The notes under the pieces: generated by a model
What the model saw: the letters and a program-made list of their open reading frames with translations, nothing else
Databases searched by the model: none
What the model was told of the DNA's origin: nothing
Translations under genes and position numbers: made by a program
Virus record (IMG/VR): IMGVR_UViG_2585427735_000009
Origin: a virus
Taxonomy: Duplodnaviria > Heunggongvirae > Uroviricota > Caudoviricetes
Reading direction: 5' to 3' (one strand)
DNA length: 54,182 bases
In this document: positions 1 to 54,182 of the stretch, piece after piece
Layout: each line of letters opens with the position of its first letter
How positions within the stretch are numbered: the first letter of the stretch is position 1

Positions 1-566
1 GCATTCGCCGCCCTGTTTACCGTTTCCCGTAAACCGACGTTATCGATAAAAGCCCCTTTATCCGGAATGTCTGCGCCGTTCTGCTCCCTGCGCAGGTAAC
101 GGTTATCACCTTCGCTTTTGCTGTAAACATCCAGATTATTACGGGCGGTTCCCTTATTCTCCAGGTCGGCGAGATTCTGATCCTTCGCCAGGGCATTAAC
201 GTCAGCGGGACCAAGACTGTTTTTTGTGGCAAGCGTCCCCAGACCAAGATAACCACGGGCCAGACGCTGGGCCTCCGCACCGGCATCAGCAATTTCTTTC
301 AGGTTATTTTTCCGGGAAAAGGCATTCGCAGCGATAATGGCTTTAATGGACAGCGTAAGCTGGTTTAACTGCGCCTTATCCGGCTGAATACTGGCTTCAG
401 CCAGAATATTCAGCAGTTCGGCCTGGAGAATATTCAGCCAGTCCTGACCAATCCAGCTGATACCTTTTTGTCCGTCACCTTCGGTAAACCAGGTGGTGGT
501 ATTACTCTGCGCCGGTGCCAGCGCAGGCATATTCGCCACGCCGGAATTATTATCAACATGAAACAT
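1..566 (-). CDS. Tail fibre protein, N-terminal part (CDS runs off window start)
   Basis: Hand translation from ATG at 566-564: MFHVDNNSGVANMPALAPAQSNTTTWFTEGDGQKGISWIGQDWLNILQAELLNIL..., the conserved N-terminus of Mu/P2-type tail fibres; start overlaps stop of upstream gene (TAATG). Not in ORF track because no stop in window. Confidence 0.6.
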   Translation of the reverse strand, partial: MFHVDNNSGVANMPALAPAQSNTTTWFTEGDGQKGISWIGQDWLNILQAELLNILAEASIQPDKAQLNQLTLSIKAIIAANAFSRKNNLKEIADAGAEAQRLARGYLGLGTLATKNSLGPADVNALAKDQNLADLENKGTARNNLDVYSKSEGDNRYLRREQNGADIPDKGAFIDNVGLRETVNRAAN

Positions 567-1126
567 TAAATAGTCTCCTCTTCATGGCTGTTTGCATAAA
601 CGTAAATAAACGTCTGCCATGCAGGCTTATAACGGTTCAGAATACATTCCAGCGCACCGCCTTCATAAATACGCAGCGGCGTGAGAATATCATCCAGCAC
701 ATTCATATTCCGGTAGCCGGTTTCACTGTTAATCGTGACAATACTGACCCACTGCGAATCCGGTGAGGGCTGAATGTCAATCTGATAACCAAACTCCGCC
801 GCAAACCGGATATAAAATTCACGGTTCAGCGAGGGCTTCATCCGGTATTTATTTCCGGCATAACGCTGTCGCTCCGTGAGGGTGGCTCCGGCCATATCAC
901 ACTCGGGAAGCCCGAGATAACGCTCCCAGTCTTCCAGCAGCAGGCGCGACGTGTCAGGGAAACGCTCGGCAAGCAGCTGTTTACCCGTCCAGGATACACG
1001 CGCTGTCGAATGACTGAGGCCCAGACATAATGATGCCAGTACGGATGACGGACGCTTGTCCCATGCCAGCCCGTCAGGCAGTAACTGCAACAGGGCGCGC
1101 TGATGCGGGGTCAGGGTTACAGCCAT
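566..1126 (-). CDS. Mu gp48-like baseplate/tail protein
   Basis: 186-aa ORF, position between baseplate J-like gene and tail fibre; translation resembles Mu gp48 family tail proteins; ATG at 1126. Confidence 0.65.
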   Translation of the reverse strand: MAVTLTPHQRALLQLLPDGLAWDKRPSSVLASLCLGLSHSTARVSWTGKQLLAERFPDTSRLLLEDWERYLGLPECDMAGATLTERQRYAGNKYRMKPSLNREFYIRFAAEFGYQIDIQPSPDSQWVSIVTINSETGYRNMNVLDDILTPLRIYEGGALECILNRYKPAWQTFIYVYANSHEEETI

Positions 1127-2199
1127 GTGATTTCTCCTACCGTCAGCAGCTCACTGTCTCCCGCCTGAACTGACGTCAGCGGACTGCGCACTTCAAAATC
1201 CTCCAGATTTTTCACCCCTGCCACCGCCCGCCAGAAAGACGACGGCAGAACCAGACCGCCGGGCCGGGATTCGTTATACAACAGGTCGGTCAGCGCCTGT
1301 TTTACGGCCGCCTGATTCTCCGGTGTTTTCGGGATGATCCTGATGCTGAAGGGCACCGGCTTATTGGTCAGTTTAAACACGGTCACCGTCGGCCCCAGAG
1401 GCTGTCCGACAGGCTGGCCGGTCGCCGGATCATCATGACTGCGGATATAATCCGCCACCCGCTGAACATCACCGTCACCGGGGAAAATATCCGGGTTATT
1501 ATCCTGAACAAACGTTACCCCCACGCTGCCCGCCTGCGGCCATTCCGGGCGGCACCATGCCCGCGTCACGCCCGGCACTTCACGCGCCCAGCGTTCAAAA
1601 TCATACTGCGTGCCGCCGGACGGTGGATTCTGCACCCGGAAAACCAGACGGGAAAGCAGCTCCGGCACGGTTTCCACATCCGCACCACCGGTGATCCCCG
1701 TTCCGGTCACCGTGGCCGTCTGGTTGATCCCCGCCTGCGGTGTGATAAATGTCAGTTTTGTCCCTGCCGGGGCATTCCCCGCACGACCGGCACTTTCGGC
1801 TTCCACACTGACATTCAGCGTACCGGCCTTACCGGTCAGGGAGGTGGTGATACGGTAAACCACGCCATCACTTCGCTGGAGAAGCACACCTTCCTTGATC
1901 CCCGCATCCGTGGTCAGCATCAGCTGAACCGGCCCGTCCCCCCGAGAGGCAGGCTTACGCATGACGCCCCAGAATGCACAGTGTTTCAGCAGTTCGGCTT
2001 CATCGGCTTCGGTCGGGATGATCTGACGCGCAATCCAGGCCAGATGCTCATGCTCCTGAGCAGATAACCCTGCCTGAGCGTAAGCAATGGCATTCAGGGT
2101 GGTTTCATTCACACCCGGCTGCGAGCCGGGCAGGCGCTGGCTGATATCCTGCTGTGTCTGCGTGATTAACTGTGCCAGCGGTAAAGGCTGATAAGGCAT
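1117..2199 (-). CDS. Baseplate J-like protein (Mu gp47-like)
   Basis: 360-aa ORF in baseplate block; 8-nt overlap with downstream gene typical of phage morphogenesis operons. Confidence 0.75.
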   Translation of the reverse strand: MPYQPLPLAQLITQTQQDISQRLPGSQPGVNETTLNAIAYAQAGLSAQEHEHLAWIARQIIPTEADEAELLKHCAFWGVMRKPASRGDGPVQLMLTTDAGIKEGVLLQRSDGVVYRITTSLTGKAGTLNVSVEAESAGRAGNAPAGTKLTFITPQAGINQTATVTGTGITGGADVETVPELLSRLVFRVQNPPSGGTQYDFERWAREVPGVTRAWCRPEWPQAGSVGVTFVQDNNPDIFPGDGDVQRVADYIRSHDDPATGQPVGQPLGPTVTVFKLTNKPVPFSIRIIPKTPENQAAVKQALTDLLYNESRPGGLVLPSSFWRAVAGVKNLEDFEVRSPLTSVQAGDSELLTVGEITWL

Positions 2200-2636
2200 T
2201 ACTCCCCCTTAAGATCAGCATAAAAAATCATGGGCCTCACTGAACCATCAGGCAGGGTTATGCGCACCGAAAGCGCCAGCCGCGCGTGTCCCACACGTTC
2301 TGCATGACAGACCACGGATGACGCCACGCCATCCTGACTGAGCCAGCCCAGCGCCTCATCCGCGTAAGCACGGGCACGGCTTATCACCGAGGCCAGCGTT
2401 TTTTCCCGGCTGAGAAGCCACAGACGGGAGCCAATGGGGCGCGGGCGAAAACTGTCTCCCCACCATCCCCGGCGGTCGCGCGTACCGTCAGGGATTTCAT
2501 CCGATGCCAGCGCCCGGCGGTCAGTAAACAGCGAAATCAGAACGGCCGTCAGCAGACTGTCATCCGTCAGCAGGTCGGCACCGTTCAGTTGCAGCGAACC
2601 GCATCCCTGATCCCACACAATTGCAATATCAGCCAT
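2199..2636 (-). CDS. Mu gp46-like baseplate protein
   Basis: ORF track 2199..2780; likely true start is ATG at 2636 (MADIAIVWDQGCG...), overlapping stop of upstream gene by 8 nt. Confidence 0.6.
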   Translation of the reverse strand: MADIAIVWDQGCGSLQLNGADLLTDDSLLTAVLISLFTDRRALASDEIPDGTRDRRGWWGDSFRPRPIGSRLWLLSREKTLASVISRARAYADEALGWLSQDGVASSVVCHAERVGHARLALSVRITLPDGSVRPMIFYADLKGE

Positions 2637-3243
2637 TCTCCGGCACTCCTGTCTTACTGCCTTCGCCGTTATCATGATGCACATGGCCGGAATACCGTAT
2701 CCCTGCAATAACGGCATCCGACATTGTGAACAGTCCCTGAGATTTCCCCGTACCCTCAAGCGCGAAATTACCCTTAACATGCAGGTTCTTATCCACCGTC
2801 ACATTGCCCGTAAAGGTGGCTTCCGGCGTATCCACCCGCATCCCCTCGTCGGCGTAAATCTCCAGCATTTTGCATGTCACAATAATGCGGCCATCCTTTG
2901 TTAACCGTATCCGGTGCCCCTCATGGTGATACACCCCCGTATCTCCGGCTGTGAGTCCGGTCGGGCGGCTGCGCCGGTCTTCCACCACAAGCACCACAGT
3001 CTGATCCCGCTGTCCGCCCAGACAGGCAAAAAAGGTTTCCGCACCCGGCAGGGGAACGCTGATCTGCCCGTACTGCTGGGGACGCTCCACATCATCAAAG
3101 GTTTCGCCGTCCATGCCGGTGAGCTGCACATTCTGCATTTTCAGTTCGTCATGTGTGCCGGTCAGAACGCCCCGGCCAAACAACAGGCGAATACCGCGCG
3201 TTACCGGGGCAATCAGGCGGCTGAACACTTCATCATTCATCAA
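2629..3243 (-). CDS. Baseplate assembly protein V / spike (Mu gp45-like)
   Basis: 204-aa ORF in conserved position between gp44-like and gp46-like genes. Confidence 0.7.
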   Translation of the reverse strand: MMNDEVFSRLIAPVTRGIRLLFGRGVLTGTHDELKMQNVQLTGMDGETFDDVERPQQYGQISVPLPGAETFFACLGGQRDQTVVLVVEDRRSRPTGLTAGDTGVYHHEGHRIRLTKDGRIIVTCKMLEIYADEGMRVDTPEATFTGNVTVDKNLHVKGNFALEGTGKSQGLFTMSDAVIAGIRYSGHVHHDNGEGSKTGVPENG

Positions 3244-4357
3244 AGCTGATCCCCTGTTTTTTCATCTGCTGGCGAATAAAGGCATCAACATCGTCACCGG
3301 AACCACCCCGGCCCTTACTGTCCGGCTCTGCCGGAACGATAAAGCCGTCACGCGGTGCCAGTACCAGCCGGGTGACTTCCCCGTTATGCTCATCAAGTAA
3401 AAACTCCACCTGACAGACCAGCAGTTCAGTCTGTTCTATACCGAAACGCAGGGCTGAAACACCGGTCAGCAGATTGACATCCCATAACCGGCCATCATCC
3501 CGGAACCAGCCACGCACGGTGGCAGAAAACCGTTCTGAACGGGCAATCGCACGGCGCATTTCACGCAGGGCACGCTGCCGTGCACCGGTGATGCCTGTCT
3601 GTTGATCGGCGAGGATGATTTTCGGCCGGTAGCGGCCGATCTGCTCATCACTGATGACGCCCACAGGTGCTGCCAGACGGGCGGCGGATTCGCTGTCTCC
3701 CCGTTTGCCACCACCGCGCCCGTGTCCCCGGACACGGTATTCGCTGTATCGTCCTCGCCAGTCCGTGTTGTAATCGGCATCAAGCAGGTTATCTCCCAGC
3801 ACCAGTCTGTCCGTCTGCTGGCTTCCTGCCTGGGTGAACACCAGATCGCCGTCAGCATTACTGGTCACCAGCACCCCGCGATGCCGGGCAGCACGGGTCA
3901 GCGCATCCGCCACGGTTTCTGAGTTTTCCAGCGTAAAAGAGCTGAAGGGGCGTGCAGCCGTGTCGTCGTTAACCTGCCAGCGCACGGCTATCCCGAAGGG
4001 CGCACATAAATCTGCGGCAATCTGTGCCAGCGTCCGGTTGCGCCACTGGCTGCCGGGATGGATGGCGGCACAGTCCACCAGGTCGCCGGTTTTATCCCGA
4101 CCGCTGATGCTGATCTGATGACGGGTTGCACTGATCCGCTGACTGACCTGATCCAGCCAGCCACTGATGACCGTCTGCCCGTTAATTCTGAGCGTCAGGG
4201 ACTGACCGGTCCGCAGGGCTGAGGGGATGCGCTCACCGGGCAGCATCAGCCCCAGTTCAAACGACCCGGCCAGATGCTCCAGCGAGCGACGGACGCTGAC
4301 CGTCAGCCAGCCGGAAAAAATACTGCCGCCGATATACAGTTCAATCCTGCTGCTCAC
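3233..4357 (-). CDS. Tail protein, Mu gp44 (P) / P2 gpD-like
   Basis: 374-aa ORF downstream of circularization-protein gene; translation MSSRIELYIGGSIFSGWLTVSV... typical of this family. Confidence 0.65.
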   Translation of the reverse strand: MSSRIELYIGGSIFSGWLTVSVRRSLEHLAGSFELGLMLPGERIPSALRTGQSLTLRINGQTVISGWLDQVSQRISATRHQISISGRDKTGDLVDCAAIHPGSQWRNRTLAQIAADLCAPFGIAVRWQVNDDTAARPFSSFTLENSETVADALTRAARHRGVLVTSNADGDLVFTQAGSQQTDRLVLGDNLLDADYNTDWRGRYSEYRVRGHGRGGGKRGDSESAARLAAPVGVISDEQIGRYRPKIILADQQTGITGARQRALREMRRAIARSERFSATVRGWFRDDGRLWDVNLLTGVSALRFGIEQTELLVCQVEFLLDEHNGEVTRLVLAPRDGFIVPAEPDSKGRGGSGDDVDAFIRQQMKKQGISFDE

Positions 4358-5699
4358 TGATCACCTCCACGCGGCGGCCACCCGGAACAAAAACCGGATC
4401 GGGGATATTGTTTCTGCGGACAAAATACTGCCAGCGGCGGCTGTTACCGGTGGCACGGTACAGCGTGACCAGTGCCGGTTCGGTGGTTCGCACCATGACC
4501 TGAAAAGCACCGGGAAGATGCACGCTCCGCGTGGTTAAATCTTCTGTCAGCGCAAGCCCTGCATCACGTAATGCAAGGGCGGTGCCGGTATGGCCCTGTG
4601 CGGACAGATCCAGCACCTGTTGTTCCATGGCATCGCTCAAATCCCGGTTGATACGCTGCACATCAGCAGAACTTTCCAGCCAGGCCAGTCCGCCCGCACG
4701 GTCAGTATCCTGAACGTGCGTCGTATTCTGCCGGATGACCTGATCCAGCAGTTTTCCGACCGTCTGCGCCTGCGACACCAGGGCTGCACTCTGCATGACG
4801 CTCCGCAGCAGACGGATATTGTTCTGTGCCGCAGGCGTCAGACCAATCAGGCGCTGCGGATCATCCTGTTCGCTGAGGGTGTAACGCAGGGAAGAAAGTG
4901 TGCGGTACAGCTGCGGCATGGCCTGCTCTGTCGTGCTGTCACGGTTTGTGGTCAGGCTGCCGGACGGCGTTCCGGCTTTTCCGGTCAGCGACAGGGAAGG
5001 ATCGCCGGGCAGCCCCGCCAGCACGGCAAACATTCCGGCCAGCGATTCAGCCATGCGACGGGGCGCATTAATCAGGGCGGCGGCATTCCCTTTCAGGGCA
5101 GTAAAACTGGCCGTAAAGGCACTGATATCCTGCACAATCCCCATCCCTGAAACGGCATTCTCCAGCGCATCAATTTTATCGCTGATGGTGTCGGTCATGG
5201 CCTGTACATCATGCAGACCGTCTGAAATCACCGTCCAGCCGTCTGAAAGTGTGTTAAACAGCTGATTCATTGCTGAGCCGCTTTTCTGCTCCAGCGCAGC
5301 TGCCGTATCTTCTGCCACCGAAGGGGCGGTATCGTCACTGGCGGGGATCACGTTGATCGTGAACTCAACCGTTCCCTGCTCGCTGGCGTTATAACGGCTT
5401 TCAAAGCTGTTTATCAGCACGTTTAACGTGCCGTAATCCGGGTGCATCAGTTCACCGGCACCGGGTGCACGCAGCGCATCACGCAGGCGGCTTCGCTGTG
5501 TCTGAAGATCGTCTCCGGTCACTAGAACCGTGAATGTGAACTCCGGGAGTTTTGGCCCCAGATCATCCGCACCGCCGCTTTCACGCAGTGGGTATTCACG
5601 GCGCACAATGTTACGTCCGCCCCGTTCCCGCTGCTCCTGATAAACCAGGAACGGTACGCCACGAAAGGAGCCACGCCCCGGCGTGTCAGTAGAGGCCAT
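4341..5699 (-). CDS. DNA circularization protein N-like (Mu gp43-like)
   Basis: 452-aa ORF directly after tape measure; N-terminus ...SFRGVPFLV... resembles DNA circularization N-terminal domain. Confidence 0.7.
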   Translation of the reverse strand: MASTDTPGRGSFRGVPFLVYQEQRERGGRNIVRREYPLRESGGADDLGPKLPEFTFTVLVTGDDLQTQRSRLRDALRAPGAGELMHPDYGTLNVLINSFESRYNASEQGTVEFTINVIPASDDTAPSVAEDTAAALEQKSGSAMNQLFNTLSDGWTVISDGLHDVQAMTDTISDKIDALENAVSGMGIVQDISAFTASFTALKGNAAALINAPRRMAESLAGMFAVLAGLPGDPSLSLTGKAGTPSGSLTTNRDSTTEQAMPQLYRTLSSLRYTLSEQDDPQRLIGLTPAAQNNIRLLRSVMQSAALVSQAQTVGKLLDQVIRQNTTHVQDTDRAGGLAWLESSADVQRINRDLSDAMEQQVLDLSAQGHTGTALALRDAGLALTEDLTTRSVHLPGAFQVMVRTTEPALVTLYRATGNSRRWQYFVRRNNIPDPVFVPGGRRVEVISEQQD

Positions 5700-7743
5700 A
5701 GTTCCCTCCGTTCCAGACGTTCACATCCAGGCCATGCTGTGCGGTATCATCCACATCAATACTGCGCGCCCGCCAGCCTTCAGGGGCCACAAGCTCCACC
5801 CGTGCGGCGGTTTTCGCGGTGGCCTGTCCGCCGTTTTCGTCACTGCTGCCACGCAGTTTCTGCCAGGCCTGCGTCAGCCAGCCCCCCAGATAATCACCGA
5901 GATAGCTGCCCACCGTGGAACCAATGGCAACCCCGACCGGACCGGCAGCCGCCCCCAGCGCGCCACCGGCGATACTTCCGGCAAGAGAACCCACGGCACC
6001 GGCTTTATCGGCTGCACTGGCGCTGCTGTCCAGCAGTACAGGAGCCGCCATGGCACCGGCCCACAGGGCACCACCACCCAGCCGACCGGCACCACGGAAC
6101 AGCCCGGCAAAACGCCCCAGCCCCATGCGGTTTCCGGCCGCCGTTAGCAGACCACCGGCACGGCTCATCATACGACCGAAGAAGCCCTGTTTACCGGCAC
6201 TCTCCGCCAGTTGCTCACCGGCAGTCACGACGGTCGTGACACCCCGTCCACGTCCGGGGCCGCGTTTTTTACGGCCGCGCACGGTTTTGCCGTCACCGCT
6301 GACCACCACATCCCCGCCACCTGAGGCCAGGCCACCCGCAGGCCAGTTGGTGACCAGCACGGGCTGAACGGCAGCCGGATTTACCCCGGTAAGGAAATTC
6401 AGGAACCGGCCAGCGCGTCCGGGCTGCGTTCCCGGTACAGTGGTCTGCGGTTTGCGGAAGGGCGACGTCAGCACGGAGGTCATCGCCATGCCATAGCGTA
6501 AGGGGGTTGCGCCGAGACGTAATGCCCCCGTCCCCGCAAACCTGAGCACCTTCAGCGCACGGGAGGCGAGATACATATACATCAGGTACTTTGCGGCGGT
6601 CTGCGCACCCTGACCAATACGATCCAGCGCATCGCCATAACCGGCGTCGCGCAGTGCCTGAAGCGTTTCCCTGACTTTCTGAATGACCCGGTAAAAGCCG
6701 GTCGCAGCATCTCTGGCATACTCAAATCCCTGATTCAGAGCTAAGGCCGTCTGTGTGGCCAGCTTATCCTGTAAGCCGCTTTTCTGTGCCGCATCGGCAT
6801 AATCCAGGAAGCCTTTCAGGCTCTTTTTCAGGCTATCAAACGGTCCCTTTGCCATCACCTCGCGGGCAAATCCGTCCCAGACATCGCCCATCATGGACGT
6901 CATTCCCGTCCAGGAATTCATGGCGTTTTTCTGGGCACCTTTTGCCTGTTCGGCCATCACCTGAAATAACAGGCGAATGCTGTCCGGCCCCAGTTTTCCT
7001 TTTTCGCCTTTCTCACGGATGATCTTCTGGTTTACGCCCAGCTTATCGGCCAGTAACTGGTAAACGTTAATCCCGTATCCGGTCAGAATATTGGCGTCCG
7101 CTGCCTGGATACTCTGGCGGGCAAACATCTGTTTGAGTTGCAGGGACGCACCCTGTGCATCTGACAGTGACCAGCCGTGATAGCCGCCCTGATCCTGAAG
7201 CATGGTAATAAAGCGACGGGCTTCCCTGTCACTCATGCCAAACCCGCGACTGGAGGCGTATTCCTGCATAACCCCCGCCAGCCCCCAGGTGGTGTCTTTG
7301 GCGTTCTGTACTGCCCAGGCTTTCACTGCTTCCGTTTTTGCCGTATCGCCATGATTAATGGCGTTGAGACGCAGAATATAGTTCTCCATCTCTGCGGCCG
7401 GGCGGATAAAGGCTTTATTAAAACCGTAGACCGCAGCCCCTCCCGCCAGCATCCCGTAAAGGTTGCTTATCCGCCCGATGGTGCCGGTAATGCTGCCCTG
7501 CAGGCGGTCAAAATCTGACGTTACCGTGCGGATGCTGCCACGAACACCGGCAAGCGTTCGCTGCATACGGGAGCCGACAAGTTCTGTTTCCTGACCGGCC
7601 CGGCGGGCTGCATTTCCAAGACCACCCAGGCCTGTCCTGCCGGAACGGGAGAACGCCCCCAGCTCCTGTGACCACTGGCGGGATTTGGCGGAAATATTGC
7701 CGAGTAAATCGACAATCAGGGAGGCTTTCAGGTTTTTTGCCAT
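5686..7743 (-). CDS. Tail tape measure protein
   Basis: 685-aa ORF, Gly/Ala-rich repetitive segments, located between tail assembly gene and baseplate genes. Confidence 0.85.
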   Translation of the reverse strand: MAKNLKASLIVDLLGNISAKSRQWSQELGAFSRSGRTGLGGLGNAARRAGQETELVGSRMQRTLAGVRGSIRTVTSDFDRLQGSITGTIGRISNLYGMLAGGAAVYGFNKAFIRPAAEMENYILRLNAINHGDTAKTEAVKAWAVQNAKDTTWGLAGVMQEYASSRGFGMSDREARRFITMLQDQGGYHGWSLSDAQGASLQLKQMFARQSIQAADANILTGYGINVYQLLADKLGVNQKIIREKGEKGKLGPDSIRLLFQVMAEQAKGAQKNAMNSWTGMTSMMGDVWDGFAREVMAKGPFDSLKKSLKGFLDYADAAQKSGLQDKLATQTALALNQGFEYARDAATGFYRVIQKVRETLQALRDAGYGDALDRIGQGAQTAAKYLMYMYLASRALKVLRFAGTGALRLGATPLRYGMAMTSVLTSPFRKPQTTVPGTQPGRAGRFLNFLTGVNPAAVQPVLVTNWPAGGLASGGGDVVVSGDGKTVRGRKKRGPGRGRGVTTVVTAGEQLAESAGKQGFFGRMMSRAGGLLTAAGNRMGLGRFAGLFRGAGRLGGGALWAGAMAAPVLLDSSASAADKAGAVGSLAGSIAGGALGAAAGPVGVAIGSTVGSYLGDYLGGWLTQAWQKLRGSSDENGGQATAKTAARVELVAPEGWRARSIDVDDTAQHGLDVNVWNGGNYGLY

Positions 7744-7870
7744 GGGTTACTGCTTCGTTCTGAGAATTTTTTCGGTCTGTCGGCAGTGCCGGTAAAGCTG
7801 CGATAAAGGGAGGTTAAGCGCCCACTCCGGGCCGCTTTTTGTCACCATCCCCAGCACAATTGCGGCTTCT

Positions 7871-8350
7871 TCAATCTGATCCCGGCACTGCATCTGGTCG
7901 CCCCCGTTCAGCGACCAGCTTTCCTGCCATCGCGGAATCAAGCAGGCTTACCGCCGCCATCAGACGGGAGAGATCGCGCTCGCTGAGCTGTCCGATCTGA
8001 CGCGGAGACAATGGCCCCTCAATCTGGCCAACAGCGGCAATCTGACGGCGCAGCAGTGCAATGCCGCGCAGTGCCGGCGAGGCTATCAGAACCGGGCCGC
8101 CATTTCGGGTTTCCATAAGACGCTCGGCCTCGGTTTCCGCGTCAATGCTGTCTTTCGCCGTCAGTTCGCGGAAGGTGACGCGGTATTCACGGGATTCCCC
8201 GAACGGCAGACCGTCGAGCAGATCCACATAGCCGTTCGCCAGCTGTTCAGCCAGCCCGGCGGTGCGGGGATCGCCGTCTTCAAGTACATCCCGGATAGCC
8301 TCCATCACGGCCTCGTCAGAAACCGCCGTTTTTTTCTTACGTGTGGTCAT
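7871..8350 (-). CDS. Tail assembly protein (Mu gp41-like)
   Basis: 159-aa ORF between tail tube and tape measure genes. Confidence 0.5.
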   Translation of the reverse strand: MTTRKKKTAVSDEAVMEAIRDVLEDGDPRTAGLAEQLANGYVDLLDGLPFGESREYRVTFRELTAKDSIDAETEAERLMETRNGGPVLIASPALRGIALLRRQIAAVGQIEGPLSPRQIGQLSERDLSRLMAAVSLLDSAMAGKLVAERGRPDAVPGSD

Positions 8351-8364
8351 TGCATTTTTCCTGA

Positions 8365-8730
8365 TTACTGGACACGGGTACTGGTGGCGCTGGCGAACTT
8401 CGCGGAGATATCACCGCCACCGTCAAGCGAGGCCGGTTCACTGCTCCAGGCCTTCGTCATCATATGGACTTCACCGGTATCGGCCACGAACTCAATCGTG
8501 ACCGCAGTCCAGGTGTTGATTTCATCGGCAGCCGGTGAACCTTCTCCGCCAGCCGGAAATTTACAGTCCAGCGTCGCCTCACGGGGTTTCTCACGATAGC
8601 CATAGACTTTCGCGCCTTTCACCACTTCACGCTCAAAGCCGGACGGGGAGAACGTGGCTCCCTCAAGGGTGGCGTACTCCTGTCCGTTCACACGGATGGT
8701 GGCCGTGCCCTGATGCTGTTTTCCGCTCAT
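8365..8730 (-). CDS. Tail tube protein
   Basis: 121-aa ORF immediately downstream of sheath gene; translation consistent with contractile-tail tube family. Confidence 0.75.
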   Translation of the reverse strand: MSGKQHQGTATIRVNGQEYATLEGATFSPSGFEREVVKGAKVYGYREKPREATLDCKFPAGGEGSPAADEINTWTAVTIEFVADTGEVHMMTKAWSSEPASLDGGGDISAKFASATSTRVQ

Positions 8731-8738
8731 GCCTTACC

Positions 8739-10241
8739 TCACAAAATGAAACGGATCTGCGCGGCCATGAAGCGGAACTGGTTAACCAGATCCGGTGTAC
8801 ACATCACATCCAGACGGTTACGGTCTTTTGTGTTGCGCTCCACGAGCAGATTCTTTTTAAAGGTGTCCAGATTTTCGACCAGCCCGAGTTCCACCCATTC
8901 TTCCCCCAGTGCAATCAGCTGGAGCGTCATAATCTCCGGCGTCACGATATTCTGACCGGGCCGGACGGGAGTACCGTTATCGGCCAGTTTGTGGCGCGGG
9001 AAACGCTGCGTGATAAAGGTGCGCAGGGAATAACGCAGATATGACAGGGTGTAGATGGTTTCTACATCCAGATAGCTGGGATCGCTTTCGCCGTATGCAT
9101 TCTGACGGTACATCGTCACCTGACGTTCAATCTGCACCACATCAGCGGCCGCAACGGTCACCGTGGACATGCCGGTATAAAGCAGGCTGTTTCGCTCTTC
9201 CCGCGTCAGACGAGCCGGTGCTTCAGGTGCCATACGGGCAGGCAGCGCCAGTGTCTGTAATGGTCGGGCCGGATCCGTTGACAGGGAGGGCGCACAGACC
9301 GCACAAATGGAGGCCGCCCAGACATAATCCGGCTCTGGTGCTTTAGGAATAGAAGTGCAGGTAAACAGGAAGTCATTACGGGATTCACCAAAACTGGTTG
9401 CCGTACCGAAGGTGCCGGTATGCGCCATCCAGACCATACCGTCCGACATTTTTACCGGTCCCCAGCGTTTCAGCAGTTCATCCGCCAGAATTTTGAGATT
9501 TGCCGCATCCTTATAGGGCATGACGATGTAGTTGTACTGACGATTCCCCATCCCTGAGACGCTACGGGTGATATCGGGGTTTGTTGCCTTCTGTGTTGGC
9601 GCGACGAGCTCCAGCGTAAGACCGGCCGGTGTAGTTTCACCGTCATAATAGTTCACCCGTAAATCATGAGCTGAGCATTCACCGATAAAGCGGGCGTTAA
9701 CCCCCATGCTCCCTTTAAGTCCTTCAGCATTATCACCACTGACTTCAGCTGCGATAGCAGTGAATGGCGCATCAGTGTCAGCGTTAATGACCTTAGCCAG
9801 CTCTTCCACAAGCTCTTTACCTTTTTTCCCCTTACTGACGGGCAGGAGGTAACGGCGACCGCCGATGTAAACACTTAACACCCCGTCTGCCAATGCTGTT
9901 CCAATGATATTCATCACGCATGCCCTGGACTGACCTGTTCCAGCCCCCTGTGCAATGGCATATAACTCTGTGTCAGGGTTAATGGCGATAAATTCCTCTA
10001 CCATCAGTGCAATCATGGAACCTCGCCCCCAGAGTTCTCTTGCTTGTGAAGCTCGGGTAATACGTACTGGTACATCAAGCTGACCGCGCCCCTGAATGGT
10101 GGTGTCTTTCATTGCAGCCTGACCAAACAACAGTACCGCCTGACGCTGTGGTGGAGTGCCGGTCACGGCCATTGAATTATTGATTTCAATCTGTACCAGC
10201 GGAATGCGATTGTTATCGCCGATATAATCAAAGTTAATCAT
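8739..10241 (-). CDS. Tail sheath protein
   Basis: 500-aa ORF; size, position and translation (MINFDYIGDNNRIPLVQIEINN...) match contractile tail sheath proteins. Confidence 0.88.
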   Translation of the reverse strand: MINFDYIGDNNRIPLVQIEINNSMAVTGTPPQRQAVLLFGQAAMKDTTIQGRGQLDVPVRITRASQARELWGRGSMIALMVEEFIAINPDTELYAIAQGAGTGQSRACVMNIIGTALADGVLSVYIGGRRYLLPVSKGKKGKELVEELAKVINADTDAPFTAIAAEVSGDNAEGLKGSMGVNARFIGECSAHDLRVNYYDGETTPAGLTLELVAPTQKATNPDITRSVSGMGNRQYNYIVMPYKDAANLKILADELLKRWGPVKMSDGMVWMAHTGTFGTATSFGESRNDFLFTCTSIPKAPEPDYVWAASICAVCAPSLSTDPARPLQTLALPARMAPEAPARLTREERNSLLYTGMSTVTVAAADVVQIERQVTMYRQNAYGESDPSYLDVETIYTLSYLRYSLRTFITQRFPRHKLADNGTPVRPGQNIVTPEIMTLQLIALGEEWVELGLVENLDTFKKNLLVERNTKDRNRLDVMCTPDLVNQFRFMAAQIRFIL

Positions 10242-10528
10242 CAGGACGTCCCCTTGTCTGATGCTGCGGGTTTTTCAGTCGCGGGTTTTTCAGTCGCAGG
10301 TTTTTCTGCTGCCGCTCCCGCGGGTTTTCCGGCGGCATCAGTCGTTGCAGACGCTGCTGCCGGTGCTGCTTCAGCCGCTTTTTCCACCACAATGACGTCC
10401 CCGTCATTAAGACGGCGGCACCAGAACGGGGTGAAGGGTTTTTCCTCTCCCTCCTGCGCCAGCGGTTTCATGGTGTCCGGATCGCGGATCAGGCATCCCG
10501 GCGCGGGTTTGATAAAAATGGTTGTCAT
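10241..10528 (-). CDS. Mu gp38-like small virion protein with C-terminal EKPAT repeats
   Basis: 95-aa ORF; C-terminus AAEKPATEKPATEKPAASDKGTS reflected in direct nucleotide repeats at ~10264-10300. Confidence 0.5.
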   Translation of the reverse strand: MTTIFIKPAPGCLIRDPDTMKPLAQEGEEKPFTPFWCRRLNDGDVIVVEKAAEAAPAAASATTDAAGKPAGAAAEKPATEKPATEKPAASDKGTS

Positions 10529-10531
10529 CTG

Positions 10532-11095
10532 TTATTCCTCTGACGGTCCGGCTTTTTCACCGGCGGCGGTTGCACCTGGCAGGCTGATGTGCGCCTTAAA
10601 TTCCGGTGTGCCTTCCGGTTCGGTGAAGGTTTCGTAATGGCGCAGGAAATCATCCAGCGAGCTGATATCCGTCAGCGGGTCGATCATTTCCTCGCATGAG
10701 AAATAAAGGGCGTACATCACGGCTCCGCTGTCGGCCTGCGTTTCGGTGTAACCGTTAACCGCCTTTTCAAAGTAAAGCGGTGAGGTTTTTTCGGTTCTGA
10801 AGCCGTTCAGTACGGCAATCAGGCGGGCCACAATCTGATAAAGTCCCGGACGGCTGACCTCACGGCCATTGAGCATGTCGCCGATGACGTAGAACACCCA
10901 GTGACTGACCAGACGCCCACGGGTACGCCCTTCACCGGCACCCAGCCAGGCAACATAGATAGCCGGGGCGTTAATCAGCATGGTGCGCAGCACGCTGTCG
11001 CTCCAGTCGCCGGGATGGGTGTCAACAGACACCAGTTCATTCCCGAAATACTCACGGATGCGGGCGATATATGCCTGTTCGGTTTCCGTAATCAT
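10532..11095 (-). CDS. Mu gp37-like head-tail joining/virion protein
   Basis: 187-aa ORF in conserved position between gp36-like and gp38-like genes. Confidence 0.55.
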   Translation of the reverse strand: MITETEQAYIARIREYFGNELVSVDTHPGDWSDSVLRTMLINAPAIYVAWLGAGEGRTRGRLVSHWVFYVIGDMLNGREVSRPGLYQIVARLIAVLNGFRTEKTSPLYFEKAVNGYTETQADSGAVMYALYFSCEEMIDPLTDISSLDDFLRHYETFTEPEGTPEFKAHISLPGATAAGEKAGPSEE

Positions 11096-11511
11096 ATAAA
11101 GCCCTTCTGGTTGCGCCCGAACACCGCCGCATCAGACTGCACCTGCGGTAAATCCCCGGATTCAGGGGCCGCACCGTCGGTATCCACGCCGACCGGCACA
11201 TTGCCGTTCATGACGTCTTTCAGCCAGGCCAGCGCCTCACGGTAACGGTCACGCGCCTGATCGGATGCCCGCTGATCGCACAGGTAATAAAAGGCAATCG
11301 TGCAGCAGTGCTGAACAAGAACCGCCGGAACCACCGCCAGCGGCAGCGTGTAACGGGAAGACAGATAGCTGTCGATAAGGGCAGACGCGTCCGTCAGTGC
11401 CCGGTTCAGCTTGCGCGTGTCCGGTTCATCCGAACGGGGCACGGCCAGTAATGGCCTGAGCAAATCCTCGCGGTAACGTGCCCGCATATCGGTTTCGGTG
11501 GCGTAATTCAT
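11092..11511 (-). CDS. Mu gp36-like head-tail connector protein
   Basis: 139-aa ORF, 4-nt overlaps with both neighbours. Confidence 0.55.
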   Translation of the reverse strand: MNYATETDMRARYREDLLRPLLAVPRSDEPDTRKLNRALTDASALIDSYLSSRYTLPLAVVPAVLVQHCCTIAFYYLCDQRASDQARDRYREALAWLKDVMNGNVPVGVDTDGAAPESGDLPQVQSDAAVFGRNQKGFI

Positions 11512-11867
11512 GCGCGCGCCTTTTTTGCCTGTCTGGCGTTATTGCCGGTCTTTTTCCGGGGAGCATCCTGTACGGTTTCGGCTTCGGCTAAATCTGCACC
11601 GGTCTCTGCATGAACCACCCCCGCCACGGCTCCCGCATCATCACCAGGCGTCTGTAGTATTCGTACAGTGAGGCATGGCTCCGCTTCCAGTCGGGCAAGC
11701 TGCTCCGGGGTGACGTCAACCTGCTGGCGTCCCCGCATGAACAGGAACCCCGCACGACGAAAATGCGTACGACTGCAACGCACTTCTGCCAGTACCGTGA
11801 CAGGACTGTCACCACTGACCTGAAGGCCTGAATCATCTGTTGCTGCCACAGTGTGATGTTCATTCAT
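11508..11867 (-). CDS. Hypothetical virion protein (Mu gp35 position)
   Basis: 119-aa ORF; ATG at 11867 preceded by GGAGGG RBS; preferred over the overlapping 91-aa frame. Confidence 0.45.
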   Translation of the reverse strand: MNEHHTVAATDDSGLQVSGDSPVTVLAEVRCSRTHFRRAGFLFMRGRQQVDVTPEQLARLEAEPCLTVRILQTPGDDAGAVAGVVHAETGADLAEAETVQDAPRKKTGNNARQAKKARA

Positions 11868-11910
11868 ATTTGCCCTCCGCAGGGGCCGGGCCGTAAGCCC
11901 GGCTCACCGT

Positions 11911-12858
11911 TTACAGATAATCCGCGACAACCAGCTCCAGCTTGCCCTTCATCTCGTTAGAGACTGTGGCGTTACCGTCCGCGAACAGCTCGCGCTCCAG
12001 CAGCTGCACCGCCTGTTTTTCCAGCGAAGTGGGGACAACAATATGGGTGGGTTTGATGCCGAGTTTGCGGCCACCGTCAGCCTTAAAGTCACGCATGGCT
12101 GACCAGCCGTGCCACAGCGCATCCAGCGTCAGCGGTGACTGCATCATGTAGGCCATCTGCCAGAAGCCGTAGCCCACATTGCGACGGGCGGAAGCACCGA
12201 ACACAAACTCGTTATCAGTAAACGCACGGCCTTCATCGACTTTTGTCTGGGCAACCAGTTCGGCCTTGCGGCGATCCTGGTAAATCAGCGGTTTTACCGC
12301 GCGGGAGCAGTCGAGCAGATACCAGGCCGGGCCACTGTAATCCGCCTGTGCACCGACAGAGCCGGTTTTTGCCACAAACATATTGCTGACCATCTGTGCA
12401 TCCCCGGAGCCATCCACTTTGGGGTAAACCGGGTGTTCGGTATCAAAGAAGTTCTGGCCGTCATAGCAGGCCGCACTGATCCCGTCACGCAGTGCAGCAA
12501 AGACCAGTTCATCCGGTTGTGCCGCCGCAGCGCGCCCCATCTCCTGGAACAATGGGGAGTAGATGCCAAGATTGTCGTCTTCGAAGTCATCGCGGCTAAT
12601 GGCGACGGTGCCTTCGAAGGTTTTGTTCACGATGGCGTAGCCATAGGCTTTCATCTTCTCGATGACGCGGGAGCCGATCCACTCACGGAACTGCGGGAAC
12701 TGCCCAAGCCAGCCGTAGGTGTTGGATTTCGACGTGGACGGTACGGTCATCGCAATTTTCTGGTACTGCGACGGAGCCATGGACATCCCGGCCTGAAAAT
12801 CAGAACGGTAGCCCGTCATCAGGGCGGTGATCATCGCCGGTGTAATCGGGGTAGGCAT
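11911..12858 (-). CDS. Major head subunit (Mu T-like)
   Basis: 315-aa ORF; translation matches Mu-type major capsid proteins; follows protease/scaffold gene. Confidence 0.85.
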   Translation of the reverse strand: MPTPITPAMITALMTGYRSDFQAGMSMAPSQYQKIAMTVPSTSKSNTYGWLGQFPQFREWIGSRVIEKMKAYGYAIVNKTFEGTVAISRDDFEDDNLGIYSPLFQEMGRAAAAQPDELVFAALRDGISAACYDGQNFFDTEHPVYPKVDGSGDAQMVSNMFVAKTGSVGAQADYSGPAWYLLDCSRAVKPLIYQDRRKAELVAQTKVDEGRAFTDNEFVFGASARRNVGYGFWQMAYMMQSPLTLDALWHGWSAMRDFKADGGRKLGIKPTHIVVPTSLEKQAVQLLERELFADGNATVSNEMKGKLELVVADYL

Positions 12859-13982
12859 TATTGCATTTCCTCTTTCATTTTCAGGAACTCGGCTTCGGTT
12901 TTACCCAGCAGATGGGCGGCGGCGATATCTTCAGCCGACAGCACAGCAGTGGCGGTCTTTTTATCCGGCACGGTCACGGTGTCGGTCTGAAGAGTGGTCA
13001 GAGCCGCAACCGGCTGGCGGGCGTCAAGCTGTGCAGAAAGTGCTGTAACGCCAATCTGTTGTCCGAGTCCTTCCATGTATCCGCGTTCGCTTTTGAAAAT
13101 GCGTCCTTCGGACTCAGCCTTATCCAGCAACTGCTCCAGCGTGGTGCTGCCGTGCTGTGCCGACAGCGCGACATATTCGGTACGCAGGGCGTTATACGTC
13201 TCAACGGGCACGTATTTCGTCAGATCAATAGTGCCGCCAGTTGGTGTGCCTTTTGCGGTTTCCAGCTCTGCCGACAGGCTGGCAACCTGCGTTTTCAGGG
13301 TGTCGTGCGCATCCGCACGGGTTTTGATCCCGGTAAGGGCAGACAGCGCCGCCGTGCCCAGTTCCGGTGTAAATTCGTCACCGTCGGCCACGGTCAGACC
13401 GAGCGCCGTCAGCAACTGGCGTAATTGCTCATTCATGGAGGTGTCCTTTAAAGGAGGGTTTAAGGCGTTATAAAGGTCATCCGCCGACAGTGCGGCGACA
13501 GGATTCATGCCAGTCAGACCGGGGTCACCGGTAATAGCCAGCATCCGAAGCTCAACAGGTTCACCGGTGATTTCGTCATAACCAATCACCGGGGAAAACC
13601 AGGGAAATTCGTTATTGCGCAGGTGTTCAATGGCCGGAGGGTTCCACTTCGGACGCACTTCAAAACCCCGCTCTTCACTGAAACGGAAGTTCTCCGGCGA
13701 GGCCATGACAAAACCGGCAGCCGGTGCCGCATGCCCCTCAATCAGTGACTGGTGGTTATAGTCAATCTTCACCGGCTGATTGAGTGCCACGACCCCGGAT
13801 ACCATACGCTCAACGGCCGCATGGTTAATCAGCCAGCCTTCCTCCGGTTTTTCCGGGCGACCGTCACGGGCCTTTACCCGACCGGCTGGCATGATCTGAC
13901 ACCAGTCACCGTCCCCGTCTGCGGACAGGCTGATGGCATTCAGAATGGCATAAGCAAGTTTGGGCGTGTTTTTCGTCTTCAT
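12858..13982 (-). CDS. Head maturation protease / scaffold (Mu I-like)
   Basis: 374-aa ORF with Mu I protease-like N-terminus; adjacent to major head gene. Confidence 0.8.
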   Translation of the reverse strand: MKTKNTPKLAYAILNAISLSADGDGDWCQIMPAGRVKARDGRPEKPEEGWLINHAAVERMVSGVVALNQPVKIDYNHQSLIEGHAAPAAGFVMASPENFRFSEERGFEVRPKWNPPAIEHLRNNEFPWFSPVIGYDEITGEPVELRMLAITGDPGLTGMNPVAALSADDLYNALNPPLKDTSMNEQLRQLLTALGLTVADGDEFTPELGTAALSALTGIKTRADAHDTLKTQVASLSAELETAKGTPTGGTIDLTKYVPVETYNALRTEYVALSAQHGSTTLEQLLDKAESEGRIFKSERGYMEGLGQQIGVTALSAQLDARQPVAALTTLQTDTVTVPDKKTATAVLSAEDIAAAHLLGKTEAEFLKMKEEMQ

Positions 13983-14159
13983 TCCGGCAGCATAAGCCGG
14001 TGTTTTTCGGGGCAGGTTTTGCGGGACTTCAGAAAGTGCTGACAGGGGAAAAATGAGAAAGGCGCTTCACGCAGATTTTAAAGCCCGTTAAATACAGGTT
14101 AGAAAATCACGACACGCGCCTGAAGAGGGTAAGGTAATGCGTTTGTATACCTTAAACCA

Positions 14160-14633
14160 TTACGGCGTTTCTGTGGCCTTTTTAAAGCGTTTTCTGATTT
14201 CGTCCATGATCTCCTGTTCTGCCACCTGATCAAAGCCCATATACGGACGTGCGCCAATGGCCGCCGGTCCCGGTGGCATACCAGGCAGGCCCCCCCACTG
14301 ATGAATGGCTGCATAAGGTTCATTTGATCCAATCAGCGCCCAGGTATCGCCATAATCCGTGGTCAGGCGGCGGGCCAGATCGCCGTTCAGCGTCAGGATT
14401 TTGCCGGGCGTGTATCCCTTACGGGTACGCCACTCACGGTAAGGATCTGACCAGTCATGCCAGCGTTCACCATCCGGCTCTTTTTCCTGCTCAAATGCCA
14501 TTTCTGACGATGACAGAAGACTCTCCGCCACACTGCGTGCCAGGTCTTTTCCGCTTCCCACAAACTGAAGCCGGGCAAAGACCCGCTGGAGACGCGCAAC
14601 GTCCACCACGACCGCCGCATCAATGGATGACAT
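14160..14633 (-). CDS. Virion morphogenesis protein (Mu G-like)
   Basis: 157-aa ORF; translation closely resembles Mu G family. Confidence 0.78.
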   Translation of the reverse strand: MSSIDAAVVVDVARLQRVFARLQFVGSGKDLARSVAESLLSSSEMAFEQEKEPDGERWHDWSDPYREWRTRKGYTPGKILTLNGDLARRLTTDYGDTWALIGSNEPYAAIHQWGGLPGMPPGPAAIGARPYMGFDQVAEQEIMDEIRKRFKKATETP

Positions 14634-14754
14634 ATTGCCTCCGCATAAAAGATGAATATAAAATAAACAGGCGGTCAGTGTACGCTTAACTGGTAAAGTC
14701 GGTGCCTGCCTCCGGGTGGATCATGTATGCGGGTTCGACCCCCGCCACTGACCG

Positions 14755-16086
14755 TTAATCAATTTGTCCTTCCAGCACCTCAAGCATTCCGCCCCGGATA
14801 TCCGATTTCAGCTTATCCATATTGATAACCCGGTAAGCATTCACAATCACATCCAGTTTGTCGGGCTGACGTTTCAGACTGTACGGTGCATTAACGGCAA
14901 TCTGCACACTGCCATCCTTATTTTCCACGATATACATCAGATTGTTGTGCCGTTTGTCCCACAGCACCGCTTTTGGCTTTGCCAGCATTGCCGGTAAGCG
15001 CCCGAAGTCCTCTGGCATCAGGGCGATGCCGTCATTCTGATGTTTCACACTGTCTGCATGGAGCACATTTTTACCGCTCATCGCCAGCAGGCGGGCCGGT
15101 GGCGTTCCCGTCCGGCTTTCCACTGCCTGCGCAATGCTTTCAGTCATAAAGCCCAGCGTGCGGATATCGTTACCACCTCGCCGGGTCTGCATGATGTTTT
15201 TTGCCCAGATGCGGAACGCCAGCTGCCGCTCCGGGCTGTTGTTCATCTCCTGAACCACCATTTCCCGTAACGCCGGGCTTTTCACCTCGATCAGTTTGCG
15301 GATCAGCGCCTGGTCTGTGCCGAACGCTGCCGAGCCGGGGTTATATGACCAGCCCACATCCGGTGTCATGGTTCTGGTGCCATCTGAATATGTGGTCACC
15401 GGCATTTCTCTGACTTCTCCGGTCTGTTTATCCACGCCAGCCTCAACATTGCGGGTGGAGAGATGATCCTCACCGGATGAAACGGATAACCCCATTGCAT
15501 CCAGACGGGCCTGAGACAATGGCCGCACACGGCAGCGACAGTTCCAGCCATTGGGCGGGTAGTGAGTATTCCAGAACGGATCATCATAGCGGAATACCAG
15601 CCCGTTAAGGGCGGAATGTGCCGGGCGGGTGCGGCTGTCCATCACCGCCACATACTGCCAGAACGGATGCGTGTCCGTGTTGTTCATCATCTGCGTGTAA
15701 CGCCCGGCATTGTAAGCCACACGGGTGTTCACGTTGTAAATCAGCGCCAGACGGCGGGGGCTGCCAAGCTGCACTTCTTCCGCGTTCCCTGCACTGTCCA
15801 CCACAATCTGCTTTCCCCACCATCCCAGCTTTTGCAGGCGGGGGGTCAGCGTGCGGATAAATGTTTTCTGTGAAATGCCCTCATCAACAGCACGCTGCAC
15901 TTCCGCCTGTAGTGTGGTCAGTACGTCCAGGCGTGCCACTTTTGCCGCCGTGAATGAACGGGCATGAACATCCGCGTCTGTTTCGAACCAGTTCCAGCTG
16001 ATATGCTCCCCTTTGGCGCGGAAGTATGCCACCGCCTCTTTTGAGGGAAGCGTGGCGGCATAACCTAAATCAATCCCCTGTGTCAT
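14755..16086 (-). CDS. Head morphogenesis protein (Mu F-like)
   Basis: 443-aa ORF directly after portal gene with 17-nt overlap; Mu F-like family. Confidence 0.82.
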   Translation of the reverse strand: MTQGIDLGYAATLPSKEAVAYFRAKGEHISWNWFETDADVHARSFTAAKVARLDVLTTLQAEVQRAVDEGISQKTFIRTLTPRLQKLGWWGKQIVVDSAGNAEEVQLGSPRRLALIYNVNTRVAYNAGRYTQMMNNTDTHPFWQYVAVMDSRTRPAHSALNGLVFRYDDPFWNTHYPPNGWNCRCRVRPLSQARLDAMGLSVSSGEDHLSTRNVEAGVDKQTGEVREMPVTTYSDGTRTMTPDVGWSYNPGSAAFGTDQALIRKLIEVKSPALREMVVQEMNNSPERQLAFRIWAKNIMQTRRGGNDIRTLGFMTESIAQAVESRTGTPPARLLAMSGKNVLHADSVKHQNDGIALMPEDFGRLPAMLAKPKAVLWDKRHNNLMYIVENKDGSVQIAVNAPYSLKRQPDKLDVIVNAYRVINMDKLKSDIRGGMLEVLEGQID

Positions 16087-17668
16087 CCAGCATCCCCTTC
16101 ATTTCCGCAGCGAACATGGCATCACTGAGCAGCGTCATCAGGCGGGAATCATCCATTTCACGATAAAGGGCAGGCAGGTCTGCCAGCGCATCCGCCAGCC
16201 CCCGCGTTCTGATGGCATCAATGACCGGCTCCAGTACCGGGTCGATGGCCTCCTGTAAGCGGCGGGCAGGCACCGCGTCCCCCATATCATCCAGTTCATC
16301 ACGCGGCGTGCTTTTCGCTTCCGGCAGTCTGGCTGACAGCGCCGTCTGCTCTGTTTTTTCCTGTTTTTCCGGTGGTGTTTCCCTGTCGGTCTGAGCCGGT
16401 TCATTGCCACTCTGACGGACACGGAATATGGCTTCACCGGGCGTGGGCTGCGGAATACCGGTCTGCTCCCGTATCCAGGGATCAGAAATATCCATCCCCG
16501 TACTGAGCTGCATCACCGCACTGGTGATTTTGGTGATATCACCTGGTTCTTTGGTCTGGAAGCAGATACGTGGCAGACGGCGGATATCAATAGTGTGCGT
16601 GGTGTTCAGGGCGTACAGCGGATACACCAGATCGCGGTTCAGGGTTGCAGCCAGCTGCCGTAAATCAGAATCCCTGATTTCCCGGCGCACCTCGTTATGC
16701 ACCTCACCCAGCGAGCGCGCGCCTTTGTCTCCGGCTTCCGTGGTCAGCGTGCCGCCGAGTATTGCTTTGGAGATGGAACGCTCCCCCCACGAAATCATGG
16801 TTTCAAATGGATCGGCCTGACCGTTTGCTGCCGCCTGAAATTCCAGCGACATCCCGGCCGGGATGATCCCGCCTGTACGTCGCCCGATATCCATCACCGC
16901 CCGCATCAGGGCGCTTTTCTGCTCCGGTGTTGCCCCGGACGGGTATTTCCCGACCTTCATCGGCAGTCCGTACACCTCCAGAAATTCGGCCAGATCGCGC
17001 ACGGAATAGTTTTTGAAAATGAACGGCCAGATAAGCGTCCTGACAAGCCCCGTTGCGCCACCGTAACCGGTCCGTGAACGTGACTGATGCACTATCCAGC
17101 CAAAAGGCTGAAACGCCACCCCGGCATGGCTGCCGTCACGCAGCCGCAGTTCGCTCAAATCATCCGGGTTAAGGCAGAAATGCCCGCTGTCACGCCAGCG
17201 GATGGCGCGGATGATGTGCATTTTACCGAGCATCCCGTGCTCAATTTCCATGCAGGAATAGCCCTTCAGGATGGCATCCGTGGCGTCAAACAGCATGGCA
17301 TCAAACCAGTCTGCGGAATGCAGATATTCGTCGAGCATTTCCGCGTCCTTTTTCTCATTCGCGCTGGCGTTCGGTGGCGGCTCAATACTCCATGGCACCC
17401 CCTGAATGGCAAGACGTCGCTTGCCCAGCTCCGCAAAAAGGTGGGTGTCCTTTTCTTCAATGTCAGCCGCCAGATCGGACTGGGCAATCAGGTCGCCACG
17501 TTCAGCCCCCCGAAGGCACTGCGCCGCCCGGTTCGGGGTGATACCCGAGGCGGGATGCTCAACATAACGGCTGGCAATCTGCGGAATATCCAGCGCGGTA
17601 CTCTGCATCTCCGGGTCAAAGGAGAGAGGTTTTCCGTCAAGATCAATTATGCGTCCCACTACCAGCAC
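16070..17668 (-). CDS. Portal protein (Mu H / gp29-like)
   Basis: 532-aa ORF between large terminase and F-like gene. Confidence 0.85.
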   Translation of the reverse strand: MLVVGRIIDLDGKPLSFDPEMQSTALDIPQIASRYVEHPASGITPNRAAQCLRGAERGDLIAQSDLAADIEEKDTHLFAELGKRRLAIQGVPWSIEPPPNASANEKKDAEMLDEYLHSADWFDAMLFDATDAILKGYSCMEIEHGMLGKMHIIRAIRWRDSGHFCLNPDDLSELRLRDGSHAGVAFQPFGWIVHQSRSRTGYGGATGLVRTLIWPFIFKNYSVRDLAEFLEVYGLPMKVGKYPSGATPEQKSALMRAVMDIGRRTGGIIPAGMSLEFQAAANGQADPFETMISWGERSISKAILGGTLTTEAGDKGARSLGEVHNEVRREIRDSDLRQLAATLNRDLVYPLYALNTTHTIDIRRLPRICFQTKEPGDITKITSAVMQLSTGMDISDPWIREQTGIPQPTPGEAIFRVRQSGNEPAQTDRETPPEKQEKTEQTALSARLPEAKSTPRDELDDMGDAVPARRLQEAIDPVLEPVIDAIRTRGLADALADLPALYREMDDSRLMTLLSDAMFAAEMKGMLDDTGD

Positions 17669-19323
17669 CCCCGTTCAAATTCATGATATGCCTCATCGTC
17701 ATCACGATAACCGCCCTCCATTGCCCGCGACCGCTCCGGCAGCGCCTGACAGGCTGATTCATCCAGGATGAATCCCTCCATGTATGACGCCCGGTTTGCC
17801 ATACAGAGTGCCACGGCAAAATCACCATGGCGGCGGGCGTTCGCAGCCGTTGCGTTCTGGTCCTTCGTGCGCCCCTTGTCGATTTGCGGGATACCATTCA
17901 CCACCTTCACATGGCGCAAATCATCAAGCGTGGTCTGATGGCGGGCGACGAGGATATTCTGATCTTCAAACTCGGCTTTCAGTTTTGGCATCCACTCGCC
18001 GTACCACTTCGGCGACAACATCACGCAGTCGATGATGTCCGGGCCAAAGGCCAGCAGTGCGGCTTCTGCCAGATAGCCGCCGTTACCGGTGGCGTCGAAC
18101 GCCGCACCGACCAGCGCCGGAACGCGGGTCAGGATGTACATCATCACCTGTTCCTGCTGGGCATACGGCAGGTTGCGCAGCTCCACGCGAAACACCTCGC
18201 GCTTTGCCAGGGATTCGGTGATTTCCAGCAGCACAAAGCAGGACAGGTCACCGGTGCGGGCAAAGTCTTCCCCGAAGCTGAAGCGGGAACGGGGATTTAA
18301 TTTCTCTAAAAGCGGTTTTAAATGTTCTTCACACCAGGTTAAAACTTCCGATTCACGCAGCCATGCGGCACGGCTGATGAAGTTGTCCGGGGCTTCAAAC
18401 GTCAGAATCGGGATGTCGCGGATCATCGCCATTTCAATAAGCGCGTGAGGAATATAGGCACCGCCGGATTTTTTCGGGATACAGCCGTATTCCTCGTCGG
18501 CATCCTCACGGGTCGGGGCGTTTTTGTAGAGATCATCACGCCATTTCTGCTCGCTTTCCGGTGACCATTCCTGATCGGTGACGTAACAGATACGACGGTA
18601 CAGCCCGTCCGCAATGGCATCATCCAGGGTTATGCGGTGGACGCTGTAATCCTTGCGCCCCTCGCGGGCTTCCTGAATGTACTGATTAAACAGATTATCG
18701 ACGCCGTTATGCGTGGAGATAATACGCACGCGCGCGCCCCACATAGTGAGCGCCATTGCCGCCTTGAGAAGCTCATCCAGTGACTCGTGGAACGCGGCTT
18801 CATCAATCACCACATCCCCCTGAAGGCCGCGCAGGTTTGACGGACGGGAAGACAGTGCCTGAATTTTGAATCCACTGTTCGGAAAGCGGATCATGTAGGT
18901 CAGAATTTCTTCTTTTTTATCCCGATCCCAGAAGGTCTGCTCATACACATCAGCATCCGCCAGCTGGTTAAAGGCGCGGGAGAACAGGGCGCAGGCAGAA
19001 ATATATTCCAGCGCCATCTCCTGCTTTGATCCCACATAAAACACATTGCGGCCACCACGACGCTTCGGTTTTGCAGCAGTAATGACGTTACGCCCGGCTT
19101 CCGCCCAGGTAAGACCGGTGCGGCGGGGTTTTTCCGCAATGCAGACCTGACTTTCATCCTCAAACCAGCGGGCCTGATAATCCAGAAACACCGGCATATC
19201 ACCGGGCAAATCAAGTCTGTCCGGCACATCCACGCCCAGCAGGGCTTTTTCACCGGACAGATCAATTTTGCGGGGAGGCGTCATTTGTATCAGTGAAGGA
19301 GACGTTTCTTTGGCTTTGTTCAT
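17659..19323 (-). CDS. Terminase large subunit (Mu gp28-like)
   Basis: 554-aa ORF; size and position upstream of portal. Confidence 0.88.
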   Translation of the reverse strand: MNKAKETSPSLIQMTPPRKIDLSGEKALLGVDVPDRLDLPGDMPVFLDYQARWFEDESQVCIAEKPRRTGLTWAEAGRNVITAAKPKRRGGRNVFYVGSKQEMALEYISACALFSRAFNQLADADVYEQTFWDRDKKEEILTYMIRFPNSGFKIQALSSRPSNLRGLQGDVVIDEAAFHESLDELLKAAMALTMWGARVRIISTHNGVDNLFNQYIQEAREGRKDYSVHRITLDDAIADGLYRRICYVTDQEWSPESEQKWRDDLYKNAPTREDADEEYGCIPKKSGGAYIPHALIEMAMIRDIPILTFEAPDNFISRAAWLRESEVLTWCEEHLKPLLEKLNPRSRFSFGEDFARTGDLSCFVLLEITESLAKREVFRVELRNLPYAQQEQVMMYILTRVPALVGAAFDATGNGGYLAEAALLAFGPDIIDCVMLSPKWYGEWMPKLKAEFEDQNILVARHQTTLDDLRHVKVVNGIPQIDKGRTKDQNATAANARRHGDFAVALCMANRASYMEGFILDESACQALPERSRAMEGGYRDDDEAYHEFERGCW

Positions 19324-19571
19324 CAGGCTTTACCTGTCAGAATGCTTTTGATTCGGAACTCAAGCTCTTCAGTCATCACGTCCACGCCACTCAACTCATC
19401 AGTGACAGCCTCTGCCAGCAGCGAATGCAGTTGTTCCAGGGATATTTCCCCGGCAATGCTGAGTTCAGTCAACTCACGACACGCTTTTATGGTTTCAGGA
19501 GGTAACTGTGTTGCAAGACTGAATGCCTTCTGATGAGCACTACTCATCAGTGAGCGGTTATCTGTTACCAC
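19323..19571 (-). CDS. Small protein paralogous to the C-terminus of the terminase small subunit
   Basis: 82-aa ORF; C-terminal ~30 aa (AEAVTDELSGVDVMTEELEFRIKSILTGKA) resemble the C-terminus of the adjacent 193-aa protein (ANAVTDELRGVDGMSEQIEFRIRQMLLGKA). Confidence 0.4.
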   Translation of the reverse strand: MVTDNRSLMSSAHQKAFSLATQLPPETIKACRELTELSIAGEISLEQLHSLLAEAVTDELSGVDVMTEELEFRIKSILTGKA

Positions 19572-19581
19572 GATTCACCTC

Positions 19582-20163
19582 CTACGCCTTACCAAGCAGC
19601 ATCTGCCTGATACGGAATTCTATCTGCTCGCTCATGCCATCCACGCCGCGCAACTCGTCGGTGACGGCGTTCGCCATCTCTTCAGCAAATGCGGCCCGGA
19701 TTTCTTTTTCACGCTTAATGCTGCGCTCGGCGGCACTTTCCGCACGCTGTGCCGACAGGAGGATGTCCTTAATAAGGCGCATATCCACATCGCTGTCGCT
19801 GTTCAGGGATTCGGTGGCAGCACGCAGACGGCGGTACATCAGGGCGCGGGACATTTCCAGAATCAGTGCCGTGGTTTCACCGGTCGGCTTGTCCCCCAGT
19901 TCGGCCATCATGGCTTTTGTCTGCTCGCGTAAATCACGCAGGTTACGGGCAATCAGCTCATTACGGGAGGCCTCCCGGCTGATGGCCGCCGGTGAAAGCT
20001 GCTGCTCTTCCGGCAGACCCGCCTCACGGATCAGGCGGTTGATTTCCTCGCGGATCTGGACCTGCGTCAGGCGTTTTTCACGCAGCATTTCCAGCAGCGG
20101 CTTACGGATGCTGTCGGGGAGCAAATCCACCTTGCGTACACGGCCACGCGTTGGCTTATCCAT
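19582..20163 (-). CDS. Terminase small subunit (Mu gp27-like)
   Basis: 193-aa ORF upstream of large terminase; basic N-terminus, Mu gp27 family. Confidence 0.7.
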   Translation of the reverse strand: MDKPTRGRVRKVDLLPDSIRKPLLEMLREKRLTQVQIREEINRLIREAGLPEEQQLSPAAISREASRNELIARNLRDLREQTKAMMAELGDKPTGETTALILEMSRALMYRRLRAATESLNSDSDVDMRLIKDILLSAQRAESAAERSIKREKEIRAAFAEEMANAVTDELRGVDGMSEQIEFRIRQMLLGKA

Positions 20164-20165
20164 CG

Positions 20166-20456
20166 TTACCCCCTTGCGCGTGGTTTCTTCACACCCGGAA
20201 CGGTGGCGCGGCCTTCCGCCACATCCTGACCCCGGCCGGTCAGTTCAACGATGAAATAACCGTTAACAAGCGTGCGCTTACGCACCAGTCCCTGCTCGGC
20301 AAGCCAGGCAATATGGGTATGCACGGTGTCGCGGGACACGCGGTGGCCGTAATCATCCAGGCAGTCCTGAAGCACGGATTCGCCCAGTTCGCCGTTGTAA
20401 TCCGCCAGCGACCGCAGAATGACAAGACGCTGATCTTCAGTAATGAAATCACTCAT
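20166..20456 (-). CDS. Mu gp26-like phage protein
   Basis: 96-aa ORF in conserved position upstream of small terminase. Confidence 0.45.
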   Translation of the reverse strand: MSDFITEDQRLVILRSLADYNGELGESVLQDCLDDYGHRVSRDTVHTHIAWLAEQGLVRKRTLVNGYFIVELTGRGQDVAEGRATVPGVKKPRARG

Positions 20457-20760
20457 TGTGTTTTTTCCTTACAGCCTGCTCCAGCAGCAGTTCGTTCTGG
20501 TGGGAGACGGATTTCAGGGTGGCATTGGTGGCCTTAAGCTCACCGCGCAGGGTGGTGATTTCGATATTGAGTCTGTTCACCTCCTGCTGCGTGGGCAGGC
20601 CGGAAATCCGGCTCTCCACCCGCTCAACCCGGTCGGAGAGTTTTTCAAAGGCCTCGCGGGGGACAAAGGTTTTGCGCATCAGCGCCATAAAGATCCCCCC
20701 GGCCGTGGCCGTTGCCGACAGGATCGGCACGACATAATCTTTAACGATGCTGATCCACAT
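20449..20760 (-). CDS. Mu gp25-like membrane-anchored coiled-coil protein
   Basis: 103-aa ORF; N-terminal hydrophobic segment then coiled-coil-like sequence. Confidence 0.45.
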   Translation of the reverse strand: MWISIVKDYVVPILSATATAGGIFMALMRKTFVPREAFEKLSDRVERVESRISGLPTQQEVNRLNIEITTLRGELKATNATLKSVSHQNELLLEQAVRKKHNE

Positions 20761-20968
20761 GACCGGCCTCCATGATGCTCTGGCAGTTCACACAACGGAT
20801 GGCATCCGGCACGGCAACCAGACGGGCGGCCGGAATGTCACCCCCGCAGTCTGCGCATACACGCCTGCCCGGAGTATCCTCCACCCGGCACTTACGTGTC
20901 AGCCGGTCACAAAGGGCGCGTTCTGTTGCCCGCTCCATGACTGCCTGAGCACAATCTGAATCATCCAT
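20741..20968 (-). CDS. TraR/DksA-family C4 zinc-finger protein
   Basis: ATG at 20968 (MDDSDCAQAVMER...) with AGGAAA RBS; motif CADCGGDIP...CVNC is the DksA/TraR zinc finger. Confidence 0.75.
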   Translation of the reverse strand: MDDSDCAQAVMERATERALCDRLTRKCRVEDTPGRRVCADCGGDIPAARLVAVPDAIRCVNCQSIMEAGHVDQHR

Positions 20969-20978
20969 ACCTTTTTCC

Positions 20979-21254
20979 TTACTTCGTCTTTCCTGCCGGA
21001 ACAGCAGACGTTCCGGCCATATCAGTAAATTCATGCTGTCGCCGTACCTCCAGACGGCGGATGCTGGCCTTGTCCACGTTGCAGTTCTTAATCACCGCCA
21101 GCAGTTGCAGGTTGTAAGTGACCGATGCGCCAAACGTGAACGGCTGCGGCACAGAAGGGACCAGACAGTCAGCCAGCCATTCAGCGGGGATCGGCACCGG
21201 CTTCACCGGCACGTATTTCACAGACGGCCCGCCGCACCCGGTCAGCCACATCAT
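20979..21254 (-). CDS. Rz1-like outer-membrane spanin lipoprotein
   Basis: ATG ATG at 21254 gives MMWLTGCGGPSVKYVPVKPVPIP...; lipobox LTGC, Pro-rich, overlaps 3' end of Rz-like gene in another frame. Confidence 0.6.
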   Translation of the reverse strand: MMWLTGCGGPSVKYVPVKPVPIPAEWLADCLVPSVPQPFTFGASVTYNLQLLAVIKNCNVDKASIRRLEVRRQHEFTDMAGTSAVPAGKTK

Positions 21255-21702
21255 CAGGCACAGGAACAGCGGCCGCAGGCACCGTTGCCAGCGACCGGCG
21301 GACAATGCTCTGCTGTTCCTCGCTGTGCTGCATGTTCTGCTGTTTTTCATTCGTGGCCGCCTTACTGATTTGTGAAATGAGTTGCAGGGTGCGTTGCTGG
21401 TTTGCCAGCACCAGACGGGCTTCGTCCCGTTCACGCACAAGCACATGATTATTGTCCTCAAGGCGCTGCGTCTTCTGGTGCATTCCCCATACCACGGCAG
21501 CCAGCACACTCATCACCCCCAGCGCCGCCATACAGCCTCCGGCAATCAGGGCTGGTAAGGGATTATTCACCGCAGCCACAGCACACCCCGCAGCACCACA
21601 ACAGCACACAGCAGCGCAATCATGAGCGGTCGCCAGAAACGGTTCAGACTTTCGGCAAGTCGTAACGACATAACCATTCATCCGCCGAACGGCGGGCCTC
21701 AA
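21181..21702 (-). CDS. Rz-like inner-membrane spanin (start uncertain)
   Basis: ORF-track frame starts at a non-ATG codon; hydrophobic N-terminal segment then coiled-coil region; true start probably an internal Met (about 21681 or 21531). Confidence 0.55.
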   Translation of the reverse strand: MRPAVRRMNGYVVTTCRKSEPFLATAHDCAAVCCCGAAGCAVAAVNNPLPALIAGGCMAALGVMSVLAAVVWGMHQKTQRLEDNNHVLVRERDEARLVLANQQRTLQLISQISKAATNEKQQNMQHSEEQQSIVRRSLATVPAAAVPVPDDVADRVRRAVCEIRAGEAGADPR

Positions 21703-22144
21703 GACCGGGGAGTTTCACCCCCTTTGAATAAATCCAGCGGATATACTGCTTACAGGACGCGGGCATCTGCCCGGCATTGATAAGGCGCAGGAGCGTGGAG
21801 TTGCGAAAGTTCGTTTCACCGGCCCAGAAAATCCAGGAGGCCAACGCCACCGTCTGACCACGGGTAAGCGGCACCTGAACATGACGATCGATAGCCGCAA
21901 AGGCCCATTTCATGTCCTTTTCCAGCAGCTCCAGACACTCTTCATCAGTTTTTGTCATCCCCGGTTTCACATCCGGGCCGGTATGGCCGTAACAGATGGT
22001 GGGGGTGCCGGTGGGATCAATGTACGTGGTGTTTTCTTTCCCTTCCCAGTAGCCGGTGTAGTGCGTGGCAATGGTGAACGTCCCGGCTCCGGCCAGAACA
22101 AGGGCAATCAGCTTTTTACGCAGGGGTGCGGGGAGTTTTGGCAT
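21644..22144 (-). CDS. SAR endolysin (T4-type lysozyme, GH24)
   Basis: 166 aa; N-terminal Gly/Ala-rich signal-anchor (LIALVLAGAGTFTIATHY) followed by lysozyme catalytic region (E...D...T spacing). Confidence 0.82.
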   Translation of the reverse strand: MPKLPAPLRKKLIALVLAGAGTFTIATHYTGYWEGKENTTYIDPTGTPTICYGHTGPDVKPGMTKTDEECLELLEKDMKWAFAAIDRHVQVPLTRGQTVALASWIFWAGETNFRNSTLLRLINAGQMPASCKQYIRWIYSKGVKLPGLEARRSADEWLCRYDLPKV

Positions 22145-22215
22145 TGTTACGCTGTCTCATGGTGTTCTCTGAGTCAGCGTAACCGTGGGAAAAAGTGGGC
22201 AGGATTTGCGGAATA

Positions 22216-22638
22216 TCAGAAAAGCCGGGGCTGCGTGCGTTCCTGATGCAGGCGGCGCTGGTTACGGATAACGGAGTAAATCTGCGTCTCTGACATCTGG
22301 TAGTGGCGGCGCAGGGGTTCAATTTTTTCGCCCTGGCTCCAGCGGGAAAAAATCTCATTATTGCGCAGTTCGGTGAAAAGGGATTCACCGACCGGGAGAT
22401 AATAACCACGCCCGCCCATGTACCCGGCCTGTGCGGCCGCAACTTTACGGGCAAGCATTCCCGCCTGAGCAGGTTCAATCCCCTGACGGTGCAGTTCAGC
22501 ACTGATCACATCAACCAGGTCCCGCAGCGTGCCGGGCCAGTTCTTTTTCAGCTCATCATCAGGAATATCATCCAGACGGTCAATCAGCGCGTGCAGCTGT
22601 TCGCTGTCACCAAACATGCTCATCTGTGTTTCAGCCAT
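22216..22638 (-). CDS. Mor/C-family transcriptional activator of middle/late genes
   Basis: 140-aa ORF between gemA-like gene and lysis genes; C-terminal HTH typical of Mu Mor/C family. Confidence 0.75.
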   Translation of the reverse strand: MAETQMSMFGDSEQLHALIDRLDDIPDDELKKNWPGTLRDLVDVISAELHRQGIEPAQAGMLARKVAAAQAGYMGGRGYYLPVGESLFTELRNNEIFSRWSQGEKIEPLRRHYQMSETQIYSVIRNQRRLHQERTQPRLF

Positions 22639-22708
22639 ACCCGCCTCCGGTCATCATTACACAGGGCAAGTTTAAAATAAAAATCCCGCGCTGTGGCGGG
22701 ATTTGGAG

Positions 22709-23221
22709 TTAACGGGGGAATGATTTTTCATACAGCCTGCAAACGCGCTCATAACTTATCACTGTACGCGCTGACATCCCCAGCACATCCAGCATTTTGC
22801 GGCGGTGCCAGCGTTTGAGACGCTCCAGCACATCAGAGGCCAGTGCGGGGTGTTGCTCCAGCCACTGCCAGTTAGCCACACCTTCACCGCCGTTCTGCGC
22901 GGCCGTCTGCGATTTCACCCAGCGGTTAATGGCGTTTTCCCCGCCATCAGCGATAAAGCCCTGCCGGTGCATCACTTTCCAGATGGCGCGAATTTTGGCG
23001 GTCACCGTCCCCGGTTTTAAGGCCCGGTTAACCGGCTTCTGACGCACTTTAAAACCGCGTTTTTTGAAAACATCCAGCACGCGGGATAACTCATCCGGTG
23101 ACATATCCCGGCAACTGGGTTTGCCGGTGGCTGCCAGTAGTACGGATGTGTAGGTCTCATGGTCAAGCTGTAGATCGCGTTTTGCGACATGTATTAAGGT
23201 AATCAGGGAAGCGCGATTCAT
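22709..23221 (-). CDS. gemA: GemA-like regulatory protein (Mu gp16-like)
   Basis: 170-aa ORF, position immediately upstream of mor/C; translation resembles Mu GemA family. Confidence 0.7.
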   Translation of the reverse strand: MNRASLITLIHVAKRDLQLDHETYTSVLLAATGKPSCRDMSPDELSRVLDVFKKRGFKVRQKPVNRALKPGTVTAKIRAIWKVMHRQGFIADGGENAINRWVKSQTAAQNGGEGVANWQWLEQHPALASDVLERLKRWHRRKMLDVLGMSARTVISYERVCRLYEKSFPR

Positions 23222-23285
23222 TATCGTGTCTCCGTAACAACAGGCGGCATGGCAACGCCGCCCGGATAAAACTAAAGGTATCGAT

Positions 23286-23696
23286 ATGAAAATAGATTAC
23301 GATGAAGTATTAAGTATTCTCACAACTTTTCAGGATGCTGAAACACCTTTCCTTACACTACAGGATCTGGGCATGGCTGAGGCAGAAGGAGAGGAAAAGG
23401 ATAAAAAAGTTTTTCATCTTATGCTTCTCGCTGATAATGGCTCAATTGTTAATGGTGATATGCAGTCAGAAACACCCAAATATATTGGTTTCTTTTTCCA
23501 TTCTCTGGGCGTTGGTTTCAGAAACACGCCCATTATGCTTACCCAGCAGGGGCATGATTTAGCTAACGCCCTGAGAAAAAAACCAATCCTTGAAAGAATC
23601 AAAAAGGAGTTTACAGACGCACCATTTGATCTAATTAAAGAAGTTACCAAATCAATGTTAACCAGGTTCGTCAAAGAACGTATTGGGATTGACTGA
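23286..23696 (+). CDS. Hypothetical protein, inverted AT-rich insert in early region
   Basis: 136-aa ORF on opposite strand to all flanking phage genes; visibly AT-rich; no recognisable motifs. Confidence 0.5.
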   Translation: MKIDYDEVLSILTTFQDAETPFLTLQDLGMAEAEGEEKDKKVFHLMLLADNGSIVNGDMQSETPKYIGFFFHSLGVGFRNTPIMLTQQGHDLANALRKKPILERIKKEFTDAPFDLIKEVTKSMLTRFVKERIGID

Positions 23697-23966
23697 ACAA
23701 CTTAATTCAGCCAGTAATCGCAGGGCGGCGACAGCCGCCTGCTTGTCACTTCTTTTAGCTATTTCCGCAAGAGTATGCACAATCCATAACGGACTTAACG
23801 CCACGGCTGAATCCAGAATCATGTCATCCATAATAATTTCTGGCATATCCCGCTTGTCACATTCTTTATCCATAAAAGAAACGAATTTCTCTGCATCTTC
23901 CGGTTTCATGCCTCCGGCGATAAGGATTTTGCGATATTCATAAGACGATCTTAATTCAATACTCAT
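23658..23966 (-). CDS. Hypothetical early-region protein
   Basis: 102-aa ORF; 3' end overlaps convergently with the plus-strand ORF. Confidence 0.4.
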   Translation of the reverse strand: MSIELRSSYEYRKILIAGGMKPEDAEKFVSFMDKECDKRDMPEIIMDDMILDSAVALSPLWIVHTLAEIAKRSDKQAAVAALRLLAELSCSVNPNTFFDEPG

Positions 23967-23981
23967 TATTCACCTGCCTGC

Positions 23982-24374
23982 TTAATCTGTTTCCAGTGCT
24001 TTGCTACGGGCTATAGCCTCACATTCAAAAAATACCGACTCCGGCACGCGCTCTTTTAATTCACGAACAAGGAAATCATTAACGCGTTCATGACGTCTTA
24101 TATTTCTTTCCTTTTCCTCCTGGCGCAATACAGCAAGGCGGTATTCAACAGCCCGGCGTTGTTTCTGAAAGACAGCCAGTGCTTTTCTGGCAGCATTACG
24201 CCATGCATCATCGCCACATGGTGCGTATTCAAGCTGAAATTTAATCTCTTCAATAGTTTCTTTGATTTTTGCCAGCAAGCTAAGACAGTCGCTTATTGTC
24301 TCCAGCTTTTCATTATCAATATAACTTCTCACGCATTCACCTCCCGTAATTCCGGTAAAGCCGAAATATGACAC
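23982..24374 (-). CDS. Hypothetical early-region protein
   Basis: 130-aa ORF in co-directional early gene block. Confidence 0.45.
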   Translation of the reverse strand: MSYFGFTGITGGECVRSYIDNEKLETISDCLSLLAKIKETIEEIKFQLEYAPCGDDAWRNAARKALAVFQKQRRAVEYRLAVLRQEEKERNIRRHERVNDFLVRELKERVPESVFFECEAIARSKALETD

Positions 24375-24658
24375 CAGTGCGTCACCTGTCCGTCTTCATC
24401 TTCAAGGCAGGCTCCGGTTTCTTCATCAACAAAAAAGCCTTCATACCCCATATGGCCGATGCGCAGCTCCTGACGGTGACCATACTGAACAATCAGCACG
24501 ACAGCCTCCATATCAGGTGGGAAAGCATCATTCAGTGAATGCCAGGGATAACCGCGTAAATCCCCGAAATAAACACCGGTCAGCGTTCCGCCACAGAGCG
24601 GCATTCCGGCGGCACACACAAGAGGTTCATCTGATTCAACAAATAAGGTCGTTATCAT
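24329..24658 (-). CDS. Hypothetical early-region protein
   Basis: 109-aa ORF; 4-nt overlap with upstream gene. Confidence 0.45.
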   Translation of the reverse strand: MITTLFVESDEPLVCAAGMPLCGGTLTGVYFGDLRGYPWHSLNDAFPPDMEAVVLIVQYGHRQELRIGHMGYEGFFVDEETGACLEDEDGQVTHWCHISALPELREVNA

Positions 24659-25206
24659 GGCGTTAACTCCCGTAATACAGCGTCCTCGGCAGTCCGGCGA
24701 CGGTAATAAACTGCGTGAGCAGAATGTTCAGATATTCCAAACTTTTCGCCAATTTCCCGGAATGACAGACGGCGTGGGTAATCGGAATCACGCAGCGCAC
24801 GTATAAGACGTACATCATCATCAGATATGCGCGTGCCGGGGCGTAACTCTCCGCACTTTGTTAATCCAGCACCAATCATTCCTGCCCGACATCTGACAGA
24901 ATCTTTATTACGTCCGAGATATTCTCCCATTTGCTGGCAGGTCATTGTTCTGGCATTTTTTCGAATAAACTTATCTTCATCAGGTGTAAATCTTGGGTGT
25001 TTATATTTCAGTAACTCCGGGTATGAACTGCGCAATACACCAGTCCGGTTATATACAGCCCAGACAGTTCTTTTTATTCTGGCAGCAATATCCTTAACCG
25101 GGGTGGATGAATAAAGCGCAATCAGTAGCGCATCTTCTTCAGGTGTCCACGCGCGGACATGAGCGGGTGTACGACCTTTTCGCCCCATGTGTTGTAAAAT
25201 CATCAT
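24655..25206 (-). CDS. Hypothetical protein with Myb/SANT-like helix-turn-helix repeats
   Basis: 183-aa ORF; repeated W/F-x-TP-(E/D)-ED motifs (RAWTPEEDALLIALY, RFTPDEDKFIRKN, ISDDDVRLIRAL) suggest tandem HTH repeats. Confidence 0.45.
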   Translation of the reverse strand: MMILQHMGRKGRTPAHVRAWTPEEDALLIALYSSTPVKDIAARIKRTVWAVYNRTGVLRSSYPELLKYKHPRFTPDEDKFIRKNARTMTCQQMGEYLGRNKDSVRCRAGMIGAGLTKCGELRPGTRISDDDVRLIRALRDSDYPRRLSFREIGEKFGISEHSAHAVYYRRRTAEDAVLRELTP

Positions 25207-25209
25207 ACA

Positions 25210-25725
25210 TCACCCCCTGACTCGCTTTTCGGCAGCATAAAACTCATCAGACAGAATTTCGGTCATTTTCCGTTTTGCGGAATCATCTTCGCACTGAAGA
25301 TAAATCACATTGTCAACGCAGAACCAGTTCACGGGACCATACAATATTGCTGAGAAGTCAATACCCAGCCAGAACAACAGGGCATCGGTTCTGGCATACG
25401 TGACGGGCGAATATTCACGCCACAGACTGTTCAGTTCATCAGAGGCAACACGCAGGGCTTTAGGGATACGTGATGTGCGCGGTGTGCAGCTCCAGCCATT
25501 CGACGCAGTCGGTTTTCGCCATAAGTCGCGATGAAAAGGATATTTGTCCTCCGTAAAACGCAGTCCCTTAAAACAAAAACCACTGATACTGAATTCAAAT
25601 ACCGACCGGCACGCAACATTCAGCACGGCCTCAAGGCGTTTCGCCTCATCTTTTACCGTCTGGCAGTCCTGCTGGTATTTTTGCCACGCAGCCAGCGCGG
25701 AAGGGTTTGATGTTTTAAAGAACAT
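25210..25725 (-). CDS. Hypothetical early-region protein
   Basis: 171-aa ORF in co-directional early block. Confidence 0.45.
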   Translation of the reverse strand: MFFKTSNPSALAAWQKYQQDCQTVKDEAKRLEAVLNVACRSVFEFSISGFCFKGLRFTEDKYPFHRDLWRKPTASNGWSCTPRTSRIPKALRVASDELNSLWREYSPVTYARTDALLFWLGIDFSAILYGPVNWFCVDNVIYLQCEDDSAKRKMTEILSDEFYAAEKRVRG

Positions 25726-26258
25726 TACGCCACCTCCGCAGATATCCCGGCAGGCGCTGCTGTCCGGTCAACAATCAGGTAGCGCAGAACACGCGCGGTG
25801 ATATTCCAGCCGCTTAAACCGCAGATGATGACACCCAGGCGAATGTCGATATACGCCATCACAAACTGGGGCACGCCTTCTTTCATGGCCTGCTCATCAA
25901 CTTCAGCCACCACATAAACGGTTTCACAGGTCAGAACGCCCTGAGCAAATTCCCACGCCATCGACGGAATATCATGCCCCTCAATCCATGGCAGGGATTT
26001 TCTGAAGCTGCACCACTGAACATCATCAGCCGCAGATTCCTGTCTGCATTTGCGACGAATCGGCTGCACCGGGCGGGGACGCGGAATATCATAAAAACCG
26101 TTACATTCCGTCAGCACCCCGGCATCAACCGCATCACGCAGAAAATAAACCATGGAGGATGGCGGCATATTCATTTTTTCAGCCAGTACGCCGCAGGTCA
26201 GACGCCCGTAAATACTCAGCCAGTTTTTAACCCCTTCAAGCACTTTTGCATCAATCAT
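25725..26258 (-). CDS. Hypothetical early-region protein
   Basis: 177-aa ORF, adjacent to next gene without gap. Confidence 0.45.
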   Translation of the reverse strand: MIDAKVLEGVKNWLSIYGRLTCGVLAEKMNMPPSSMVYFLRDAVDAGVLTECNGFYDIPRPRPVQPIRRKCRQESAADDVQWCSFRKSLPWIEGHDIPSMAWEFAQGVLTCETVYVVAEVDEQAMKEGVPQFVMAYIDIRLGVIICGLSGWNITARVLRYLIVDRTAAPAGISAEVA

Positions 26259-26261
26259 GAA

Positions 26262-26804
26262 TTATTCCTCCGTCAGCGCCACATATTCAGAATGTTTAAT
26301 TTCCTGGCATTCTTCAGGAATACATCCGTTTATTTCCCTGCCATAAGCGCCCACTTTAAACACCACGCACAGGGCATCACGGGAGAACGAAGGGGTCCAC
26401 CAGGAGTCCGTGTTAAACATGGAGGGGATTCTCATTACCCCCAGCTTTTCACAGAGCCAGACAAGGAAATCAGGACGCTTTCTTAACTCGCGTTCAGCGG
26501 CTTCAATCATTGCGGCAATCGCCGGTCCTTCAGGGCATGACTCATCAGGTCTGGCTATAAAGCACTGTCCGCCACCGATAAAAGCCACATCATCGCGCTT
26601 ACGCCAGCCCGCAGGCAGAGCACCGGCAAAATAAAACTCACTGATTCTGTCCATGGCGAACGGCTTTAAGCGCAATCCGGCAGCGCCTGTATTTTTCAGT
26701 AATGTCCGAAGAATACTGTTGCGTAGCGGTAAAACAGCCTGTTGATATTTGGTGAAATATTTATTTGTCTGCACACGGTCTAATTTGAAATAAAAATATG
26801 CCAT
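26262..26804 (-). CDS. Hypothetical early-region protein
   Basis: 180-aa ORF downstream of gam. Confidence 0.45.
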   Translation of the reverse strand: MAYFYFKLDRVQTNKYFTKYQQAVLPLRNSILRTLLKNTGAAGLRLKPFAMDRISEFYFAGALPAGWRKRDDVAFIGGGQCFIARPDESCPEGPAIAAMIEAAERELRKRPDFLVWLCEKLGVMRIPSMFNTDSWWTPSFSRDALCVVFKVGAYGREINGCIPEECQEIKHSEYVALTEE

Positions 26805-26901
26805 ATTTCCGATTCCTTATTTTCAGCTTTCAGGCGCAAGCAGTCCCCTGACGCGAGCGCCATAATTAAAATGAAGTGATATTTAAATAATTAATGCGGT
26901 G

Positions 26902-27432
26902 TTATTTATTCAGTCCGGCATCCTGTTCAAAAGGCTCGACATAAAAACTTTCAGCGCCTTTATTCACCTTTATACCGGCAATGCCTTTCACCGCATCCGG
27001 CTCCGCCAGGACGGCTTCCTTGTTCACTTCCTCTTTCGTGCGGATGAATCGCTCAAGCCCCATACGGCGCAGCGTGTCAATCACACCTTCCACATCACGG
27101 CTGACGCTGCATGATGGCGTTCCCAGCCGCCATGACACCGTTCCGGTGGTCAGATTGGCAGTTTTGGTTTTGCCGCCGTTCGTCAGCTCATCACGGTTGG
27201 TTTTACACCAGTCCTGAATCCCTTTAAAAAGCACTTTGATTTGCTTTTTAAGATTTTCAATCTGCGGCGTATAACGGGCGGTGATTTCTGCCACTTCATC
27301 ATTCATCGCCGTTTCCAGGCGCAGCGCCTCTCGCTGAATATCGCCCAGGGTGCGGATATCGCGGCTGACTTCTTCGCGGGTCTGCGGTGCGGCCTCGGCT
27401 ACAGCCTTTAATTTTGTAACGCGTTTTGCCAT
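26902..27432 (-). CDS. gam: Host-nuclease inhibitor protein Gam (Mu Gam-like)
   Basis: 176 aa; strong similarity to Mu Gam as recalled (..DIQREALRLETAMND.., WCKTNRDELTNGGKTKTANLTTGTVSWR, FIRTKEEVNKEA, PFEQDAG). Confidence 0.85.
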   Translation of the reverse strand: MAKRVTKLKAVAEAAPQTREEVSRDIRTLGDIQREALRLETAMNDEVAEITARYTPQIENLKKQIKVLFKGIQDWCKTNRDELTNGGKTKTANLTTGTVSWRLGTPSCSVSRDVEGVIDTLRRMGLERFIRTKEEVNKEAVLAEPDAVKGIAGIKVNKGAESFYVEPFEQDAGLNK

Positions 27433-27443
27433 TTTGTTTTTCC

Positions 27444-27737
27444 TTATTGCAATGTATCTGGTGCGTTCTGCAAGGAGCGGCGCTCAATGCTGCTTTTCAC
27501 CCCCAGAGCCTGCATGGAACCCTGAAGTTCATCTGTCAGAAACTGAATAATTGTGGGGCTGTGATATTTAAGAATTTGCGCATAAACATCACATGGGCCT
27601 GTCGGTCTGTTCTCCGTATCACGTTCGATTTTTACAGTGGCAGTAACCCCCTCCGTGATTTCCTGACTATCATTACCGGCTGGCTTTACTTCATGCATTA
27701 CGTGGTTAAATTCAAAAATAACGCGTACTTTGCTCAT
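27444..27737 (-). CDS. Hypothetical small early protein (paralog A)
   Basis: Internal start MSKVRVIFEFNHVMHEV...; N-terminus similar to the adjacent upstream gene. Confidence 0.4.
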   Translation of the reverse strand: MSKVRVIFEFNHVMHEVKPAGNDSQEITEGVTATVKIERDTENRPTGPCDVYAQILKYHSPTIIQFLTDELQGSMQALGVKSSIERRSLQNAPDTLQ

Positions 27738-27741
27738 GGAA

Positions 27742-28014
27742 TTACCCCTGCTGATTAAATTCATTACCGTTAATAACCCCGGAAGCCATGCCCCTGTCTT
27801 TCATGAATGCACTGGCTTTCATTGCCACAAGCTCTGCGAAGTTTCTGCTTTCCGCGAGCATAACCACCCCAAAAATCATGGCGGGTCCATCACCTTTCTG
27901 CTTTATCCCGGTTGAACGTATGTCCAGACTTACCCCCATGCGCACTGTTCCATCAGCGTTTTTATGGATAACGTGCTCCTTATATTCGAAAATAATGTGT
28001 ACGACTTTACTCAT
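27742..28014 (-). CDS. Hypothetical small early protein (paralog B)
   Basis: 90 aa, MSKVVHIIFEYKEHVIHK...; N-terminal similarity to neighbour. Confidence 0.4.
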   Translation of the reverse strand: MSKVVHIIFEYKEHVIHKNADGTVRMGVSLDIRSTGIKQKGDGPAMIFGVVMLAESRNFAELVAMKASAFMKDRGMASGVINGNEFNQQG

Positions 28015-28292
28015 CCTCTGGTCCTCGTTCTGTTTGGATAACTGACCCGGCGTCTGACCTCACGGCAGAACCGAATCATGGCATTAAAGGCTTCTTCCTC
28101 CGTCACCGCTTCCGGTATCCCCGGAACCAGTAACTGCTCCTGTTCATCACGTCCATGACGCGCCATAACCTCAATCACATGCCGTACCGTGGCAGGCTTT
28201 CCGGCAACTATCGGCAATGCACCTTCCGGCAGGACGTAACCAAACTCAATAAGACCACTCGACCACGCCCATGCAATGAGATTTTTTTTCAC
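28011..28292 (-). CDS. Hypothetical small early protein
   Basis: 93-aa ORF, 4-nt overlap with downstream gene. Confidence 0.4.
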   Translation of the reverse strand: MKKNLIAWAWSSGLIEFGYVLPEGALPIVAGKPATVRHVIEVMARHGRDEQEQLLVPGIPEAVTEEEAFNAMIRFCREVRRRVSYPNRTRTRG

Positions 28293-28293
28293 C

Positions 28294-28560
28294 TCACACC
28301 TCCCAGTAAACCGTGCAGCCGCTGATGCGGGTGGCCTTCACACGGCGGCGCAGGCCGTTGGTCTGTATGGTGATTTCAATTTCACCGGTTCCCTGCACGT
28401 TGCCTACCGGCGGCGTGGTTTTCAGTGCAAAACGTTGCGGATAGCGCTTACTGCGTTCCAGTACCGCACCGGCAAGTTCGGTCAGACGGCGCGCGCTGTT
28501 CAGGGAGTCGAATAAATTCATTTTGTTACCGCAGGATTGCATATTCATATAACACCTCAT
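28294..28560 (-). CDS. Hypothetical small early protein
   Basis: 88-aa ORF, tightly packed in operon. Confidence 0.4.
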   Translation of the reverse strand: MRCYMNMQSCGNKMNLFDSLNSARRLTELAGAVLERSKRYPQRFALKTTPPVGNVQGTGEIEITIQTNGLRRRVKATRISGCTVYWEV

Positions 28561-28788
28561 TTAGCTGACTTGTTTCGCACCAACAGAACGGCATATTCCG
28601 CTGTAAACTTCTGTCGCACCTTCGCGATCAAGTCCGGCAGATATCACCATTCGTGTGCGGTCATTAAATTCAAAAAGTAAATCGCCACATTCTTTATTTT
28701 CGGCCAGTGAAATCACCTTCACGTTATCGAAATTAACCAGGTAAAAGCGTCCGTAAATATCAGGAATATTAAATACCGCCATAATCAC
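28561..28788 (-). CDS. Hypothetical small early protein
   Basis: 75-aa ORF immediately downstream of B. Confidence 0.4.
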   Translation of the reverse strand: MIMAVFNIPDIYGRFYLVNFDNVKVISLAENKECGDLLFEFNDRTRMVISAGLDREGATEVYSGICRSVGAKQVS

Positions 28789-29726
28789 ACCTGTGAGAGT
28801 AATTCAGGGTTGGTATAAACCTCTTTAAAGGCCGCATTAATATGTTTTTCTGTCAGCGCCGCGCCTTCACCGCTGGCGGTGAGCCACGCCTGGTTAAGCG
28901 TATGTGTCAGAACGCGTAACGCTCCCGGCTTTTCAGCGATAGCCTGCATGACGGCCAGCTCGGCCTCACCACTGATCCCCCACGCCATGGCAATGGCCAG
29001 CACATCCGCCTTTTTGGCCTTGCGAAGTTGTTTTGTACGGGCAAGACGGCTGAACAGGCGCGATAAATCATCAAAGGCGCGGCGTCCACCTTTAAACAAT
29101 CCGCGCGGGTTACCAATAAGCACCATCCCGATCCCCGTGGCGTCCTGAATTGCCCGGAGTTGCTCCAGACCGTCAATACCAAGATGATCCGCCTCATCCA
29201 CAATCACCAGTCCACGCGTTCCCATCAGGCGACGGCGGATGGCGCGGGATAATGCCCCTTTGTTCGCGCGGGTGTAATCAATCCCCAGCGCATCGGCCAG
29301 CTCCAGCAGACACTCCGTGACGCTGGAGTGCGCGGGTGACAGGGTGATCATCCAGGTGTTTGGTTGCTCCTGGCAGTAATTACGGGCAGTGGCCGTTTTA
29401 CCCACACCCGGTACGCCCACAATAACGTTAATACAGCCCATCAGGCGAACCGCCTGAAACAGTGCGCGCAGCTCCTGGACTGTCTGAGTTTCCACAAACT
29501 GCGGCGGTTCCGGCAGTGCGCTTTGTTTATTCCAGTTCTCATACCAGGAGCGCAGGGAAGCAGCCACAGCAGCGTTATCGCCTTTATATTTTCCCTTACG
29601 GAAAGCCGATAATGTGCCGTCGGAAATTCCCGCCTCTCTGGCGATGGCATACTGCGTCAGTACGCCGCCATCAATAAGTTCATCAATGGTCTTGATTACA
29701 TCGTTAATATCGGTCATATTATTCAC
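28785..29726 (-). CDS. B: DNA transposition protein B (AAA+ ATPase, Mu B-like)
   Basis: 313 aa; N-terminal HTH, Walker A VGVPGVGKT, Walker B VIVDEADHL; colinear with Mu B. Confidence 0.9.
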   Translation of the reverse strand: MNNMTDINDVIKTIDELIDGGVLTQYAIAREAGISDGTLSAFRKGKYKGDNAAVAASLRSWYENWNKQSALPEPPQFVETQTVQELRALFQAVRLMGCINVIVGVPGVGKTATARNYCQEQPNTWMITLSPAHSSVTECLLELADALGIDYTRANKGALSRAIRRRLMGTRGLVIVDEADHLGIDGLEQLRAIQDATGIGMVLIGNPRGLFKGGRRAFDDLSRLFSRLARTKQLRKAKKADVLAIAMAWGISGEAELAVMQAIAEKPGALRVLTHTLNQAWLTASGEGAALTEKHINAAFKEVYTNPELLSQV

Positions 29727-29799
29727 CTCGCTTGAGACAGCATTCTCCGAGACTGAAACCTCAAATAACCTGAGTCACCCCTCGGGTTATTTTTTTATT

Positions 29800-31890
29800 T
29801 CAGGCCAGCGGATCACTTTCTTTTAATTTCGCTTCGAGCAACTGCAATCCCCGCTGGAAATTACGCTCGTATTCTTCATCAGGTTCATCGTCAGCGACCG
29901 GTTGCTGAACGGTCACCGTATTACCCACAGGGCGGTATATGTTTTCCAGCCAGGGCTCCTGCGGCTTGTGCTCCAGCACGTTGACAACCTCATCCTCGGC
30001 ATCACGGATTTTTTCCTCTGCGCGTTTACGCATGCCTTTAAGGCGCTGCTGCTGTTTGTAGTATTCCGCGCTGACAGGGAAGGCTTCGCGTTTATTGCCG
30101 TCCCATACCGCCTCGCAAATCACGCTGCCATCCGGGCGGCGCACGGTAATTCGTTCGGCATCATGAATGTCATAGCTGATAAGTACCTTACGGCCATGCT
30201 CGTCACGCAGCTCGGGCGCGTAGTAAATATTATTCAGCCAGCGTATTTCACAGCGTCTTACAGGGCGCTCCACCATCGGCCGGAACATATCCCGCAGTTC
30301 AACATCGGACAGCCATTCAATTTCCGTGTCCTCTTCCGCCAGGCGTTTTTTTCTGAACTCCGCCGGGCTGTAATGTTTACCGTTCGGCTTCATGGGTAAT
30401 TCATCGTGCGGCCGGTTGTTGTACCACTCAACACCGTCACGAATGGCATCAATCAGTTCAGACCAGGACGGTAAATCACGCATCGCTGACTGCTGCCGGG
30501 CGTTCAGCCGTTTGCCCTGTTGCAGGGCACTGAATGCCGAGCGTAAATCGCGGTTGGTTTTACGTAACGTCTCGCGATCTGCTCCTTTCCCGAAATAGGT
30601 GCGGTATTTACGGGCTATGCGCATCGGTAATGTGCGGTTAAGCCGTTCGATAATGCCCCGTCCCTGCGGATTACCGGCAATCCCTGTCGGGTGATTAATC
30701 CCCAGTCGTGGCAGTATCCCCACAATCTCCTTATCCAGGACGTCGGCGGTTTCCCCGGAGCCATTATCCGAGTAATACAGAAACGGTTTGCCATGATGGC
30801 GAATACCGTGCTGTATGGCACCGGCTACGGCGAAAACATTTTCAGCCAGGTCAAGGCTCCAGCCCACCACAAAGCGCGTGCCACCGTCGATAACAAAGGT
30901 CACTTCCGGTGCGAATGGCCGCCCGTGAACCGGGTGCGCGCATTTCAGCTTCATGCCGTGACCGTCACCAATCCAGACATAATTCACCGGCATTCTGGAC
31001 CAGTCGCGGCGCGTGAATCCCTCAAGCTGACGGTATTCACTGCCAGTTACCCGGCCTTTTTGTTTCACCACTTCCGGCAGTTTCTTCATTGCGCGGCGAA
31101 TGGTGTCATAAGAGGGCATGATATCGAGCATATAAGGCTCATCAGCGTGCCGGTGCTGCCATTCAGCAACAAAATCCTCGTAAGCCTCGGTCATTGGTCG
31201 GCCGTTTGACTGGCGATACTGCGCCAGAAATTCGGGCAGCCAGTTAATATCTTCGGCTTTTATTTCCTGGCGTTTACCCGGTGCCAGTAAAAGCAGGCGT
31301 TCAGCGGCGTTCTGTGCCTTGTTAAAGGCCGCAATCCAGCGTTTCAGCGTGATTTCACTCAACGCGCGGCTGTTTCCCTTTTTGGCGTTCGCCGTCTCAA
31401 CCATTGCCACAATGCGCTCGTCCAGTTGTGATCGTGCCAGGCTGTTAACGAGGAACCGGATAGCCTTAGCGCAACTAAAGCCGGGTTGTTGCGCGATTTT
31501 CAGCACCTCGCTGACGATCGCTATTCGTGCCTCTGCCACTTTACGTTGGTTTTCAGTCAGGGCATTGAGGCGTTCGACCATCAGTTGGGGTGATCCGCGA
31601 TATGCCTCCACCGCATCAACCACGGCAGGTGAGCGTCTGGCCTTTGTCACCACCGGAGCCGGTGATTCATCGGCTTTTTGCGTCATCAGTTGCAGGGCGT
31701 AGCGTTCACGTAATGCCTGCTGCGTCACTTCAGGTAAACAGTCGATGCTGTATTCAGTTGCTTTAGAGCCTGAGCGACGACGGGAACAACAGCTTTTCCC
31801 TTGTACGTAACGTTGTAATGCCTGGCGAATACCTTTTGTTGTAGCAGGCATTCCGGGCGCGCCAATCAGTTCTTTTGCAATGACATACAT
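29800..31890 (-). CDS. A: Mu-type DDE transposase A
   Basis: 696-aa ORF between ner and B; size and position of Mu A. Confidence 0.88.
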   Translation of the reverse strand: MYVIAKELIGAPGMPATTKGIRQALQRYVQGKSCCSRRRSGSKATEYSIDCLPEVTQQALRERYALQLMTQKADESPAPVVTKARRSPAVVDAVEAYRGSPQLMVERLNALTENQRKVAEARIAIVSEVLKIAQQPGFSCAKAIRFLVNSLARSQLDERIVAMVETANAKKGNSRALSEITLKRWIAAFNKAQNAAERLLLLAPGKRQEIKAEDINWLPEFLAQYRQSNGRPMTEAYEDFVAEWQHRHADEPYMLDIMPSYDTIRRAMKKLPEVVKQKGRVTGSEYRQLEGFTRRDWSRMPVNYVWIGDGHGMKLKCAHPVHGRPFAPEVTFVIDGGTRFVVGWSLDLAENVFAVAGAIQHGIRHHGKPFLYYSDNGSGETADVLDKEIVGILPRLGINHPTGIAGNPQGRGIIERLNRTLPMRIARKYRTYFGKGADRETLRKTNRDLRSAFSALQQGKRLNARQQSAMRDLPSWSELIDAIRDGVEWYNNRPHDELPMKPNGKHYSPAEFRKKRLAEEDTEIEWLSDVELRDMFRPMVERPVRRCEIRWLNNIYYAPELRDEHGRKVLISYDIHDAERITVRRPDGSVICEAVWDGNKREAFPVSAEYYKQQQRLKGMRKRAEEKIRDAEDEVVNVLEHKPQEPWLENIYRPVGNTVTVQQPVADDEPDEEYERNFQRGLQLLEAKLKESDPLA

Positions 31891-31891
31891 A

Positions 31892-32140
31892 TCATGACGC
31901 CTTTCTCATATAGCTCTTAACCTGGTATCGACTGGGCCAGATTTCTTCAGGTGATACCCCAAGAGCATCAGCAATTATTTGCTGATACGGTCGGCAAGGA
32001 GTACGTAATACGCTTTTCAGCGAATCCCTGCTGTAACCAGCCTTTAAAGATAAAGAGCGCAGTGATAAGCCAGCCATGTGTAAGCGCGCCTTGATGATTT
32101 CAGGCGGCCAATCGTGATCTGAAACTTCTCTTCTACTCAT
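31892..32140 (-). CDS. ner: Ner-like DNA-binding protein
   Basis: 82 aa; HTH ..HMAGLSLRSLSLKAGYSRDSLKSVL.. and C-terminal ..ADALGVSPEEIWPSRY match Ner/Nlp family. Confidence 0.85.
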   Translation of the reverse strand: MSRREVSDHDWPPEIIKARLHMAGLSLRSLSLKAGYSRDSLKSVLRTPCRPYQQIIADALGVSPEEIWPSRYQVKSYMRKAS

Positions 32141-32320
32141 ACTTCCTCTATTCTAAAAAGTTACCCGCGCGGATATTCGTGCGGATATCTGTACGGGTAA
32201 ATAATGCATCACCAAAAATACCAAATCAAGGTATTTTTGGTATTTTTGCTTTTATCCTTATTTTTCAATTGGATAAATAGAAAGAAACCTTTCCTTAGAA
32301 AAGCACCAAGAGGTATCTTT
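32141..32320. promoter_or_regulatory. Divergent early/repressor control region with operator-like repeats
   Basis: Perfect 11-bp inverted repeat CCAAAAATACC-N7-GGTATTTTTGG at 32212..32240, adjacent direct repeat GGTATTTTTG, and direct repeat GCGGATAT at ~32169 and ~32181, between divergent ner and c. Confidence 0.5.
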
Positions 32321-32851
32321 ATGTCGCAGGGAAAAGAACCTGTTATTGAACGTATTGGAATGCTTACAAAGCGCTACCCTTCAAGAAGTGCAGCTGCCAG
32401 AGCGTGGGGAATCAATATCAACACATTAAACAGCTATTTCAAGGGAGGACAAACACAACCAGCCCCCAGAGAAAGTATCCTTATACGAATTTCTGAAAGT
32501 GAAGGCGTTAGTCTTGAGTGGCTTAAAGAGGGCAAGGGTGAATTACCAAACGATATTGGTATTTATGGTAATTTTGGTTGTTCTGGTGATAAGGGAGATC
32601 AGCTTACACAGATGCTTTCATTCCTTACGAAAGACGAACGAGAACAGTTAACCAATCTCCTTGCTCGCAAAGGTGTAGAGACGGTTCTGACACTGCTGAA
32701 TAAAGAAAACCAGGATTTATTACAACTAGAAGGCAGGAAGCGCCTGGCTGCGTTGATGATTGTAGATATGCCAGACGATTGCGTCAGAGAGATTTTGGAA
32801 AAAACCGAGACAAGTAGGCAATCAAATCCGGTAGAATCTAAAGCGGGTTAG
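32321..32851 (+). CDS. c: Mu c-type repressor
   Basis: ATG at 32321 with AAGAGGT RBS (MSQGKEPVIERIGMLTKRY...); divergent from ner/A/B; the upstream extension in the ORF track is probably not translated. Confidence 0.75.
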   Translation: MSQGKEPVIERIGMLTKRYPSRSAAARAWGININTLNSYFKGGQTQPAPRESILIRISESEGVSLEWLKEGKGELPNDIGIYGNFGCSGDKGDQLTQMLSFLTKDEREQLTNLLARKGVETVLTLLNKENQDLLQLEGRKRLAALMIVDMPDDCVREILEKTETSRQSNPVESKAG

Positions 32852-33010
32852 TTTGGCGAGGCTGGCCCGTATGTTAGTTGCCATATAGATTTAATGAAGT
32901 TTTAAACGCTTTAAAAAGTTGAGATCGCAGTATCAAAAGTTTTGCCGATTTTAGAATAAACGATTAATTATTGCACAATCGATATCAAATAGACTTTAAG
33001 CGCTCATCCA

Positions 33011-33101
33011 GACATCACCTGTTTTATTTCAGTATCTTACAGGTGATTTCACCTCCTTTCACTAAAACCCTCGTTGGTATCAAATGATTCACCTGGTTAC
33101 A
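33011..33101. repeat. Prophage terminal region with repeated TCACCT(G)/CAGGTGA motifs (putative transposase binding sites, attL-like end)
   Basis: TCACCTG at 33015, CAGGTGA at 33040, TCACCT at 33049, TCACCTGG at 33089; element ends ...GGTTACA at 33101 (TG on minus strand) immediately before dbpA sequence. Confidence 0.5.
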
Positions 33102-33609
33102 CGGTAGCGCCCGTGTACTGGTTGCTACTGATGTTGCTGCGCGTGGTCTGGATATTAAATCGCTTGAGCTGGTGGTGAACTTTGAGCTGGCGTGGGACCC
33201 TGAAGTTCATGTACATCGCATCGGTCGTACAGCTCGTGCAGGAAATAGCGGTCTGGCGATCAGTTTCTGTGCTCCGGAAGAAGCACAGCGGGCCAATATC
33301 ATTTCTGACATGTTGCAGATAAAACTTAACTGGCAAACGCCGCCAGCTAATAGTTCCATTGTGCCGCTGGAAGCAGAAATGGCAACGTTGTGTATCGATG
33401 GCGGGAAAAAAGCCAAAATGCGCCCGGGTGATGTATTAGGTGCACTGACAGGAGATATCGGGCTTAATGGCGCAGATATTGGCAAAATCGCCGTGCATCC
33501 GGCGCATGTCTATGTCGCGGTCCGTCAGGCTGTTGCTCATAAAGCATGGAAACAGTTACAGGGCGGGAAGATTAAAGGAAAAACGTGCCGGGTGCGGTTA
33601 TTAAAATAA
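33102..33609 (+). pseudogene. dbpA: 3' fragment of ATP-dependent RNA helicase gene dbpA, truncated by prophage insertion
   Basis: In-frame translation from 33103: [47 protein letters not shown]... (DEAD-box motifs V and VI) to stop at 33609; no N-terminal helicase core upstream, phage DNA instead. Confidence 0.85.
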
Positions 33610-33737
33610 TGAAATGTTGAATTGCCGGGTGCAAGAGTAAACATCTTATTCGGGATTGCCGGATGCGACGCTGGCCGCGTCTTATCCGGCCTCCATAAGA
33701 GTAGCCCGATACGCTTGCGCATCGGGCGCTATCCTGG

Positions 33738-34673
33738 TTATTTCACTTCAACCACATTCAGTCGTAACTCATCCAACTGATTTTCATCTTCTTCTGGCTG
33801 CCAGCCCGCCGGTTGTAGTGGGATCTCTTCGCGATCAAACGCCAGATCACCCCCGTTAACCACTTCAGAACCGTGGGTAATGCCTTTAAAATCGAACAGG
33901 TTGGTATCGCACAGATGCGACGGCACCACATTCTGCATCGCGCTGAACATCGTCTCGATACGCCCTGGATAACGTTTATCCCAGTCACGCAACATGTCAG
34001 CAATCACCTGACGTTGCAGGTTAGGCTGTGAACCGCACAGGTTGCACGGAATAATCGGGAACGCTTTTGCATCGGCAAATCGCTGAATATCTTTCTCGCG
34101 GCAGTAGGCCAGCGGACGAATAACGATATGTTTGCCATCATCGCTCATCAGTTTCGGAGGCATACCTTTCATCTTGCCGCCGTAGAACATATTTAAGAAC
34201 AACGTTTGCAGGATATCGTCACGATGGTGACCCAACGCGATCTTCGTCGCCCCCAGTTCCGTTGCGGTACGATAAAGGATACCGCGACGAAGGCGAGAAC
34301 ACAGTGAGCAAGTGGTTTTGCCCTCTGGAATCTTCTCTTTCACGATACCGTAAGTATTCTCTTCAACAATCTTGTACTCAACGCCCAGCTTTTCAAGATA
34401 CTCGGGCAGAACGTGTTCCGGGAAGCCCGGTTGCTTTTGATCGAGGTTAACAGCCACCAGCGAAAAATTGATTGGCGCGCTTTGCTGCAAATTGCGCAGA
34501 ATCTCCAGCATGGTATAGCTGTCTTTACCCCCGGAGAGGCAAACCATGATGCGATCGCCTTCTTCAATCATATTGAAGTCAGCAATGGCTTCGCCCACGT
34601 TACGACGCAGACGTTTTTGTAATTTGTTCAGGTTGTATTGTTCTTTCTTTGTAATTTGTTGATTTTCTTGCAT
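33738..34673 (-). CDS. ttcA: tRNA 2-thiocytidine biosynthesis protein TtcA
   Basis: 311 aa; PP-loop motif SGGKDS and paired CxxC motifs; sits beside dbpA and intR as I recall the E. coli K-12 layout. Confidence 0.92.
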
Positions 34674-34724
34674 TATTTCAGTTCTCTGGTACTAAATGGG
34701 GCAAATTGGGGGCAAACTTTGCAA

Positions 34725-35960
34725 CTACGATAACCGCGCATTCAACATGGCTATCTGTTCGTCGTTCATGTCATCAATCCACATACCGTAAATTTCATAC
34801 ACCATCTGCGCAGTTTCATGCCCCATTTGGCTGGCTATAAATGCCGGGTTCGCTCCTGCCGTCAACAGCCAGCAGGCAAAAGTATGCCGCGTATGGTACG
34901 GATTACGGCGGCGAATACCAGCACGTTTTACTGCTGCATTCCACCTTGCCCCCAAACTGCTTACCGAGTAATAAGGTTTTTGTTTTCCGTTACACACCCT
35001 GGGCATGAAAACAAAATGCAGTTTTTGCTTTTCGGTTCTGCCGTACTCCCGATGATAAAAGGTGATTTCGCTTTTGCGATGATGCCCGGTCAGTTTGTAT
35101 TGCTCCTTCAGTGCTTCAAGAGCAGGCTGCAGTAGTGTTACTGTTCGGATCCCGGCATTTGTTTTTGGGGGACCGAACATATCAAGTATCGTCAGGTTTC
35201 TTCTGACATTCACTATTCCCTTTTCGAGATCCACATCCTCCCACGCCAGAGCTGCCAGTTCCCCGTGACGAAGTCCTGAGTAAACGGCAAATTTCCACAA
35301 GTTCTGGCTCTGTCCTTTTTCACTTTCCATTAATGCATTGAATTCTGTTTTAGATAACGGATCAGGCTTTATTCTGTTTCGCTGTAATTTTTTTACTCCT
35401 TCAAATGGTTTGGTTGATATAAATCCCGACTGATACGCAAAACGCAACAGCGAACAGAGCAGGGCGATATAGTTATCAACTGTGCGCACGGTTCTTCCTT
35501 TTTTGTTGGATCTTGGATTATCCAGGTAAAGCGTTTCTCCATGCAGCAGTTCATTCCGGTAGTTTAAGATATCGCTATAACGAATATGTGATATCGGGGT
35601 ACTTTCACAAATTATTATTCTGAGTGTTTTTAATTGTGATTTCGTTTTCTTCATTGTGTTTGTTGTTAACTCTGTCTCTTTAATTTTTGTCCAGATATCA
35701 CAAAGCTCTCCGAACGTTTTTATGACTCTCGTTGTCACCATTTTTGCCCCAGTGCTGGACTGGGGAAAACGTCTTAAATACTCAAATTCACCGGAGTTTA
35801 TTTCATGAACTATCAGCGCTCTTAAATTTCCGGCCTTTTTAATATTACTGTTTGTAATCTCCCAGCCTTTTAATGTTTCCCGACATCGTTTTCCTCGAAA
35901 CATGAACCAGATGCGAATGTATCTACCTCTAATCTCGACACCTGTTGGTAATTTAGACAT
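34725..35960 (-). CDS. intR: Tyrosine integrase (Rac IntR-like)
   Basis: 411 aa; C-terminal catalytic region with RHTFA...H..Y-type residues; adjacent to ttcA attachment site. Confidence 0.92.
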   Translation of the reverse strand: MSKLPTGVEIRGRYIRIWFMFRGKRCRETLKGWEITNSNIKKAGNLRALIVHEINSGEFEYLRRFPQSSTGAKMVTTRVIKTFGELCDIWTKIKETELTTNTMKKTKSQLKTLRIIICESTPISHIRYSDILNYRNELLHGETLYLDNPRSNKKGRTVRTVDNYIALLCSLLRFAYQSGFISTKPFEGVKKLQRNRIKPDPLSKTEFNALMESEKGQSQNLWKFAVYSGLRHGELAALAWEDVDLEKGIVNVRRNLTILDMFGPPKTNAGIRTVTLLQPALEALKEQYKLTGHHRKSEITFYHREYGRTEKQKLHFVFMPRVCNGKQKPYYSVSSLGARWNAAVKRAGIRRRNPYHTRHTFACWLLTAGANPAFIASQMGHETAQMVYEIYGMWIDDMNDEQIAMLNARLS

Positions 35961-35961
35961 A

Positions 35962-36177
35962 TCATGAGTCTTTGATAAACTGATTTATCTTTGGATAGTT
36001 GTACCAGATAATCCCTCGTTTGCTGTCTGGCTTACCTAAAGGAGATACTCGTTTGAAGTGGAAGCCCTCCACCCAACAGTTCTGGCGGTATGCTTCAATT
36101 TGTCTGGCCCCCAGACCAGTGCGAAGCATCAGGCCGTATTCAACCATCCACTCTTCATTAAAGATTACTTGTGCCAT
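35962..36177 (-). CDS. xisR: Excisionase-like protein
   Basis: ATG at 36177 ([15 protein letters not shown]...); small basic protein directly upstream of integrase. Confidence 0.7.
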
Positions 36178-36255
36178 CGCATCACCTCTGGCAGGCGCCA
36201 ATGTTAGACTGAAATTGACGCCCGATGTTGATTATTAATAATCAGCTATGAAGTT

Positions 36256-36465
36256 TTAATTTGAATACAATGCAATTCTCGAGGACTGAAGTTTCTCGCA
36301 ATTAAAATTTATCAGTTTTACTTTCTGCTCTCTGGAAACGCCTGCTTCTTTTTTACCTGAGAGCATTTTTTCGTATTCTGATTTCGTTAGTTTAGATTTT
36401 GAATATCTTGTCCAGTTAGTAGGAGTGCCACATTCCTTTTCAATAGTGGCGGTAATTTTATACAT
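36256..36465 (-). CDS. ydaC: Rac prophage small protein YdaC-like
   Basis: ATG at 36465 (MYKITATIEKECGTPTNW...), 8-nt overlap with ralR stop. Confidence 0.55.
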   Translation of the reverse strand: MYKITATIEKECGTPTNWTRYSKSKLTKSEYEKMLSGKKEAGVSREQKVKLINFNCEKLQSSRIALYSN

Positions 36466-36652
36466 GAACACCTCCATTATTATTTCCAGTGGTTCGTTTA
36501 TTCCATCTTTCGAGTGCTTCTTTTTCACTTCCACCATAACCGGTTCGGGATTCGCATCCGTTACACTTCGCTCGGTAATATCCTGAAATGGCTTTCACCG
36601 TTACTGATGGACAACCACAAAATGGACATGGTTTAACATTGTCATATCTCAT
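36458..36652 (-). CDS. ralR: Restriction alleviation protein (Lar/RalR family)
   Basis: ATG at 36652: MRYDNVKPCPFCGCPSVTVKAISGYYRAKCNGCESRTGYGGSEKEALERWNKR, Lar-type zinc ribbon. Confidence 0.8.
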   Translation of the reverse strand: MRYDNVKPCPFCGCPSVTVKAISGYYRAKCNGCESRTGYGGSEKEALERWNKRTTGNNNGGVHV

Positions 36653-36708
36653 AATTTTTCTCATAAAAAATATTTCAAGTTGGCGGTGCATTACACCGCC
36701 AGGCTGAA

Positions 36709-37518
36709 TTATTCCTCTGAATTATCGATTACACTGTATTCCCCGGTTAATACAGAGGAATCTGCAGGATCGATTGTCAGTGGTTCCTTTTCATCCATTG
36801 ATACTGCACGCTGGATCTCAATTGATACGGGCAGATATTTGAACAGGCGACGAATAGCCGTTTTCTTTGCCATTTCTTCCCAGTGAGTTACCCACGGCCC
36901 GTTATTACCAGCTTTACTCAGGCTGCGCACCAGCTCAATCTGTTTGCGCGTCATAACTTCAAACTGAGTACCTCCGTCTTTCAGTCTTGCGACAGCATAG
37001 ACGTGGGTAACCGGGGCATCTTCGTTTTCTCCCGGGCGGTGTATTAACTTTTCATCAAGGCCAAATTCGAAGCTAAACTCGTCACCTTCACGGACAACAC
37101 GGGCTGACAGGCTGGCGATTTGACCAGAACGGCGAGCCAGATCAATCATGCCGCGATAGCCAATGATTAGCTGAACGTTCTTTTTACCGCTCTTTTCGTT
37201 TTTATTACCAAAAGGCAGTAAATATGCATGACCGAGGGCGCTACCTGGCTCAAGTCCGAGCTGTGAACACTGTACGATCGCACTGACAAAACTCATAGTG
37301 TCACAGTTTCCTAACGCCGGAACTTTACGAATTTCTGTGGTGGCGATACGGATCATACGTTCAGCCGTCATATGGCGTGGAAGAGCTGCTGCCAGTTGCT
37401 CTTTCATTGATGGCTGGTTAATAAAACTAATCACGTCGCTATTTTTAACTGCTGCTGGTGCACGGTTTCCCTGAGTTTTTTGCAGATCGGCTTTTGCGAT
37501 TGGTGGTTGCTTAGTCAT
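36709..37518 (-). CDS. recT: Recombination protein RecT
   Basis: ATG at 37518 ([13 protein letters not shown]...), 269 aa; downstream of recE with 8-nt overlap. Confidence 0.92.
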
Positions 37519-40111
37519 TTGCATATTCCTTAGCCCAGCGGGGCAGTGATAATGTCTTAATAGCTGGCCATTCATCGGTATTCAGGCAGTCAGACAGGGT
37601 TCGCAGATTGCGGTGATATTCCTGTTGACCTGCCAGTTTTGCTTCTTCGCCCATCATGAAAATTTCAACCGGATAACGTCCGCATTCAATAGTTGTGCTG
37701 GCAACCAGAAAAACGAAAGTTGGCTGCACTCCAAACTGTGCTTCATAACCGTCACTGTAGAATGCATCCTGAACGTGATAGCGGTAGTCGTAATAAGCGG
37801 TTTTGAATCGTTGAATATCCGCCGTAGTTTTCACGTCCATGATCCAGTGAAATTCAGGGATAATTTTGTCCGGACGGCACCGACACAAAATTCCTGTTTC
37901 AGGATCTTCCCAGTAAATTGATGATTCAGCGTGTCCGGCGCTTTCAACAAGCCATTGCCCCAGCGGCAAAGCCATAACGCTTTGATACATGAGTTCAATT
38001 TTCCGGCCTTCTTCCGCAGTGATAACCGTTTTTCCTGTGCTTGCGCATTCCATCAGAAACGCTTTCTCTTCTTCTTTTCCGGCGTTTGTACGGCGGTTAA
38101 ATTCAGGTGCTACGATAAAGCGGTTACTGAATTCTTCCGGTTCAAGTACCCGGCAGTGGAAAGCAGTTCCTAAATCGAGCGTTTTTGTCTTTGTGGTGTC
38201 CACGGGGGCATTTTTACGCCACAAATATAGTGCCGGAGTATCAGCAATGTCATCGAGCTGAGACTTACTGATACCGGGACCCGCGTGGTAATTCTCATTC
38301 GAAATTCCGTAATAAATACCTGGCTCTATGTCTTCTACGATTACGGGATCTGCGACTTCGCCAGTTTCATCACTGCAATCGCGATGCGGATCGCTGCCAG
38401 CATTCTCATTGTGCGGATGTTCAGCGCCTTCCATTTCCTCCGGATCATTTTCCTTAGCTTCAACCTGACTCTCTTCAGCGAATGTTTCCTGGTATGTTGC
38501 GTCCCCCACCCCCGCCCCACAGTCAGGGCAGTTACCCCCGCCAGTCTGGCCGCAGGCATTGCAGGCTATTTCCGGTTCCTGTTGCACTACTGGCTCAGGT
38601 TGATTCATATCTGGGCTGGTTTTTTCCGTTTCTGGCTGGTTCTGGTACACACAATCGCGAGTCTGGATCCCCTTTACCCATTTCGGATCGTTCGGGTCGC
38701 TAATTCCGTCAACAAATTCACCACGTGATGCAGCAAGCAATTTATCGGCATCGACAGGATTTTTTGATGGAATGTTTTTCCGGGCTTCATGGAGTTCTGC
38801 CCGCAGTTCCTGATATTTCGCATCAACAGAATTTACCTGTGACTGAGCATCCAGCGGCTGCGTGTCCTGATGATGTTCAGTTGCGTCCGGTTCCATTGTT
38901 TCAGCCTCTCCCTGTTCAACTGCCGTTGTTCCAGATGGTTGCGGTTTTTCTTCATCATCCTGTTTTCCTTCTTCTGTTACTCGCTGCGGCATCGGGGCAG
39001 AGGAGCGACCGCAGGCAATATCCACGATTTCCGGATCAGGGTTGGCATGATCGGTTTCAGTCAGTACTTTGTTCAGATATTCAGTGACGTGCGCGGGGAT
39101 GACCTCGATCCCAATTGGTGCTTCTTTTACGGACGCAACCACGATGGCGCGGGAATAATCCAGCCCGCCAGGCATGGTGATGAATTTGTCGCGGAAAACA
39201 GAAAAGGGCGGTTTATTTTCAGCGATAATTTCCTCAATGCGTTTAGCGTGTGCCGGATGAAGGTTATAGATGTCCAGATCCATTGAACGGGCCAGTACGC
39301 CAGTGGCTACGTCGCGCGCCAGTGACGTCAGATCGTGTACGAAACTTTCGCCGCGATCGGTGAGGTTTCCGCCGCCAGCATTAGCACCGGAAGCCGTGCG
39401 AGTGATGTGTGAAACACGATTACCCTTCATCCACTCTTTTGTCAGCAGTCCTCGATCGGTGTAGTCAGCGTTCAGGTATGCTTCGAAAAAAGCAGTTATC
39501 AGTCCCAGGTTTGAATTACCAGGATTAGGGAAAACTTTGTCAGTGTCACGAACCAGTTTGTGGAGTTCGCGAATTTCCAGCGGGTCGAGCAGGCTGGTTT
39601 TGTGGGAAACAGCCAGGGCAGTAACAGCCGGTAGTTCTTCAGCCCGAGCAATGTGTAATGCCTGGAGTCCGTCGCGTGAAACGTGCGTTACCGGTTTTTC
39701 GCTGCCGTGTTGAGCAAGCCAACGAATGGGCAGTTCCTGGCCAGAAATTGGGAGTAGCATATTCTCCTCAATCTCAGTCATGTCTTCGCCGTTGACGTTG
39801 GTATTGCCTTGATAGTGAGCGTTGTCTGGTGCTGCTCCCGGTTTTAGTTCCCATGTCATGGAGTCTTTGCTGAGTTGATAGCGTTCACTCCAGGTAAAAT
39901 CGATCTCACCTTCAGCGGGCAGGTCATTAACGACAGGAAAATTCGTGGCAACAGCTTTAAAATAGCTGCTCAGTTTTTTACCTGACTTAACGATCAGGTA
40001 GTCCAGAGTGGCACAGGTCGATTCAAAATCGTTGCTTGCCCACAGGACGACGTCAGGTTCACCGGATGATTTTTTCGCTTTCCGTAACAGGAAGAGTGGT
40101 TTTGTGCTCAT
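37511..40111 (-). CDS. recE: Exodeoxyribonuclease VIII (RecE)
   Basis: 866-aa ORF; acidic central region and C-terminal nuclease domain; size as recalled for K-12 RecE. Confidence 0.92.
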
Positions 40112-40182
40112 TGTTTTTTAACCTCAACTCAGATTAAAATTCGTTTTGTTCAGTGAATGATCTTGCCGGATACACACTGTTC

Positions 40183-40207
40183 ATAGCCTGCGCCATACGC
40201 AGGCTAT
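40183..40207. other. Perfect 10-bp stem hairpin between racC and recE
   Basis: ATAGCCTGCG-CCATA-CGCAGGCTAT followed by TTTCTTTCAGATTT on plus strand. Confidence 0.4.
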
Positions 40208-40212
40208 TTCTT

Positions 40213-40488
40213 TCAGATTTCACCTTTTAATTTCATTGCAATTAGAGTTGCCAGAAATTCGGCTTTTTTTTCTGCGGGCAGATTCTTTCCGATATGCACC
40301 AGGCACATTTTTTTGACACCTTCATCAAGTGTTTTTACGTTGCCTGATGGACCATCGATATCAACCACAGTGAATGGGGTTTCTTTATTTTCTGTTTTAA
40401 TTACGTAGCCAATGCGCTTTCCTTCCAGATTCACCTCGTGAACAATGTCATCGGTAGTTACAACAGTGGCTTCATAATTGGTAATCAT
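40213..40488 (-). CDS. racC: RacC protein
   Basis: ATG at 40488 with AAGGAGAAAA RBS (MITNYEATVVTTDDIVHEV...), 91 aa. Confidence 0.75.
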   Translation of the reverse strand: MITNYEATVVTTDDIVHEVNLEGKRIGYVIKTENKETPFTVVDIDGPSGNVKTLDEGVKKMCLVHIGKNLPAEKKAEFLATLIAMKLKGEI

Positions 40489-40562
40489 GTTTTTCTCCTT
40501 AATTAAGGTTGAGCGAATACCTGCCATTTCTGGCATAAATTCAGTTTCGAATAGTCAATTAA

Positions 40563-40733
40563 TTAAAGTTCATGTGCCATCTGGTCTTTTTCGGCACAAG
40601 CTTCACTGCAATATTTTCTCGGTTCGTCTTTTGATAAAATCCCGTGCATGAAGTGAAGCATTCTTTCAATAGCTTTGCTTTCTTCAACGTCTTTTTTGCA
40701 AAGGTGGTAAGCACATTTTATTTTCTTAGTCAT
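40563..40733 (-). CDS. ydaE: Small Rac protein YdaE-like (below ORF-track size cutoff)
   Basis: Hand translation: [56 protein letters not shown] (56 aa); start ATG overlaps kilR stop (TGATG). Confidence 0.55.
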   Translation of the reverse strand: MTKKIKCAYHLCKKDVEESKAIERMLHFMHGILSKDEPRKYCSEACAEKDQMAHEL

Positions 40734-40954
40734 CACCATGACTCCGCCTTTACAGGTAAACCATCACGACCGAGGAAGACTTTAATCATGCGGTCAGTAA
40801 TGCATGTTTTTGTGGTCAGGTTACGAATATATAGTTTTCGCTTTTTAATATTGTTTGCCGAGGCAATATATGTCCGGCCTTCATGAAGAACATAATCGCC
40901 AGGAGTCACACACTGACGTGGTATTTCATCAGTTCCGAAGTGATGTGCAATCAT
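40733..40954 (-). CDS. kilR: Killing protein KilR
   Basis: ATG at 40954: [73 protein letters not shown] (73 aa). Confidence 0.8.
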
Positions 40955-41395
40955 AATTATCTCCATTTTTACAAATGAACTCTGTTGATGCGGTGCCTGG
41001 TGCCTCCAGGTGACTGCAACCAGTTAACAATTACAGTCGGCTTTCCCACCCAAACCAATAAGGACTAACATGACTTTTAACTGTGCCACGTGCGCTTAGC
41101 CGCATTCACCGCATCACAAAATTCACTTTAAAAAGGGCGGACATCAGCCGAACTTCAAGAAAAAAACTGATGCCGCCAGGACTACACACAGCAATGTCGT
41201 TATTTACAACCGGAGGCGCACTCCCACCATTTAAATTTAACAGACAAGACCGACTCTTTATGGATATCGGAAATGCGCCTTCGTGTTGTGCCCGGTTTTA
41301 TTTCACCACCTCCGGGCTTCGGTGGTCTCGGCTATACCCCTACAGCGAGAGCTTGTGTTAACATTTCAATACCCTTACAGTTGAGAGTTATTGAT

Positions 41396-41884
41396 ATGTT
41401 GGATGTATTTACTCCATTGTTGAAACTTTTTGCTAACGAGCCACTCGAAAGACTTATGTATACGATTATCATTTTTGGTCTCACTCTCTGGCTGATACCG
41501 AAAGAGTTTACTGTCGCATTCAATGCTTATACTGAAATACCTTGGCTCTTTCAGATTATCGTTTTTGCCTTTTCTTTCGTGGTCGCCATTTCCTTCTCAA
41601 GATTGCGAGCACATATTCAAAAGCATTATTCATTACTACCAGAGCAACGAGTATTGCTTCGTTTATCTGAGAAAGAAATCGCTGTATTTAAAGATTTCCT
41701 TAAAACAGGAAATCTTATTATCACTTCTCCTTGCCGTAACCCGGTTATGAAAAAATTAGAACGGAAGGGCATCATTCAACATCAGAGTGATAGCGCAAAC
41801 TGTTCTTATTATCTCGTCACCGAAAAATACTCCCATTTTATGAAGTTATTCTGGAACAGCAGGAGTAGACGTTTTAATCGTTAG
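41396..41884 (+). CDS. sieB: Superinfection exclusion protein B
   Basis: ATG at 41396 (MLDVFTPLLKLFANEPLERLMYTIIIFGLTLWLIPKEF...), two hydrophobic segments; 162 aa. Confidence 0.8.
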   Translation: MLDVFTPLLKLFANEPLERLMYTIIIFGLTLWLIPKEFTVAFNAYTEIPWLFQIIVFAFSFVVAISFSRLRAHIQKHYSLLPEQRVLLRLSEKEIAVFKDFLKTGNLIITSPCRNPVMKKLERKGIIQHQSDSANCSYYLVTEKYSHFMKLFWNSRSRRFNR

Positions 41885-42046
41885 CTTACTGTGTGCTTCT
41901 CCAACCATCGGCGCGCACCAGTTTCGGTTTTAAATGTTTTGCTTTTGGTATACGTCATGGCAGTGAACGTTCCATCCTGGTTGGGGAACACGCCGCACAC
42001 CAGGGATTCGTTGTTGCCGAGGTCGATTTTTTGCATTTTGCGAATC

Positions 42047-42181
42047 TCACATCTTGTAGCTACGTATAGCGACTTCTGCCTGCCAGAGATCCCAGTCGTT
42101 GCTGCGTAAAGCCTGCACAGCCTGGTTGTAAGTGATACCGCAACAATCCATCAAATACTGAACTACTTCGTAATGCACCAT
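42047..42181 (-). CDS. Small Rac protein (YdaF/YdaG-like, below ORF-track cutoff)
   Basis: Hand translation MVHYEVVQYLMDCCGITYNQAVQALRSNDWDLWQAEVAIRSYKM (44 aa), last gene of racR operon, convergent with sieB. Confidence 0.4.
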   Translation of the reverse strand: MVHYEVVQYLMDCCGITYNQAVQALRSNDWDLWQAEVAIRSYKM

Positions 42182-42213
42182 CTTATCTATCCCCTTAACG
42201 CCGGGTGGCGGAA

Positions 42214-42372
42214 CTAACTGCTGCACTGCAAAATTTGAATCCCGCCGTCATGTTCATACGCCTCGGGCTGGCTACTTAACCCCTGACCACTGCCTGGTAA
42301 CTCGAAGTATTGCCCGGCGTTCTGTGGGGCGGGGTGGATTGGTAGGTATATAATGTACTTTGTGTTCATCAT
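42214..42372 (-). CDS. Small Rac protein (YdaG/YdaF-like); start uncertain
   Basis: Frame of 72-aa ORF; plausible start MMNTKYIIYLPIHPAPQNAGQYFELPGSGQ...; weak RBS. Confidence 0.3.
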   Translation of the reverse strand: MMNTKYIIYLPIHPAPQNAGQYFELPGSGQGLSSQPEAYEHDGGIQILQCSS

Positions 42373-42468
42373 TGTAAAGTACTTTAAGTACATTTTATGT
42401 ATAAAAAAATGAGACGGGATAAAGTGAAGCACAAACCCGGAGGGGGACGCTACCGGATTTATGCTGGT

Positions 42469-42888
42469 TTAAGAGGCTTTTTGTTTTTTCTTTCGTGCTA
42501 ACTCTTCGTAAATTGCATTGTACTTCTGTTTTTTCTCCTCAAGAGTTTTTAAAAGTTCATCTGTCTCACTGTCAGGGAGCTCGTCCAGAAGGTCAATGAT
42601 GATTTTTTGTCTTGGATTTAACTCCTGATAGAAACGTATCTGTCCACTTTCTTCTGTATCCTCTCCCAAAAGATAGGTTGGTGTTGTTCCAATGAGTGTT
42701 GCTAATTCCCTTAATTTCTCTCGGCGAGGAATTGTTTCACCATTAAACCATTTGCTAACCGCTTTTGGTGTTAATTTCATTCGACGGGCAATTTCTGCCT
42801 GCCTTCCATGTTGTTCATAACCAGCGTTTTCACAGGCTAGCGCAAGCCTACTGGCGAACTCTTTACGCGCTTTATCTTCATGAACCAT
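42469..42888 (-). CDS. racR: XRE-family prophage repressor (RacR-like)
   Basis: 139 aa; HTH ..RQAEIARRMKLTPKAVSKWFNGETIPR..; divergent from ydaS-ydaT. Confidence 0.65.
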   Translation of the reverse strand: MVHEDKARKEFASRLALACENAGYEQHGRQAEIARRMKLTPKAVSKWFNGETIPRREKLRELATLIGTTPTYLLGEDTEESGQIRFYQELNPRQKIIIDLLDELPDSETDELLKTLEEKKQKYNAIYEELARKKKQKAS

Positions 42889-42967
42889 AAGTTCAATGAT
42901 ATTCGCTCTTGAATGTACTGTCAGTTCTGTTATAGCATGTACTCAAAGTTCACATTGTGAGGATGAT
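42889..42967. promoter_or_regulatory. Divergent racR / ydaS-ydaT promoter-operator region
   Basis: 79-bp intergenic region between divergently transcribed repressor and Cro-like gene. Confidence 0.45.
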
Positions 42968-43222
42968 ATGAACCAGAAAACACTTGAAGATGTAATCAAA
43001 ACTGTTCGCGTTTCTGTTGTGGCCGACGTTTGTGGTGTCAGCCAAAGAGCAATCTACAAATGGATGGATAACGGAAAATTGCCTCGCACAGAATATACCG
43101 GCGAAACAAATTACGCTGAAAAAATCGCTCATGCATCAAACGGATTATTTTCTGCCGATGCAATTTTAACTATTGGCAGAAATAAAACTACTACGAAAAA
43201 GCTGATGGGAGTTGATTCATGA
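42968..43222 (+). CDS. ydaS: Cro-like HTH protein YdaS
   Basis: ATG at 42968 (MNQKTLEDVIKTVRVSVVADVCGVSQRAIYKWMDNGKLP...). Confidence 0.7.
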   Translation: MNQKTLEDVIKTVRVSVVADVCGVSQRAIYKWMDNGKLPRTEYTGETNYAEKIAHASNGLFSADAILTIGRNKTTTKKLMGVDS

Positions 43223-43641
43223 AAATCAAGCATGAGCACATCGAATCAGTGTTGTTAGCCCTGGCAGCCGAAAAAGGGCAGGCGTGGGTCGCTAACGCAA
43301 TTACTGAAGAATATCTGCGCCAGGGGGGCGGCGAATTGCCCCTGGTACCAGGCAAGGACTGGAACAATCAGCAGAATATCTATCATCGTTGGTTGAAAGG
43401 TGAAACGAATGCGCAAAGGGAAAAAATTCAGAAACTGATCCCTGCGGTTCTGGCAATTCTTCCTCGCGAGCTGCGTCACCGACTCTGCATCTTCGATACC
43501 CTGGAACGCCGTGCATTACTGGCGGCACAGGATGCACTGAGTACGGCAATTGATGCGCATGATGATGCAGTCCAGGCCGTTTACCGTAAAGCACATTTCA
43601 GCGGCGGCGGTTCTCCTAGCGATTCTGTCGTAGTGCATTGA
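43219..43641 (+). CDS. ydaT: YdaT-like protein (cII-position regulator/toxin)
   Basis: 140-aa ORF overlapping ydaS stop by 4 nt. Confidence 0.7.
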   Translation: MKIKHEHIESVLLALAAEKGQAWVANAITEEYLRQGGGELPLVPGKDWNNQQNIYHRWLKGETNAQREKIQKLIPAVLAILPRELRHRLCIFDTLERRALLAAQDALSTAIDAHDDAVQAVYRKAHFSGGGSPSDSVVVH

Positions 43642-43686
43642 TTGAAATTAATCGTACCGAACTGTTTTGTTCGGTATCAGTTAAAT

Positions 43687-44104
43687 GTAACGCTGCGAGC
43701 GTTACAAGGTGAAAACAAATGGCTTCAAACTGGATAAAGCTCGAAGTTATTACGCCGGATAAGCCGGAAATATTCAGGCTTGCTGAGATTCTGAATATTG
43801 ATCCAGATGCCGCATTAGGGAAAGTCATTCGCTTCTGGGCATGGGCGGATCAACAAATGATAGACGGTAACGCAGAGTGTAACGCTCGAGGCGTTACAAA
43901 AAGTGCAATAGACCGTATCACTTTTATGGCTGGTTTTGCTGATGCGTTAATTCAGGTTGGATGGCTGGTCGAAAGTGATGGAGTGCTTTCACTACCAAAC
44001 TTTGAGCGTCATAACGGAAAAAGCTCGAAAAAACGGGCGGTTACAAACGAGAGAGTTACAAAAATACGCGAACTGAAGCGAAAAGGTAACGCTGCCAGCG
44101 TTAC
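43687..44104. repeat. Three perfect palindromes GTAACGC-N5-GCGTTAC plus GTTACAAA half-sites (putative iterons/origin)
   Basis: Palindromes at 43687..43705, 43879..43897, 44086..44104; extra half-sites near 43867, 44039 and 44054; one upstream of and two inside the ydaU reading frame. Confidence 0.55.
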
Positions 44105-44507
44105 ACAAACGGATCAAAAAGCGTTACCAGAGGAAGAGGAAGAGGAAGATATAAATACTGATCTCCCCCTAAATCCCCCTCGGCAAAAACGAGCGTCTAA
44201 ACAATTCGAGCCGGAGGCCATTGCTCTGCCCGACTGGTTGCCAGAAACACTCTGGAATGAGTGGGTCCAGTTCAGGCAGGCATTGCGAAAACCGATTCGA
44301 ACGGAGCAGGGCGCTAACGGGGCGATACGGGAACTGGAAAAATTCCGCCAGCAGGGTTTTACCCCTGAGCAGGTGATTCGACACAGCATCGCCAATGAAT
44401 ACCAGGGCTTGTTCGCGCCGAAAAGTGTTCGGCCTGAGACGTTGCTCCGACAGGTTAACACTGTCTCGTTTCCGGACAGTGCGATCCCGCCAGGCTTCAG
44501 GGGGTAA
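43719..44507 (+). CDS. ydaU: Replication initiation protein (lambda O-position, YdaU-like)
   Basis: 262-aa ORF directly upstream of DnaC-like gene; acidic linker (EEEEEEDINTD); contains iteron-like palindromes. Confidence 0.7.
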   Translation: MASNWIKLEVITPDKPEIFRLAEILNIDPDAALGKVIRFWAWADQQMIDGNAECNARGVTKSAIDRITFMAGFADALIQVGWLVESDGVLSLPNFERHNGKSSKKRAVTNERVTKIRELKRKGNAASVTQTDQKALPEEEEEEDINTDLPLNPPRQKRASKQFEPEAIALPDWLPETLWNEWVQFRQALRKPIRTEQGANGAIRELEKFRQQGFTPEQVIRHSIANEYQGLFAPKSVRPETLLRQVNTVSFPDSAIPPGFRG

Positions 44508-44513
44508 CTGACC

Positions 44514-45260
44514 ATGAAAAATATTGCGACAGGCGGCGTTCTGGAACGTATCCGCAGACTGGCCCCGCCACATGTAACCGCGCCATTCAGGACGGTGGCG
44601 GAGTGGCGCGAGTGGCAACTTGCAGAAGGCCAGAAACGTTGCGAGGAGATCAATCGCCAGAATCGTCAGTTGCGGGTGGAAAAAATTCTGAATCGCTCCG
44701 GCATCCAGCCGTTGCACCGCAAATGCTCGTTTTCGAATTACCAGGTGCAGAACGACGGCCAGCGATACGCGTTGAGCCAGGCGAAATCCATCGCCGATGA
44801 ACTGATGGTCGGGTGTACAAATTTTGCGTTTAGCGGAAAACCTGGTACCGGAAAAAACCATCTGGCGGCGGCTATCGGGAATCGCCTGCTGAAAAACGGT
44901 CAGACAGTGATTGTGGTTACCGTGGCTGATGTTATGAGTGCTCTACACGCCAGCTATGACGACGGGCAATCAGGCGAAAAATTTTTGCGGGAACTGTGCG
45001 AAGTGGATCTGCTGGTTCTTGATGAAATTGGCATTCAGCGCGAGACAAAAAACGAGCAGGTGGTACTGCACCAGATTGTTGATCGCCGGACAGCGTCGAT
45101 CCGCAGCGTGGGGATGCTGACAAACCTGAACTATGAGGCCATGAAAACATTGCTCGGCGAGAGGATTATGGATCGGATGACCATGAACGGCGGGCGATGG
45201 GTGAATTTTAACTGGGAGAGCTGGCGCCCGAATGTTGGTCAGCCAGGAATTGAGAAGTAA
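44514..45260 (+). CDS. ydaV: DnaC-like helicase loader (IstB-like AAA+ ATPase)
   Basis: 248 aa; Walker A GKPGTGKNHLAAAIG, Walker B LLVLDEIG. Confidence 0.85.
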   Translation: MKNIATGGVLERIRRLAPPHVTAPFRTVAEWREWQLAEGQKRCEEINRQNRQLRVEKILNRSGIQPLHRKCSFSNYQVQNDGQRYALSQAKSIADELMVGCTNFAFSGKPGTGKNHLAAAIGNRLLKNGQTVIVVTVADVMSALHASYDDGQSGEKFLRELCEVDLLVLDEIGIQRETKNEQVVLHQIVDRRTASIRSVGMLTNLNYEAMKTLLGERIMDRMTMNGGRWVNFNWESWRPNVGQPGIEK

Positions 45261-45282
45261 TTTTTACCGGGAGGAAATTTTA

Positions 45283-46008
45283 ATGGAGACCGTTTTTGAC
45301 GCACTGAAAGCAATGGGAAAAGCCTCTTCCCAGGAAGTGGCAGCACGTCTGGGAATGACCCGGGATGAGGCGATTAACGAGCTGTGGAAACTGAAGCGTC
45401 GTGGGGAAGCTGATAACAAGGGCCCGATGTGGTGGTTGACTCAAACCGACGAAAACGCATCTGTAGCACAGGCTTCTAAAGTGACAGCGCAAATGCTGAT
45501 CGAGGCGATTGAACAGCATGGCCCTAAAGCGGCTGATGAACTTGCACTGATATTCAGAATTACTTCCCGCAGGGTGAACTCATCGCTGGCTATGGCCATC
45601 AGCAAAGGTCGTCTGATTCGCGTAAATCAGAACGGTAAATTTCGTTACTGCCTGCCGGACGGTAATTTACCAGCAGAGCCGAAAGTTGTATCGGTAGTGA
45701 AAACACCTGGTAAAGGCTTTCCTCAGCCAGCCGGTGTTGCGTTACCAGTACAGGAAGCGGCAACACAGGAAGAAATTAAAACAGATACTGTGGGGGACAT
45801 TGTGCAGTCACTACCATCGTTCACTGAAACGCGAGCCAATGACCTGATTATACCATCGCTGCAAATGGCAAACCGCGAACTGCGCCGGGCGAAAAGTTAT
45901 GTCCAGAAGTGGGAGCGAGTCTGCGCCGCGCTGCGTGAGCTGAACAAGCACCAGGATATTGTCCGTCAGATTGTCGATTCCTCCAGTCGTATTGTGTCGG
46001 AAAAGTGA
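45283..46008 (+). CDS. Hypothetical winged-helix protein (YdaW position)
   Basis: ATG at 45283 with GGGAGGAAA RBS (METVFDALKAMGKASSQEVAARLGMTRDEAINELWKLKRRG...). Confidence 0.45.
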   Translation: METVFDALKAMGKASSQEVAARLGMTRDEAINELWKLKRRGEADNKGPMWWLTQTDENASVAQASKVTAQMLIEAIEQHGPKAADELALIFRITSRRVNSSLAMAISKGRLIRVNQNGKFRYCLPDGNLPAEPKVVSVVKTPGKGFPQPAGVALPVQEAATQEEIKTDTVGDIVQSLPSFTETRANDLIIPSLQMANRELRRAKSYVQKWERVCAALRELNKHQDIVRQIVDSSSRIVSEK

Positions 46009-46024
46009 TTCCTGGGGAGGGCTT

Positions 46025-46447
46025 ATGGCAAAAGTATTTACACAGGAAGAGCGAGAAAAAATTAAAGGGCAGATTGTTGATCTTGTACGCCAGAGCGGGC
46101 GAGAGACGTTACGACAACTGGAAGCTAAAACGGGGGCGACAAGATATCTGATAAGCGCTCTTGCTAGGGAGTTGGTTGCGAATGGTGATGTATACAACTC
46201 TGGCTATGGGTTATTTCCGTCTGAGCAGGCACGTCAAGACTGGCAAAACGCCCGCAAAAAACTATCGAGGGCAAAGGTGAAGAAACCAGTTGTGGTTGAT
46301 CTGGACCTTATTTGGTCATTACCAGACGGAGAAATACGTCGCTACGACAGGCGTCTGAACATAATTTGCCGTGAGTGCCGGAAGAGTGAAGTTATGCAGC
46401 GTGTATTAGCATTCTATCAGGGAAATGTTCGGTATTTATTGAAGTGA
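46025..46447 (+). CDS. Hypothetical protein with N-terminal wHTH-like region
   Basis: ATG at 46025 with GGGGAGGG RBS (MAKVFTQEEREKIKGQIVDLVRQSGRETLRQLEAKTGATRYL...). Confidence 0.45.
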   Translation: MAKVFTQEEREKIKGQIVDLVRQSGRETLRQLEAKTGATRYLISALARELVANGDVYNSGYGLFPSEQARQDWQNARKKLSRAKVKKPVVVDLDLIWSLPDGEIRRYDRRLNIICRECRKSEVMQRVLAFYQGNVRYLLK

Positions 46448-46656
46448 CGAGATTAAAGACCATTAATTCATATGTGAATTGACAGTTTCATGGCACAGGA
46501 TACGGCTAGCGTGGTTGTCTGTTTTGTGCCAGGGGCGGGCCTAACTAAGTTCACACAACATTGATTATTGAAGATTAGGTCAGAAATAAATAGGTTATTT
46601 TGATAATTTAGTTACGTTAGAATGCCGCAGTGTACAAAGTAAAAATGAGGAATAAT

Positions 46657-48018
46657 ATGACTCGGAGTGAAATAAACGTCTGGGATAAGAGACGAGGCAC
46701 CAATAGTCATCGTGTGGAGGAGATTCGATCTGAAGCTCAGCACGACCTTTCTCGACTGATTCACTCGTCTGCTTTCAGACGATTGCAATCCAAAACACAG
46801 GTTCTTGGTCTGGGTGAAAGTGATTTCTACCGCACACGACTGACTCATTCTATGGAAGTCGCACAAATCGGTTCAGGTCTTCTTGCTAAGCTGAAAATAA
46901 AATATAAAGGTAAAGAGCAAGAGCAATTTTTACCAGATAACGATCTTATGCAGGCAGTATGTCTCGCACATGATATTGGACATCCTCCATTTGGTCACGG
47001 CGGTGAGGTAGCTCTTAACTACTGTATGCAGGATTACGGTGGTTTTGAAGGAAACGGTCAGACACTTCGCATTCTCTCGAAACTAGATAAGTATACCGTT
47101 GAACACGGACTCGATCCTACACGCAGACTTCTGCTAGGCATACTGAAATATCCGGTTAAATACTCGGATCTAGTGGTTACAAAAGACAGAATCCCGGCCA
47201 CTATCGGATCGCCGAACTGGCTCTTTAAGTCATCTGATTTTAAACCTCCAAAATGCTATCTAGATTCAGAATGCGATGTTGTAGAATTTGCTCTTTCACC
47301 ATTTACTGAACAGGATCGGAGGCTTTTTACTTCCGTTGAAGATGGTCAAACTAAATCCGATCATAAAAAAGCTTCTTATAAAGCTCTCGATACAACCATC
47401 ATGGATCTTGCCGATGAAATTTCGTATTCGCTGCACGATTTGGAGGATGCTATTTCTCTCGGAATGGTGACACGAGAAATGTGGATGGAGCATTTCAGTG
47501 AATATGAAACCCTATTTACTAACTGCCATGGAGAAACATTTTCCGCAACATGTGAATCTGTCGCGGATAGCCTTTTTGGTGAAAGTTACAAGAGAAAAGA
47601 GTGCATCGGGATGCTGGTTCACCTGATGATTACAAGCGTTGAGCTTATTACAAAGAATCCAGCATTCGAATGTGGCATGCTCAAATATAATGCGGTCCTT
47701 CCGGAAGCGGTCGAAGCACTACGGTTTAAAATTTTCAAACTGGTCAAAAATAAAGTAATTAAGCATGAAAATGTACAGCAGCTTGAATTCAAGGGACAAA
47801 AGTTGATTGTTGAGCTTTTCGGTGTGCTGGCTAACGATCCGTGTCGGTTTCTACCGGCATCAACGAGGGAAATTTACGAGCGGCAGACTAGCTTGGACGA
47901 GAAGGCTGGTATGCGAGTCATTTGCGACTATGTTTCAGGGATGACTGATGACTATGCAACAAAGCTTTATGAGAAGATCCTTATTCCACGCAAAGGGTCT
48001 ATTTTTGACCATCTCTAA
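46657..48018 (+). CDS. dGTP triphosphohydrolase (Dgt-family HD-domain dGTPase); candidate anti-phage dNTP-depletion enzyme
   Basis: ATG at 46657 with GAGGA RBS; motifs AFRRLQSKTQV, RTRLTHSMEVAQIG, AHDIGHPPFGHGGE, LADEISYSLHDLEDA match Dgt HD-domain signatures as recalled; AT-rich relative to Rac core. Confidence 0.82.
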   Translation: MTRSEINVWDKRRGTNSHRVEEIRSEAQHDLSRLIHSSAFRRLQSKTQVLGLGESDFYRTRLTHSMEVAQIGSGLLAKLKIKYKGKEQEQFLPDNDLMQAVCLAHDIGHPPFGHGGEVALNYCMQDYGGFEGNGQTLRILSKLDKYTVEHGLDPTRRLLLGILKYPVKYSDLVVTKDRIPATIGSPNWLFKSSDFKPPKCYLDSECDVVEFALSPFTEQDRRLFTSVEDGQTKSDHKKASYKALDTTIMDLADEISYSLHDLEDAISLGMVTREMWMEHFSEYETLFTNCHGETFSATCESVADSLFGESYKRKECIGMLVHLMITSVELITKNPAFECGMLKYNAVLPEAVEALRFKIFKLVKNKVIKHENVQQLEFKGQKLIVELFGVLANDPCRFLPASTREIYERQTSLDEKAGMRVICDYVSGMTDDYATKLYEKILIPRKGSIFDHL

Positions 48019-48079
48019 TGCGGCAAGAATGATGCTCTGAGTTCAATTGACCTATAAACATTAACCAAGGCATCTACCA

Positions 48080-48099
48080 GGGGGATATCAAATCCCCCC
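48080..48099 (+). terminator. Hairpin GGGGGAT-ATCAA-ATCCCCC, candidate terminator after dGTPase gene
   Basis: 7-bp G/C-rich stem 62 nt after the dGTPase stop, followed by a weakly T-rich stretch (ATTCTGAATTTGTT). Confidence 0.4.
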
Positions 48100-48428
48100 A
48101 TTCTGAATTTGTTCGTGCAGAATCGGTGAACGTTCTCATCTGAGCGTTAAACGCCAATAATCGTTGATCTACATTGATCATTAATACACCTTAATACCAT
48201 TAGCGTCTTACTCCGTTATGAGAACAAACGCGAACTGACCTGCCCCCAGTATTAGTGACCTTCAGCTACGGTAACTTGTCCGCTTCGTGCCAGAAGCGGA
48301 CATCCATAGAGAAATAAGCGATCAGTTCTTAAATTTGTTGTGATTTTTTGATTTTTTTGTATTCGCAAAGGGATTTGTGTTGGTTGTATAATTACCTAAT
48401 ATTCATACAGTTGAATGGGAGATGTGGG

Positions 48429-49322
48429 ATGAAGTTCTCGTACAGACATGGTTTTGATCCTGAGTATAATAAAAAGCCGATACGGGAAGATGCTCCAGAG
48501 TGGCTTCGCTCTTTATTTTTTGTAACTGTCCTCGATAATTTTTTGTACATTGATGGTGATAGCCGCATTACGAATGATGAGAACAAGCCGTTGGGTATTA
48601 AGGCTTTGATCGAGCGACTTTGCGCAGAGAATGGTCAAGAAACAGATCATGAGGATTTCGATTCATGGTACTGCTATGATGCTTTGAAAGCGCGTTTGCA
48701 ACATATGCGTTGGTTTCAATTTTATGATGCTGTTGAGATTATCGGAGATCTATTAAGAAAAAGAGATGTAGAAAGAGGCCATACTTGGGGTAAGAAGGCA
48801 TTAGAAGACATTACTTTTACATCATATCGTCAGAAATTGAACGAGTTATTCGCATCTCGAAATATTGACTGGAAAATGAATTCTGCTGGTAGGTTAGAAA
48901 CACCACTACCAAATGAATTAGAACAAAAAATCGATGAAACTAACAACTTATTGCAAGACCAGTTTGAACCTGCAAGGAGGCACTATGTGAAAGCCCGGGC
49001 TTTTGCATTAGGTGCGCATAAGGATCCAGAAAATTCCATAAAAGAATCAATAAGTGCAATAGAAAGCATGTGTCGGACTTATTATCCTTCAGCCTCAACC
49101 TTGGGCGATGTATTAAAACTGATGAGAAAAGAAAACACTATCTCACCTATGCTTTTAACGGTGATAGAGAAATTTTACGCTTATACAAATGCAGAGCCAG
49201 CAGTAAGACATGGTAGCAACAAGGTTTCTTCTGTCTTGGAATACGATGCTGAATTCGTGTTGCATATATCAGCAGCATTTATTAGAACAATAATACAAAG
49301 AAAAGCTGTTTTGGATAACTAA
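48429..49322 (+). CDS. Hypothetical protein, possible Abi/HEPN-like abortive-infection candidate
   Basis: ATG at 48429 (MKFSYRHGFDPEYNKK...), about 297 aa, AT-rich; possible R-x6-H motif (RAFALGAH) in C-terminal half; upstream extended -10 TGTATAAT near 48386. Confidence 0.5.
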   Translation: MKFSYRHGFDPEYNKKPIREDAPEWLRSLFFVTVLDNFLYIDGDSRITNDENKPLGIKALIERLCAENGQETDHEDFDSWYCYDALKARLQHMRWFQFYDAVEIIGDLLRKRDVERGHTWGKKALEDITFTSYRQKLNELFASRNIDWKMNSAGRLETPLPNELEQKIDETNNLLQDQFEPARRHYVKARAFALGAHKDPENSIKESISAIESMCRTYYPSASTLGDVLKLMRKENTISPMLLTVIEKFYAYTNAEPAVRHGSNKVSSVLEYDAEFVLHISAAFIRTIIQRKAVLDN

Positions 49323-49562
49323 GTCAGACTTACAGCCAACTGACTGTCTCTTATTATTCAAAACATAATAATGTTAGGTCCGCTTATCGCACATCAGGGA
49401 CAACCATACTCAAATCTCCCACATTGCAGGAGATTTGAGTGTGAACACGTCACCGTGGAACAAAGACTGTATCATCGGTCAAAAAAGACCTGGTTATCTA
49501 GCAAAAACTTTTAACATACCAACAAACTTAATTTATTTAAATGCTATTAATACAACTAATGT

Positions 49563-50789
49563 TTAAAATATATATTTTATATCAACCCAATTTTTAGCAT
49601 TATTGTCAACTAAAGTAACGCTATGTCCATGACTTGAATTTATAGCATCGATTACTGATTGTGATGGGTGTCCATGTGAATGACCATCCGACTGAGCTAT
49701 AAACAAAACATTATCAAAATCCGCAATTATTTTTTGATTGAAATTTAATTCCGAACCATGATGAGGTAATGTCATCACCCTTACCGTTTTAATCACTTTT
49801 GAATAGAATTCAGCCCATTTATTATAATACAATGATGTATTAAGCTTTGAGTCACCTGTTAATAAAACAGATCTAATTCCTTTATCTCTATCAAAGAGAA
49901 AATGTCGCTCAACCCGACTATTTCTAAAACTAAACCACTCACGAGAAGGCTCATTAACAATTTTCATCTCAGCTTCTTGATTATTAATAATCAAGAGATT
50001 GATTGATATTACATTATGATCGCCAGCAAGTTTTAAATAACACTCGCGTAATTTCTTTCTTTCCCCCGTGCTAGTTAATATTTTAAGCATTTTTTTCTTA
50101 CTTAACTCAGTAAAACCATTTTCTATTAACTGCTGACTGAAAATTTCAATTTTCTTACGTGAACGGGGCGGTATCCAAGAAATAAATGACATTAGTGTAT
50201 CAGTTTTGTTTTCCCCAATCCTTTTAACCAACCAACGGTTACATTCAACATCTCCTTTGGAGTCAGATATTTTCATTGGTAAGCTTACAGCGCTATCCTT
50301 AATGTTTTCACTATTAAATATAGGAGGGTCAAAATTATCATCAATATCACAGGGGTAAAGCAAAGATATATCTACCTCAGGCAACCTTGATTTTATCCAT
50401 TTGACAGGATCAATGAGAAATTCCATAAAAAGACCTGACGTAGAATTAGAGCATAGCTCCGATGCAATTAAGTAATAGCTATCATGGATATCTAGGTATG
50501 GTAATACAACCTTGCGTATTTTGTTATCTACAAGCTGACATAAATGGTCAAATCCATTTATATGGTCTGAATCCAAATGAGAGATGTATACCACATCAAT
50601 ATATTTCTCATCAATATTAAAGAGAGATTTAGCCACATCCATCTCCCTACGCAACGCATTTAATTGGTCACTTCCGCAGTCATACACATAACTGTAAAGC
50701 AAACTACCATCCCTTCCCCTCAGTCCGCCTAAACTAAATCCACCCTGGCCAACGGGAAACAATCTTTTATGAAATACTTCTCCGCTCAT
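49563..50789 (-). CDS. Standalone metallo-beta-lactamase-fold hydrolase (ComEC-type motifs), candidate nuclease
   Basis: 408 aa, ATG at 50789 with AAGGA RBS; MBL motifs HLDSDH (HxHxDH), LTGDSKL and LPHHGS; very AT-rich. Confidence 0.7.
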   Translation of the reverse strand: MSGEVFHKRLFPVGQGGFSLGGLRGRDGSLLYSYVYDCGSDQLNALRREMDVAKSLFNIDEKYIDVVYISHLDSDHINGFDHLCQLVDNKIRKVVLPYLDIHDSYYLIASELCSNSTSGLFMEFLIDPVKWIKSRLPEVDISLLYPCDIDDNFDPPIFNSENIKDSAVSLPMKISDSKGDVECNRWLVKRIGENKTDTLMSFISWIPPRSRKKIEIFSQQLIENGFTELSKKKMLKILTSTGERKKLRECYLKLAGDHNVISINLLIINNQEAEMKIVNEPSREWFSFRNSRVERHFLFDRDKGIRSVLLTGDSKLNTSLYYNKWAEFYSKVIKTVRVMTLPHHGSELNFNQKIIADFDNVLFIAQSDGHSHGHPSQSVIDAINSSHGHSVTLVDNNAKNWVDIKYIF

Positions 50790-51503
50790 ATATCCTTCTT
50801 ACACCCTAACGTGATCATAAAATTGTCTTAAAGTTAAGTTTAAAGCTAAAAAGTCACAGCTCATTCCAACTCGTGAGCAATAGGAATGTATATTCAATCA
50901 GTTAGAGGATCAACCCGATTTTCTCTAATGAGATTTCGCAACGCAGTACGAACAGCAGCTACTTCTGCCATCTCATTAACAACCACACTGGACTACAATC
51001 CCCTAAGTTCTACAGACTGTAACCATATCCTCTTCACAGAAATAATCTGATTAATGCTGAAGGTCATCTTTCTCGACGCGAATGTATGACATAACAACCT
51101 CAGTTAATTATCTTTCGATAGAAAAATACCTTCACAAAAGGTTTAAGCAACCCATCACAAGACAACACGCTAAGCTTGCCTTGTAAGCGTCCTGCTTAAC
51201 CGAACAGTTCGCTTTCAGAGGATCTCCGGAGAACAGCTCCGATGCCTTATAAGGCCAATGCTCGCTCCTCGCTCACTGCGGACCTAAGGTTTGGTCAGCT
51301 TGTTCGCACTCTGCCAAAAGCGGGAGTTACTCCCATTCGGTGTTAATCAATGTAGAGCAGATCAATCAACGACAAAGAAAATGAGAGGCATATCACTACT
51401 CATATGAAAATTATTGTAGTAAAGTGAGCCGTAAGTTCATCATTTATAAATCATATAGCATATATGTTATATCAATTTTAATTTAAATGGCAGAATAATT
51501 ACC

Positions 51504-52208
51504 ATGGAAAAAATTAAAACTCCTTGTCCATATTGTAAAGGTGAAAAAAATTGCCACATAATAGGCCATAAAAAAAGAGAATGGAGTGAGGATGATGGGG
51601 GCAACTATTTTTGGGCTGAAAGTGAATACAAATTATTAGAGTGTATGGGGTGCGACGGAATATTTACATATATTAAATCCCGTCACAGTGAAGATTACGA
51701 CATTGAAAGAGATGAGTCAGGCTATGATTGTATGGTATATAACTATCATATATCAACATATCCCACTCAAGAGCAAGAAGAGATTAGACCAACTTGGTTT
51801 GGTGAGACATTAAACAAAGATCGTCAGCTGTATGTAATAATGAACGAAATGTACATCGCATTTCAAAATAAATCATTCATTTTAGCGGCGATTGGACTTA
51901 GAACTATTTTTGACAGAACAGTTGAGGTTCTAAATATTCATCCAGGATATACATTAGGCCAGAAGGTTGACATTCTTAAAGAGGAAGGTTTTATTGGGGA
52001 AACAGAAAGGAGCCAACTTAAAATTGTAACCGAAGCTGGCAACTCAGCTGCACACAGGACATGGGCACCGAACGAAACTGAATTTAAATCGCTTTTGGTA
52101 ATTATAGAAAATTTTGTAATGCGAACAATACTAAAAAATGAGGATATATTTAAGATTACAGAAAAATTACCTGCGAAATATCCAAGACCTCCCAAAAAGC
52201 AAGAATAA
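51504..52208 (+). CDS. Zinc-ribbon protein with DUF4145/HEPN-like C-terminal domain (candidate Abi-type effector)
   Basis: 234 aa; N-terminal CPYC-x-CH ... CMGCDG zinc ribbon; C-terminal AAIGLRTIFDR...GETERSQLKIVTEAGNSAAH resembling the DUF4145 GNxxxH signature as recalled; AT-rich. Confidence 0.55.
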   Translation: MEKIKTPCPYCKGEKNCHIIGHKKREWSEDDGGNYFWAESEYKLLECMGCDGIFTYIKSRHSEDYDIERDESGYDCMVYNYHISTYPTQEQEEIRPTWFGETLNKDRQLYVIMNEMYIAFQNKSFILAAIGLRTIFDRTVEVLNIHPGYTLGQKVDILKEEGFIGETERSQLKIVTEAGNSAAHRTWAPNETEFKSLLVIIENFVMRTILKNEDIFKITEKLPAKYPRPPKKQE

Positions 52209-52704
52209 TGTACGTAAGTGTAAATAGAGCTAAGAGATTATATATTGACTCTGGTTATCTCTATTAGCACATGCTTTTTGTAATGCCTTAACTGATTATT
52301 TAAACTCCTGTCAGCTTTTCGCTCAAAGCGGACTAAAGTGTTGGCTTGTGACTGACTTAGCGCATTTAAGGAAGTGGTGGTGGTGACGGGGTGTTGTGTC
52401 CCATTTCCACAGAATAAATCAGAGAAACTATAGCGGCTGTAATGGCAATCTATGGTCTTGCTATTGCTCTTATGGATCACCTTTCTGATTGATTTCATAT
52501 TGGCGAGGTAACGGGAGTTAAGTAGAATAGCTGCGGGTGCTTGAGGCTGTCTGCCTCGGGCATGAACACCAAAGGCAGATAGAGAAAAGCCCCAGTTAAC
52601 ATTACGCGTCCGGCAAGACGCTTAACATTAATCTGAGGCCACATCTATGCTTTGCATACGTAGATTAGCCTCTTACCGACCAAAAGGTCAAGGAGAAGCA
52701 GGCT

Positions 52705-52860
52705 ATGAAGCAGCAAAAGGCGATGTTAATCACCCTGATCGTCATCTGTTTAACCGTTATAGTGACGGTACTGGTAACGAGGAAAGACCTCTGCGAGGTA
52801 CGAATCCGAACCGACCAGACGGAGGTCGCTGTCTTCACAGCTTACGAACTTGGGGAGTAA
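52705..52860 (+). CDS. hokD: Hok-family membrane toxin (HokD/RelF-like)
   Basis: Hand translation MKQQKAMLITLIVICLTVIVTVLVTRKDLCEVRIRTDQTEVAVFTAYELGE (51 aa); below ORF-track cutoff. Confidence 0.8.
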   Translation: MKQQKAMLITLIVICLTVIVTVLVTRKDLCEVRIRTDQTEVAVFTAYELGE

Positions 52861-52882
52861 GAGGACCAGCGGGGAGAAATCC

Positions 52883-52905
52883 CATAAGCGCTAACTTAAG
52901 GGTTG
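52883..52905. repeat. IS186 terminal inverted repeat
   Basis: CATAAGCGCTAACTTAAGGGTTG, matching the IS186 terminal repeat as recalled, preceded by G-rich target-like sequence GGGGAGAAATCC. Confidence 0.6.
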
Positions 52906-53053
52906 AACCATCTGAAGAATGCGACGCCTCGGTGCCTCGTTAAGACGATGCCTCGCGTTCTTCAATTGCGTTTTGTAGGCTGTCAGGGATACTGTCCCAC
53001 GAATGGCCACCTGTAAGCTCCAGATGACCATTTTTGTTATTCTCCACAACGAG

Positions 53054-54166
53054 TTAGTTCTTCTTTTCGGATCCGGCACTTCTGGGGGGGAAATCCAGCG
53101 ATGGCTGGATTATGTCGTCAATTAAAAATGCGGCGAGTAGATTAGCAAATATCCACGCTTTCGCGAGTTCAGGTTCCTTTGCACGCAAAGCATCCAGGTG
53201 CAGCAAACTTTTGAGCCGCTTAAAAGCCAGTTCAATTTGCCATCGCAGACGGTAACAATCAGCCACTTGCTCTGCTGAATATTCATCTTCCGGTAATGAT
53301 GTTAGCAATAGCACATGGCCCGCTGCTTCCAGCGTTTCCGCCTGAACTACTCGTCCTTTTCGACGATTCTCGCTGAGCAGTCGGGTTTTACTGATTAATG
53401 CTTTTTCGGGAGGAAGTGATACGGCAATGAGACGTGCCGGAAAGGGAGCTCCGGCTTTTTTATTACCTGAATTGCCTATCATTACAGTGGTTTCACCGTT
53501 CTTACCGCAATCCAGCCCGCGCAGAAAACCCATCATGTCAAAGCGCATTCCTTCTGCAGTTAACCAGCGCAATCCTCGCCAGTGAACCCGGACGATATAA
53601 TCAGCTTCTCCAAAAGCAAGTGAGCGGATACATTCGGGACGCGAACCGAATCCCCGGTCAGCAATGCGTATCTCGTCTGCCGTTTGCGCAAATCGGTCCA
53701 GCCGTTCAGCGTCTCTGCTGTCGGTTAGCTCAAAATCAGTGAACTGACAGGTATGAGGATCATATCCCATATGTAGTCGCCATTCAGCGCTGCCGCCCCC
53801 GGGCGCACTGATTGCTGTTCCATCGACAAGACGCAATCTCTTTCCGCTTGTACAACCCGTAACTGCGGCGCGTACAGCAAGTGTTTGTGCGGCAAGTATG
53901 CCAAACCAGTCGGCGGCATTCCGCAGCCGCTTCAGGAGAGCCACGTCAGATAATGTTGCAACGTCATGGAGCTGAGCCCATGCAGTGACTTCACGTAATG
54001 ACATCCCCCCGGGGCCGTAAGCCAGCCCCAGACGTAGCAGAGTTGCAGCATCACGAATTTCGCGGCGGCGGGTTAGAGCCCCGGCATTACGTGCCGAAGT
54101 ATCCAGTTCTTCGGGCTTACCAATATGGGCCAGAATTGCTGACCAGTTATCGTGAGAGTAATTCAT
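53054..54166 (-). CDS. IS186 transposase (IS4 family, DDE)
   Basis: ATG at 54166 (MNYSHDNWSAILAHIGKPEELDTSARNAG...), 370 aa. Confidence 0.85.
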   Translation of the reverse strand: MNYSHDNWSAILAHIGKPEELDTSARNAGALTRRREIRDAATLLRLGLAYGPGGMSLREVTAWAQLHDVATLSDVALLKRLRNAADWFGILAAQTLAVRAAVTGCTSGKRLRLVDGTAISAPGGGSAEWRLHMGYDPHTCQFTDFELTDSRDAERLDRFAQTADEIRIADRGFGSRPECIRSLAFGEADYIVRVHWRGLRWLTAEGMRFDMMGFLRGLDCGKNGETTVMIGNSGNKKAGAPFPARLIAVSLPPEKALISKTRLLSENRRKGRVVQAETLEAAGHVLLLTSLPEDEYSAEQVADCYRLRWQIELAFKRLKSLLHLDALRAKEPELAKAWIFANLLAAFLIDDIIQPSLDFPPRSAGSEKKN

Positions 54167-54182
54167 CGGCACGTTAAATCAT

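Follow-up and report, generated by a model that had tools for sequence, protein, structure and literature searches.

An Sp18-type Mu-like prophage in dbpA of Escherichia coli 3-475-03_S1_C2, with evidence for a 4-bp target-site duplication

How did a Mu-like prophage come to lie inside an RNA helicase gene directly beside a Rac-type prophage, and where exactly does it end? The stretch analysed (the window; IMG/VR record IMGVR_UViG_2585427735_000009) is a whole short-read draft contig of 54182 bp (JOQC01000029.1 of GCA_000713905.1, E. coli 3-475-03_S1_C2), of which both ends lie in repeats (the repeat of an invertible segment and IS421). The initial annotation had placed a Mu-like transposable prophage at 1-33609, within dbpA, and expected a 5-bp target-site duplication resembling CGGTA. 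We conclude with high confidence that dbpA of this strain carries an integrated phage of the Sp18 type, a temperate and transposable myovirus. Features are collected in Table 1.

The insertion junction in dbpA

On the + strand the junction reads ...CACCTGGTTACA followed directly by CGGTAGCGCCCGTGTACTGGTTGCTACTGAT. TACA at the phage side corresponds to TGTA on the minus strand and, as had been proposed, is a phage terminus; it abuts dbpA at codon 290 and is shared with 11 other insertions. The phage sequence there, 5'-TGTAACCAGG, is that of the canonical left end, on the repressor side, and the join to dbpA falls within codons 289-290. Host homology begins at 33101/33102, since the uninterrupted dbpA of strain EC261 reads TTTGCTAACGGTAGCGCCCG across the insertion point. 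The prophage is thus present as claimed, but its end is 33101, whereas 33609 is the dbpA stop. The window holds 33.1 kb (1-33101) of a roughly 38-kb prophage, and about 5 kb of the S/mom end (the rest of the tail fibre, the invertase, com and mom) lies outside. The first base of the contig falls within the inverted repeat that belongs to the invertible tail-fibre segment, and the other junction is therefore on another contig; the assembler broke at this repeat, leaving the last 5 kb elsewhere. The repeat bounds the invertible host-range segment; its arms in Sp18 are L005 32932-33113 and 34135-34316, and the contig break maps to about L005 32970.

DbpA is a DEAD-box helicase specific for 23S rRNA hairpin 92, and its loss is well tolerated in E. 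coli. In the window the dbpA frame is open from 33103 to the stop at 33607-33609 and covers residues 290-457 of 457 alone, which bears out the earlier view that only the 3' part is present and the gene disrupted: no single open reading frame here holds the complete two-RecA-domain core together with the C-terminal RNA-binding domain. The fragment retains helicase motifs V and VI and the RNA-binding domain, has neither a start nor a promoter of its own and bears a single private D-to-N change; full-length DbpA with this private allele was absent from the protein collection. The flank 33104-36000 shows 99.9-100% identity to dbpA-ttcA-intR-xisR in several E. coli genomes. The exact 30-nt junction is absent from the species-representative genome collection, and the dbpA insertion site was found in 0 of 5426 complete E. 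coli genomes.

The partner junction was predicted from 11 independent insertions of Sp18-type phage as AACGGT joined to TATAGCG, i.e. ...CGTTTTGCTAACGGT joined to TATAGCGCGGCGATTTTTTTGATACC. The corresponding 326-aa predicted fusion, DbpA(1-290)+YSAAIFLIPICISFDTAEKRRYATYLILNRRFSFEF, consists of 290 N-terminal DbpA residues and 36 phage-derived residues and has an exact match in the protein collection (2 contigs, the longest of 104734 bp; source ENA). This match indicates that the reciprocal junction exists, with dbpA codons 1-290 running into the phage right end (TATAGCGCGG...) in what is presumably the same strain, and that CGGT is present on both sides of the prophage. It further implies that the S end is there for at least its last 108 nt and reads as in the four relatives examined. 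Together, the shared terminus and this predicted fusion protein in public assemblies uphold the placement of a Mu-like prophage inside dbpA. The gene is split into two non-functional pieces: the 5' piece would have no motifs V and VI and no RNA-binding domain, and the 3' piece no start and no promoter.

The region 33738-35960 is the start of a Rac-type prophage at its canonical ttcA site, and the sole integrase in the window is that of Rac. The two prophages do lie side by side as initially described, separated by 1.5-1.6 kb, with intR 1.62 kb from the phage end; their closeness is a coincidence. The Rac variant shares with Rac of E. coli K-12 the ttcA attachment core, intR, xisR, rcbA, ralR/RalA, recT, recE, kilR and sieB, but differs from it by an anti-phage dGTPase, a PDC-S32/AbiJ-like gene, an MBL-fold gene, hok/sok and IS421.

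Table 1. Positions of prophage and host features in the window, with the basis of each assignment
Feature	Position	Strand	Basis
Sp18-type Mu-like prophage	1-33101	-	Repressor (c) end at 33101 to mid tail-fibre gene; cut by contig start
Tail-fibre gene, N-terminal 188 codons	1-566	-	Sp18 tail fibre aa 1-188 maps to window 566-3
Contractile tail module	5686-10241	-	Pfam Phage_sheath_1, Phage_sheath_1C; Sp18 counterparts
Tape measure	5686-7743	-	Sp18 counterpart
Tail assembly protein	7871-8350	-	Sp18 counterpart
Tail tube	8365-8730	-	Sp18 counterpart
Tail sheath	8739-10241	-	Pfam/Sp18
Packaging and head module	11911-19323	-	Pfam, PHROG, Sp18 counterparts
Major head gpT	11911-12858	-	Pfam Mu-like_gpT E 3.5e-119
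Protease/scaffold	12858-13982	-	Sp18 counterpart
G-like protein	14160-14633	-	Sp18 counterpart
F-like head morphogenesis protein	14755-16086	-	Sp18 counterpart
Mu-type portal	16070-17668	-	Pfam Portal_Mu E 4e-93
Large terminase	17659-19323	-	PHROG terminase large subunit
Lysozyme	21644-22144	-	98% identity to Sp18 lysozyme
Mor late-transcription activator	22216-22638	-	Pfam Mor E 1.5e-30
Variable accessory stretch, early region	23222-24660		GC 0.44 (low); differs from Sp18; PHROGs of unknown function
DUF2513-like gene	23286-23696	+	Weak DUF2513 match, under Pfam cut-off
Gam host-nuclease inhibitor	26902-27432	-	Pfam Phage_Mu_Gam E 7e-42
MuB-like AAA+ transposition ATPase	28785-29726	-	Pfam Phage-MuB_C, AAA_22; 48% identity to MuB over 300 aa, E 6e-97
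Transposase A, 696 aa, divergent DDE enzyme	29800-31890	-	Pfam Mu-transpos_C, HTH_Tnp_Mu_1
Ner-like early regulator	31892-32140	-	Pfam HTH_35 E 2.5e-19; 100% identical to Sp18 protein
Repressor (c-like), divergent from ner	32321-32851	+	PHROG 3037 'transcriptional repressor' E 6.7e-61; 97.7% identical to Sp18 ECs_4943
Left (c) end with three TTTGATAY motifs and terminal TGTA (33098-33101)	32929-33101	-	Presumed transposase-binding sites
TTTGATAY motifs, c end	33076-33084, about 32981-32990, 32929-32937	-	Putative transposase-binding repeats
CGGT, window copy of the 4-bp target-site duplication	33102-33105	+	11/11 related insertions; partner junction supported via fusion protein
dbpA 3' fragment, codons 290-457 and stop	33103-33609	+	Reading frame; EC261 comparison; Pfam DbpA domain on called 145-aa ORF
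ttcA	33738-34673	-	RefSeq annotation of identical stretch
Rac att core, within ttcA 5' end	34624-34649	-	att core search
Rac integrase intR	34725-35960	-	Pfam Phage_integrase; RefSeq annotation of identical stretch

Gene content and kinship of the prophage

The prophage in dbpA follows the gene order of Sp18, the Mu-like prophage found in E. coli O157:H7 Sakai, from repressor, ner, transposase A and the MuB-like ATPase through gam, mor and lysis to a Mu-type head and contractile tail. All 45 Sp18 genes compared (tblastn with Sp18 proteins) have full-length collinear counterparts at 61-100% identity, most of them at 85-100%, and no frameshift was seen. Identity is 97-100% for the proteins A, B, ner and repressor but only 74-77% for those of the tail sheath, tape measure and baseplate, and the accessory early region (23.2-24.7 kb) holds different genes, with no counterpart there of Sp18 ECs_5772, 4958 and 4959 (tblastn). 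The termini are identical (TGTAACCAGGTGAATCATTTGATACC...), the terminal 26 nt being the same as in Sakai Sp18. Insertion at varied sites is likewise shared, but dbpA is a new host site. The prophage is thus collinear with the Sp18-like family, with identical termini and 92-98% DNA identity to its members: 97.6% to the nearest copy in a complete genome and 91.7% to an 'inserted Mu-like phage' in Stx phage records. Relatives have an invertible tail-fibre segment together with the invertase, and com/mom at the right end. The repressor gave no Pfam match and the phage part of the window no Rfam match; ARAGORN found no tRNA anywhere in the window, although the RefSeq annotation of relatives has a 'tRNA-OTHER' between the F and G head genes. 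In the literature, Sp18 is reported as intact, packaged, not circularised and located at strain-specific sites, and its STEC relatives are described as 'Mu-like phages' (PMC2669165, PMC7430833, PMC10132054).

The relation to Mu itself is one of layout rather than of sequence. Both phages follow the order c / ner-A-B-kil-gam ... gemA-mor-lys-packaging-head-contractile tail-invertible tail fibre-com-mom, and both integrate by transposition at arbitrary sites. Pfam recognises the Mu-type portal, gpT, Gam and Mor, the Mu transposase N- and C-terminal domains (HTH_Tnp_Mu_1, 28.5 bits against a cut-off of 23.3; Mu-transpos_C, 63.3 bits) and the MuB C-terminal domain in the ATPase encoded directly downstream of A, and on this account the label of Mu-like transposable prophage was well chosen. 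Transposase A is nevertheless only 22% identical to MuA (collinear, E 9e-11, BLASTP pairwise). Its D309 and D375 align with MuA D269 and D336, but its acidic triad (D309, D375, E415) is spaced like that of retroviral integrase, and the core at 363-425 matches retroviral integrase cores including the E415 motif (phmmer against PDB). The same search did not retrieve MuA at E <= 0.001, the kinship being visible only pairwise. Further differences are the right terminus (TA-3' against CA-3' in Mu), the duplication (4 bp in Sp18-type phage against 5 bp) and the negligible DNA similarity (about 72% over roughly 0.6 kb of the portal/F region). The prophage consequently shows none of the marks of Muvirus, i.e. 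a 5-bp duplication, 5'-TG...CA-3' termini and closeness to Mu, D108 or SfMu.

Among isolated phages the closest transposases, aligning over 84-90% of the protein, are those of Mannheimia phage vB_MhM_3927AP2 (45% identity) and the Pseudomonas D3112/MP22/JBD-type transposable phages (about 30%), all nearer than MuA. Hosts and virion modules differ, however (the Pseudomonas group are siphoviruses), and DNA similarity is confined to a terminase segment.

The Sp18-like family occupies 284 places in 232 of the 5426 complete E. coli genomes (about 4%), under many different host genes, and 12 different junction sequences were read for Sp18-type phage. With neither a site-specific integrase nor an att site, the insertion position is essentially arbitrary. 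The occurrence in many unrelated genes of other genomes agrees with the suggestion that random transposition explains the intragenic site.

Termini and target-site duplication

Junction pairs were read for 11 Sp18-type insertions, with host loci comprising citF, sorM, ypdB, an ABC permease, dcuC, comR, a quinone reductase and several lambdoid prophage genes. In each of the 11 the phage runs from 5'-TGTA to TATA-3', with a perfect repeat of 4 bp on either side. The opening T of TGTA and the closing A of TATA do not vary with the flanking sequence, the fifth base beside the repeat agrees at chance level only, and among the S-end matches listed all 58 full-length ones reach the final A. The left end is thus TG (CA-3' on the opposite strand); the right end, ...GCGCTATA-3', is TA-3' and constant in all copies read. 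A short target-site duplication is present in all 11 relatives, and the fusion protein argues for one in the window's copy as well. The expected CGGTA did not hold: the duplication is 4 bp (CGGT) instead, and CGGTA fusion models are absent from the protein collection. In the literature searched no duplication length is reported for Sp18-type phages; Mu makes 5-bp and B3 6-bp duplications (PMC8705779).

Other placements of the ends were considered. Many BLAST matches extended to query position 304, suggesting a phage end at ...TTACACG, but this extension comes from a ranking that favours flanks resembling the window; both this end and 5-bp duplications (ACGAA/CGAAT in citF, CGGTA/ACGGT in dbpA) are ruled out by the 11 junction pairs. 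An apparent 'CG' target preference was dropped owing to the same bias.

Three copies of the motif TTTGATAY lie in the 175 nt next to the c end and, in relatives, three in the 85 nt or so next to the S end; these repeats are presumed transposase-binding sites. An exact 9-mer search gave 3 matches in the whole window against 0.8 expected, a number equalled in 9 of 100 shuffles. In the mechanism that we propose, transposase A would bind the repeats at both phage ends, the MuB-like ATPase would capture target DNA, the transposase would join the phage 3' ends to the target with a 4-bp stagger, and gap repair would yield the CGGT duplication.

Alternative readings and meaning

In a short-read draft contig with both ends in repeats, a phage contig end could have been misjoined to a dbpA fragment, dbpA being really intact. 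The join, however, coincides exactly with the canonical terminus of 11 other insertions, a reciprocal fusion protein showing the predicted overlap of 4 bp is known independently, and the private allele is not on record in any full-length DbpA, so that we regard such an artefact as exceedingly improbable. Hardly better is the case for an insertion of the classical Mu kind that duplicated 5 bp (CGGTA or ACGGT), familiar as such scars are from Mu (and 6 bp from B3). ACGGT would also fit, but for dbpA only, where by chance an A precedes CGGT in the host; the repeat of 4 bp alone in all 11 insertions, the constant terminal bases (including that A in all 58 full-length S-end matches among those listed) and the absence of both CGGTA fusion models from the protein collection speak against it.

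More weight, though still little, falls on the reading of the element as a defective, immobile remnant. Deleted derivatives of the Sp18-like family are known (the 10-kb copy in ypdB of other strains; L006), about 5 kb of the present copy lies outside the contig, and the private mutation in the now functionless dbpA fragment hints at an insertion of some age. Yet all 45 visible genes are full length and free of frameshifts, among them the repressor, A, B and every head and tail gene, and the fusion protein points to an S end preserved over at least its last 108 nt. We thus consider a remnant unlikely; as the 33.1 kb in the window contain no disrupted gene, the integrated Sp18-type phage may still be active, like Sp18.

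The Sp18-like group is already known and the prophage itself is ordinary; the refinements are the 4-bp duplication (CGGT) and the divergent integrase-like transposase core. Tentatively, judging from these sequence features, the Sp18-like lineage could form a mechanistically distinct branch of transposable phages, with a MuB-type partner, a core nearer to retroviral integrases than to MuA, asymmetric termini (TG left, TA-3' right) and a 4-bp stagger; no description of it as such a branch was found in the literature searched.

For genome annotation, dbpA is to be read as a pseudogene split by a possibly active transposable phage, the side-by-side prophages as the outcome of chance and the contig ends as accounted for by repeats. 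Sp18-type phages are common in pathogenic E. coli, and other prophages, Stx phages among them, often serve as their insertion site. With the exact termini (TGTA...TATA) and a duplication of 4 bp in hand, their insertions can be called correctly. The recognised 'scar' of transposable phages is 5 bp (Mu) or 6 bp (B3), and that of the Sp18 type is shorter; tools or curators expecting the longer scars would misplace the ends by one base, as appears to have happened to Sp18 in the Sakai annotation (L005 572-39330). If confirmed biochemically, the 4-bp stagger would be a modest addition to what is known of the Mu-family transpososome.

The dbpA junction and the target duplication

The initial annotation placed a Mu-like prophage in dbpA, with only a 3' fragment of the gene left, fused to a phage terminus that reads TGTA on the minus strand. 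Reading the junction against the intact gene of strain EC261 confirms this description and supports the interpretation as an insertion. The plus strand around position 33100 is ...CACCTGGTTACA|CGGTAGCGCCCGTGTACTGGTTGCTACTGAT (phage end, then dbpA), whereas uninterrupted dbpA in EC261 runs across the insertion point as TTTGCTAACGGTAGCGCCCG. In translation the frame is open from 33103 to a stop at 33607-33609, which gives the C-terminal third of DbpA. Positions 33104-36000 are 99.9-100% identical to EC261 and other strains, where they are annotated dbpA-ttcA-intR-xisR. The gene is broken at codon 290: motifs V and VI are missing from its 5' product, as is the RNA-binding domain, and the 3' fragment lacks the native start. 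Since dbpA null mutants show normal growth, the insertion is probably neutral.

The 3' fragment also carries a private Asp-to-Asn change at 33463-33465 (codon in GLNGADIG) that sets it apart from the EC261 allele, to which it is otherwise identical. This parent DbpA allele is very common in the protein collection, and full-length DbpA with the change was absent among about 15 billion proteins in an exact-sequence look-up. The pattern fits either a mutation that arose in the already disrupted gene or a sequencing error.

To define the element, both junctions were read for 11 independent insertions of phages of the type of Sp18, the Mu-like prophage of E. coli O157:H7 Sakai; FRIK2455, ERL06-2497 and Balcarce_24.2 were picked from a list unbiased by flank similarity. 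In all 11 the element is 5'-TGTAACCAGG...CGCCGCGCTATA-3' (termini TGTA...TATA), flanked on both sides by a perfect repeat of exactly four bases. Agreement at the fifth flanking base occurs at chance frequency only, so the junction sequences indicate that the Sp18-type family makes a 4-bp duplication. All 12 copies share the T of TGTA and, for a query with the S end (the right terminus, near com and mom), 58/58 full-length matches among those listed reach the final A. The RefSeq feature for Sp18 in Sakai (locus L005, 572-39330) differs from these termini by 1 and 5 bases.

Target duplications at both junctions of 11 Sp18-type insertions
Strain	Interrupted gene	Repeat
JE86	citF	TTCG
Sakai	sorM	TAAA
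DLI.5a	ypdB	ACTG
ECP19-198	ABC permease	TACG
2013C-3250	DUF1367	TTCG
2013C-3252	tail tip	TGCC
Z1816	tape measure	CCAG
7_15_5C	J protein	GACG
FRIK2455	dcuC	ATTA
ERL06-2497	comR	ATAG
Balcarce_24.2	quinone reductase	TCTG

The partner junction was predicted from the rules of these insertions (junction string CGTTTTGCTAACGGTTATAGCGCGGCGATTTTTTTGATACC). With an S-end reading that is identical in four relatives, it would be ...CGTTTTGCTAACGGT|TATAGCGCGG... in this genome, and the predicted product is 326 aa, DbpA residues 1-290 followed by YSAAIFLIPICISFDTAEKRRYATYLILNRRFSFEF. An exact-sequence look-up among about 15 billion sequences matched this fusion protein exactly, on two contigs, the longest of 104734 bp. 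In the same look-up, run with controls, both fusion models for a 5-bp CGGTA duplication (...GNSAAI... and ...GI-stop) were absent. The 5-bp CGGTA-like duplication expected earlier is thus not borne out, and by the 11 insertions the repeat is CGGT. The protein match might also stem from a separate insertion that hit this very nucleotide in the same orientation. Such a second event is very unlikely, because no complete E. coli genome has an insertion in dbpA and Sp18-type sites are otherwise scattered across complete genomes. On the strength of the protein match, the fusion is read as the other junction of the insertion seen here.

Gene content and transposition module

The first 33.1 kb have a high GC content (0.52-0.61) and nearly all long ORFs lie on the minus strand. 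A Pfam domain search with ten window proteins found Mu transposase N- and C-terminal domains in a 696-aa protein, a MuB C-terminal domain plus AAA in the gene next to it and, elsewhere in the prophage, Ner-type wHTH, Mu Gam, Mor, Mu portal, Mu-like gpT and tail sheath; PHROGs added a repressor (phrog_3037) and the large terminase. When the 56 annotated genes of Sakai Sp18 were translated and searched against the window, genes 1-45 (repressor to tail fibre) had collinear counterparts. None of these is frameshifted or truncated except the tail fibre, whose match ends at residue 188, at window position 3. In place of the small early genes ECs_5772, 4958 and 4959 of Sp18, other genes are found at 23.2-24.7 kb.

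Two small genes (see the table below) are present in JE86. The DUF2513-like gene, missing from Sakai Sp18, is a lone plus-strand gene amid the minus-strand early region, in a low-GC patch (0.44), and resembles a moron or accessory gene. The 82-aa ORF is unannotated in Sakai Sp18; inside it, 19326-19418 matches 31 aa of the Sp18 Gp27 C-terminus at 71% identity. In two relatives the RefSeq annotation has a 'tRNA-OTHER' separating the F-like from the G-like head gene (loci L002, 23298-23377, and L007, 17847-17927); neither ARAGORN nor Rfam found a tRNA or other RNA at the corresponding window position, about 14634-14754.

The transposase (A) is collinear with MuA at 22% identity (E 9e-11), with D309 and D375 aligned to the catalytic D269 and D336. 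For residues 363-425, which include the third acidic residue E415 in IIERLNR, the best PDB matches are retroviral integrase cores; the catalytic core as a whole (D309, D375, E415; spacing 66/40) is closer to these than to MuA. Among isolated phages, Mannheimia 3927AP2 (45%) and the Pseudomonas D3112/MP22 group (about 30%) have the most similar transposases. At the sequence level the transposition module seems to be a mosaic, since A shares only 22% identity with MuA but the adjacent B 48% with MuB. Each end holds three TTTGATAY motifs within 85-175 nt (the c end, or repressor terminus, in the window; the S end in relatives), arranged like the L1-L3 and R1-R3 sites of Mu. The transposase would assemble on these presumed binding sites and the B protein would bring target DNA; strand transfer with a 4-nt stagger, followed by gap repair, would then leave the CGGT repeat.

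Contig ends and the neighbouring Rac prophage

As a refinement over the initial annotation, the window is recognised as one complete contig. In Sp18 the invertible tail-fibre segment is bounded by a 182-nt inverted repeat; the contig start maps 39 nt into this repeat, and an IS421 transposase gene forms the contig end. Both breaks are thus of the ordinary kind that repeats cause in assemblies. Judged by relatives, about 5 kb is missing: the rest of the tail fibre, a gene for tail-fibre assembly, the invertase, com, mom and three small genes.

The distance of about 1.6 kb from the phage end to the Rac integrase was given accurately. The adjacency looks coincidental: Rac occupies its normal ttcA site and this phage type inserts all over the chromosome. 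Transposition as the explanation of the intragenic site is supported by this scatter of sites in complete genomes. The Rac prophage itself is a variant with a cargo island (46630-52710), followed by IS421 at the contig end, and the same arrangement is found in two dog isolates at 99.9% identity. Its RalA sRNA is as in K-12 Rac.

Features of the window and the evidence for them
Feature	Position	Strand	Evidence or remark
82-aa ORF	19323-19571	-	PHROG 30922; between Gp27-like gene and terminase
DUF2513-like gene	23286-23696	+	weak match below Pfam cut-off; PHROG 585 (unknown function)
Transposase A	29800-31890	-	
Rac attachment core TTGTTCAGGTTGTATTGTTCTTTCTT	34624-34649		inside ttcA
intR	34725-35960		Rac integrase
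RalA antitoxin sRNA	36281-36459	+	RalR/RalA type I toxin-antitoxin; Rfam 220 bits
Anti-phage dGTPase	46630-48018		PADLOC E 1e-144
PDC-S32/AbiJ-like gene	48348-49322		
MBL-fold protein	49563-50789	-	weak LmuA-like similarity
DUF4145 protein	51504-52208		
sok antitoxin RNA	52535-52710		

Relatives and distribution of the family

Close DNA matches in the phage collection are limited to two regions labelled 'inserted Mu-like phage' within records of Stx phages (91.7% identity); for Mu, D108 and SfMu the match covers only about 0.6 kb at roughly 72% identity. Approximately 228 complete E. coli genomes hold most of the element, the JE86 strains being the best match (97.6% identity). Sp18 particles are set free spontaneously. 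Sp18 was predicted to be intact and was packaged efficiently, but was neither circularised nor induced by mitomycin C (PMC2669165). Related copies occupy strain-specific sites, often within other prophages (PMC7430833, PMC10132054), and 6/10 insertions were in mobile elements (PMC10132054). Of the 284 insertions in complete genomes, many likewise have another prophage as their site (genes for tail tip/J, tape measure, minor tail L, DUF1367 and tail fibre; Stx phages), and two are on plasmids. A ypdB copy is shared by three unrelated-looking strains (DLI.5a, TOE17 and AST46). The DLI.5a copy, the sole one of the three that was read (locus L006, NZ_CP103972.1 1239265-1249725), is a decayed, internally deleted derivative of 10.4 kb that keeps both ends, with transposase and sheath fragments fused.

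Target duplications of 5 bp for Mu and 6 bp for B3 have been described (PMC8705779), and the right terminus of Sp18-type phages ends in TA-3', not CA-3'. For the Sp18 lineage this right end and the 4-bp stagger are a minor point, perhaps undescribed so far. The element studied here adds a further copy, in variant form and at a new site, to a prophage family that is already known.

Follow-up and report, generated by a model that had tools for sequence, protein, structure and literature searches.

A small open reading frame at the gp27/TerL junction of a Mu-like prophage: a probable in-frame chimera of an optional junction gene and a small-terminase 3' end

Between the small and large terminase genes of an E. 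coli Mu-like prophage lies an open reading frame of 82 codons, orf82, which we interpret, with a probability of roughly 0.6, as an in-frame recombination chimera formed at a hypervariable gp27/TerL junction and kept open mainly by its coupling to TerL. Its first ~55 codons would derive from an optional family of junction genes, called X here, and its last ~27–31 codons from the 3' end of a gp27 allele abutting TerL. The DNA analysed, referred to below as the window, is the 54,182-nt virus record IMGVR_UViG_2585427735_000009 of IMG/VR.

Results

Gene order and identities

The gene positions given for TerL, orf82 and gp27 in an earlier note on this DNA were confirmed by the ORF listing, which places all three genes on the minus strand (Table 1). 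A gap of 10 nt separates gp27 from orf82, and orf82 overlaps TerL.

The 193-aa product of gp27 matched the Pfam family PF11985, Phage_Mu_Gp27, the former DUF3486 (E 3.1e-33; residues 12–193, profile positions 1–173 of 173). It also matched phrog_426, 'terminase small subunit', in PHROGs (E 8.6e-55) and is 57% identical to Mu gp27; the gene order is that of Mu genes 25-26-27-28. These matches identify it as a bona fide member of PF11985 and of the PHROG group, and its putative small-terminase role follows that annotation. TerL matched phrog_2, 'terminase large subunit' (E 4.6e-43), and is syntenic with Mu gene 28. The product of orf82 is listed in RefSeq as hypothetical protein WP_000255658.1 and matched phrog_30922, a group of 'unknown function', over positions 1–82 (E 1.1e-55, PHROGs v4).

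Table 1. Features of the terminase junction, in window coordinates.
Feature	Position	Strand	Description and basis
gp27-type small terminase gene	19582..20163	-	193 aa; PF11985 and phrog_426
gp27 C-terminal tail, copy A	19582..19677	-	residues 163-193 and stop; aligned with orf82 residues 52-82
Shine-Dalgarno AGGAGGTGA of orf82; overlaps the stop codon of gp27	19575..19583	-	sequence reading
orf82, probable chimeric small ORF	19323..19571	-	82 aa; GTG start; ORF listing
X-family core of orf82, codons 1-55	19407..19571	-	homology to 55-69-aa ORFs
gp27-like tail of orf82, copy B	19323..19418	-	codons 52-82 and stop; BLASTP
TGATG, orf82 stop / TerL start overlap	19321..19325	-	sequence reading
TerL, large terminase gene, Mu gp28 homologue	17659..19323	-	554 aa; phrog_2
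Variable first ~20 TerL codons, right-hand part of the junction cassette	19264..19323	-	identity against L001 and L007

C-terminal similarity between orf82 and gp27

Residues 52–82 of orf82 were aligned by BLASTP, gapless, with gp27 residues 163–193: 20 of the 31 positions are identical and 26 are positive (E 1e-12). When the profiles of the two families were compared with hhalign, a 33-residue C-terminal match was obtained (gp27 positions 161–193, probability 96.4%, E 1.2e-9) and no match was found outside these 33 residues. Conversely, gp27 residues 162–193 also matched phrog_30922, the orf82 profile (E 6e-8). The earlier note had described an 82-aa ORF ending in about 30 residues like the small-subunit C-terminus and had proposed pairwise alignment of the proteins and of their DNA as a check; the alignments, better than chance, bear the description out. 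The similarity is real, far beyond chance, and confined to the last 31–33 residues.

At the DNA level the gp27 tail (copy A) and the orf82 tail (copy B) are only 67% identical over 87 nt, but copy B reaches 79% identity with the gp27 tail of the L001 type, found in related prophages that have no insert between gp27 and TerL. The copy A/copy B pair was not reported by a DNA repeat search with 8-nt seeds. Because this search misses the two tails at 67% identity, recombination between them in cis is unlikely today.

In the AF2 model, which is of low confidence (pLDDT 61), the gp27 tail consists of the final part of a long helix, followed by a loop (172–178) and a terminal helix (179–189). For orf82 four helices were predicted (pLDDT 72).

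The N-terminal core of orf82

Residues 1–55 of orf82 are homologous to ORFs of 55–69 aa that occupy the same position between gp27 and TerL in other prophages. Tail-less members of this X family include P0132 (67 aa) in L007 and ORFs in Citrobacter, Salmonella-like and Kluyvera-like loci; the orf82 core matched the Citrobacter ORF with an E value of 1.9e-5 (hhalign). X was located between gp27 and TerL, on the same strand, in the window and in loci L007, L013, L017, L049, L052, L058–L061, L078 and L080. A search with the X profile yielded 51 clusters, of which only those from E. coli bear the tail and are 79–82 aa long. The X-core profile A8 retrieved the orf82 variants (E ~1e-17 to 1e-20) together with proteins of Salmonella, Citrobacter and Mixta. 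In an exhaustive HMMER search of 1.84 billion representatives, the orf82 profile gave five matches: four were orf82/X variants, including the tail-less P0132, and the fifth was a repeat protein matched over a short stretch only (E 1.9e-4).

The native C-terminus of X extends just 8–14 residues beyond the switch point. With 82 aa, orf82 lies outside the 55–69-aa range of the family, and its last 27–31 residues are gp27-derived and replace those 8–14. It belongs to phrog_30922 and X by profile and position, but not by length and native C-terminus.

Smith-Waterman alignment of orf82 residues 1–51 with gp27 gave a score reached by a fraction of 0.25–0.59 of shuffles, and the N-terminal helix-turn-helix region of gp27 (the RGR..K.DLLP...MLR block) was not found in orf82. 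In a hmmscan of orf82 against Pfam-A no family was obtained at E <= 0.1. orf82 is not a small terminase and not a member of Phage_Mu_Gp27. We also considered orf82 as an internally deleted gp27, with residues 23–52 corresponding to the helix-turn-helix (LPDSIRK...EEINRL). This was rejected, the Smith-Waterman score being no better than that of shuffles and the hhalign match being C-terminal only.

No match to the orf82 model was found with Foldseek in the PDB (best E 1.2), nor by sequence searches of the PDB, and neither orf82 nor the X proteins without a tail have a functional annotation in Pfam, NCBIfam or PHROGs.

Separately, two X relatives weakly matched phrog_220, a group labelled 'minor head protein and DNA pilot', with E values of 2.5e-5 and 1.8e-3.

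Variability of the junction

When the window was compared with L001, gp27 was found to be 93–100% identical until ~60 nt before its stop codon and TerL 93–100% identical from about codon 20 onward, with 60–80% identity between these breakpoints. The last ~60 nt of copy A form a mosaic patch, 60–73% identical to the L001 allele as against 93–100% upstream. The first ~60 nt of TerL are 60–80% identical to L001, and about 40% identical to L007 (10/30 and 15/30 in two blocks), before identity rises to 93–100%.

At least four versions of the junction were found among prophages with the same or a 97% identical gp27 protein. gp27 is coupled directly to TerL, without insert, in L001; the window carries X fused to the tail; L007 has an X of 67 aa followed by a 120-nt spacer; and L032 retains a remnant of X reduced to 4 codons, as does L037. 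The stretch bounded by gp27 codon ~174 and TerL codon ~20 forms a variable cassette, of which at least four versions occur among prophages that are 93–100% identical elsewhere. The suggestion of a recombined module or mosaic junction, made in the earlier note, agrees with this cassette and with the composition of orf82 as X plus a gp27 3' end.

The single tail of L001 resembles copy A in its 5' part and copy B in its 3' part. Such a mixed tail would also be expected if the insert-less type had arisen by deletion between two tail copies. A simple deletion between the two tails of the window was rejected: the 3' half of the L001 tail is only ~80% identical to copy B, with flanks 96–100% identical. 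Because of this low identity, the window type is not the direct parent of the L001 type.

Translation signals

The Shine-Dalgarno sequence AGGAGGTGA is identical in the six junction sequences compared, namely the window, the orf82 loci L004–L006, the tail-less L007 and the remnant L032. The start codon of orf82 is GTG in the window and ATG in its relatives, and only these two codons occur among the variants. Since ribosome-binding site and start codon are conserved, orf82 is probably translated. Fusion of gp27 and orf82 by readthrough or frameshift was considered and rejected: the two frames differ, and a stop codon and the Shine-Dalgarno sequence stand in between.

The GGTAAAGCCTGATG junction that joins orf82 to TerL is the same as the one that joins gp27 straight to TerL in insert-less prophages (L001). 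From this overlap we infer that translation of TerL is coupled to termination of orf82. An AGGT motif that precedes the TerL ATG by ~9 nt could permit some independent initiation of TerL. The remaining two reading frames of the tail DNA close within 4–6 codons.

A scan of positions 18800–20800 gave no sigma-70-like site (1.0 expected), and a terminator scan gave no convincing terminator-like site flanking orf82. As far as these scans indicate, orf82 has no transcription unit of its own and is embedded in the late operon.

Sequence constraint

orf82 is an intact 82-codon ORF in all eight distinct DNA variants, with dS up to ~0.29. Its dN/dS is 0.3–0.6 (~0.4), compared with 0 for gp27 and 0.05–0.14 for TerL. 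The gp27 protein, WP_000360580.1, does not differ among the orf82-bearing E. coli prophages inspected; its gene shows 15–26 synonymous and no non-synonymous differences. orf82 has a weak deficit of non-synonymous changes (binomial P ~0.01). For the tail alone, four of nine changes are non-synonymous (P ~0.03; pN/pS ~0.24–0.33). These values suggest only moderate constraint on the orf82 peptide. An intact tail with a deficit of non-synonymous changes would not be predicted by coupling alone and is compatible with selection for some function of the peptide.

Distribution

Of 230 complete E. coli genomes with a prophage of this family, 25 contain orf82-specific DNA. X is optional at the gp27/TerL position in Mu-like prophages of E. 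coli, Salmonella, Citrobacter and relatives; the tail occurs in one E. coli lineage only. The earlier note had named absence of the short ORF from functional relatives as telling against its proposal, and this absence was found: orf82 is missing from Mu, D108 and SfMu and from each of the 17 Mu-like isolates in the phage collection, and is therefore dispensable for packaging in this group.

Discussion

The origin that we favour is an exchange between a prophage with the order gp27-X-TerL and one with the order gp27-TerL. The left crossover would have fallen within gp27; the right one would have been illegitimate but in frame, joining about codon 55 of X to about codon 165 of the resident gp27. 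The incoming gp27 would have been kept whole with its own tail (copy A), and X would have been joined to the resident tail (copy B), which brings the TGATG overlap onto TerL. The ORF would then be held open to its natural stop mainly through the coupling of TerL to termination at that site; an out-of-frame junction would stop 70–80 nt upstream. On this reading the tail on X would be a by-product and not a designed second terminase-binding peptide.

The earlier note had called orf82 a tandem partial paralog. Read as a local duplication, this would mean that the resident gp27 had its 3' part copied in place, with the upstream part of the copy later diverging beyond recognition or being overwritten. 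The two tails are indeed adjacent and in the same orientation, and in the window both contain 'EFRI', absent from the other gp27 tails listed. However, the other orf82 variants have 'ES' and not 'EF', and the copies in cis are the least similar pair, copy B being closer to the tail of the insert-less prophages than to that of the adjacent gp27 (79% against 67%). The N-terminal 55 residues, two-thirds of the ORF, have homologues without the tail at this position in other genera and no detectable relation to gp27 by profile or pairwise comparison. We therefore do not retain the duplication, which we regard as very improbable. Accidental openness of the frame in a decaying junction, with orf82 being no gene at all, would fit the truncated or frameshifted database members P0008, P0010 and P0011, the deletion of X down to 4 codons in two loci and the lack of a known function or structural match for orf82. 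We nevertheless consider it improbable in view of the strong, conserved Shine-Dalgarno sequence, the restriction of the start to ATG or GTG, the frame kept intact in every variant at a dN/dS of about 0.4, and the conservation of the X family across several genera.

A function for the second tail, which the earlier note had suggested as a possible second large-terminase-interacting peptide, is harder to dismiss, and we treat it as a tentative, less likely alternative. Through the tail, X may reach the partner of the gp27 C-terminus, for which the N-terminal TerL extension is the most plausible candidate. During packaging, orf82 would then compete in the TerS-TerL interaction, modulate it or serve as its adaptor, or X would be docked onto the terminase. 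orf82 retains the helix-loop-helix arrangement predicted for the tail of gp27 as well as the 20 identities, the tail shows the weak non-synonymous deficit described above, and orf82 lies in the same operon as TerL and is apparently coupled to it. Moreover, the 'LLGKA' class of tails co-occurs with an N-terminal TerL extension of 45–50 aa that is absent where the class differs (Mu-like lineages), and the 3' half of the tail and the first ~20 codons of TerL were swapped together, as expected of interacting parts. This co-occurrence is, however, confounded by phylogeny and physical linkage. The tail-bearing form is confined to a single E. coli lineage and a minority of related prophages, while the remaining X genes all lack a tail, and none of the isolated Mu-like phages has the tail-bearing form. 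In every orf82 variant seen, G176 and S178, which are invariant in gp27 alignments, have given way to V and T, and the constraint on orf82 is far weaker than that on gp27 or TerL. In HK97 the C-terminal helix of TerS contacts DNA rather than TerL (PMC11331095). A more specific proposal, which we hold to be rather unlikely, is that the tail derived from gp27 works as a peptide docking onto TerL: the last ~18 aa of gp27 and the first ~20 aa of TerL would be exchanged as a touching unit, the tail that arrived with the TerL N-terminus of the window would now sit on X and not on gp27, and orf82 would modulate its own terminase, either by covering the N-terminus of TerL or as a competitor or adaptor tuning the assembly of TerS with TerL.

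If orf82 arose by recombination as we propose, it is a clean, datable example of phage mosaicism making a chimeric gene, in which an intragenic recombination joint stayed in frame, probably through the coupling of the essential downstream TerL. The cassette between gp27 codon ~174 and TerL codon ~20 offers indirect evidence for a functional pair of gp27 C-terminus and TerL N-terminus in Mu-like phages. To our knowledge the terminase of these phages has hardly been studied, and full-text literature searches returned no paper with Mu gp27 or gp28 as the subject of its title or abstract. Further, optional genes of the gp27/TerL junction are grouped here into a small family (X, plus a second family, Y), whose members annotation pipelines call only 'hypothetical'. 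Should the tail prove functional, orf82 would be a natural peptide tool to probe the TerS-TerL interface; otherwise it would be a case of ordinary phage mosaicism.

Compared with Mu gp27 and PF11985, orf82 shares the homologous last 31 residues, with a similar predicted arrangement of helix end, loop and terminal helix, but lacks the N-terminal helix-turn-helix and the long central helices, has no Pfam match and is 82 and not 193 aa long. Its likeness to the ORFs of phrog_30922 and X is one of full-length match and same position, whereas the other X proteins end without a tail shortly past the switch point. With mosaic junctions that carry optional small genes (Hendrix-type, 'morons') the orf82 locus has in common sharp breakpoints, alternative cassettes and an optional small gene. 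A classical moron carries its own promoter and terminator; none were found around orf82, which appears to lie inside the late operon, coupled to TerL. Unlike in a classical moron, one breakpoint of orf82 is intragenic and has resulted in an in-frame chimera.

In lambda and P22, the small subunits gpNu1 and gp3 bind the large subunit through their C-terminal regions. By analogy with these tails, and with the SaPI TerS variants, Ppi and PICI Rpp, TerL binding or competition with TerS is conceivable in principle for a short peptide taken from the C-terminus of a TerS. The terminase hijackers of SaPI and PICI are encoded by satellites, whereas orf82 lies within the phage itself.

The gp27-TerL junction of the window

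The neighbourhood of the two terminase genes matches the Mu late region. The Mu-like late genes around the locus code for a lysozyme, a spanin, a TraR/DksA zinc-finger protein, a DUF2730 protein (as gp25) and a gp26-like protein; the small terminase gp27 and the large terminase TerL follow, and then come ORFs of 532 and 443 aa, at the positions that carry Mu-type portal and Mu F annotations in the related locus L007. The window represents a Mu-like prophage of E. coli, and E. coli JKHS016 is 100% identical to it over a 1.1-kb segment. In that strain the 82-aa ORF located between the two terminase genes (orf82) is annotated as hypothetical protein WP_000255658.1. A Ser/Arg-rich antisense ORF spanning all of gp27 is also conserved in L001 and L007; rather than being a gene, it most likely results from gp27 codon bias.

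Features of the gp27-TerL region of the window
Feature	Coordinates	Strand	Basis
gp27, 193-aa ORF	19582-20163	minus	PF11985 (Phage_Mu_Gp27) full-length, E 3.1e-33; phrog_426 'terminase small subunit', E 8.6e-55
orf82, 82-aa ORF, GTG start	19323-19571	minus	ORF listing
TerL, 554-aa ORF	17659-19323	minus	PHROG large-terminase families (phrog_2, E 4.6e-43); synteny with Mu gene 28
orf82 codons 2-15, hypervariable	19529-19568	minus	comparison with L004
TerL first 14-20 codons, hypervariable	19264-19323	minus	window, L001, L007 and L013 compared
Antisense ORF, 243 aa	19523-20254	plus	

orf82 ends in a gp27-like tail

The similarity between the C-termini of orf82 and the small terminase, claimed in the earlier note, was confirmed. 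In BLASTP, orf82 residues 52-82 aligned without gaps with gp27 residues 163-193 (20/31 identical, 26/31 similar, E 1e-12), and a profile-profile comparison in which five orf82 variants were set against nine gp27 homologues gave a C-terminal match of 33 residues (probability 96.4%, E 1.2e-9) and no other. Positions 51-82 of the orf82 PHROG profile were matched by gp27 too (E 6e-8). The DNA of the gp27 tail (copy A) and of the orf82 tail (copy B) was only 67% identical over 87 nt, and the DNA repeat finder did not report the pair. The similarity is thus at the protein level and confined to the last ~31 residues. A by-eye likeness of orf82 residues 23-52 to the gp27 helix-turn-helix gave a local alignment score no better than shuffles and no match in the profile comparison.

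The remainder of orf82 belongs to a family of small optional junction proteins

When 1.84 billion representative proteins were searched exhaustively with HMMER, the hits were four orf82/X variants and one repeat protein, matched over a short stretch only (E 1.9e-4). Among the four variants is P0132 (67 aa), which shares orf82 residues 1-55 and then ends differently. Its gene sits at the position of orf82 in L007, downstream of a gp27 with identical amino-acid sequence and behind the same ribosome-binding site as that of orf82; next come a 120-nt spacer and a TerL that differs at its N-terminus.

When reference genomes and viral contigs were scanned with a gp27 profile, the gp27-TerL junction of enterobacterial Mu-like prophages emerged as an insertion hot spot with three arrangements: gp27 abuts TerL with a gap of at most 2 nt, as in Mu (8 nt in Mu); a single small gene, X (55-69 aa), occupies a gap of ~200-275 nt; or X and at least one further small ORF share a gap of 366-633 nt. 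A second junction family, Y (63-67 aa, motif ...STELAL.LYP...EALYLLMQMVDGP..AG), matches phrog_21398 of unknown function (E 1.5e-24) and accompanies X in L060, L061, L066, L078 and L080 (about 2250-2450 in each locus), where the junction is 366-633 nt long.

The X proteins of Citrobacter, Salmonella-like, Kluyvera-like and Apirhabdus prophages align over their whole length with orf82 residues 1-55 (E 1.9e-5 for the Citrobacter ORF, hhalign). A profile of this X core retrieved 51 protein clusters, including E. coli, Salmonella, Citrobacter and Mixta, and every cluster with a source name was labelled 'hypothetical protein'. Lengths were 51-69 aa in all but the E. coli clusters, which comprise the intact tail-bearing form (79-82 aa) and truncated or fused variants (P0010, P0011). 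No gp27-tail score was obtained for the other small junction ORFs. The tail has thus taken the place of the final 8-14 residues of an X protein in one lineage only.

Two tail-less X relatives, in L013 (3090-3287) and L058 (2081-2290), gave weak matches (E 2.5e-5 and 1.8e-3) to phrog_220, 'minor head protein and DNA pilot', at its positions ~917-974, so larger head proteins of other phages may contain an X-like segment.

The junction is a replaceable cassette

Among 230 complete E. coli genomes with this prophage family, orf82-specific DNA was found in only 25. The majority type is without 259 bp; in its example L001, a Mu-like element inside Stx phage LC727881, the stop codon of a single gp27 overlaps the TerL start via the GGTAAAGCCTGATG junction, as that of orf82 does in the window. 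L001 (LC727881.1 35677-75644 and LC727895.1) is the closest insert-less relative within the phage collection, and its depositors annotate the insertion inside Stx1a- and Stx2c-converting phages. The insert-less E. coli carriers listed are mostly O157:H7 or other STEC strains.

The earlier note had read orf82 as a tandem partial paralogue, suggesting a duplicated or recombined module and possibly a mosaic junction. The mosaic junction was upheld, a local tandem paralogue was not: copy B DNA is 79% identical to the L001 gp27 tail, against only 67% to the adjacent copy A. Fine-scale comparison of the window with L001 revealed sharp breakpoints: gp27 is 93-100% identical up to ~60 nt before its stop codon and 60-73% thereafter, copy B with the first ~60 nt of TerL is 60-80% identical, and from about codon 20 TerL is again 93-100% identical. 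The TerL genes of the window and L007 differ only in the first ~60 nt. A fourth junction version (L032, L037) consists of a window-type gp27 tail, four X codons and an L007-type TerL start. These sharp breakpoints and alternative junctions in near-identical prophages delimit a replaceable cassette, running from gp27 codon ~174 to TerL codon ~20, of which at least four versions exist.

In L032 (2093-2125) and L037, gp27 and the ribosome-binding site are unchanged, and the X remnant (ATG GCA ACA GAC) is joined to sequence just upstream of the TerL start, a clean deletion of the small gene. The hypervariable TerL starts read MNKAKETSPSLIQM, MNNAEELSPLLTNT or MSKRTGEEKIKPDTGLIKL among otherwise near-identical prophages, near-identity beginning at the PPRKIDL motif.

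The simplest origin of the window version would be that a gp27-X-TerL prophage exchanged DNA with a gp27-TerL prophage, the right-hand joint being presumably illegitimate and in frame, from X codon ~55 to resident gp27 codon ~165. The 5' half of the L001 tail sides with copy A and the 3' half with copy B. This mixed tail could also be due to a deletion between two tails in some ancestor; identity to copy B in the 3' half is only ~80%, however, so the present window type was not that ancestor.

Translation and selection

The orf82 start is preceded, at a distance of 3 nt, by a strong Shine-Dalgarno sequence (AGGAGGTGA), which is identical in the six junctions compared (the window, three other orf82 loci, tail-less L007 and the L032 remnant). 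The start codon is always ATG or GTG, the 82-codon frame is open in 8/8 distinct DNA variants, and the stop codon overlaps the TerL ATG (TGATG). Both alternative frames of the tail DNA close within 4-6 codons, so ribosomes can terminate at the TerL start only when the joint is in frame.

Pairwise dN/dS was 0 for gp27, 0.05-0.14 for TerL and 0.3-0.6 for orf82. Within orf82, mean pairwise pN/pS was 0.38 for codons 2-15, 0.60 for codons 16-55 and 0.33 for the tail; the non-synonymous deficit was weak for the whole ORF (P ~0.01) and for the tail (P ~0.03, from 9 changes). G176 and S178, invariant in gp27 alignments (Mu included), are V and T in every orf82 tail, and some database members are frameshifted or truncated. 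We read orf82 as a probably translated, moderately constrained and dispensable gene, whose reading frame would be protected chiefly by coupling to TerL.

Against L004-L006, gp27 showed extreme purifying selection, stricter than on neighbouring TerL: protein WP_000360580.1 is identical across prophages with 15-26 synonymous (dS 0.12-0.21) and 0 non-synonymous differences. The hypervariable patch of orf82 (MVTDNRSLMSSAHQK versus MEKNIRALIISARHE in L004, pS 0.33) points to another small recombination tract within the ORF. The gp27 homologue P0013 has 291 aa, covers 100% of the 193-aa query and has a normal gp27 C-terminus, and therefore carries an N-terminal extension of ~100 aa, which may stem from fusion to the gp26-like gene upstream or from a miscalled start.

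Possible role of the tail

TerS C-termini bind TerL in lambda (gpNu1-gpA) and P22 (gp3-gp2). In HK97 the C-terminal helix of TerS touches DNA, and TerS C-termini are frequently disordered (PMC11331095). AF2 models of both proteins, of low or moderate confidence, predict the same layout, in which a long helix ends in a loop of 7 residues (RGVDGMS or SGVDVMT) that leads into a short amphipathic terminal helix. A PDB sequence search found no solved structure of Mu gp27, and a literature search on gp27/DUF3486 found no functional study of it.

A role of orf82 as a second TerL-binding peptide is possible but rather unlikely, and the data can be explained without it. The 'LLGKA' tail class is found together with an N-terminal TerL extension of 45-50 aa that is absent alongside other tail classes, and the 3' half of the tail moves with the first ~20 TerL codons as a cassette; both indirect observations would fit a tail-TerL contact but are confounded by linkage and phylogeny. 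Less likely still, orf82 might be a self-encoded terminase modulator with a tail that came with this TerL N-terminus.

Comparison with known systems

orf82 was already in databases as a 'hypothetical protein'; a literature search on gp27 and DUF3486, rather than on this ORF, found no description of its chimeric nature. The finding is modest and ordinary in kind. orf82 belongs to phrog_30922 (unknown function) and to the broader X family that this analysis defines; it does not belong to PF11985. As it lacks its own promoter and terminator, it does not qualify as a classical moron. It exemplifies phage mosaicism in which a breakpoint falls within a coding sequence.

What the first reader, a model, noticed from the sequence alone, without database searches (positions are those of the whole stretch)
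23286..28788. Block of about 13 uncharacterised small genes in the Mu-like early accessory region
Between B and gemA, the segment that in Mu holds kil, gam and other semi-essential host-takeover genes, this prophage has Gam plus twelve small ORFs without recognisable domains, plus one inverted AT-rich insert. This is the classical location for anti-defence and host-manipulation genes in transposable phages, so undescribed inhibitors are likely here.
Basis: inference. Interest (0 to 1): 0.6.

Follow-up and report, generated by a model that had tools for sequence, protein, structure and literature searches.

The report
Mu-like prophage early accessory gene block
This is the ordinary "semi-essential early" gene block of a common Mu-like E. 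coli prophage: 14 real small genes, most of unknown function and only one (Gam) a recognisable anti-defence gene. It also holds an apparently undescribed, deeply conserved 45-base hairpin element that phage Mu shares.

Summary
Between MuB (28785-29726) and GemA (22709-23221) lie 13 tightly packed minus-strand ORFs and one inverted, low-GC ORF.

All 14 are real genes: each falls in a PHROG family, and dN/dS is 0.05-0.48 for the nine compared. Five have phage Mu counterparts:
- Kil (remote)
- gp9-like HTH protein
- Gam
- gp11
- gp12

The other nine have none. The block is the equivalent of Mu's 14-ORF semi-essential early region. It occurs at 90% identity or more in 234 of 5,426 complete E. coli genomes.

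Comparison of 39 loci shows a fixed scaffold with at least four cassette-exchange slots. No ORF except Gam matches a known anti-defence or defence family. The PHROG label "host nuclease inhibitor" on the 93-aa ORF is unsupported by fold or sequence. "Undescribed inhibitors" is therefore plausible by precedent (Mu Gam, Kil, gnarl2/Mup07) but not shown.

By-products:
- A ~45-nt hairpin after gam (26825-26873) is the most conserved DNA in the 11-kb early region. It is shared with Mu and with distant Mu-likes, and it always lies 17-28 nt upstream of whichever gene follows.
- A 109-aa acidic protein is under stronger purifying selection than MuB.

Verdict: a new member of a known kind, of moderate interest.

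The parts
28561..28788 (-). o75: 75-aa (PGAP 73-aa) acidic protein, first gene after B; phrog_3375, function unknown
   Evidence: Present in 34/39 compared loci. Its C-terminal half aligns weakly with that of o93 (hhalign 90%, low Neff).
28294..28560 (-). Kil-like protein (88 aa; PGAP 84 aa), basic
   Evidence: phrog_2679 'Kil protein for bacterial septation inhibition', E 8e-46. PGAP names the identical WP_001057199.1 'Kil protein family'. hhalign against Mu Kil gives 84%, E 8e-6 over 63 columns.
28011..28292 (-). o93: 93-aa protein of a large unnamed family (546 clusters at 50% identity); labelled 'host nuclease inhibitor' in PHROG/NCBI, a label not supported here
27742..28014 (-). o90: 90-aa protein, phrog_4107, unknown
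   Evidence: Possible tandem paralogue of o106 (hhalign E 1.7e-4, 73 collinear columns, probability 50%).
27444..27764 (-). o106: 106-aa (PGAP 97-aa) protein, phrog_2230, unknown; two allelic forms (~62-65% and >90% identity)
26902..27432 (-). Gam (Mu-type, Ku-like DNA-end-binding RecBCD antagonist)
   Evidence: PF07352, E 7e-42, full length. 57% identical to Mu Gam over 175 aa. In a distant sublineage the slot holds a DUF3164 protein instead.
26825..26873 (-). Conserved non-coding hairpin element: UUUUAAUUAU-GGCGC-ucg-CGUCAGGGGACUG-cuu-GCGCC-UGAAA
   Evidence: Covariance-model hit of 68.4 bits, single copy in the window. Shared with Mu (6358-6401) and with phages whose MuB is ~30% identical. 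Two compensatory pairs; 91% of cells paired against 32-48% in slid controls. It is the only segment of the early region at 88% nucleotide identity or more to distant loci.
26262..26804 (-). o180: 180-aa protein, phrog_2260, distant DUF5420 relative; occupant of a variable slot (present, absent, or a 24-37% allele)
25725..26258 (-). Mu gp11 homologue (177 aa)
   Evidence: 67% identical to Mu gp11. PF25754 Gp11_C, E 5e-40. Present in 39/39 loci; it was the query.
25210..25725 (-). Mu gp12 homologue (171 aa)
   Evidence: 52% identical to Mu gp12. phrog_2314. PGAP calls a close allele 'Mu-Gp12 family protein'. Present in 39/39 loci.
24655..25206 (-). o183: basic (pI 10) Myb/SANT + HTH DNA-binding protein; residues 66-167 are homologous to Mu gp9 (E8)
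   Evidence: Pfam Myb, E 1.7e-5, plus HTH hits. phrog_323 'transcriptional regulator'. hhalign against Mu gp9 gives 97%, E 7e-11. pI.
24329..24658 (-). o109: 109-aa very acidic protein (pI 4.3), phrog_6925; optional gene under the strongest purifying selection in the operon
   Evidence: dN/dS 0.05-0.08 with saturated dS. 81-85% identity in loci where MuB is 57-79% identical. Found in 144 of 5426 genomes. Homologues occur only in E. coli and Salmonella and are all 'hypothetical'.
23982..24374 (-). o130: 130-aa (PGAP 116-aa) protein, phrog_6158, unknown; variable (12/39 loci)
23658..23966 (-). o102: 102-aa acidic protein, phrog_1988, unknown
   Evidence: Its 3' end overlaps the 3' end of the inverted ORF by 39 nt.
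23286..23696 (+). o136: inverted, low-GC DUF2513-like (winged-helix-type) gene; cassette in the terminal slot next to gemA
   Evidence: PF10711, E 6.6e-5, 23.6 bits, below cut-off. phrog_585. GC 0.39. Found in 6-7 of 5426 genomes. Same slot and orientation at 45-52% identity in distant Mu-likes.

Best explanation
The block is the semi-essential early (SE) region of a Mu-like transposable prophage of the type common in E. coli, including O157:H7, where the literature names a Mu-like prophage Sp18. Thirteen small genes continue the ner-A-B early operon on the minus strand and run into gemA-mor. They would be transcribed as part of the long early transcript when the repressor is lifted. That is shown for Mu and inferred here from collinearity and from near-zero or overlapping gene junctions. 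Their products are small soluble proteins made at the start of lytic growth. Gam protects phage DNA ends from RecBCD. The Kil-like protein is expected to block host division. The gp9-like Myb/HTH protein and gp11 are probably DNA-binding factors. gp11 and gp12 form the invariant core. The rest are of unknown function. The region is a mosaic: a fixed scaffold (o75, Kil, o90/o106, Gam or DUF3164, hairpin, gp11, gp12) with at least four slots in which alternative cassettes are exchanged between phages. The slots are o93 versus a gp8-like gene, o180 present, absent or as a divergent allele, the o109/o130 slot, and the terminal slot beside gemA. The terminal slot here holds a rare inverted DUF2513-like gene. 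Because it faces against early transcription, it is most likely expressed from the repressed prophage, as a moron. A conserved hairpin after gam marks the entry to the o180/gp11 slot and probably acts in cis on the early mRNA, in processing, stability or translation of the next cistron. Only Gam is a recognisable anti-defence gene.
For: Flanks and order: Ner, A, B, Gam, GemA and Mor by Pfam. Mu homologues: Gam 57%, gp11 67%, gp12 52%, GemA 47%, Kil 84% and gp9 97% by hhalign. The Mu map has the same layout, including a ~98-nt gap after gam. Operon-like junctions. No Rfam family and no enrichment of promoter or terminator motifs. All ORFs fall in PHROG families. Purifying selection. The same block is in 234 of 5426 complete E. 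coli genomes and in 'inserted Mu-like phage' regions of two Stx phages. Scaffold and slot structure come from 39 loci and from the per-gene genome counts 6-7, 144 and 214. No transmembrane segments. Literature: the Mu SE region has 14 ORFs, mostly unassigned, on the early transcript with A and B, and deleting it restores host viability (PMC3325207). Gam_Mu blocks RecBCD loading. Hairpin.
Against: There are no expression data for this prophage. Co-transcription and early timing are inferred from Mu. Nine of 14 proteins have no functional clue at all. The Kil and gp9 relationships are remote. The predicted folds of o93 and o180 have no informative relatives. No convincing sigma-70 promoter was found for the inverted gene, so its expression in lysogens is a guess. 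For the hairpin, thermodynamic stability is unremarkable (z -1.1 on the sense strand). Wobble changes do not discriminate RNA from DNA (3 kept, 2 broken).
Confidence: 0.8

Rival explanations
1. One reading: the block is an anti-defence island, and at least one uncharacterised ORF directly inhibits a bacterial immune system such as R-M, RecBCD-linked systems or abortive infection.
For: Position is equivalent to Mu kil, gam and gnarl2/Mup07. Cassette-like presence/absence and allelic replacement of o93, o106, o180, o109 and o130 is the pattern reported for phage accessory and counter-defence genes (10.1101/2023.04.06.535777, abstract). o109 is small, very acidic (pI 4.3) and extremely constrained, as expected for a binder of a conserved host protein.
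Against: No sequence or fold match to any characterised anti-defence protein apart from Gam. No gnarl2 homologue. No anti-defence HMM library was available, so absence is not proven. Several members look like DNA-binding regulators.
Confidence: 0.35
2. Most unknown members serve the phage's own replication, transposition and gene regulation (the classical arm/lig/cim-type phenotypes) rather than host immunity. gp11, gp12, the gp9-like HTH protein and the hairpin would form a conserved regulatory or replication-support module.
For: gp11 and gp12 are in 39/39 loci and in Mu. o183 is a multi-HTH basic protein homologous to Mu gp9. The hairpin is conserved independently of its neighbours. The region is 'semi-essential' in Mu.
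Against: The slots that vary most (o93, o180, o109, o130, o136) are dispensable in natural relatives, which argues against core replication roles for them. No domain typical of replication or transposition was detected.
Confidence: 0.4
3. The inverted DUF2513-like gene is a recent foreign insertion with no role in the phage, that is, junk or a hitch-hiker.
For: Lowest GC in the block (0.39). Opposite strand. Present in only 6-7 of the 234 E. coli genomes that carry the region. One allele differs by a 1-bp indel that shortens the protein to 115 aa.
Against: Homologues at 45-52% identity occupy the same slot in the same inverted orientation in distant Mu-like phages, including ones with DUF3164 in place of Gam. 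That implies long-term retention.
Confidence: 0.1
4. Some of the small ORFs are not genes, only chance open frames.
For: Several are under 100 aa and have no Pfam or NCBIfam match.
Against: All hit PHROG families strongly. They are conserved in distant loci with dN/dS below 0.5. The packing has start/stop overlaps. Two gave confident AF2 folds.
Confidence: 0.03

Closest known systems
Semi-essential early (SE/SEE) region of bacteriophage Mu (genes kil/gp5 to gp15, between B and gemA)
   Same: Same position, strand and operon context, and 14 ORFs. Homologues of Kil, gp9, Gam, gp11 and gp12. The same ~98-nt gap after gam holds the same hairpin element.
   Different: Nine of 14 genes have no Mu counterpart, and Mu gp6, gp7 (gnarl2), gp8, gp13, gp14 and gp15 are absent. 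The gp9-like gene is twice as long and sits after gp12 instead of before gam. There is an extra DUF5420-like gene after gam. One gene is inverted.
Mu-like prophages of E. coli O157:H7/STEC (the literature calls the O157 Sakai one Sp18) and Mu-like insertions in Stx phages
   Same: 90-95% nucleotide identity over 91% or more of the block in most of the 234 E. coli genomes, including O157:H7 strains. The two Stx-phage records are annotated 'inserted Bacteriophage Mu-like phage'.
   Different: Most relatives have three small forward genes in the terminal slot in place of the inverted DUF2513-like gene. I did not check that the O157 hits are Sp18 itself.
Mu Gam / Ku-like DNA-end-binding proteins (PF07352)
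   Same: Full-length Pfam match and 57% identity to Mu Gam.
   Different: Nothing notable; activity not tested.
gnarl2 (Mu E6/Mup07), a small SE-region protein that alters O-antigen and sensitises hosts to phage (Silas et al. preprint)
   Same: Same genomic neighbourhood (between kil and gam) and similar size to o90, o93 and o106.
   Different: No detectable sequence relationship to any ORF here.
MbtH-like proteins (e.g. E. coli YbdZ)
   Different: No profile-level sequence similarity (0.6%). There is an extra C-terminal helix. The resemblance is of a very small fold and is not evidence of function.

Membership tests
Mu-type semi-essential early region | Lies between the transposition ATPase gene B and gemA-mor, co-oriented with ner-A-B | tested here: met
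   Pfam on the flanks; ORF map; Mu map.
Mu-type semi-essential early region | Contains a Mu-type gam | tested here: met
   PF07352, E 7e-42; 57% identical to Mu Gam.
Mu-type semi-essential early region | Contains homologues of other Mu SE genes (kil, gp9, gp11, gp12) | tested here: met
   gp11 67% and gp12 52%; Kil 84% and gp9 97% by hhalign; phrog_2679 Kil.
Mu-type semi-essential early region | Transcribed from the early promoter as one long transcript; dispensable but toxic to the host | not testable with these tools
   Known for Mu (PMC3325207). Here there is only operon-like packing.
Mu Gam (PF07352) | Score above the Pfam gathering cut-off over the full domain | tested here: met
   143.3 bits against a 28.3 cut-off; profile positions 1-149 of 149.
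Mu Gam (PF07352) | Binds double-strand DNA ends and blocks RecBCD | not testable with these tools
   Literature for Gam_Mu only.
'Host nuclease inhibitor' (label on o93 / phrog_1518) | Homology or fold similarity to a characterised nuclease inhibitor (Mu Gam/Ku fold, lambda Gam, Abc2 and the like) | tested here: not met
MbtH-like (for o93) | Sequence-profile similarity to MbtH-like proteins / Pfam MbtH match | tested here: not met
   hhalign of the 60-sequence profile against YbdZ gives probability 0.6%. No Pfam hit at E<=1.
MbtH-like (for o93) | Fold similarity | tested here: inconclusive
DUF5420 (for o180) | Pfam PF17457 above the gathering score | tested here: inconclusive
   12 bits against a cut-off of 26, but collinear (82-177 against 84-181 of 184). 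A 37%-identical homologue is named DUF5420 by NCBI yet itself scores 15 bits.
DUF2513 (for the inverted ORF) | Pfam PF10711 above the gathering score | tested here: inconclusive
   23.6 bits against a 29.6 cut-off, covering 1-96 of 100. PGAP nevertheless names it a DUF2513 domain-containing protein.
gnarl2 / Mu gp7 | Sequence homology to Mu E6/Mup07 | tested here: not met
   blastp and hhalign of all ORF families against Mu gp7 find nothing.
Known anti-phage defence systems (PADLOC) | Match to any PADLOC-DB model | tested here: not met
   0 families for 10 ORFs at E<=0.01.
Known anti-defence protein families (Ocr, Ard, Acr, Tad, Gad, Acb and others) | Match to a curated anti-defence profile | not tested
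Intrinsic terminator (for the hairpin element) | GC-rich stem-loop followed by a U-run | tested here: not met
   The stem is followed by UGAAA; not reported by the terminator scan.
Any Rfam family (for the hairpin element) | Covariance-model hit | tested here: not met
   No hit at E<=0.1 over 21500-33500, both strands.

The most novel reading that the evidence does not exclude
The ~45-nt element after gam (26825-26873) is a previously undescribed cis-acting element of Mu and its relatives. It would be an RNA hairpin on the early transcript, or alternatively a protein-bound DNA palindrome. It controls processing, stability or translation of the next cistron and marks the entry point of a cassette-exchange slot. 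In the same block, the optional but hyper-conserved acidic protein o109 would be an inhibitor that binds a conserved host protein.
Probability: 0.4. Interest if true: 0.6.

Novelty: new member of a known kind. Interest (0 to 1): 0.4.

Why it matters
The gene block is the expected accessory operon of a Mu-like phage that hundreds of sequenced E. coli genomes already carry. Its existence is therefore no surprise.

Its value is as a defined shortlist. The comparison separates an invariant core (gp11, gp12, hairpin) from exchangeable cassettes (o93, o106, o180, o109, o130, o136). The cassettes are the sensible candidates for anti-defence or host-takeover screens, and o109 stands out by its selection pattern.

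The analysis also removes one misleading database label, 'host nuclease inhibitor'.

The hairpin would matter more. It is a non-coding element conserved from Mu to phages whose MuB is only ~30% identical. It lies in a region studied for decades, yet it is absent from the curated Mu record. That suggests an unrecognised control point in the early operon of transposable phages.

Tried and rejected
- NCBIfam and PADLOC scans of the unknown ORFs gave nothing.
- PDB sequence searches for o93, o180, o109, gp12, o136 and o183, plus a 60-sequence profile for o93, gave nothing meaningful.
- The BFVD search for o93 gave only weak BRO/KilA-N-type hits (E >= 0.04).
- The AlphaFold-database library was unavailable.
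- The search for homologous proteins returned only close relatives for o93 and o109.
- The genome-contig scan found a single locus.
- I first took the window to be strain JKHS016, because 6 kb is 100% identical. I rejected this: the prophage-host junction lies in dbpA and no complete genome shares it.
- The o90/o106 paralogy and the o75/o93 C-terminal similarity are only weakly supported and are not relied on.
- For the hairpin I considered an intrinsic terminator (no U-run), a small ORF (a 1-nt indel shifts the frame across the invariant core), sigma-54 or sigma-70 promoters (poor matches by eye), RfaH ops and lambda nut-like sites (not conserved). None fits.
- The literature search for the core string found only coincidental CRISPR-repeat and primer matches.
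- My recollections that o109 resembles DUF551 and that one alternative cassette resembles DUF550 were not confirmed by Pfam.

Full report
**Observation**

The window carries a Mu-like prophage on the minus strand. Pfam identifies five flanking genes:
- Ner at 31892-32140
- MuA at 29800-31890
- MuB at 28785-29726 (Phage-MuB_C, E 8e-25)
- GemA at 22709-23221 (E 6e-28)
- Mor at 22216-22638

Between B and GemA, the ORF listing gives 13 consecutive minus-strand ORFs of 75-183 aa and one plus-strand ORF of 136 aa at 23286-23696. This is exactly the "Gam + 12 + 1 inverted" of the finding.

The junctions are operon-like. Gaps run from -46 to +15 nt, and with PGAP's shorter starts the overlaps are mostly 4 nt. 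The single exception is a 97-nt gap after gam.

The inverted ORF has the lowest GC of the block, at 0.39 with GC3 of 0.34.

All 14 are genuine genes:
- Each matches a PHROG family at E 7e-18 to 8e-105.
- PGAP annotates the same 14 CDSs in a 100%-identical stretch of another strain.
- Against distant relatives, synonymous sites are saturated while dN/dS is 0.05-0.48 for the nine block genes that could be compared.

**What the genes are**

Pfam recognises only four:
- Gam (PF07352, E 7e-42)
- the C-terminal domain of Mu gp11 in the 177-aa ORF (PF25754, E 5e-40)
- Myb/HTH motifs in the 183-aa ORF
- a sub-threshold DUF2513 match in the inverted ORF

Comparison with the proteins of phage Mu (record AF083977) gave these matches:

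| Window gene | Mu counterpart | Result |
|---|---|---|
| Gam | Gam | 57% identity |
| 177-aa ORF | gp11 | 67% identity |
| 171-aa ORF | gp12 | 52% identity |
| 88-aa ORF | Kil | hhalign 84%, E 8e-6 (also phrog_2679 'Kil') |
| 183-aa ORF, residues 66-167 | gp9/E8 | hhalign 97%, E 7e-11 |

Five of the 14 therefore have Mu counterparts. Nine do not, and Mu gp6, gp7, gp8, gp13, gp14 and gp15 are absent.

NCBIfam, PADLOC and PDB sequence searches found nothing for the unknowns. None has a predicted membrane segment. o109 is the most acidic (pI 4.3), and the Kil-like protein, o183 and GemA are strongly basic.

**Two proteins examined by structure**

*o93 (28011-28292).* PHROG and NCBI label it 'host nuclease inhibitor'.
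- An exhaustive search shows a large family: 546 clusters at 50% identity, built on an ~80-aa domain with invariant G13, G58 and E61.
- There is no Pfam domain even in longer fused members, and no PDB relative by profile.
- The AlphaFold model is confident (pLDDT 92).
- A profile comparison with E. coli YbdZ gives 0.6% probability, and BFVD gives nothing below E 0.04.

The nuclease-inhibitor label is therefore unsupported, and the MbtH resemblance is at most a shared small fold.

*o180 (26262-26804).*
- It has a 37%-identical relative that NCBI names DUF5420, and a collinear but sub-threshold Pfam match.

**Comparative anatomy**

The 6-kb block occurs in 234 of 5,426 complete E. coli genomes, mostly at 90-95% identity, including O157:H7 strains. 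It also occurs in two Stx phages annotated as carrying an inserted Mu-like phage.

I fetched 55 IMG/VR loci, one Citrobacter locus, three annotated E. coli loci and Mu. I then mapped gene content in the 39 loci that span B to GemA. The result is a scaffold with exchangeable slots:
1. o75
2. Kil
3. slot: o93, or a Mu gp8-like gene
4. o90
5. o106, in two allelic forms
6. slot: Gam, or in a distant sublineage a DUF3164 protein (E 1e-78)
7. the hairpin element
8. slot: o180 present, absent, or as a 24-37% allele
9. gp11
10. gp12
11. o183
12. a variable slot holding o109, small hydrophobic ORFs, or larger unknown proteins
13. o130
14. o102
15. a terminal slot beside gemA

The terminal slot holds either two to three small forward genes, including Mu gp13/gp14 homologues, or the inverted DUF2513-like gene.

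Counts in complete E. coli genomes are o180 214, o109 144 and the inverted cassette 6-7. The inverted gene is rare, but it is not a recent accident. Homologues at 45-52% identity occupy the same slot in the same orientation in distant Mu-like phages.

**How it most likely works**

In Mu, the SE region consists of 14 ORFs, mostly unassigned. It is transcribed with A and B on the long early transcript, and deleting it restores the viability of infected cells (PMC3325207).

By collinearity and packing, the same is inferred here. On derepression the 13 forward genes are made early, together with the transposition proteins.
- Gam is expected to bind DNA ends and exclude RecBCD. This is shown for Gam_Mu and inferred here.
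- The Kil-like protein is expected to block division (inferred).
- The gp9-like protein and gp11 are probably DNA-binding proteins (inferred).

The inverted gene faces against early transcription, so it is most plausibly expressed from the repressed prophage. I found no convincing promoter for it.

Precedent for host-manipulating genes in this region exists. Besides gam and kil, Mu E6/Mup07 is gnarl2, which alters O-antigen and sensitises hosts to phage (10.1101/2023.04.06.535777). That gene has no homologue here.

I put it at about 0.35 for at least one direct defence inhibitor among the unknowns.

**By-product 1: a conserved hairpin**

The 97-nt gap after gam contains the element UUUUAAUUAU-GGCGC-ucg-CGUCAGGGGACUG-cuu-GCGCC-UGAAA, at window 26873-26825 on the minus strand.

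*Conservation.*
- It is nearly identical in Mu itself (6358-6401, between gam and gp11), where the curated record annotates nothing.
- It is 92-95% identical in loci whose flanking proteins are only 30-68% identical and which lack Gam.
- It is the only segment of the 11-kb early region with 88% or more nucleotide identity to those loci.

*Wider distribution.* Pattern scans of IMG/VR recovered further sequence types in Mu-like phages whose MuB is only ~30% identical. In every case the element lies in the early operon downstream of gam or the DUF3164 gene. A scan that left the outer stem unspecified recovered only GGCG[C/U]...[G/A]CGCC among true instances.

*Evidence for a structure.* On 27 distinct sequences:
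- 91% of pair cells are standard pairs, against 32-48% when partners are slid.
- Two pairs show compensatory double changes (CG to UA, and AU to GC).
- Two pairs vary only by wobble.

*What it is not.*
- A 1-nt indel between types shifts the reading frame across the invariant core, so the conservation is not protein-coding.
- It is not an intrinsic terminator, since no U-run follows the stem.
- It matches no Rfam family.
- Its core string gives no relevant literature hit.

*Position.* The next gene starts 17-28 nt after the stem in 16 of the 17 loci where a downstream ORF could be called (61 nt in the other), whatever that gene is: gp11, DUF5420-like, or unrelated ORFs of 40-268 aa. A covariance model finds one copy in the window (68.4 bits).

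*Open points.* Thermodynamic stability alone is unremarkable. The single-base changes do not settle RNA against DNA, since three preserve wobble pairing on the sense strand and two break pairs.

My best guess is a cis-acting element on the early mRNA, acting in processing, 5'-end stabilisation or translational control at the entry to a cassette slot. A protein-bound DNA palindrome is the alternative.

**By-product 2: o109**

o109 (24329-24658) is optional: it occurs in 21 of the 39 loci by gene map (28 by tblastn) and in 144 genomes. Yet it is 81-85% identical in phages whose MuB is 57-79% identical and whose gp11 is 61-68% identical.

Synonymous sites are as saturated as elsewhere (dS 1.3-2.2). 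Its dN/dS is 0.05-0.08, the lowest in the operon and below MuB. It is very acidic, has no detectable domain, and is confined to E. coli and Salmonella Mu-like prophages. This pattern fits a binder of a conserved host target.

**Verdict**

The finding is real and correctly placed. It describes the normal accessory operon of a common prophage type, so it is a new member of a known kind.

The useful outputs are:
- the separation of core from cassettes
- the removal of one misleading annotation
- two concrete leads, the hairpin and o109

Interest is 0.4.

Noticed in passing
window 26825-26873 (minus strand); Mu L001 6358-6401: A ~45-nt conserved hairpin/palindrome lies after gam. It is shared with phage Mu and with distant Mu-like phages, and it is the most conserved DNA of the whole early region. 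It sits 17-28 nt upstream of whichever gene follows. It is not in Rfam, in the curated Mu record, or in the searchable literature.
   Followed up: yes
window 24329-24658 (minus strand): o109, an optional 109-aa acidic protein, has dN/dS 0.05-0.08. That is lower than MuB and every other early gene, although its synonymous sites are saturated.
   Followed up: partly
loci L006, L047-L055, L096, L122, L136, L080, L115 (gam slot): In a sublineage of Mu-like phages the Gam position is occupied by a DUF3164 protein (PF11363, E 1e-78) and no Gam is present. This suggests DUF3164 may be a functional substitute for Gam.
   Followed up: partly
window 33100/33101 and 33172-33609, 33738-34673, 34725-35960: The prophage left end abuts the 3' part of dbpA, so the Mu-like phage has inserted into and split the DbpA RNA-helicase gene. 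Next come an ORF I read as ttcA and a 411-aa integrase-like ORF (neither checked). No complete E. coli genome in the collection shares this junction, so the window is not from strain JKHS016 despite a 100%-identical 6-kb block.
   Followed up: partly
window 24655-25206 (minus strand) vs Mu gp9 (L001 5494-5781): The 183-aa Myb/HTH protein is an expanded homologue of Mu gp9/E8 (hhalign 97%). It sits after gp12 instead of before gam, so a gene has moved within the operon.
   Followed up: partly
locus L161 (IMGVR_UViG_2558860275_000002), elements at 314 and 779 of the oriented 1016-nt stretch: One phage contig carries two copies of the hairpin element 465 nt apart, each of a different sequence type.
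   Followed up: no
window 23286-23696 vs L005 587-934 (NZ_OZ547136.1): A 1-bp indel near the 3' end gives a 115-aa form of the inverted DUF2513-like protein in one genome, against 136 aa here. In the window form, the last 39 nt overlap the 3' end of the convergent o102 gene.
   Followed up: no
loci L010 and L042 (gam region): Gam, and in L010 also o90/o106, appears split into two ORFs. This could be frameshifts or assembly errors in these IMG/VR contigs.
   Followed up: no
window 36000-54182: GC drops to 0.30-0.47 over much of the rest of the window, downstream of the integrase-like ORF. This looks like a second horizontally acquired element. Not examined.
   Followed up: no

Follow-up and report, generated by a model that had tools for sequence, protein, structure and literature searches.

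Among described DNA-binding proteins, the closest to the phage protein analysed here are the R2-R3 repeats of c-Myb (PDB 1H88, 1MSE) and the GcrA family (PF07750), whose Caulobacter representative (PDB 5YIU, 5YIV) consists of a single DNA-binding domain and a C-terminal domain that binds region 2 of sigma-70. GcrA reads N6-methyladenine (m6A) by means of pockets formed by R33, N34, I37 and G38 (PMC5887438). An arrangement of three repeats is found in Cbp1 of Sulfolobus, an archaeal, chromosomally encoded protein that binds CRISPR repeats and of which only ~105 residues have been solved (PDB 2LVS). Within phages, repeats of the same type as the first two of the present protein are carried by HNH homing endonucleases (PHROG 1891; mycobacteriophage Thibault gene 103).

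Here we analyse a Myb-like gene located in a 54,182-nucleotide stretch of viral DNA (IMG/VR record IMGVR_UViG_2585427735_000009), hereafter referred to as the window. A preliminary description of the gene, made from the sequence alone, had presented its product as an early-region protein with three Myb/SANT-like repeats, of a kind unusual in phage early operons, and had considered it either a DNA-binding regulator or a mimic targeting host factors. No experimental work on the protein, or on members of its family PHROG 323, was found in the literature searched.

Gene and operon setting

The window contains a Mu-like Escherichia coli prophage. The 1.1 kb surrounding the Myb-like gene is 100% identical in two complete E. 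coli chromosomes, and a partial match to this region is present in 232 of 5426 complete genomes, with at least 80% of the region present in 144 of these. The open reading frame (ORF) is complete and its product of 183 residues is identical to RefSeq WP_000973019.1, 'SANT/Myb-like DNA-binding domain-containing protein'; the ORF described previously was confirmed in its coordinates and length, and it has an ATG start on the minus strand (Table 1). The gene is located within a long minus-strand early operon, between Gam and GemA/Mor, with a lysozyme gene also found downstream together with GemA/gp16 and Mor. The Shine-Dalgarno-like element, together with the 3-nt distance from the upstream stop and the stop/start overlap with the next gene, indicates that the Myb-like gene is located inside the early transcript and is tightly coupled to its neighbours, and, as judged from the nucleotide sequence, the overlap of the Shine-Dalgarno-like element with the upstream stop fits translational coupling within the operon. 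The encoded protein is basic, with a pI of 10.0 and 35 Lys and Arg residues versus 22 Asp and Glu residues. PADLOC returned no match for the Myb-like gene or for seven of its neighbours, and scans for promoters and terminators remained at or below the level expected from shuffled sequence.

Table 1. Features of the Myb-like gene, its product and its early operon, with positions in the window
Feature	Position	Strand	Description
Myb-like gene, complete ORF	24655..25206	minus	ATG start, 183 aa + stop; TGA stop
Shine-Dalgarno-like AGGGGG	25213..25218	minus	6 nt 5' of the Myb-like ATG, strong; overlaps upstream gene stop
Upstream gene stop	25210-25212	minus	Myb-like ATG begins 3 nt after the stop
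ATGA overlap	24655-24658	minus	Myb-like gene stop overlaps start of next gene
N-terminal arm, aa 1-18	25153..25206	minus	Conserved peptide, consensus MxLxPMGxPGxxPxHxRxW; predicted disordered
Repeat R1, aa 19-61	25024..25152	minus	Myb-like three-helix bundle, WTPEED start; W20 invariant in family
Repeat R2, aa 72-112	24871..24993	minus	Myb-like three-helix bundle, FTPDED start; Myb-like LGRxxxSV signature
R2-R3 linker, aa 113-125	24832..24870	minus	K117 and G119 invariant in both alignments; basic arm RPGTR into R3
Repeat R3, aa 126-170	24697..24831	minus	Divergent helix-turn-helix, ISDDDV start; closer to sigma-70 region 4, HTH_23 and AsnC-type HTH
C-terminal helix, aa 173-181	24664..24690	minus	Conserved tail, consensus RxTAxDxxxRExLP
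Intragenic divergent patch	~25090 to 24700	minus	Sliding-window DNA identity 58-87%; R1 helix 2 through R3 helix 3
Transposase	29800-31890	minus	Upstream of Myb-like gene in early operon
MuB-like ATPase	28785-29726	minus	Upstream of Myb-like gene
Gam	26902-27432	minus	Upstream of Myb-like gene
GemA/gp16	22709-23221	minus	Downstream of Myb-like gene
Mor	22216-22638	minus	Downstream of Myb-like gene

Three further features of the operon were observed. The 70-nt gap between GemA and Mor contains a strong terminator-like hairpin (22681-22704, minus strand; 9 pairs followed by TTATTTT), which could attenuate or terminate early transcription ahead of mor. A gene of the DUF2513/PHROG 585 type (23286-23696, plus strand) is encoded on the opposite strand within the otherwise minus-strand operon, where its 3' end overlaps by 39 nt with the 3' end of a convergent 102-aa ORF (23658-23966, minus strand), and looks like an inserted moron. 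Upstream of Gam, two small adjacent ORFs (27444-27764 and 27742-28014, both minus strand) have similar N-termini (MSKVRVIFEFNHVMHEV..., from an internal Met, and MSKVVHIIFEYKEHVIHK...) and, on a reading of their translations, look like a tandem duplication.

Sequence relations of the three repeats

The protein had been described as containing three spaced motifs of the form (W/F)TP(E/D)ED. A regular-expression scan finds exactly two, namely WTPEED at residues 20-25 and FTPDED at residues 73-78, and the third position, residues 127-132, is occupied by ISDDDV, which is degenerate and falls outside the form. The motif spacings are 53 and 54 residues, with ISDDDV at the equivalent position, and a spacing of 53-54 residues matches the period of Myb repeats. 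Local alignment of the single sequence gives a weak signal for R1 against R2 (z = 2.8, with 18 of 1000 shuffles scoring as well) and nothing above chance for R1 against R3. The comparison was also made with profiles from the family alignments, A1 comprising 12 sequences and A2 comprising 23 sequences down to 30% identity. With hhalign of family profiles, R1 and R2 are clearly homologous (probability 98.8%, P 6.6e-17), R2 and R3 are matched at 93% (P 3e-7), with RFTPDEDKFIR aligned to RISDDDVRLIR, and R1 and R3 are matched at 84% over the helix-turn-helix part only. Thus, the repeats share tandem homology of the kind found in R1R2R3 proteins, with R3 only weakly related to R1 and R2.

The kinship of R1 and R2 with Myb repeats is visible in several searches. 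The Pfam model Myb_DNA-binding (PF00249) reaches 25.2 bits for the whole protein, less than 1 bit above the gathering cut-off of 24.4, and its best stretch covers only residues 19-33, which form helix 1 of R1; PF13921 scores 17.5 bits against a cut-off of 22.9. The A1 family profile, searched against PDB sequences, matches c-Myb R1R2R3 (1h88_C) at E 1.7e-4, with residues 19-106 in register with Myb R2-R3, and Cbp1 (2lvs) at E 0.005. The family profile was needed for this, since the single sequence reached only E 0.087, for a homeodomain (2da1_A) whose arm and helix 1 were weakly matched by residues 121-161. Across the 23 sequences of A2, Myb models are found at E <= 0.01 in 12 (Myb_DNA-bind_6) and 11 (Myb_DNA-binding) cases, and Sigma70_r4 and HTH_23 match 16 and 14, respectively. 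No NCBIfam model matched the protein above threshold. Only the first of the three regularly spaced Trp or aromatic residues that characterize a Myb repeat is kept, as the invariant W20 in R1 and as F73 in R2, with I127 at the corresponding position of R3; in the HMMER alignment to c-Myb, the second Trp corresponds to V37 and the third to variable, non-aromatic positions.

R3 is of another kind. Its Pfam matches, all below threshold, are to AsnC-type HTH, HTH_10 and sigma-70 region 4, such that by sequence it is not a Myb-type repeat and resembles one only at the level of the fold. The tandem Myb/SANT repeats proposed earlier therefore stand for R1 and R2, as supported by the borderline Pfam score, the match to c-Myb and the RefSeq name, and not for R3. 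Taken by sequence, the family sits among the three-helix helix-turn-helix families, R1 and R2 having their nearest relatives in Myb and R3 in sigma region 4 and in homeodomain-like helix-turn-helix domains.

Other assignments were considered and rejected. A sigma factor is not indicated, as no region 2 was found and the region 4-like matches of R3 are weak (PF04545, E 0.14; TIGR02937, 12.2 bits against 42.9). Membership in the AsnC/Lrp family fails on the missing C-terminal AsnC-type (RAM) ligand-binding domain, and the AsnC-type HTH match of R3 scores 19.8 bits against a cut-off of 27. Homologues with 44-97% identity are present in E. coli, Salmonella and sequencing-run assemblies. RefSeq proteins of the family are named either 'SANT/Myb-like DNA-binding domain-containing protein' or 'AsnC family protein', and in the absence of the AsnC/Lrp ligand-binding domain the latter name is a misnomer for many of them. 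A zinc site was likewise rejected, the Cys and His positions in the N-terminal peptide and linker being conserved neither between the E. coli alleles nor in the family.

Among phage families, the protein gives a significant full-length match to PHROG 323, 'transcriptional regulator, D5-like' (E 5.8e-52, 178 bits), in which residues 5-182 are aligned to positions 82-256 of the 319 in the profile. A weak match to PHROG 1891, 'HNH endonuclease', is also present (E 0.0017), and the Thibault gene 103 region is matched by tblastn with 35% identity over residues 12-118.

Predicted structure

The AlphaFold2 model, computed from alignment A1, has a mean pLDDT of 78.7, with block values of ~80-92 in the repeats and below 50 for residues 1-13. 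Helices are predicted at residues 22-32, 37-44 and 48-61 in R1, at 75-84, 90-97 and 101-110 in R2, and at 129-140, 149-156 and 160-169 in R3, followed by the C-terminal helix at 173-181. The helix-like segments that had been noticed after the motifs are therefore borne out by the model, as is the expectation of helix-turn-helix repeats, since three tandem three-helix repeats are predicted. Each conforms to the three-helix bundle of the Myb/SANT type, of about 50 residues, in which helices 2 and 3 form the helix-turn-helix. All 183 residues are accounted for by the arm, the three repeats and the short tail. With a pTM of 0.45, the model does not predict the arrangement of the three repeats relative to each other.

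Searched as a whole against the PDB with Foldseek, the model yields no significant match, Cbp1 being found at E 0.13. The best structural match is the DNA-binding domain of GcrA, and the phage protein has the fold of the N-terminal GcrA DNA-binding domain; the Pfam GcrA model, however, does not match even at E <= 10. Against BFVD, ten viral proteins are found at E <= 0.001 and many more below 0.01, including several paralogues from phage Goslar (one of which is named Myb-like), endonucleases and an 'AsnC family protein' of an Escherichia phage.

Distribution across phages and bacteria

A profile search of 1.84 billion cluster representatives identified 8170 proteins at E <= 0.001, 84 of them at E <= 1e-30. 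The 180-residue architecture is present in at least five diverged Mu-like early operons as well as in P2-like operons. In Salmonella Mu-like prophages the homologue directly follows a homologue of Mu Gp12, and in three further Mu-like phage lineages, with 33-40% identity, it lies zero to three genes upstream of GemA. In P2-like prophages and phages it is located upstream of the replication protein gpA, either directly or within two or three genes, and in one lambdoid-type early region it is found beside Lar and Rha-like genes. The gene is thus a regular feature of temperate-phage early operons and not an oddity. The earlier view that such repeats are unusual in this setting is wrong, given their recurrence in many Mu-like and P2-like early operons, the 8170 representatives and the many look-alikes in BFVD. 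Phage Mu itself gave no match in a tblastn search of 50,697 phage records at E <= 1e-5, from which we conclude that the gene is accessory. A scan of the genome_contigs set yielded one locus.

The neighbourhoods of the homologues hold additional genes of note. P2-like loci with a homologue carry accessory or defence-type genes around gpA, including TerB, an Rv2179c-like exonuclease, a ParE-like gene, a D12 methylase and, just downstream of gpA, a protein with a Shedu SduA C-terminal domain (L016, 2620-3054 and 8344-9543; L022, 2918-3732). In Salmonella Mu-like prophages (L028, 5040-5987; L030, 2624-3700), a gene resembling dATP/dGTP pyrophosphohydrolase (PF04447) is located two to three genes downstream of the homologue and is absent from the E. 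coli window.

Many of the profile matches are long proteins from metagenomes and one bacterial metagenome-assembled genome (MAG) with many copies of the same WTxEED repeat. One of 797 residues from a Propionibacteriaceae MAG (P0035) has ~15 copies, and in another of 807 residues (P0026) a ResIII/Helicase_C domain precedes a run of about nine near-identical repeats.

Two E. coli alleles differ in their recognition helices

Mu-like E. coli prophages carry two alleles of the gene, whose products share 97-100% identity with that of the window in one group and ~71% in the other (allele B), and the genes that flank both allele groups share 88-100% identity. At the DNA level, both ends of the gene and the flanking genes are roughly 90-100% identical, with short dips to ~0.82, and the divergence is confined to the intragenic patch (Table 1). 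Within the protein, 49 of 57 positions in the first and second helices are identical between the alleles, compared with 14 of 34 in the third helices (Fisher p 1.4e-5), and dN/dS is 0.10 in the former and 0.75 in the latter. A similar distribution is seen across the family, where the entropy of the third helices is 2.35, 2.77 and 2.45 for R1, R2 and R3, versus 1.73, 1.94 and 1.08 for the first helices. The most conserved parts of the family are helices 1 and 2 of R3, the R2-R3 linker with its invariant K117 and G119, and W20; R3 accordingly unites the two best conserved helices of the protein with a highly variable helix 3.

Between the alleles, dS in the gene is 0.61, approximately three times the 0.19-0.27 of two neighbouring genes. 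A value this high speaks for recombination with a diverged allele and against rapid change in place. As far as the sequences go, the allele data fit a divergence of specificity and a relaxation of constraint equally well, and with dN/dS below 1 they do not prove positive selection.

We note that in several allele-B prophages (L009-L011, L013) the two genes downstream, corresponding to 24329-24658 and 23982-24374 of the window, are missing or replaced. In one of these (L010), DNA identity falls to 37-57% immediately after the Myb-like stop codon.

Discussion

We suggest, with a probability of roughly 0.6, that the Myb-like protein is a small, basic, monomeric protein that reads the sequence of double-stranded DNA and serves as an accessory early regulator or DNA-targeting factor. 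Encoded in the early operon of a Mu-like prophage, it would be synthesized within the first minutes of an induction or infection. It would consist of a flexible, conserved N-terminal arm, Myb-like R1 and R2, a conserved basic linker and an R3 that resembles sigma-70 region 4 and homeodomains. By analogy with c-Myb R2R3, the GcrA DNA-binding domain and Cbp1, the third helix of each repeat would be placed in the major groove, such that the three repeats together may read one extended asymmetric site of ~15-20 bp, to which the protein would bind as a monomer. The use of such repeats as DNA-binding modules is supported by the protein in which they accompany a helicase domain and by the mycobacteriophage matches, which fall on genes annotated as HNH endonucleases. 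The conservation of the scaffold helices, together with the variability of all three recognition helices, makes it probable that the sequence read differs from phage to phage and between the two E. coli alleles. Where the members of a transcription factor family share a site, it is in most cases the recognition helix that is conserved best. As phage Mu has no match, the protein is likely to be dispensable for the core Mu or P2 cycle, and we infer a regulatory role as an accessory one.

High variability of the third helices could equally reflect relaxed constraint and non-specific binding. The protein would then be an architectural DNA binder, similar to nucleoid-associated proteins, that aids transposition or replication or remodels host DNA, and whose third helices drift under weak constraint. 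Several observations agree with this: the protein is very basic, the dN/dS of its third helices remains below 1 and fits relaxation rather than positive selection, and the gene is found together with MuB, Gam and GemA in Mu-like phages and with gpA in P2-like phages, all accessory to replication or transposition. In addition, a search for candidate binding sites in 21.5-33.5 kb of the window revealed no repeated motif family, only two-copy matches at chance level. However, tandem modules of the Myb, homeodomain and sigma region 4 types are typically sequence-specific, the same repeats act as targeting modules in homing endonucleases, and a core architectural role is at odds with an accessory gene that has no match in phage Mu. 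We therefore regard a non-specific binder as unlikely, although it is the alternative that we take most seriously.

If the protein does read sequence, as we prefer, its three-repeat scaffold might form a cassette system for specificity, in which recognition helices are exchanged or diversified between otherwise identical prophages and retarget the protein to other DNA, for the purpose of phage-phage or phage-host conflict or of a phage-specific switch. The long prokaryotic arrays, with up to ~15 copies, might in that case read DNA in a modular fashion, the relation between repeat and sequence being partly decodable. This extension is speculative and we consider it improbable.

A role in conflict has also been weighed in its own right, namely that of a DNA-targeting factor whose specificity has diversified against competing phages or host defences, acting in superinfection exclusion or in the protection or masking of DNA. 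The allelic patch is intragenic and covers the recognition helices in prophages that are otherwise near-identical, and the neighbours of the gene in accessory hot spots include Lar, methyltransferases, ParE-like, TerB and Shedu-like genes, as would be expected of such a factor. In contrast, dN/dS does not exceed 1, and the threefold excess of dS over the flanks means that recombination with a diverged allele explains the patch better than selection in place. The chance that conflict is the primary role is, in our view, slim.

A link to DNA methylation was suggested by the best structural match, as the GcrA DNA-binding domain is an m6A reader (PMC5887438); the phage protein would either read m6A in a similar way or act on phage DNA methyltransferases as their partner or regulator. 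Indeed, in the P2-like loci L016, L018, L020, L022 and L026 a D12-class adenine methyltransferase is encoded shortly upstream of the gene, either as its immediate neighbour or separated from it by one or two small ORFs, and a C5 methylase adjoins the gene in L020 and lies within two genes of it in L031. However, the P2-like cases share one common backbone and are not independent, and no methyltransferase is found nearby in any of the Mu-like contexts, the window included, or in Shae_phiSM, L023 and L035. We have downgraded the link on account of the Mu-like contexts. Moreover, in a manual alignment the GcrA pocket residues appear to correspond to variable and different residues in R1 and R2, and the phage protein has neither the sigma-interacting domain of GcrA nor a match to the Pfam model. 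The mycobacteriophage 'methylase' matches, for their part, belong to an ORF of their own, which is read in a different frame and splits a C5 methylase gene. Altogether, a function tied to methylation seems very doubtful.

The interrupted methylase gene deserves a brief description. In Mycobacterium phage Bombitas, a C5 cytosine methylase gene is split into genes 109 and 110 (L024, 2004-3887): gene 109 contains positions 2-172 of the methylase domain only, followed by a low-complexity tail, and gene 110 contains positions 273-322. The tblastn match of the Myb-like protein (L024, 2501-2797) lies in a frame that differs from that of gene 109, indicating an inserted ORF, annotated as an HNH endonuclease in Thibault, that has probably been mis-annotated as part of the methylase. 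Judged from its reading frame and annotation, this case is one of a homing endonuclease in which the repeat is the DNA-binding module.

SANT domains are typically acidic. In line with the mimic proposed by the preliminary description, the ligand of the repeats could be a protein of the host or of the phage, such as RNA polymerase sigma, a repressor or a defence protein, instead of DNA. This would suit the location of the best-conserved surfaces, which are found in helices 1-2 of R3, in the linker and in the N-terminal peptide rather than in the recognition helices, and fast evolution of the third helices would be in keeping with an arms race against a protein partner. The idea is unsupported and very doubtful, because a pI of 10 suits nucleic acid, PADLOC yields no match to a known defence protein, and the sequence relations are to the DNA-binding families Myb, sigma region 4, HTH_23 and AsnC-type HTH.

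Since RefSeq already has the Myb-like call and phages commonly encode tandem helix-turn-helix proteins, the call as first stated carries little weight. What is modestly new is only the recurring operon position, which makes the 180-residue architecture a recurrent accessory gene of Mu-like and P2-like early operons, and the variable patch over the recognition helices. If the alleles bind different sites, they would provide a simple natural system for specificity change in tandem helix-turn-helix repeats and might reveal a new regulatory or exclusion step in transposable phages.

Comparison with known systems

The family that contains the protein, PHROG 323, offers a comparison by name only, as the family labels derived from sequence are no more than names. 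Compared with Caulobacter GcrA, the phage protein has three repeats where GcrA has a single DNA-binding domain, and the C-terminal domain of GcrA has no counterpart. Cbp1 shares the number of repeats, and the Foldseek match to the phage model is not significant. The HNH homing endonucleases of phages contain a nuclease domain that is absent from the Myb-like protein, whereas the R1-R2 type repeats are common to both. In comparison with c-Myb R2-R3, aliphatic or other residues take the place of the second and third Trp in each repeat, the third repeat belongs to another helix-turn-helix subtype, and transactivation or regulatory domains are lacking. Finally, the recognition helices, which are conserved in c-Myb, are the variable part of the phage protein.

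Follow-up and report, generated by a model that had tools for sequence, protein, structure and literature searches.

Positions 32141 to 32320 of the window (i.e., the whole 54,182-nucleotide [nt] stretch of viral DNA analyzed here) probably form a two-way control region, in which two separate operators, one for the c repressor (palindrome A) and one for Ner (32161 to 32200), would act on a predicted early promoter that we named Pe by analogy with Mu. The interval (180 bp; AT-rich, with a G+C content of 34%) coincides exactly with the spacer that separates a leftward ner-like gene from the rightward repressor gene c. Sequence features, the geometry of the promoter, patterns of conservation and covariation, and linkage to the regulator genes were observed; from these we infer which protein binds where, along with looping and autoregulation. 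As a sequence feature, the interval is an ordinary phage operator region from an ordinary kind of phage switch.

In agreement with the initial annotation, which had placed the interval in the divergent region between ner and c that controls the switch of a Mu-like prophage, the neighboring genes encode Ner-, MuA-, and MuB-like proteins (Table 1). We placed the left end of the prophage at 33101, where similarity stops in comparisons with five relatives inserted at other chromosomal sites, which puts 875 bp between this end and the center of palindrome A. The prophage is inserted within dbpA (junction 33101/33102), of which only the 3' part is found past the junction, and it adjoins ttcA and a Rac-type integrase (entries at 33172 to 33609, 33738 to 34673, and 34725 to 35960). 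Insertion sites of the relatives (i.e., ycjT, a fimbrial usher, and the dsbA region) are unrelated, as is expected for transposition. A terminator-like hairpin is located over the c stop codon (32843 to 32870, plus strand).

Across the ner-c region, the window is 100% identical to E. coli strain TOE17. Screening of 5,426 complete E. coli genomes yielded 108 records of close relatives (95 to 99% identical) and 74 records of a second type, which shows ~84% identity in a stretch comprising ner, the spacer, and the first 50 codons of c. About 200 of the 5,426 genomes carry Mu-like prophages of this group; many of these genomes are from Shiga-toxin-producing strains, and some copies are inserted in Stx phages and annotated as "Mu-like phage." More distant relatives comprise Yersinia phage Tongde, Pseudomonas phage VW-6B, a Cedecea contig (the sole locus obtained from a scan of genome contigs), and ~20 IMG/VR contigs. 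The window prophage presumably belongs to the E. coli Mu-like group usually called Sp18-like. Our literature search found no description of the switch or operator of this group. The comparative set consisted of 30 distinct ner-c spacers, 29 of which were anchored on the palindrome center for promoter analysis; its lineages are cited below by their L numbers.

Table 1. Coordinates of genes, predicted promoter elements, and candidate regulatory sites in the window
Feature	Position	Strand	Remarks
MuB-like protein (ATPase)	28785–29726	−	Same strand as ner, after the transposase gene
MuA-like transposase	29800–31890	−	Mu-transpos_C and HTH_Tnp_Mu_1 domains; same strand as ner, after ner
ner-like gene, 82 aa	31892–32140	−	Pfam HTH_35 (2.5e-19) and phrog_769
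Conserved leader CTAAAAAG	32153–32160		Between the putative Ner boxes and the ner ribosome-binding site
Putative Ner operator, 40-bp quasi-palindrome	32161–32200		Four half-sites; 19-nt arms, 79% complementary
Half-sites of putative Ner operator	32161–32167; 32170–32176; 32182–32189; 32194–32200		TTACCCG; CGGATAT; CGGATATC; CGGGTAA
Predicted Pe −10, CATTAT	32201–32206	−	−10-like hexamer 17 to 18 bp from −35 in 28/29 related spacers
Palindrome A, left arm ACCAAAAATACC	32211–32222		Within the 17-bp Pe spacer
Predicted Pe −35, TTGATT	32224–32229	−	Corresponds to the palindrome spacer; conserved position in 29/29 relatives
Palindrome A, right arm GGTATTTTTGGT	32230–32241		At −36 to −47 of Pe
Third half-site copy GGTATTTTTGC	32239–32249	+	9 bp past the right arm; −45 to −55 of Pe
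Conserved block TTTCAATTGGATA	32263–32275	+	Weak IHF-like match, 7/9 specified positions
Palindrome B, GAAAAGCACC-aaga-GGTATCTTT	32298–32320		Overlaps the c ribosome-binding site; degenerate (6/9), non-coding
Repressor gene c, 176 aa	32321–32851	+	phrog_3037 at 7e-61
Distal tandem half-sites GGTATTTATGG (32558–32568) and GGTAATTTTGG (32567–32577)	32558–32577	+	Inside c, linker-coding part
Prophage left end (...TTACA, then host dbpA)	33099–33101		Similarity to relatives ends

Palindrome A consists of CCAAAAATACC (32212 to 32222) and GGTATTTTTGG (32230 to 32240), which form an inverted repeat around the spacer AAATCAA. We confirmed the perfect 11-bp inverted repeat with a 7-bp spacer that had initially been noticed at 32212 to 32240, and we found that it extends by 1 bp to a perfect 12-bp repeat (Table 1). 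The tandem repetition of the right arm also creates a second register (13 bp with a 10-bp spacer): GGTATTTTTG is present at 32230 to 32239 and again at 32239 to 32248, i.e., with a 9-bp period, and relatives have two to three tandem units at the position of this third copy. The direct repeat of one arm, which had been described as following the palindrome, is likewise present, and the abutting repeat is partly strain specific. More specifically, 115 other E. coli genomes with a full-length match carry GGTATTTTTGGTATTTTGG(C/A)TAATTTTTGC, where the window lacks 10 bp. This deletion (at ~32247, between 32239 to 32249 and the downstream T-tract) moves all downstream sequence by approximately one helical turn relative to the palindrome, and the window form was found only in strain TOE17. 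The half-site centers of palindrome A are separated by ~18 to 19 bp, a distance unlike the one-turn spacing that is usual for dimers of helix-turn-helix proteins.

A slippage-type deletion between T-tract units in one strain only, as well as the 34% G+C content of the region, would fit an origin without function, in which replication slippage or template switching perfected quasi-palindromes in low-complexity, AT-rich DNA. We consider this extremely improbable. From dinucleotide shuffles of the whole 54-kb window, 0.03 inverted repeats of this kind (12 bp, perfect, loop of ≤12) are expected, versus 2 observed, and shuffles of the 180-bp spacer contained a perfect 12-bp repeat in 0.03% of cases and an 11-bp repeat in 0.17%, statistics that argue against chance. 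Moreover, the geometry relative to the promoter is kept across genera, and the motif recurs at three places in lineage-specific form; pure slippage would cover the strain-specific deletion but not the conserved geometry. The other perfect 12-bp short-loop inverted repeat in the window is ACTCAAATCTCC ... GGAGATTTGAGT (49408 to 49419 and 49429 to 49440). A sub-threshold Rfam match to the IS128 sRNA at 32200 to 32316 on the plus strand (22.7 bits versus a gathering score of 80; E = 0.05) was judged to be a chance match in AT-rich DNA.

The palindrome is always centered on the −35 element of Pe, as seen in spacers from E. coli, Yersinia, Pseudomonas, Cedecea, and the IMG/VR contigs. Across the 29 anchored spacers, this element reads TTGAyw in nearly all cases (TTGACA in L023, L025, and L062), the exceptions being TTTACG in L019 and TTGGTT in L009, and in 28 of the 29 a −10-like hexamer (A at position 2 and T at position 6) is placed 17 bp from it, or 18 bp in the L003 group. 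The left arm is contained wholly within the 17-bp promoter spacer (32207 to 32223), and transcription is predicted to start at ~32194, leaving a leader of ~54 nt to ner. As in a Mu-type control region, palindrome A overlaps the predicted early promoter, a geometry that is kept in 28 of the 29 relatives, and the site is positioned between c and ner at the above-mentioned distance from the left end. A protein bound to the palindrome arms would, judging from this layout, exclude RNA polymerase from the predicted Pe. The window promoter matches the consensus at 8 of 12 positions (10 of 12 in several relatives); it was absent from the list produced by a simple sigma-70 scan of the window and was found only via the relatives. 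We also sought the repressor promoter, Pc, by manual inspection of the spacer alignment and did not locate it there; the candidates TTGGTA-16-TATTTT (32237 to 32264) and a −10 in GGATAAAT (32271 to 32278) were rejected as weak and not conserved.

The −35 hexamer and the T-tracts account for some of the conservation, and the most invariant part of the palindrome is its center, AAATCAAGGTATTTT. One alternative is that the region represents promoter architecture only, with the A/T-tracts at −35 acting as an UP element, intrinsically bent DNA, or an IHF site (AATCAAGGTATTT) that stimulates Pe in the way IHF does in Mu, and with the repressor binding elsewhere. In most lineages, 8 of 9 positions of the center (32224 to 32236) agree with the IHF consensus WATCAANNNNTTR; phased A-tracts contributed by the right arm and the third copy occupy −36 to −55 of Pe; and the Mu operator region has an IHF site (PMC3145075; Mu sequence TATCAACGCGTTA). 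However, the IHF-like core is lost in L019, L023, L025, and L062, in which the dyad is kept, and IHF-type matches are common in shuffled sequences (0.4 per region). An UP element, for its part, would leave unexplained the matching arm within the promoter spacer, the covariation of the arms, their linkage to the c allele, and the copies at and inside c. We therefore regard promoter architecture as an unlikely sole explanation, and an IHF site or UP element could coexist with the operator. Further along the spacer, the conserved block at 32263 to 32275 matches WATCAANNNNTTR at 8 to 9 of 9 positions, at the aligned position, in 11 of 23 spacers (~12 if the offset site of L029 is included), relative to a background of 0.4 per shuffled region.

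Symmetry of the palindrome is retained in lineages in which its sequence has changed. In the 13-nt register, the window scores 12/13 (the 12-bp arms themselves being perfect), as does L067 (ACTCAAAAGAAAC), and the palindromes of L018 (CACGAAAAATACC) and L062 (ACATAAAAAGAAC) are perfect (13/13), that of L018 with a compensatory C-to-G and G-to-C change. L019 has kept the arms of the window with a changed spacer, and several lineages show only 8 to 9/13 complementarity. Among 20 lineages, the mean arm match was 9.9 of 13 within a lineage versus 9.0 of 13 across lineages, and the observed arm-match sum was reached in 2 of 5,000 permutations (5 of 5,000 when ten representative lineages were used). 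Dyad symmetry that is kept through sequence change, as in L018, L062, and the window, is a property expected of a repressor operator.

Compensatory changes also preserve an RNA stem in L018, L062, and L067, and the plus-strand palindrome with its T-run could accordingly be read as an intrinsic terminator, an attenuator, or a 5' stabilizing stem toward c. A terminator scan flags 32211 to 32241 plus ATTTTTGCTT, the predicted fold has a free energy of −16.6 kcal/mol (z = −4.8), and palindromes A and B of one phage can differ while each remains internally symmetric. Several observations nevertheless make an RNA hairpin a distinctly improbable basis for the conservation: (i) upstream of the palindrome there is no conserved plus-strand promoter or plus-strand transcription unit, only antisense ner; (ii) the palindrome is outside the Pe transcript, since the Pe start is downstream of it; (iii) a U-run is present, but the stem comprises 8 A-T and only 4 G-C pairs (of 12), and many lineages have 3 to 5 mismatches that are not G-U; (iv) neither the third tandem copy nor the copies inside c would be needed; and (v) the hairpin has no Rfam family match.

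Linkage of the palindrome to the regulator genes, which bears directly on the proposed repressor operator, is apparent in two independent mosaic pairs, i.e., window versus L003 and L018 versus L062. Both pairs are 89 to 100% identical per 100 nt through the transposase N-terminus (with one stretch of 83% in window/L003) and ~100% identical through ner and the putative Ner boxes, and both diverge at the left arm and onward through c. For window/L003, near-identity runs through the leader and the GCGGATAT boxes to GGGTAAATAAT (32205), and the −10 element CATTAT is the point where identity ends. The transposases of these two prophages are 97% identical over their N-terminal 200 residues, the first 72 being identical, whereas their c proteins are only 46% identical. 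Given that divergence begins at the left arm in both mosaic pairs, palindrome and c form one inherited unit, and the GCGGATAT array goes together with ner; co-inheritance of a site with c as an immunity module, here at two mosaic junctions, is again expected of a repressor operator. Likewise, half-sites correspond to repressor types: recognition helices ending in NSYF/KSYF are found with the half-site AAAAA(T/C)ACC, and those ending in (N/Q/K)NYY with AAAAGAAC. There is little variation in the recognition helix, in contrast to many positions of the arms. Two strains, 97-3250 (NZ_CP027599.1, 817158 to 817836 and 3375415 to 3375614) and 96_1414B (NZ_CP074781.1), each carry one window-type and one L003-type prophage, the ner modules of which are assumed to be alike from the window/L003 comparison. 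Two immunity types in one chromosome are what heteroimmune phages would allow.

The same pairs inform another alternative, in which the T-tract repeats form a transposition enhancer bound by the N-terminal winged helix of the MuA-like transposase, in the manner of the Mu internal activation sequence. The operator repeats of Mu (consensus CTTTTPyNPu) are likewise T-tracts of the CTTTT type. In addition, the transposase retains the Mu DNA-binding domain (HTH_Tnp_Mu_1, 28.5 bits), and the repeats are ~0.9 kb from the left end, like the Mu enhancer (PMC3145075). We give this alternative little credence. The half-sites differ between window and L003 despite the near-identity of their transposase N-termini, the same holds at the DNA level for L018 and L062, and the motif follows c rather than A. 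Nor does the spacer contain a Mu-type array: CTTTTYNR has only two matches there (at 32153 and 32296), and its matches across the window (66 observed versus 40 expected) form no cluster in the spacer.

Additional copies of the half-site are located near palindrome A. With ≤1 mismatch allowed, GGTATTTTTGG has 7 matches in the 54 kb, 5 of which are within 32212 to 32577. The other two are one-mismatch copies at 24026 to 24036 (minus strand) and 25674 to 25684 (plus strand), upstream of the MuB-like gene; approximately two such stray copies are expected by chance. Inside c, the distal pair shows the same 9-bp period as palindrome A, and lineage-matched tandem units are found at the equivalent place in c, ~330 to 360 bp from the palindrome, in most other lineages (e.g., a perfect CCAAAAATACC in Tongde and CAAAAGAAC twice in STEC388). 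The distal sites of GAAC-type lineages could partly reflect the codons of a Lys/Glu-rich linker. In the window lineage, these sites run in the reverse direction and code for GIYGNFG, which rules out Lys/Glu codon bias as their source.

Palindrome B, at the start of c, has the family consensus AAAAGAACC-N4-GGTTCTTTT, and nearly all relatives have it at, or within, the 5' end of c. Its spacing (13 bp) differs from that of palindrome A, and its right half follows the lineage type. In the relatives, c starts ~27 nt further upstream (ATG at ~32294; M-x-K-E...G-S-F), and in the window lineage, in which translation starts at 32321, this ancestral ATG is now CTT or ATT; owing to this shift, the palindrome at the c start is non-coding in the window lineage. 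The sequence GAAA(A)GnACC is present in three direct copies (32280 to 32289, 32298 to 32307, and 32331 to 32340), which are conserved in every lineage irrespective of c type; they extend over the former ribosome-binding site, the left arm of palindrome B, and the G-K-E-P codons. The right arm of palindrome B could pair in RNA with any of these copies.

On the ner side of Pe, GCGGATAT is present at 32169 to 32176 and 32181 to 32188, and both copies are held by a 12-bp tandem repeat, CGCGCGGATATT / CGTGCGGATATC (32166 to 32177 and 32178 to 32189; 10/12 identical). The initial annotation had listed these copies as a direct repeat. They are indeed present in the window, where they read as a direct repeat because GATATC is self-complementary, but family-wide they are the inner pair of a four-half-site quasi-palindrome. 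The half-site positions are fixed in all relatives, with the consensus TTAyCCG-N2-CGGrTAA ... GGTTATC-N4-yGGATAA (family half-sites TTAyCCG, CGGrTAw, (G)GTTATC or GGATATC, and yGGrTAA), and in Tongde the same inner positions form a perfect 20-bp palindrome, GGATAACCGCGCGGTTATCC.

This array is most likely the Ner operator. The quasi-palindrome spans the predicted Pe start (~32194) to about +34, a location between the start site and ner, and the adjoining gene encodes an HTH_35 protein. The boxes are identical in window/L003 and in L018/L062, pairs that share ner and differ in c, and they differ between Ner types (GGATAT versus GGATAA/GGTTAT). Because the array covers the Pe start, follows the Ner type, and resembles the Ner operators known from Mu and D108, we assigned it to Ner. 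Binding of the repressor to the GCGGATAT boxes was rejected, as the boxes are identical where c differs, and binding of Ner to palindrome A was rejected, as Ner is identical in window and L003 and the palindrome differs. Adjacent to the boxes, the leader CTAAAAAG (minus strand CTTTTTAG) is near-invariant across genera (~25 of 30 related loci); it happens to match the Mu Rep consensus.

Sequence matches of the repressor itself fall into two parts. Residues 20 to 78 match CI-type helix-turn-helix repressor PHROGs, and residues 91 to 174 match phrog_7148, the Mu Rep family (1.5e-10). Mu c, in turn, scores 6.9e-73 against phrog_7148; its N-terminal part hits the transposase family phrog_310, and phrog_3037, the family of the window repressor, is hit by its C-terminal half. 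By BLASTP, residues 95 to 171 of the window repressor align with residues 105 to 183 of Mu c (29% identity), and hhalign aligned residues 46 to 71 to the final helices of the 434 repressor (77% probability, 26 columns; 434 sequence entered by hand). The 176-aa protein had no significant Pfam match, including no HTH_Tnp_Mu_1 at its N-terminus, and that N-terminus did not resemble the one of the transposase encoded by the same phage; a winged helix homologous to MuA domain I-alpha, which a Mu-type repressor has, was not found. By these matches, the repressor is a hybrid of a predicted CI/434-like helix-turn-helix N-terminus and a Mu-Rep-like C-terminus. Thus, the initial description of a c-type repressor applies to the C-terminal half, which is Mu c-like, but not to the DNA-binding domain, which is of the CI/434 helix-turn-helix type rather than a winged helix.

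Taken as a switch, these elements would operate as follows. Pe would be read leftward, from the −35 TTGATT over a 17-bp spacer and the −10 CATTAT to the start at ~32194. The c repressor on palindrome A would keep RNA polymerase off this promoter, and ner, A, and B would be silent in the lysogen when Pe is occluded. The weaker half-sites at 32298 to 32320 and 32558 to 32577 probably serve cooperative binding or looping by an oligomeric repressor, and they probably also contribute to autoregulation of c. During lytic growth, Ner on 32161 to 32200 may turn down early transcription. The operator function originally suspected for the repeats has gained comparative support from promoter overlap, dyad covariation, linkage to the regulator genes, and the extra half-site copies.

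A bolder version, which we offer tentatively and consider rather doubtful, would have a domain-swapped repressor, a CI/434-type helix-turn-helix fused to the oligomerization and C-terminal region of Mu Rep, bind three half-site clusters (at Pe, at the c start, and a distal tandem pair inside the linker-coding part of c) through a loop of ~350 bp, with the immunity module (c and the palindrome) and the Ner/transposase module recombining freely at the Pe −10 and giving rise to heteroimmune co-residents. If so, the repressor would no longer share its DNA-binding domain with the transposase, and binding of all three clusters would loop DNA around the repressor's own promoter. For experimental work, the proposed positions of Pe, the repressor operator, and the Ner operator provide direct targets for reporter and footprint experiments, and the operator positions help to explain how two such prophages can share one cell.

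Comparison with Mu reveals a shared plan with different regulatory parts. The order c, control region, ner, A, B is the same, the proposed operator overlaps the predicted early promoter, several T-tract-containing repeats are present (some of them within the 5' part of c), and the C-terminal half of the repressor is homologous to Mu Rep. In contrast, the repressor here has a CI/434-type helix-turn-helix, whereas Mu Rep has a winged helix shared with MuA, and the main site, a single long palindrome around the −35, contrasts with the CTTTTPyNPu arrays of Mu. The Mu operator has O1-O2-O3 with an IHF site, Pe, and Pc, whereas the IHF candidates here are weak. Also unlike in Mu, the half-sites follow the c allele while the transposase is unchanged, so that the repressor does not have to compete with the transposase for its sites; the Mu rule, in which a DNA-binding domain common to both proteins makes them rivals for the same sites, does not have to apply to all Mu-like phages. 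The Mu operator/enhancer is ~1 kb from the left end (PMC3145075).

The putative Ner operator resembles its counterparts in Mu and D108 in that ~12-bp repeats lie between the Pe start and an adjoining Ner-family gene and that the site follows the ner allele; it differs in its half-site (CGGrTAw) and in having four half-sites in a 40-bp quasi-palindrome. The Ner operators of both phages are found downstream of the Pe start, as two 12-bp repeats in Mu and as a pair of 11-bp inverted repeats in D108. With the lambdoid/434 OR, the region shares a 434-like helix-turn-helix repressor and dyad sites in several copies that overlap a promoter in a divergent switch. Unlike in that system, the arms are 12 to 13 bp with centers ~18 to 19 bp apart (versus 14- to 17-bp operators), there is no cro, and the C-terminal half of the repressor is Mu-Rep-like instead of a LexA/S24-type cleavage domain. 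Finally, CI of coliphage 186 uses distal flanking sites ~300 bp from pR. The proteins are unrelated, the distal site here is within the repressor's coding sequence, and looping is something that we infer, but both systems have a primary operator at the lytic promoter and weaker distal sites that an oligomeric repressor could bridge.
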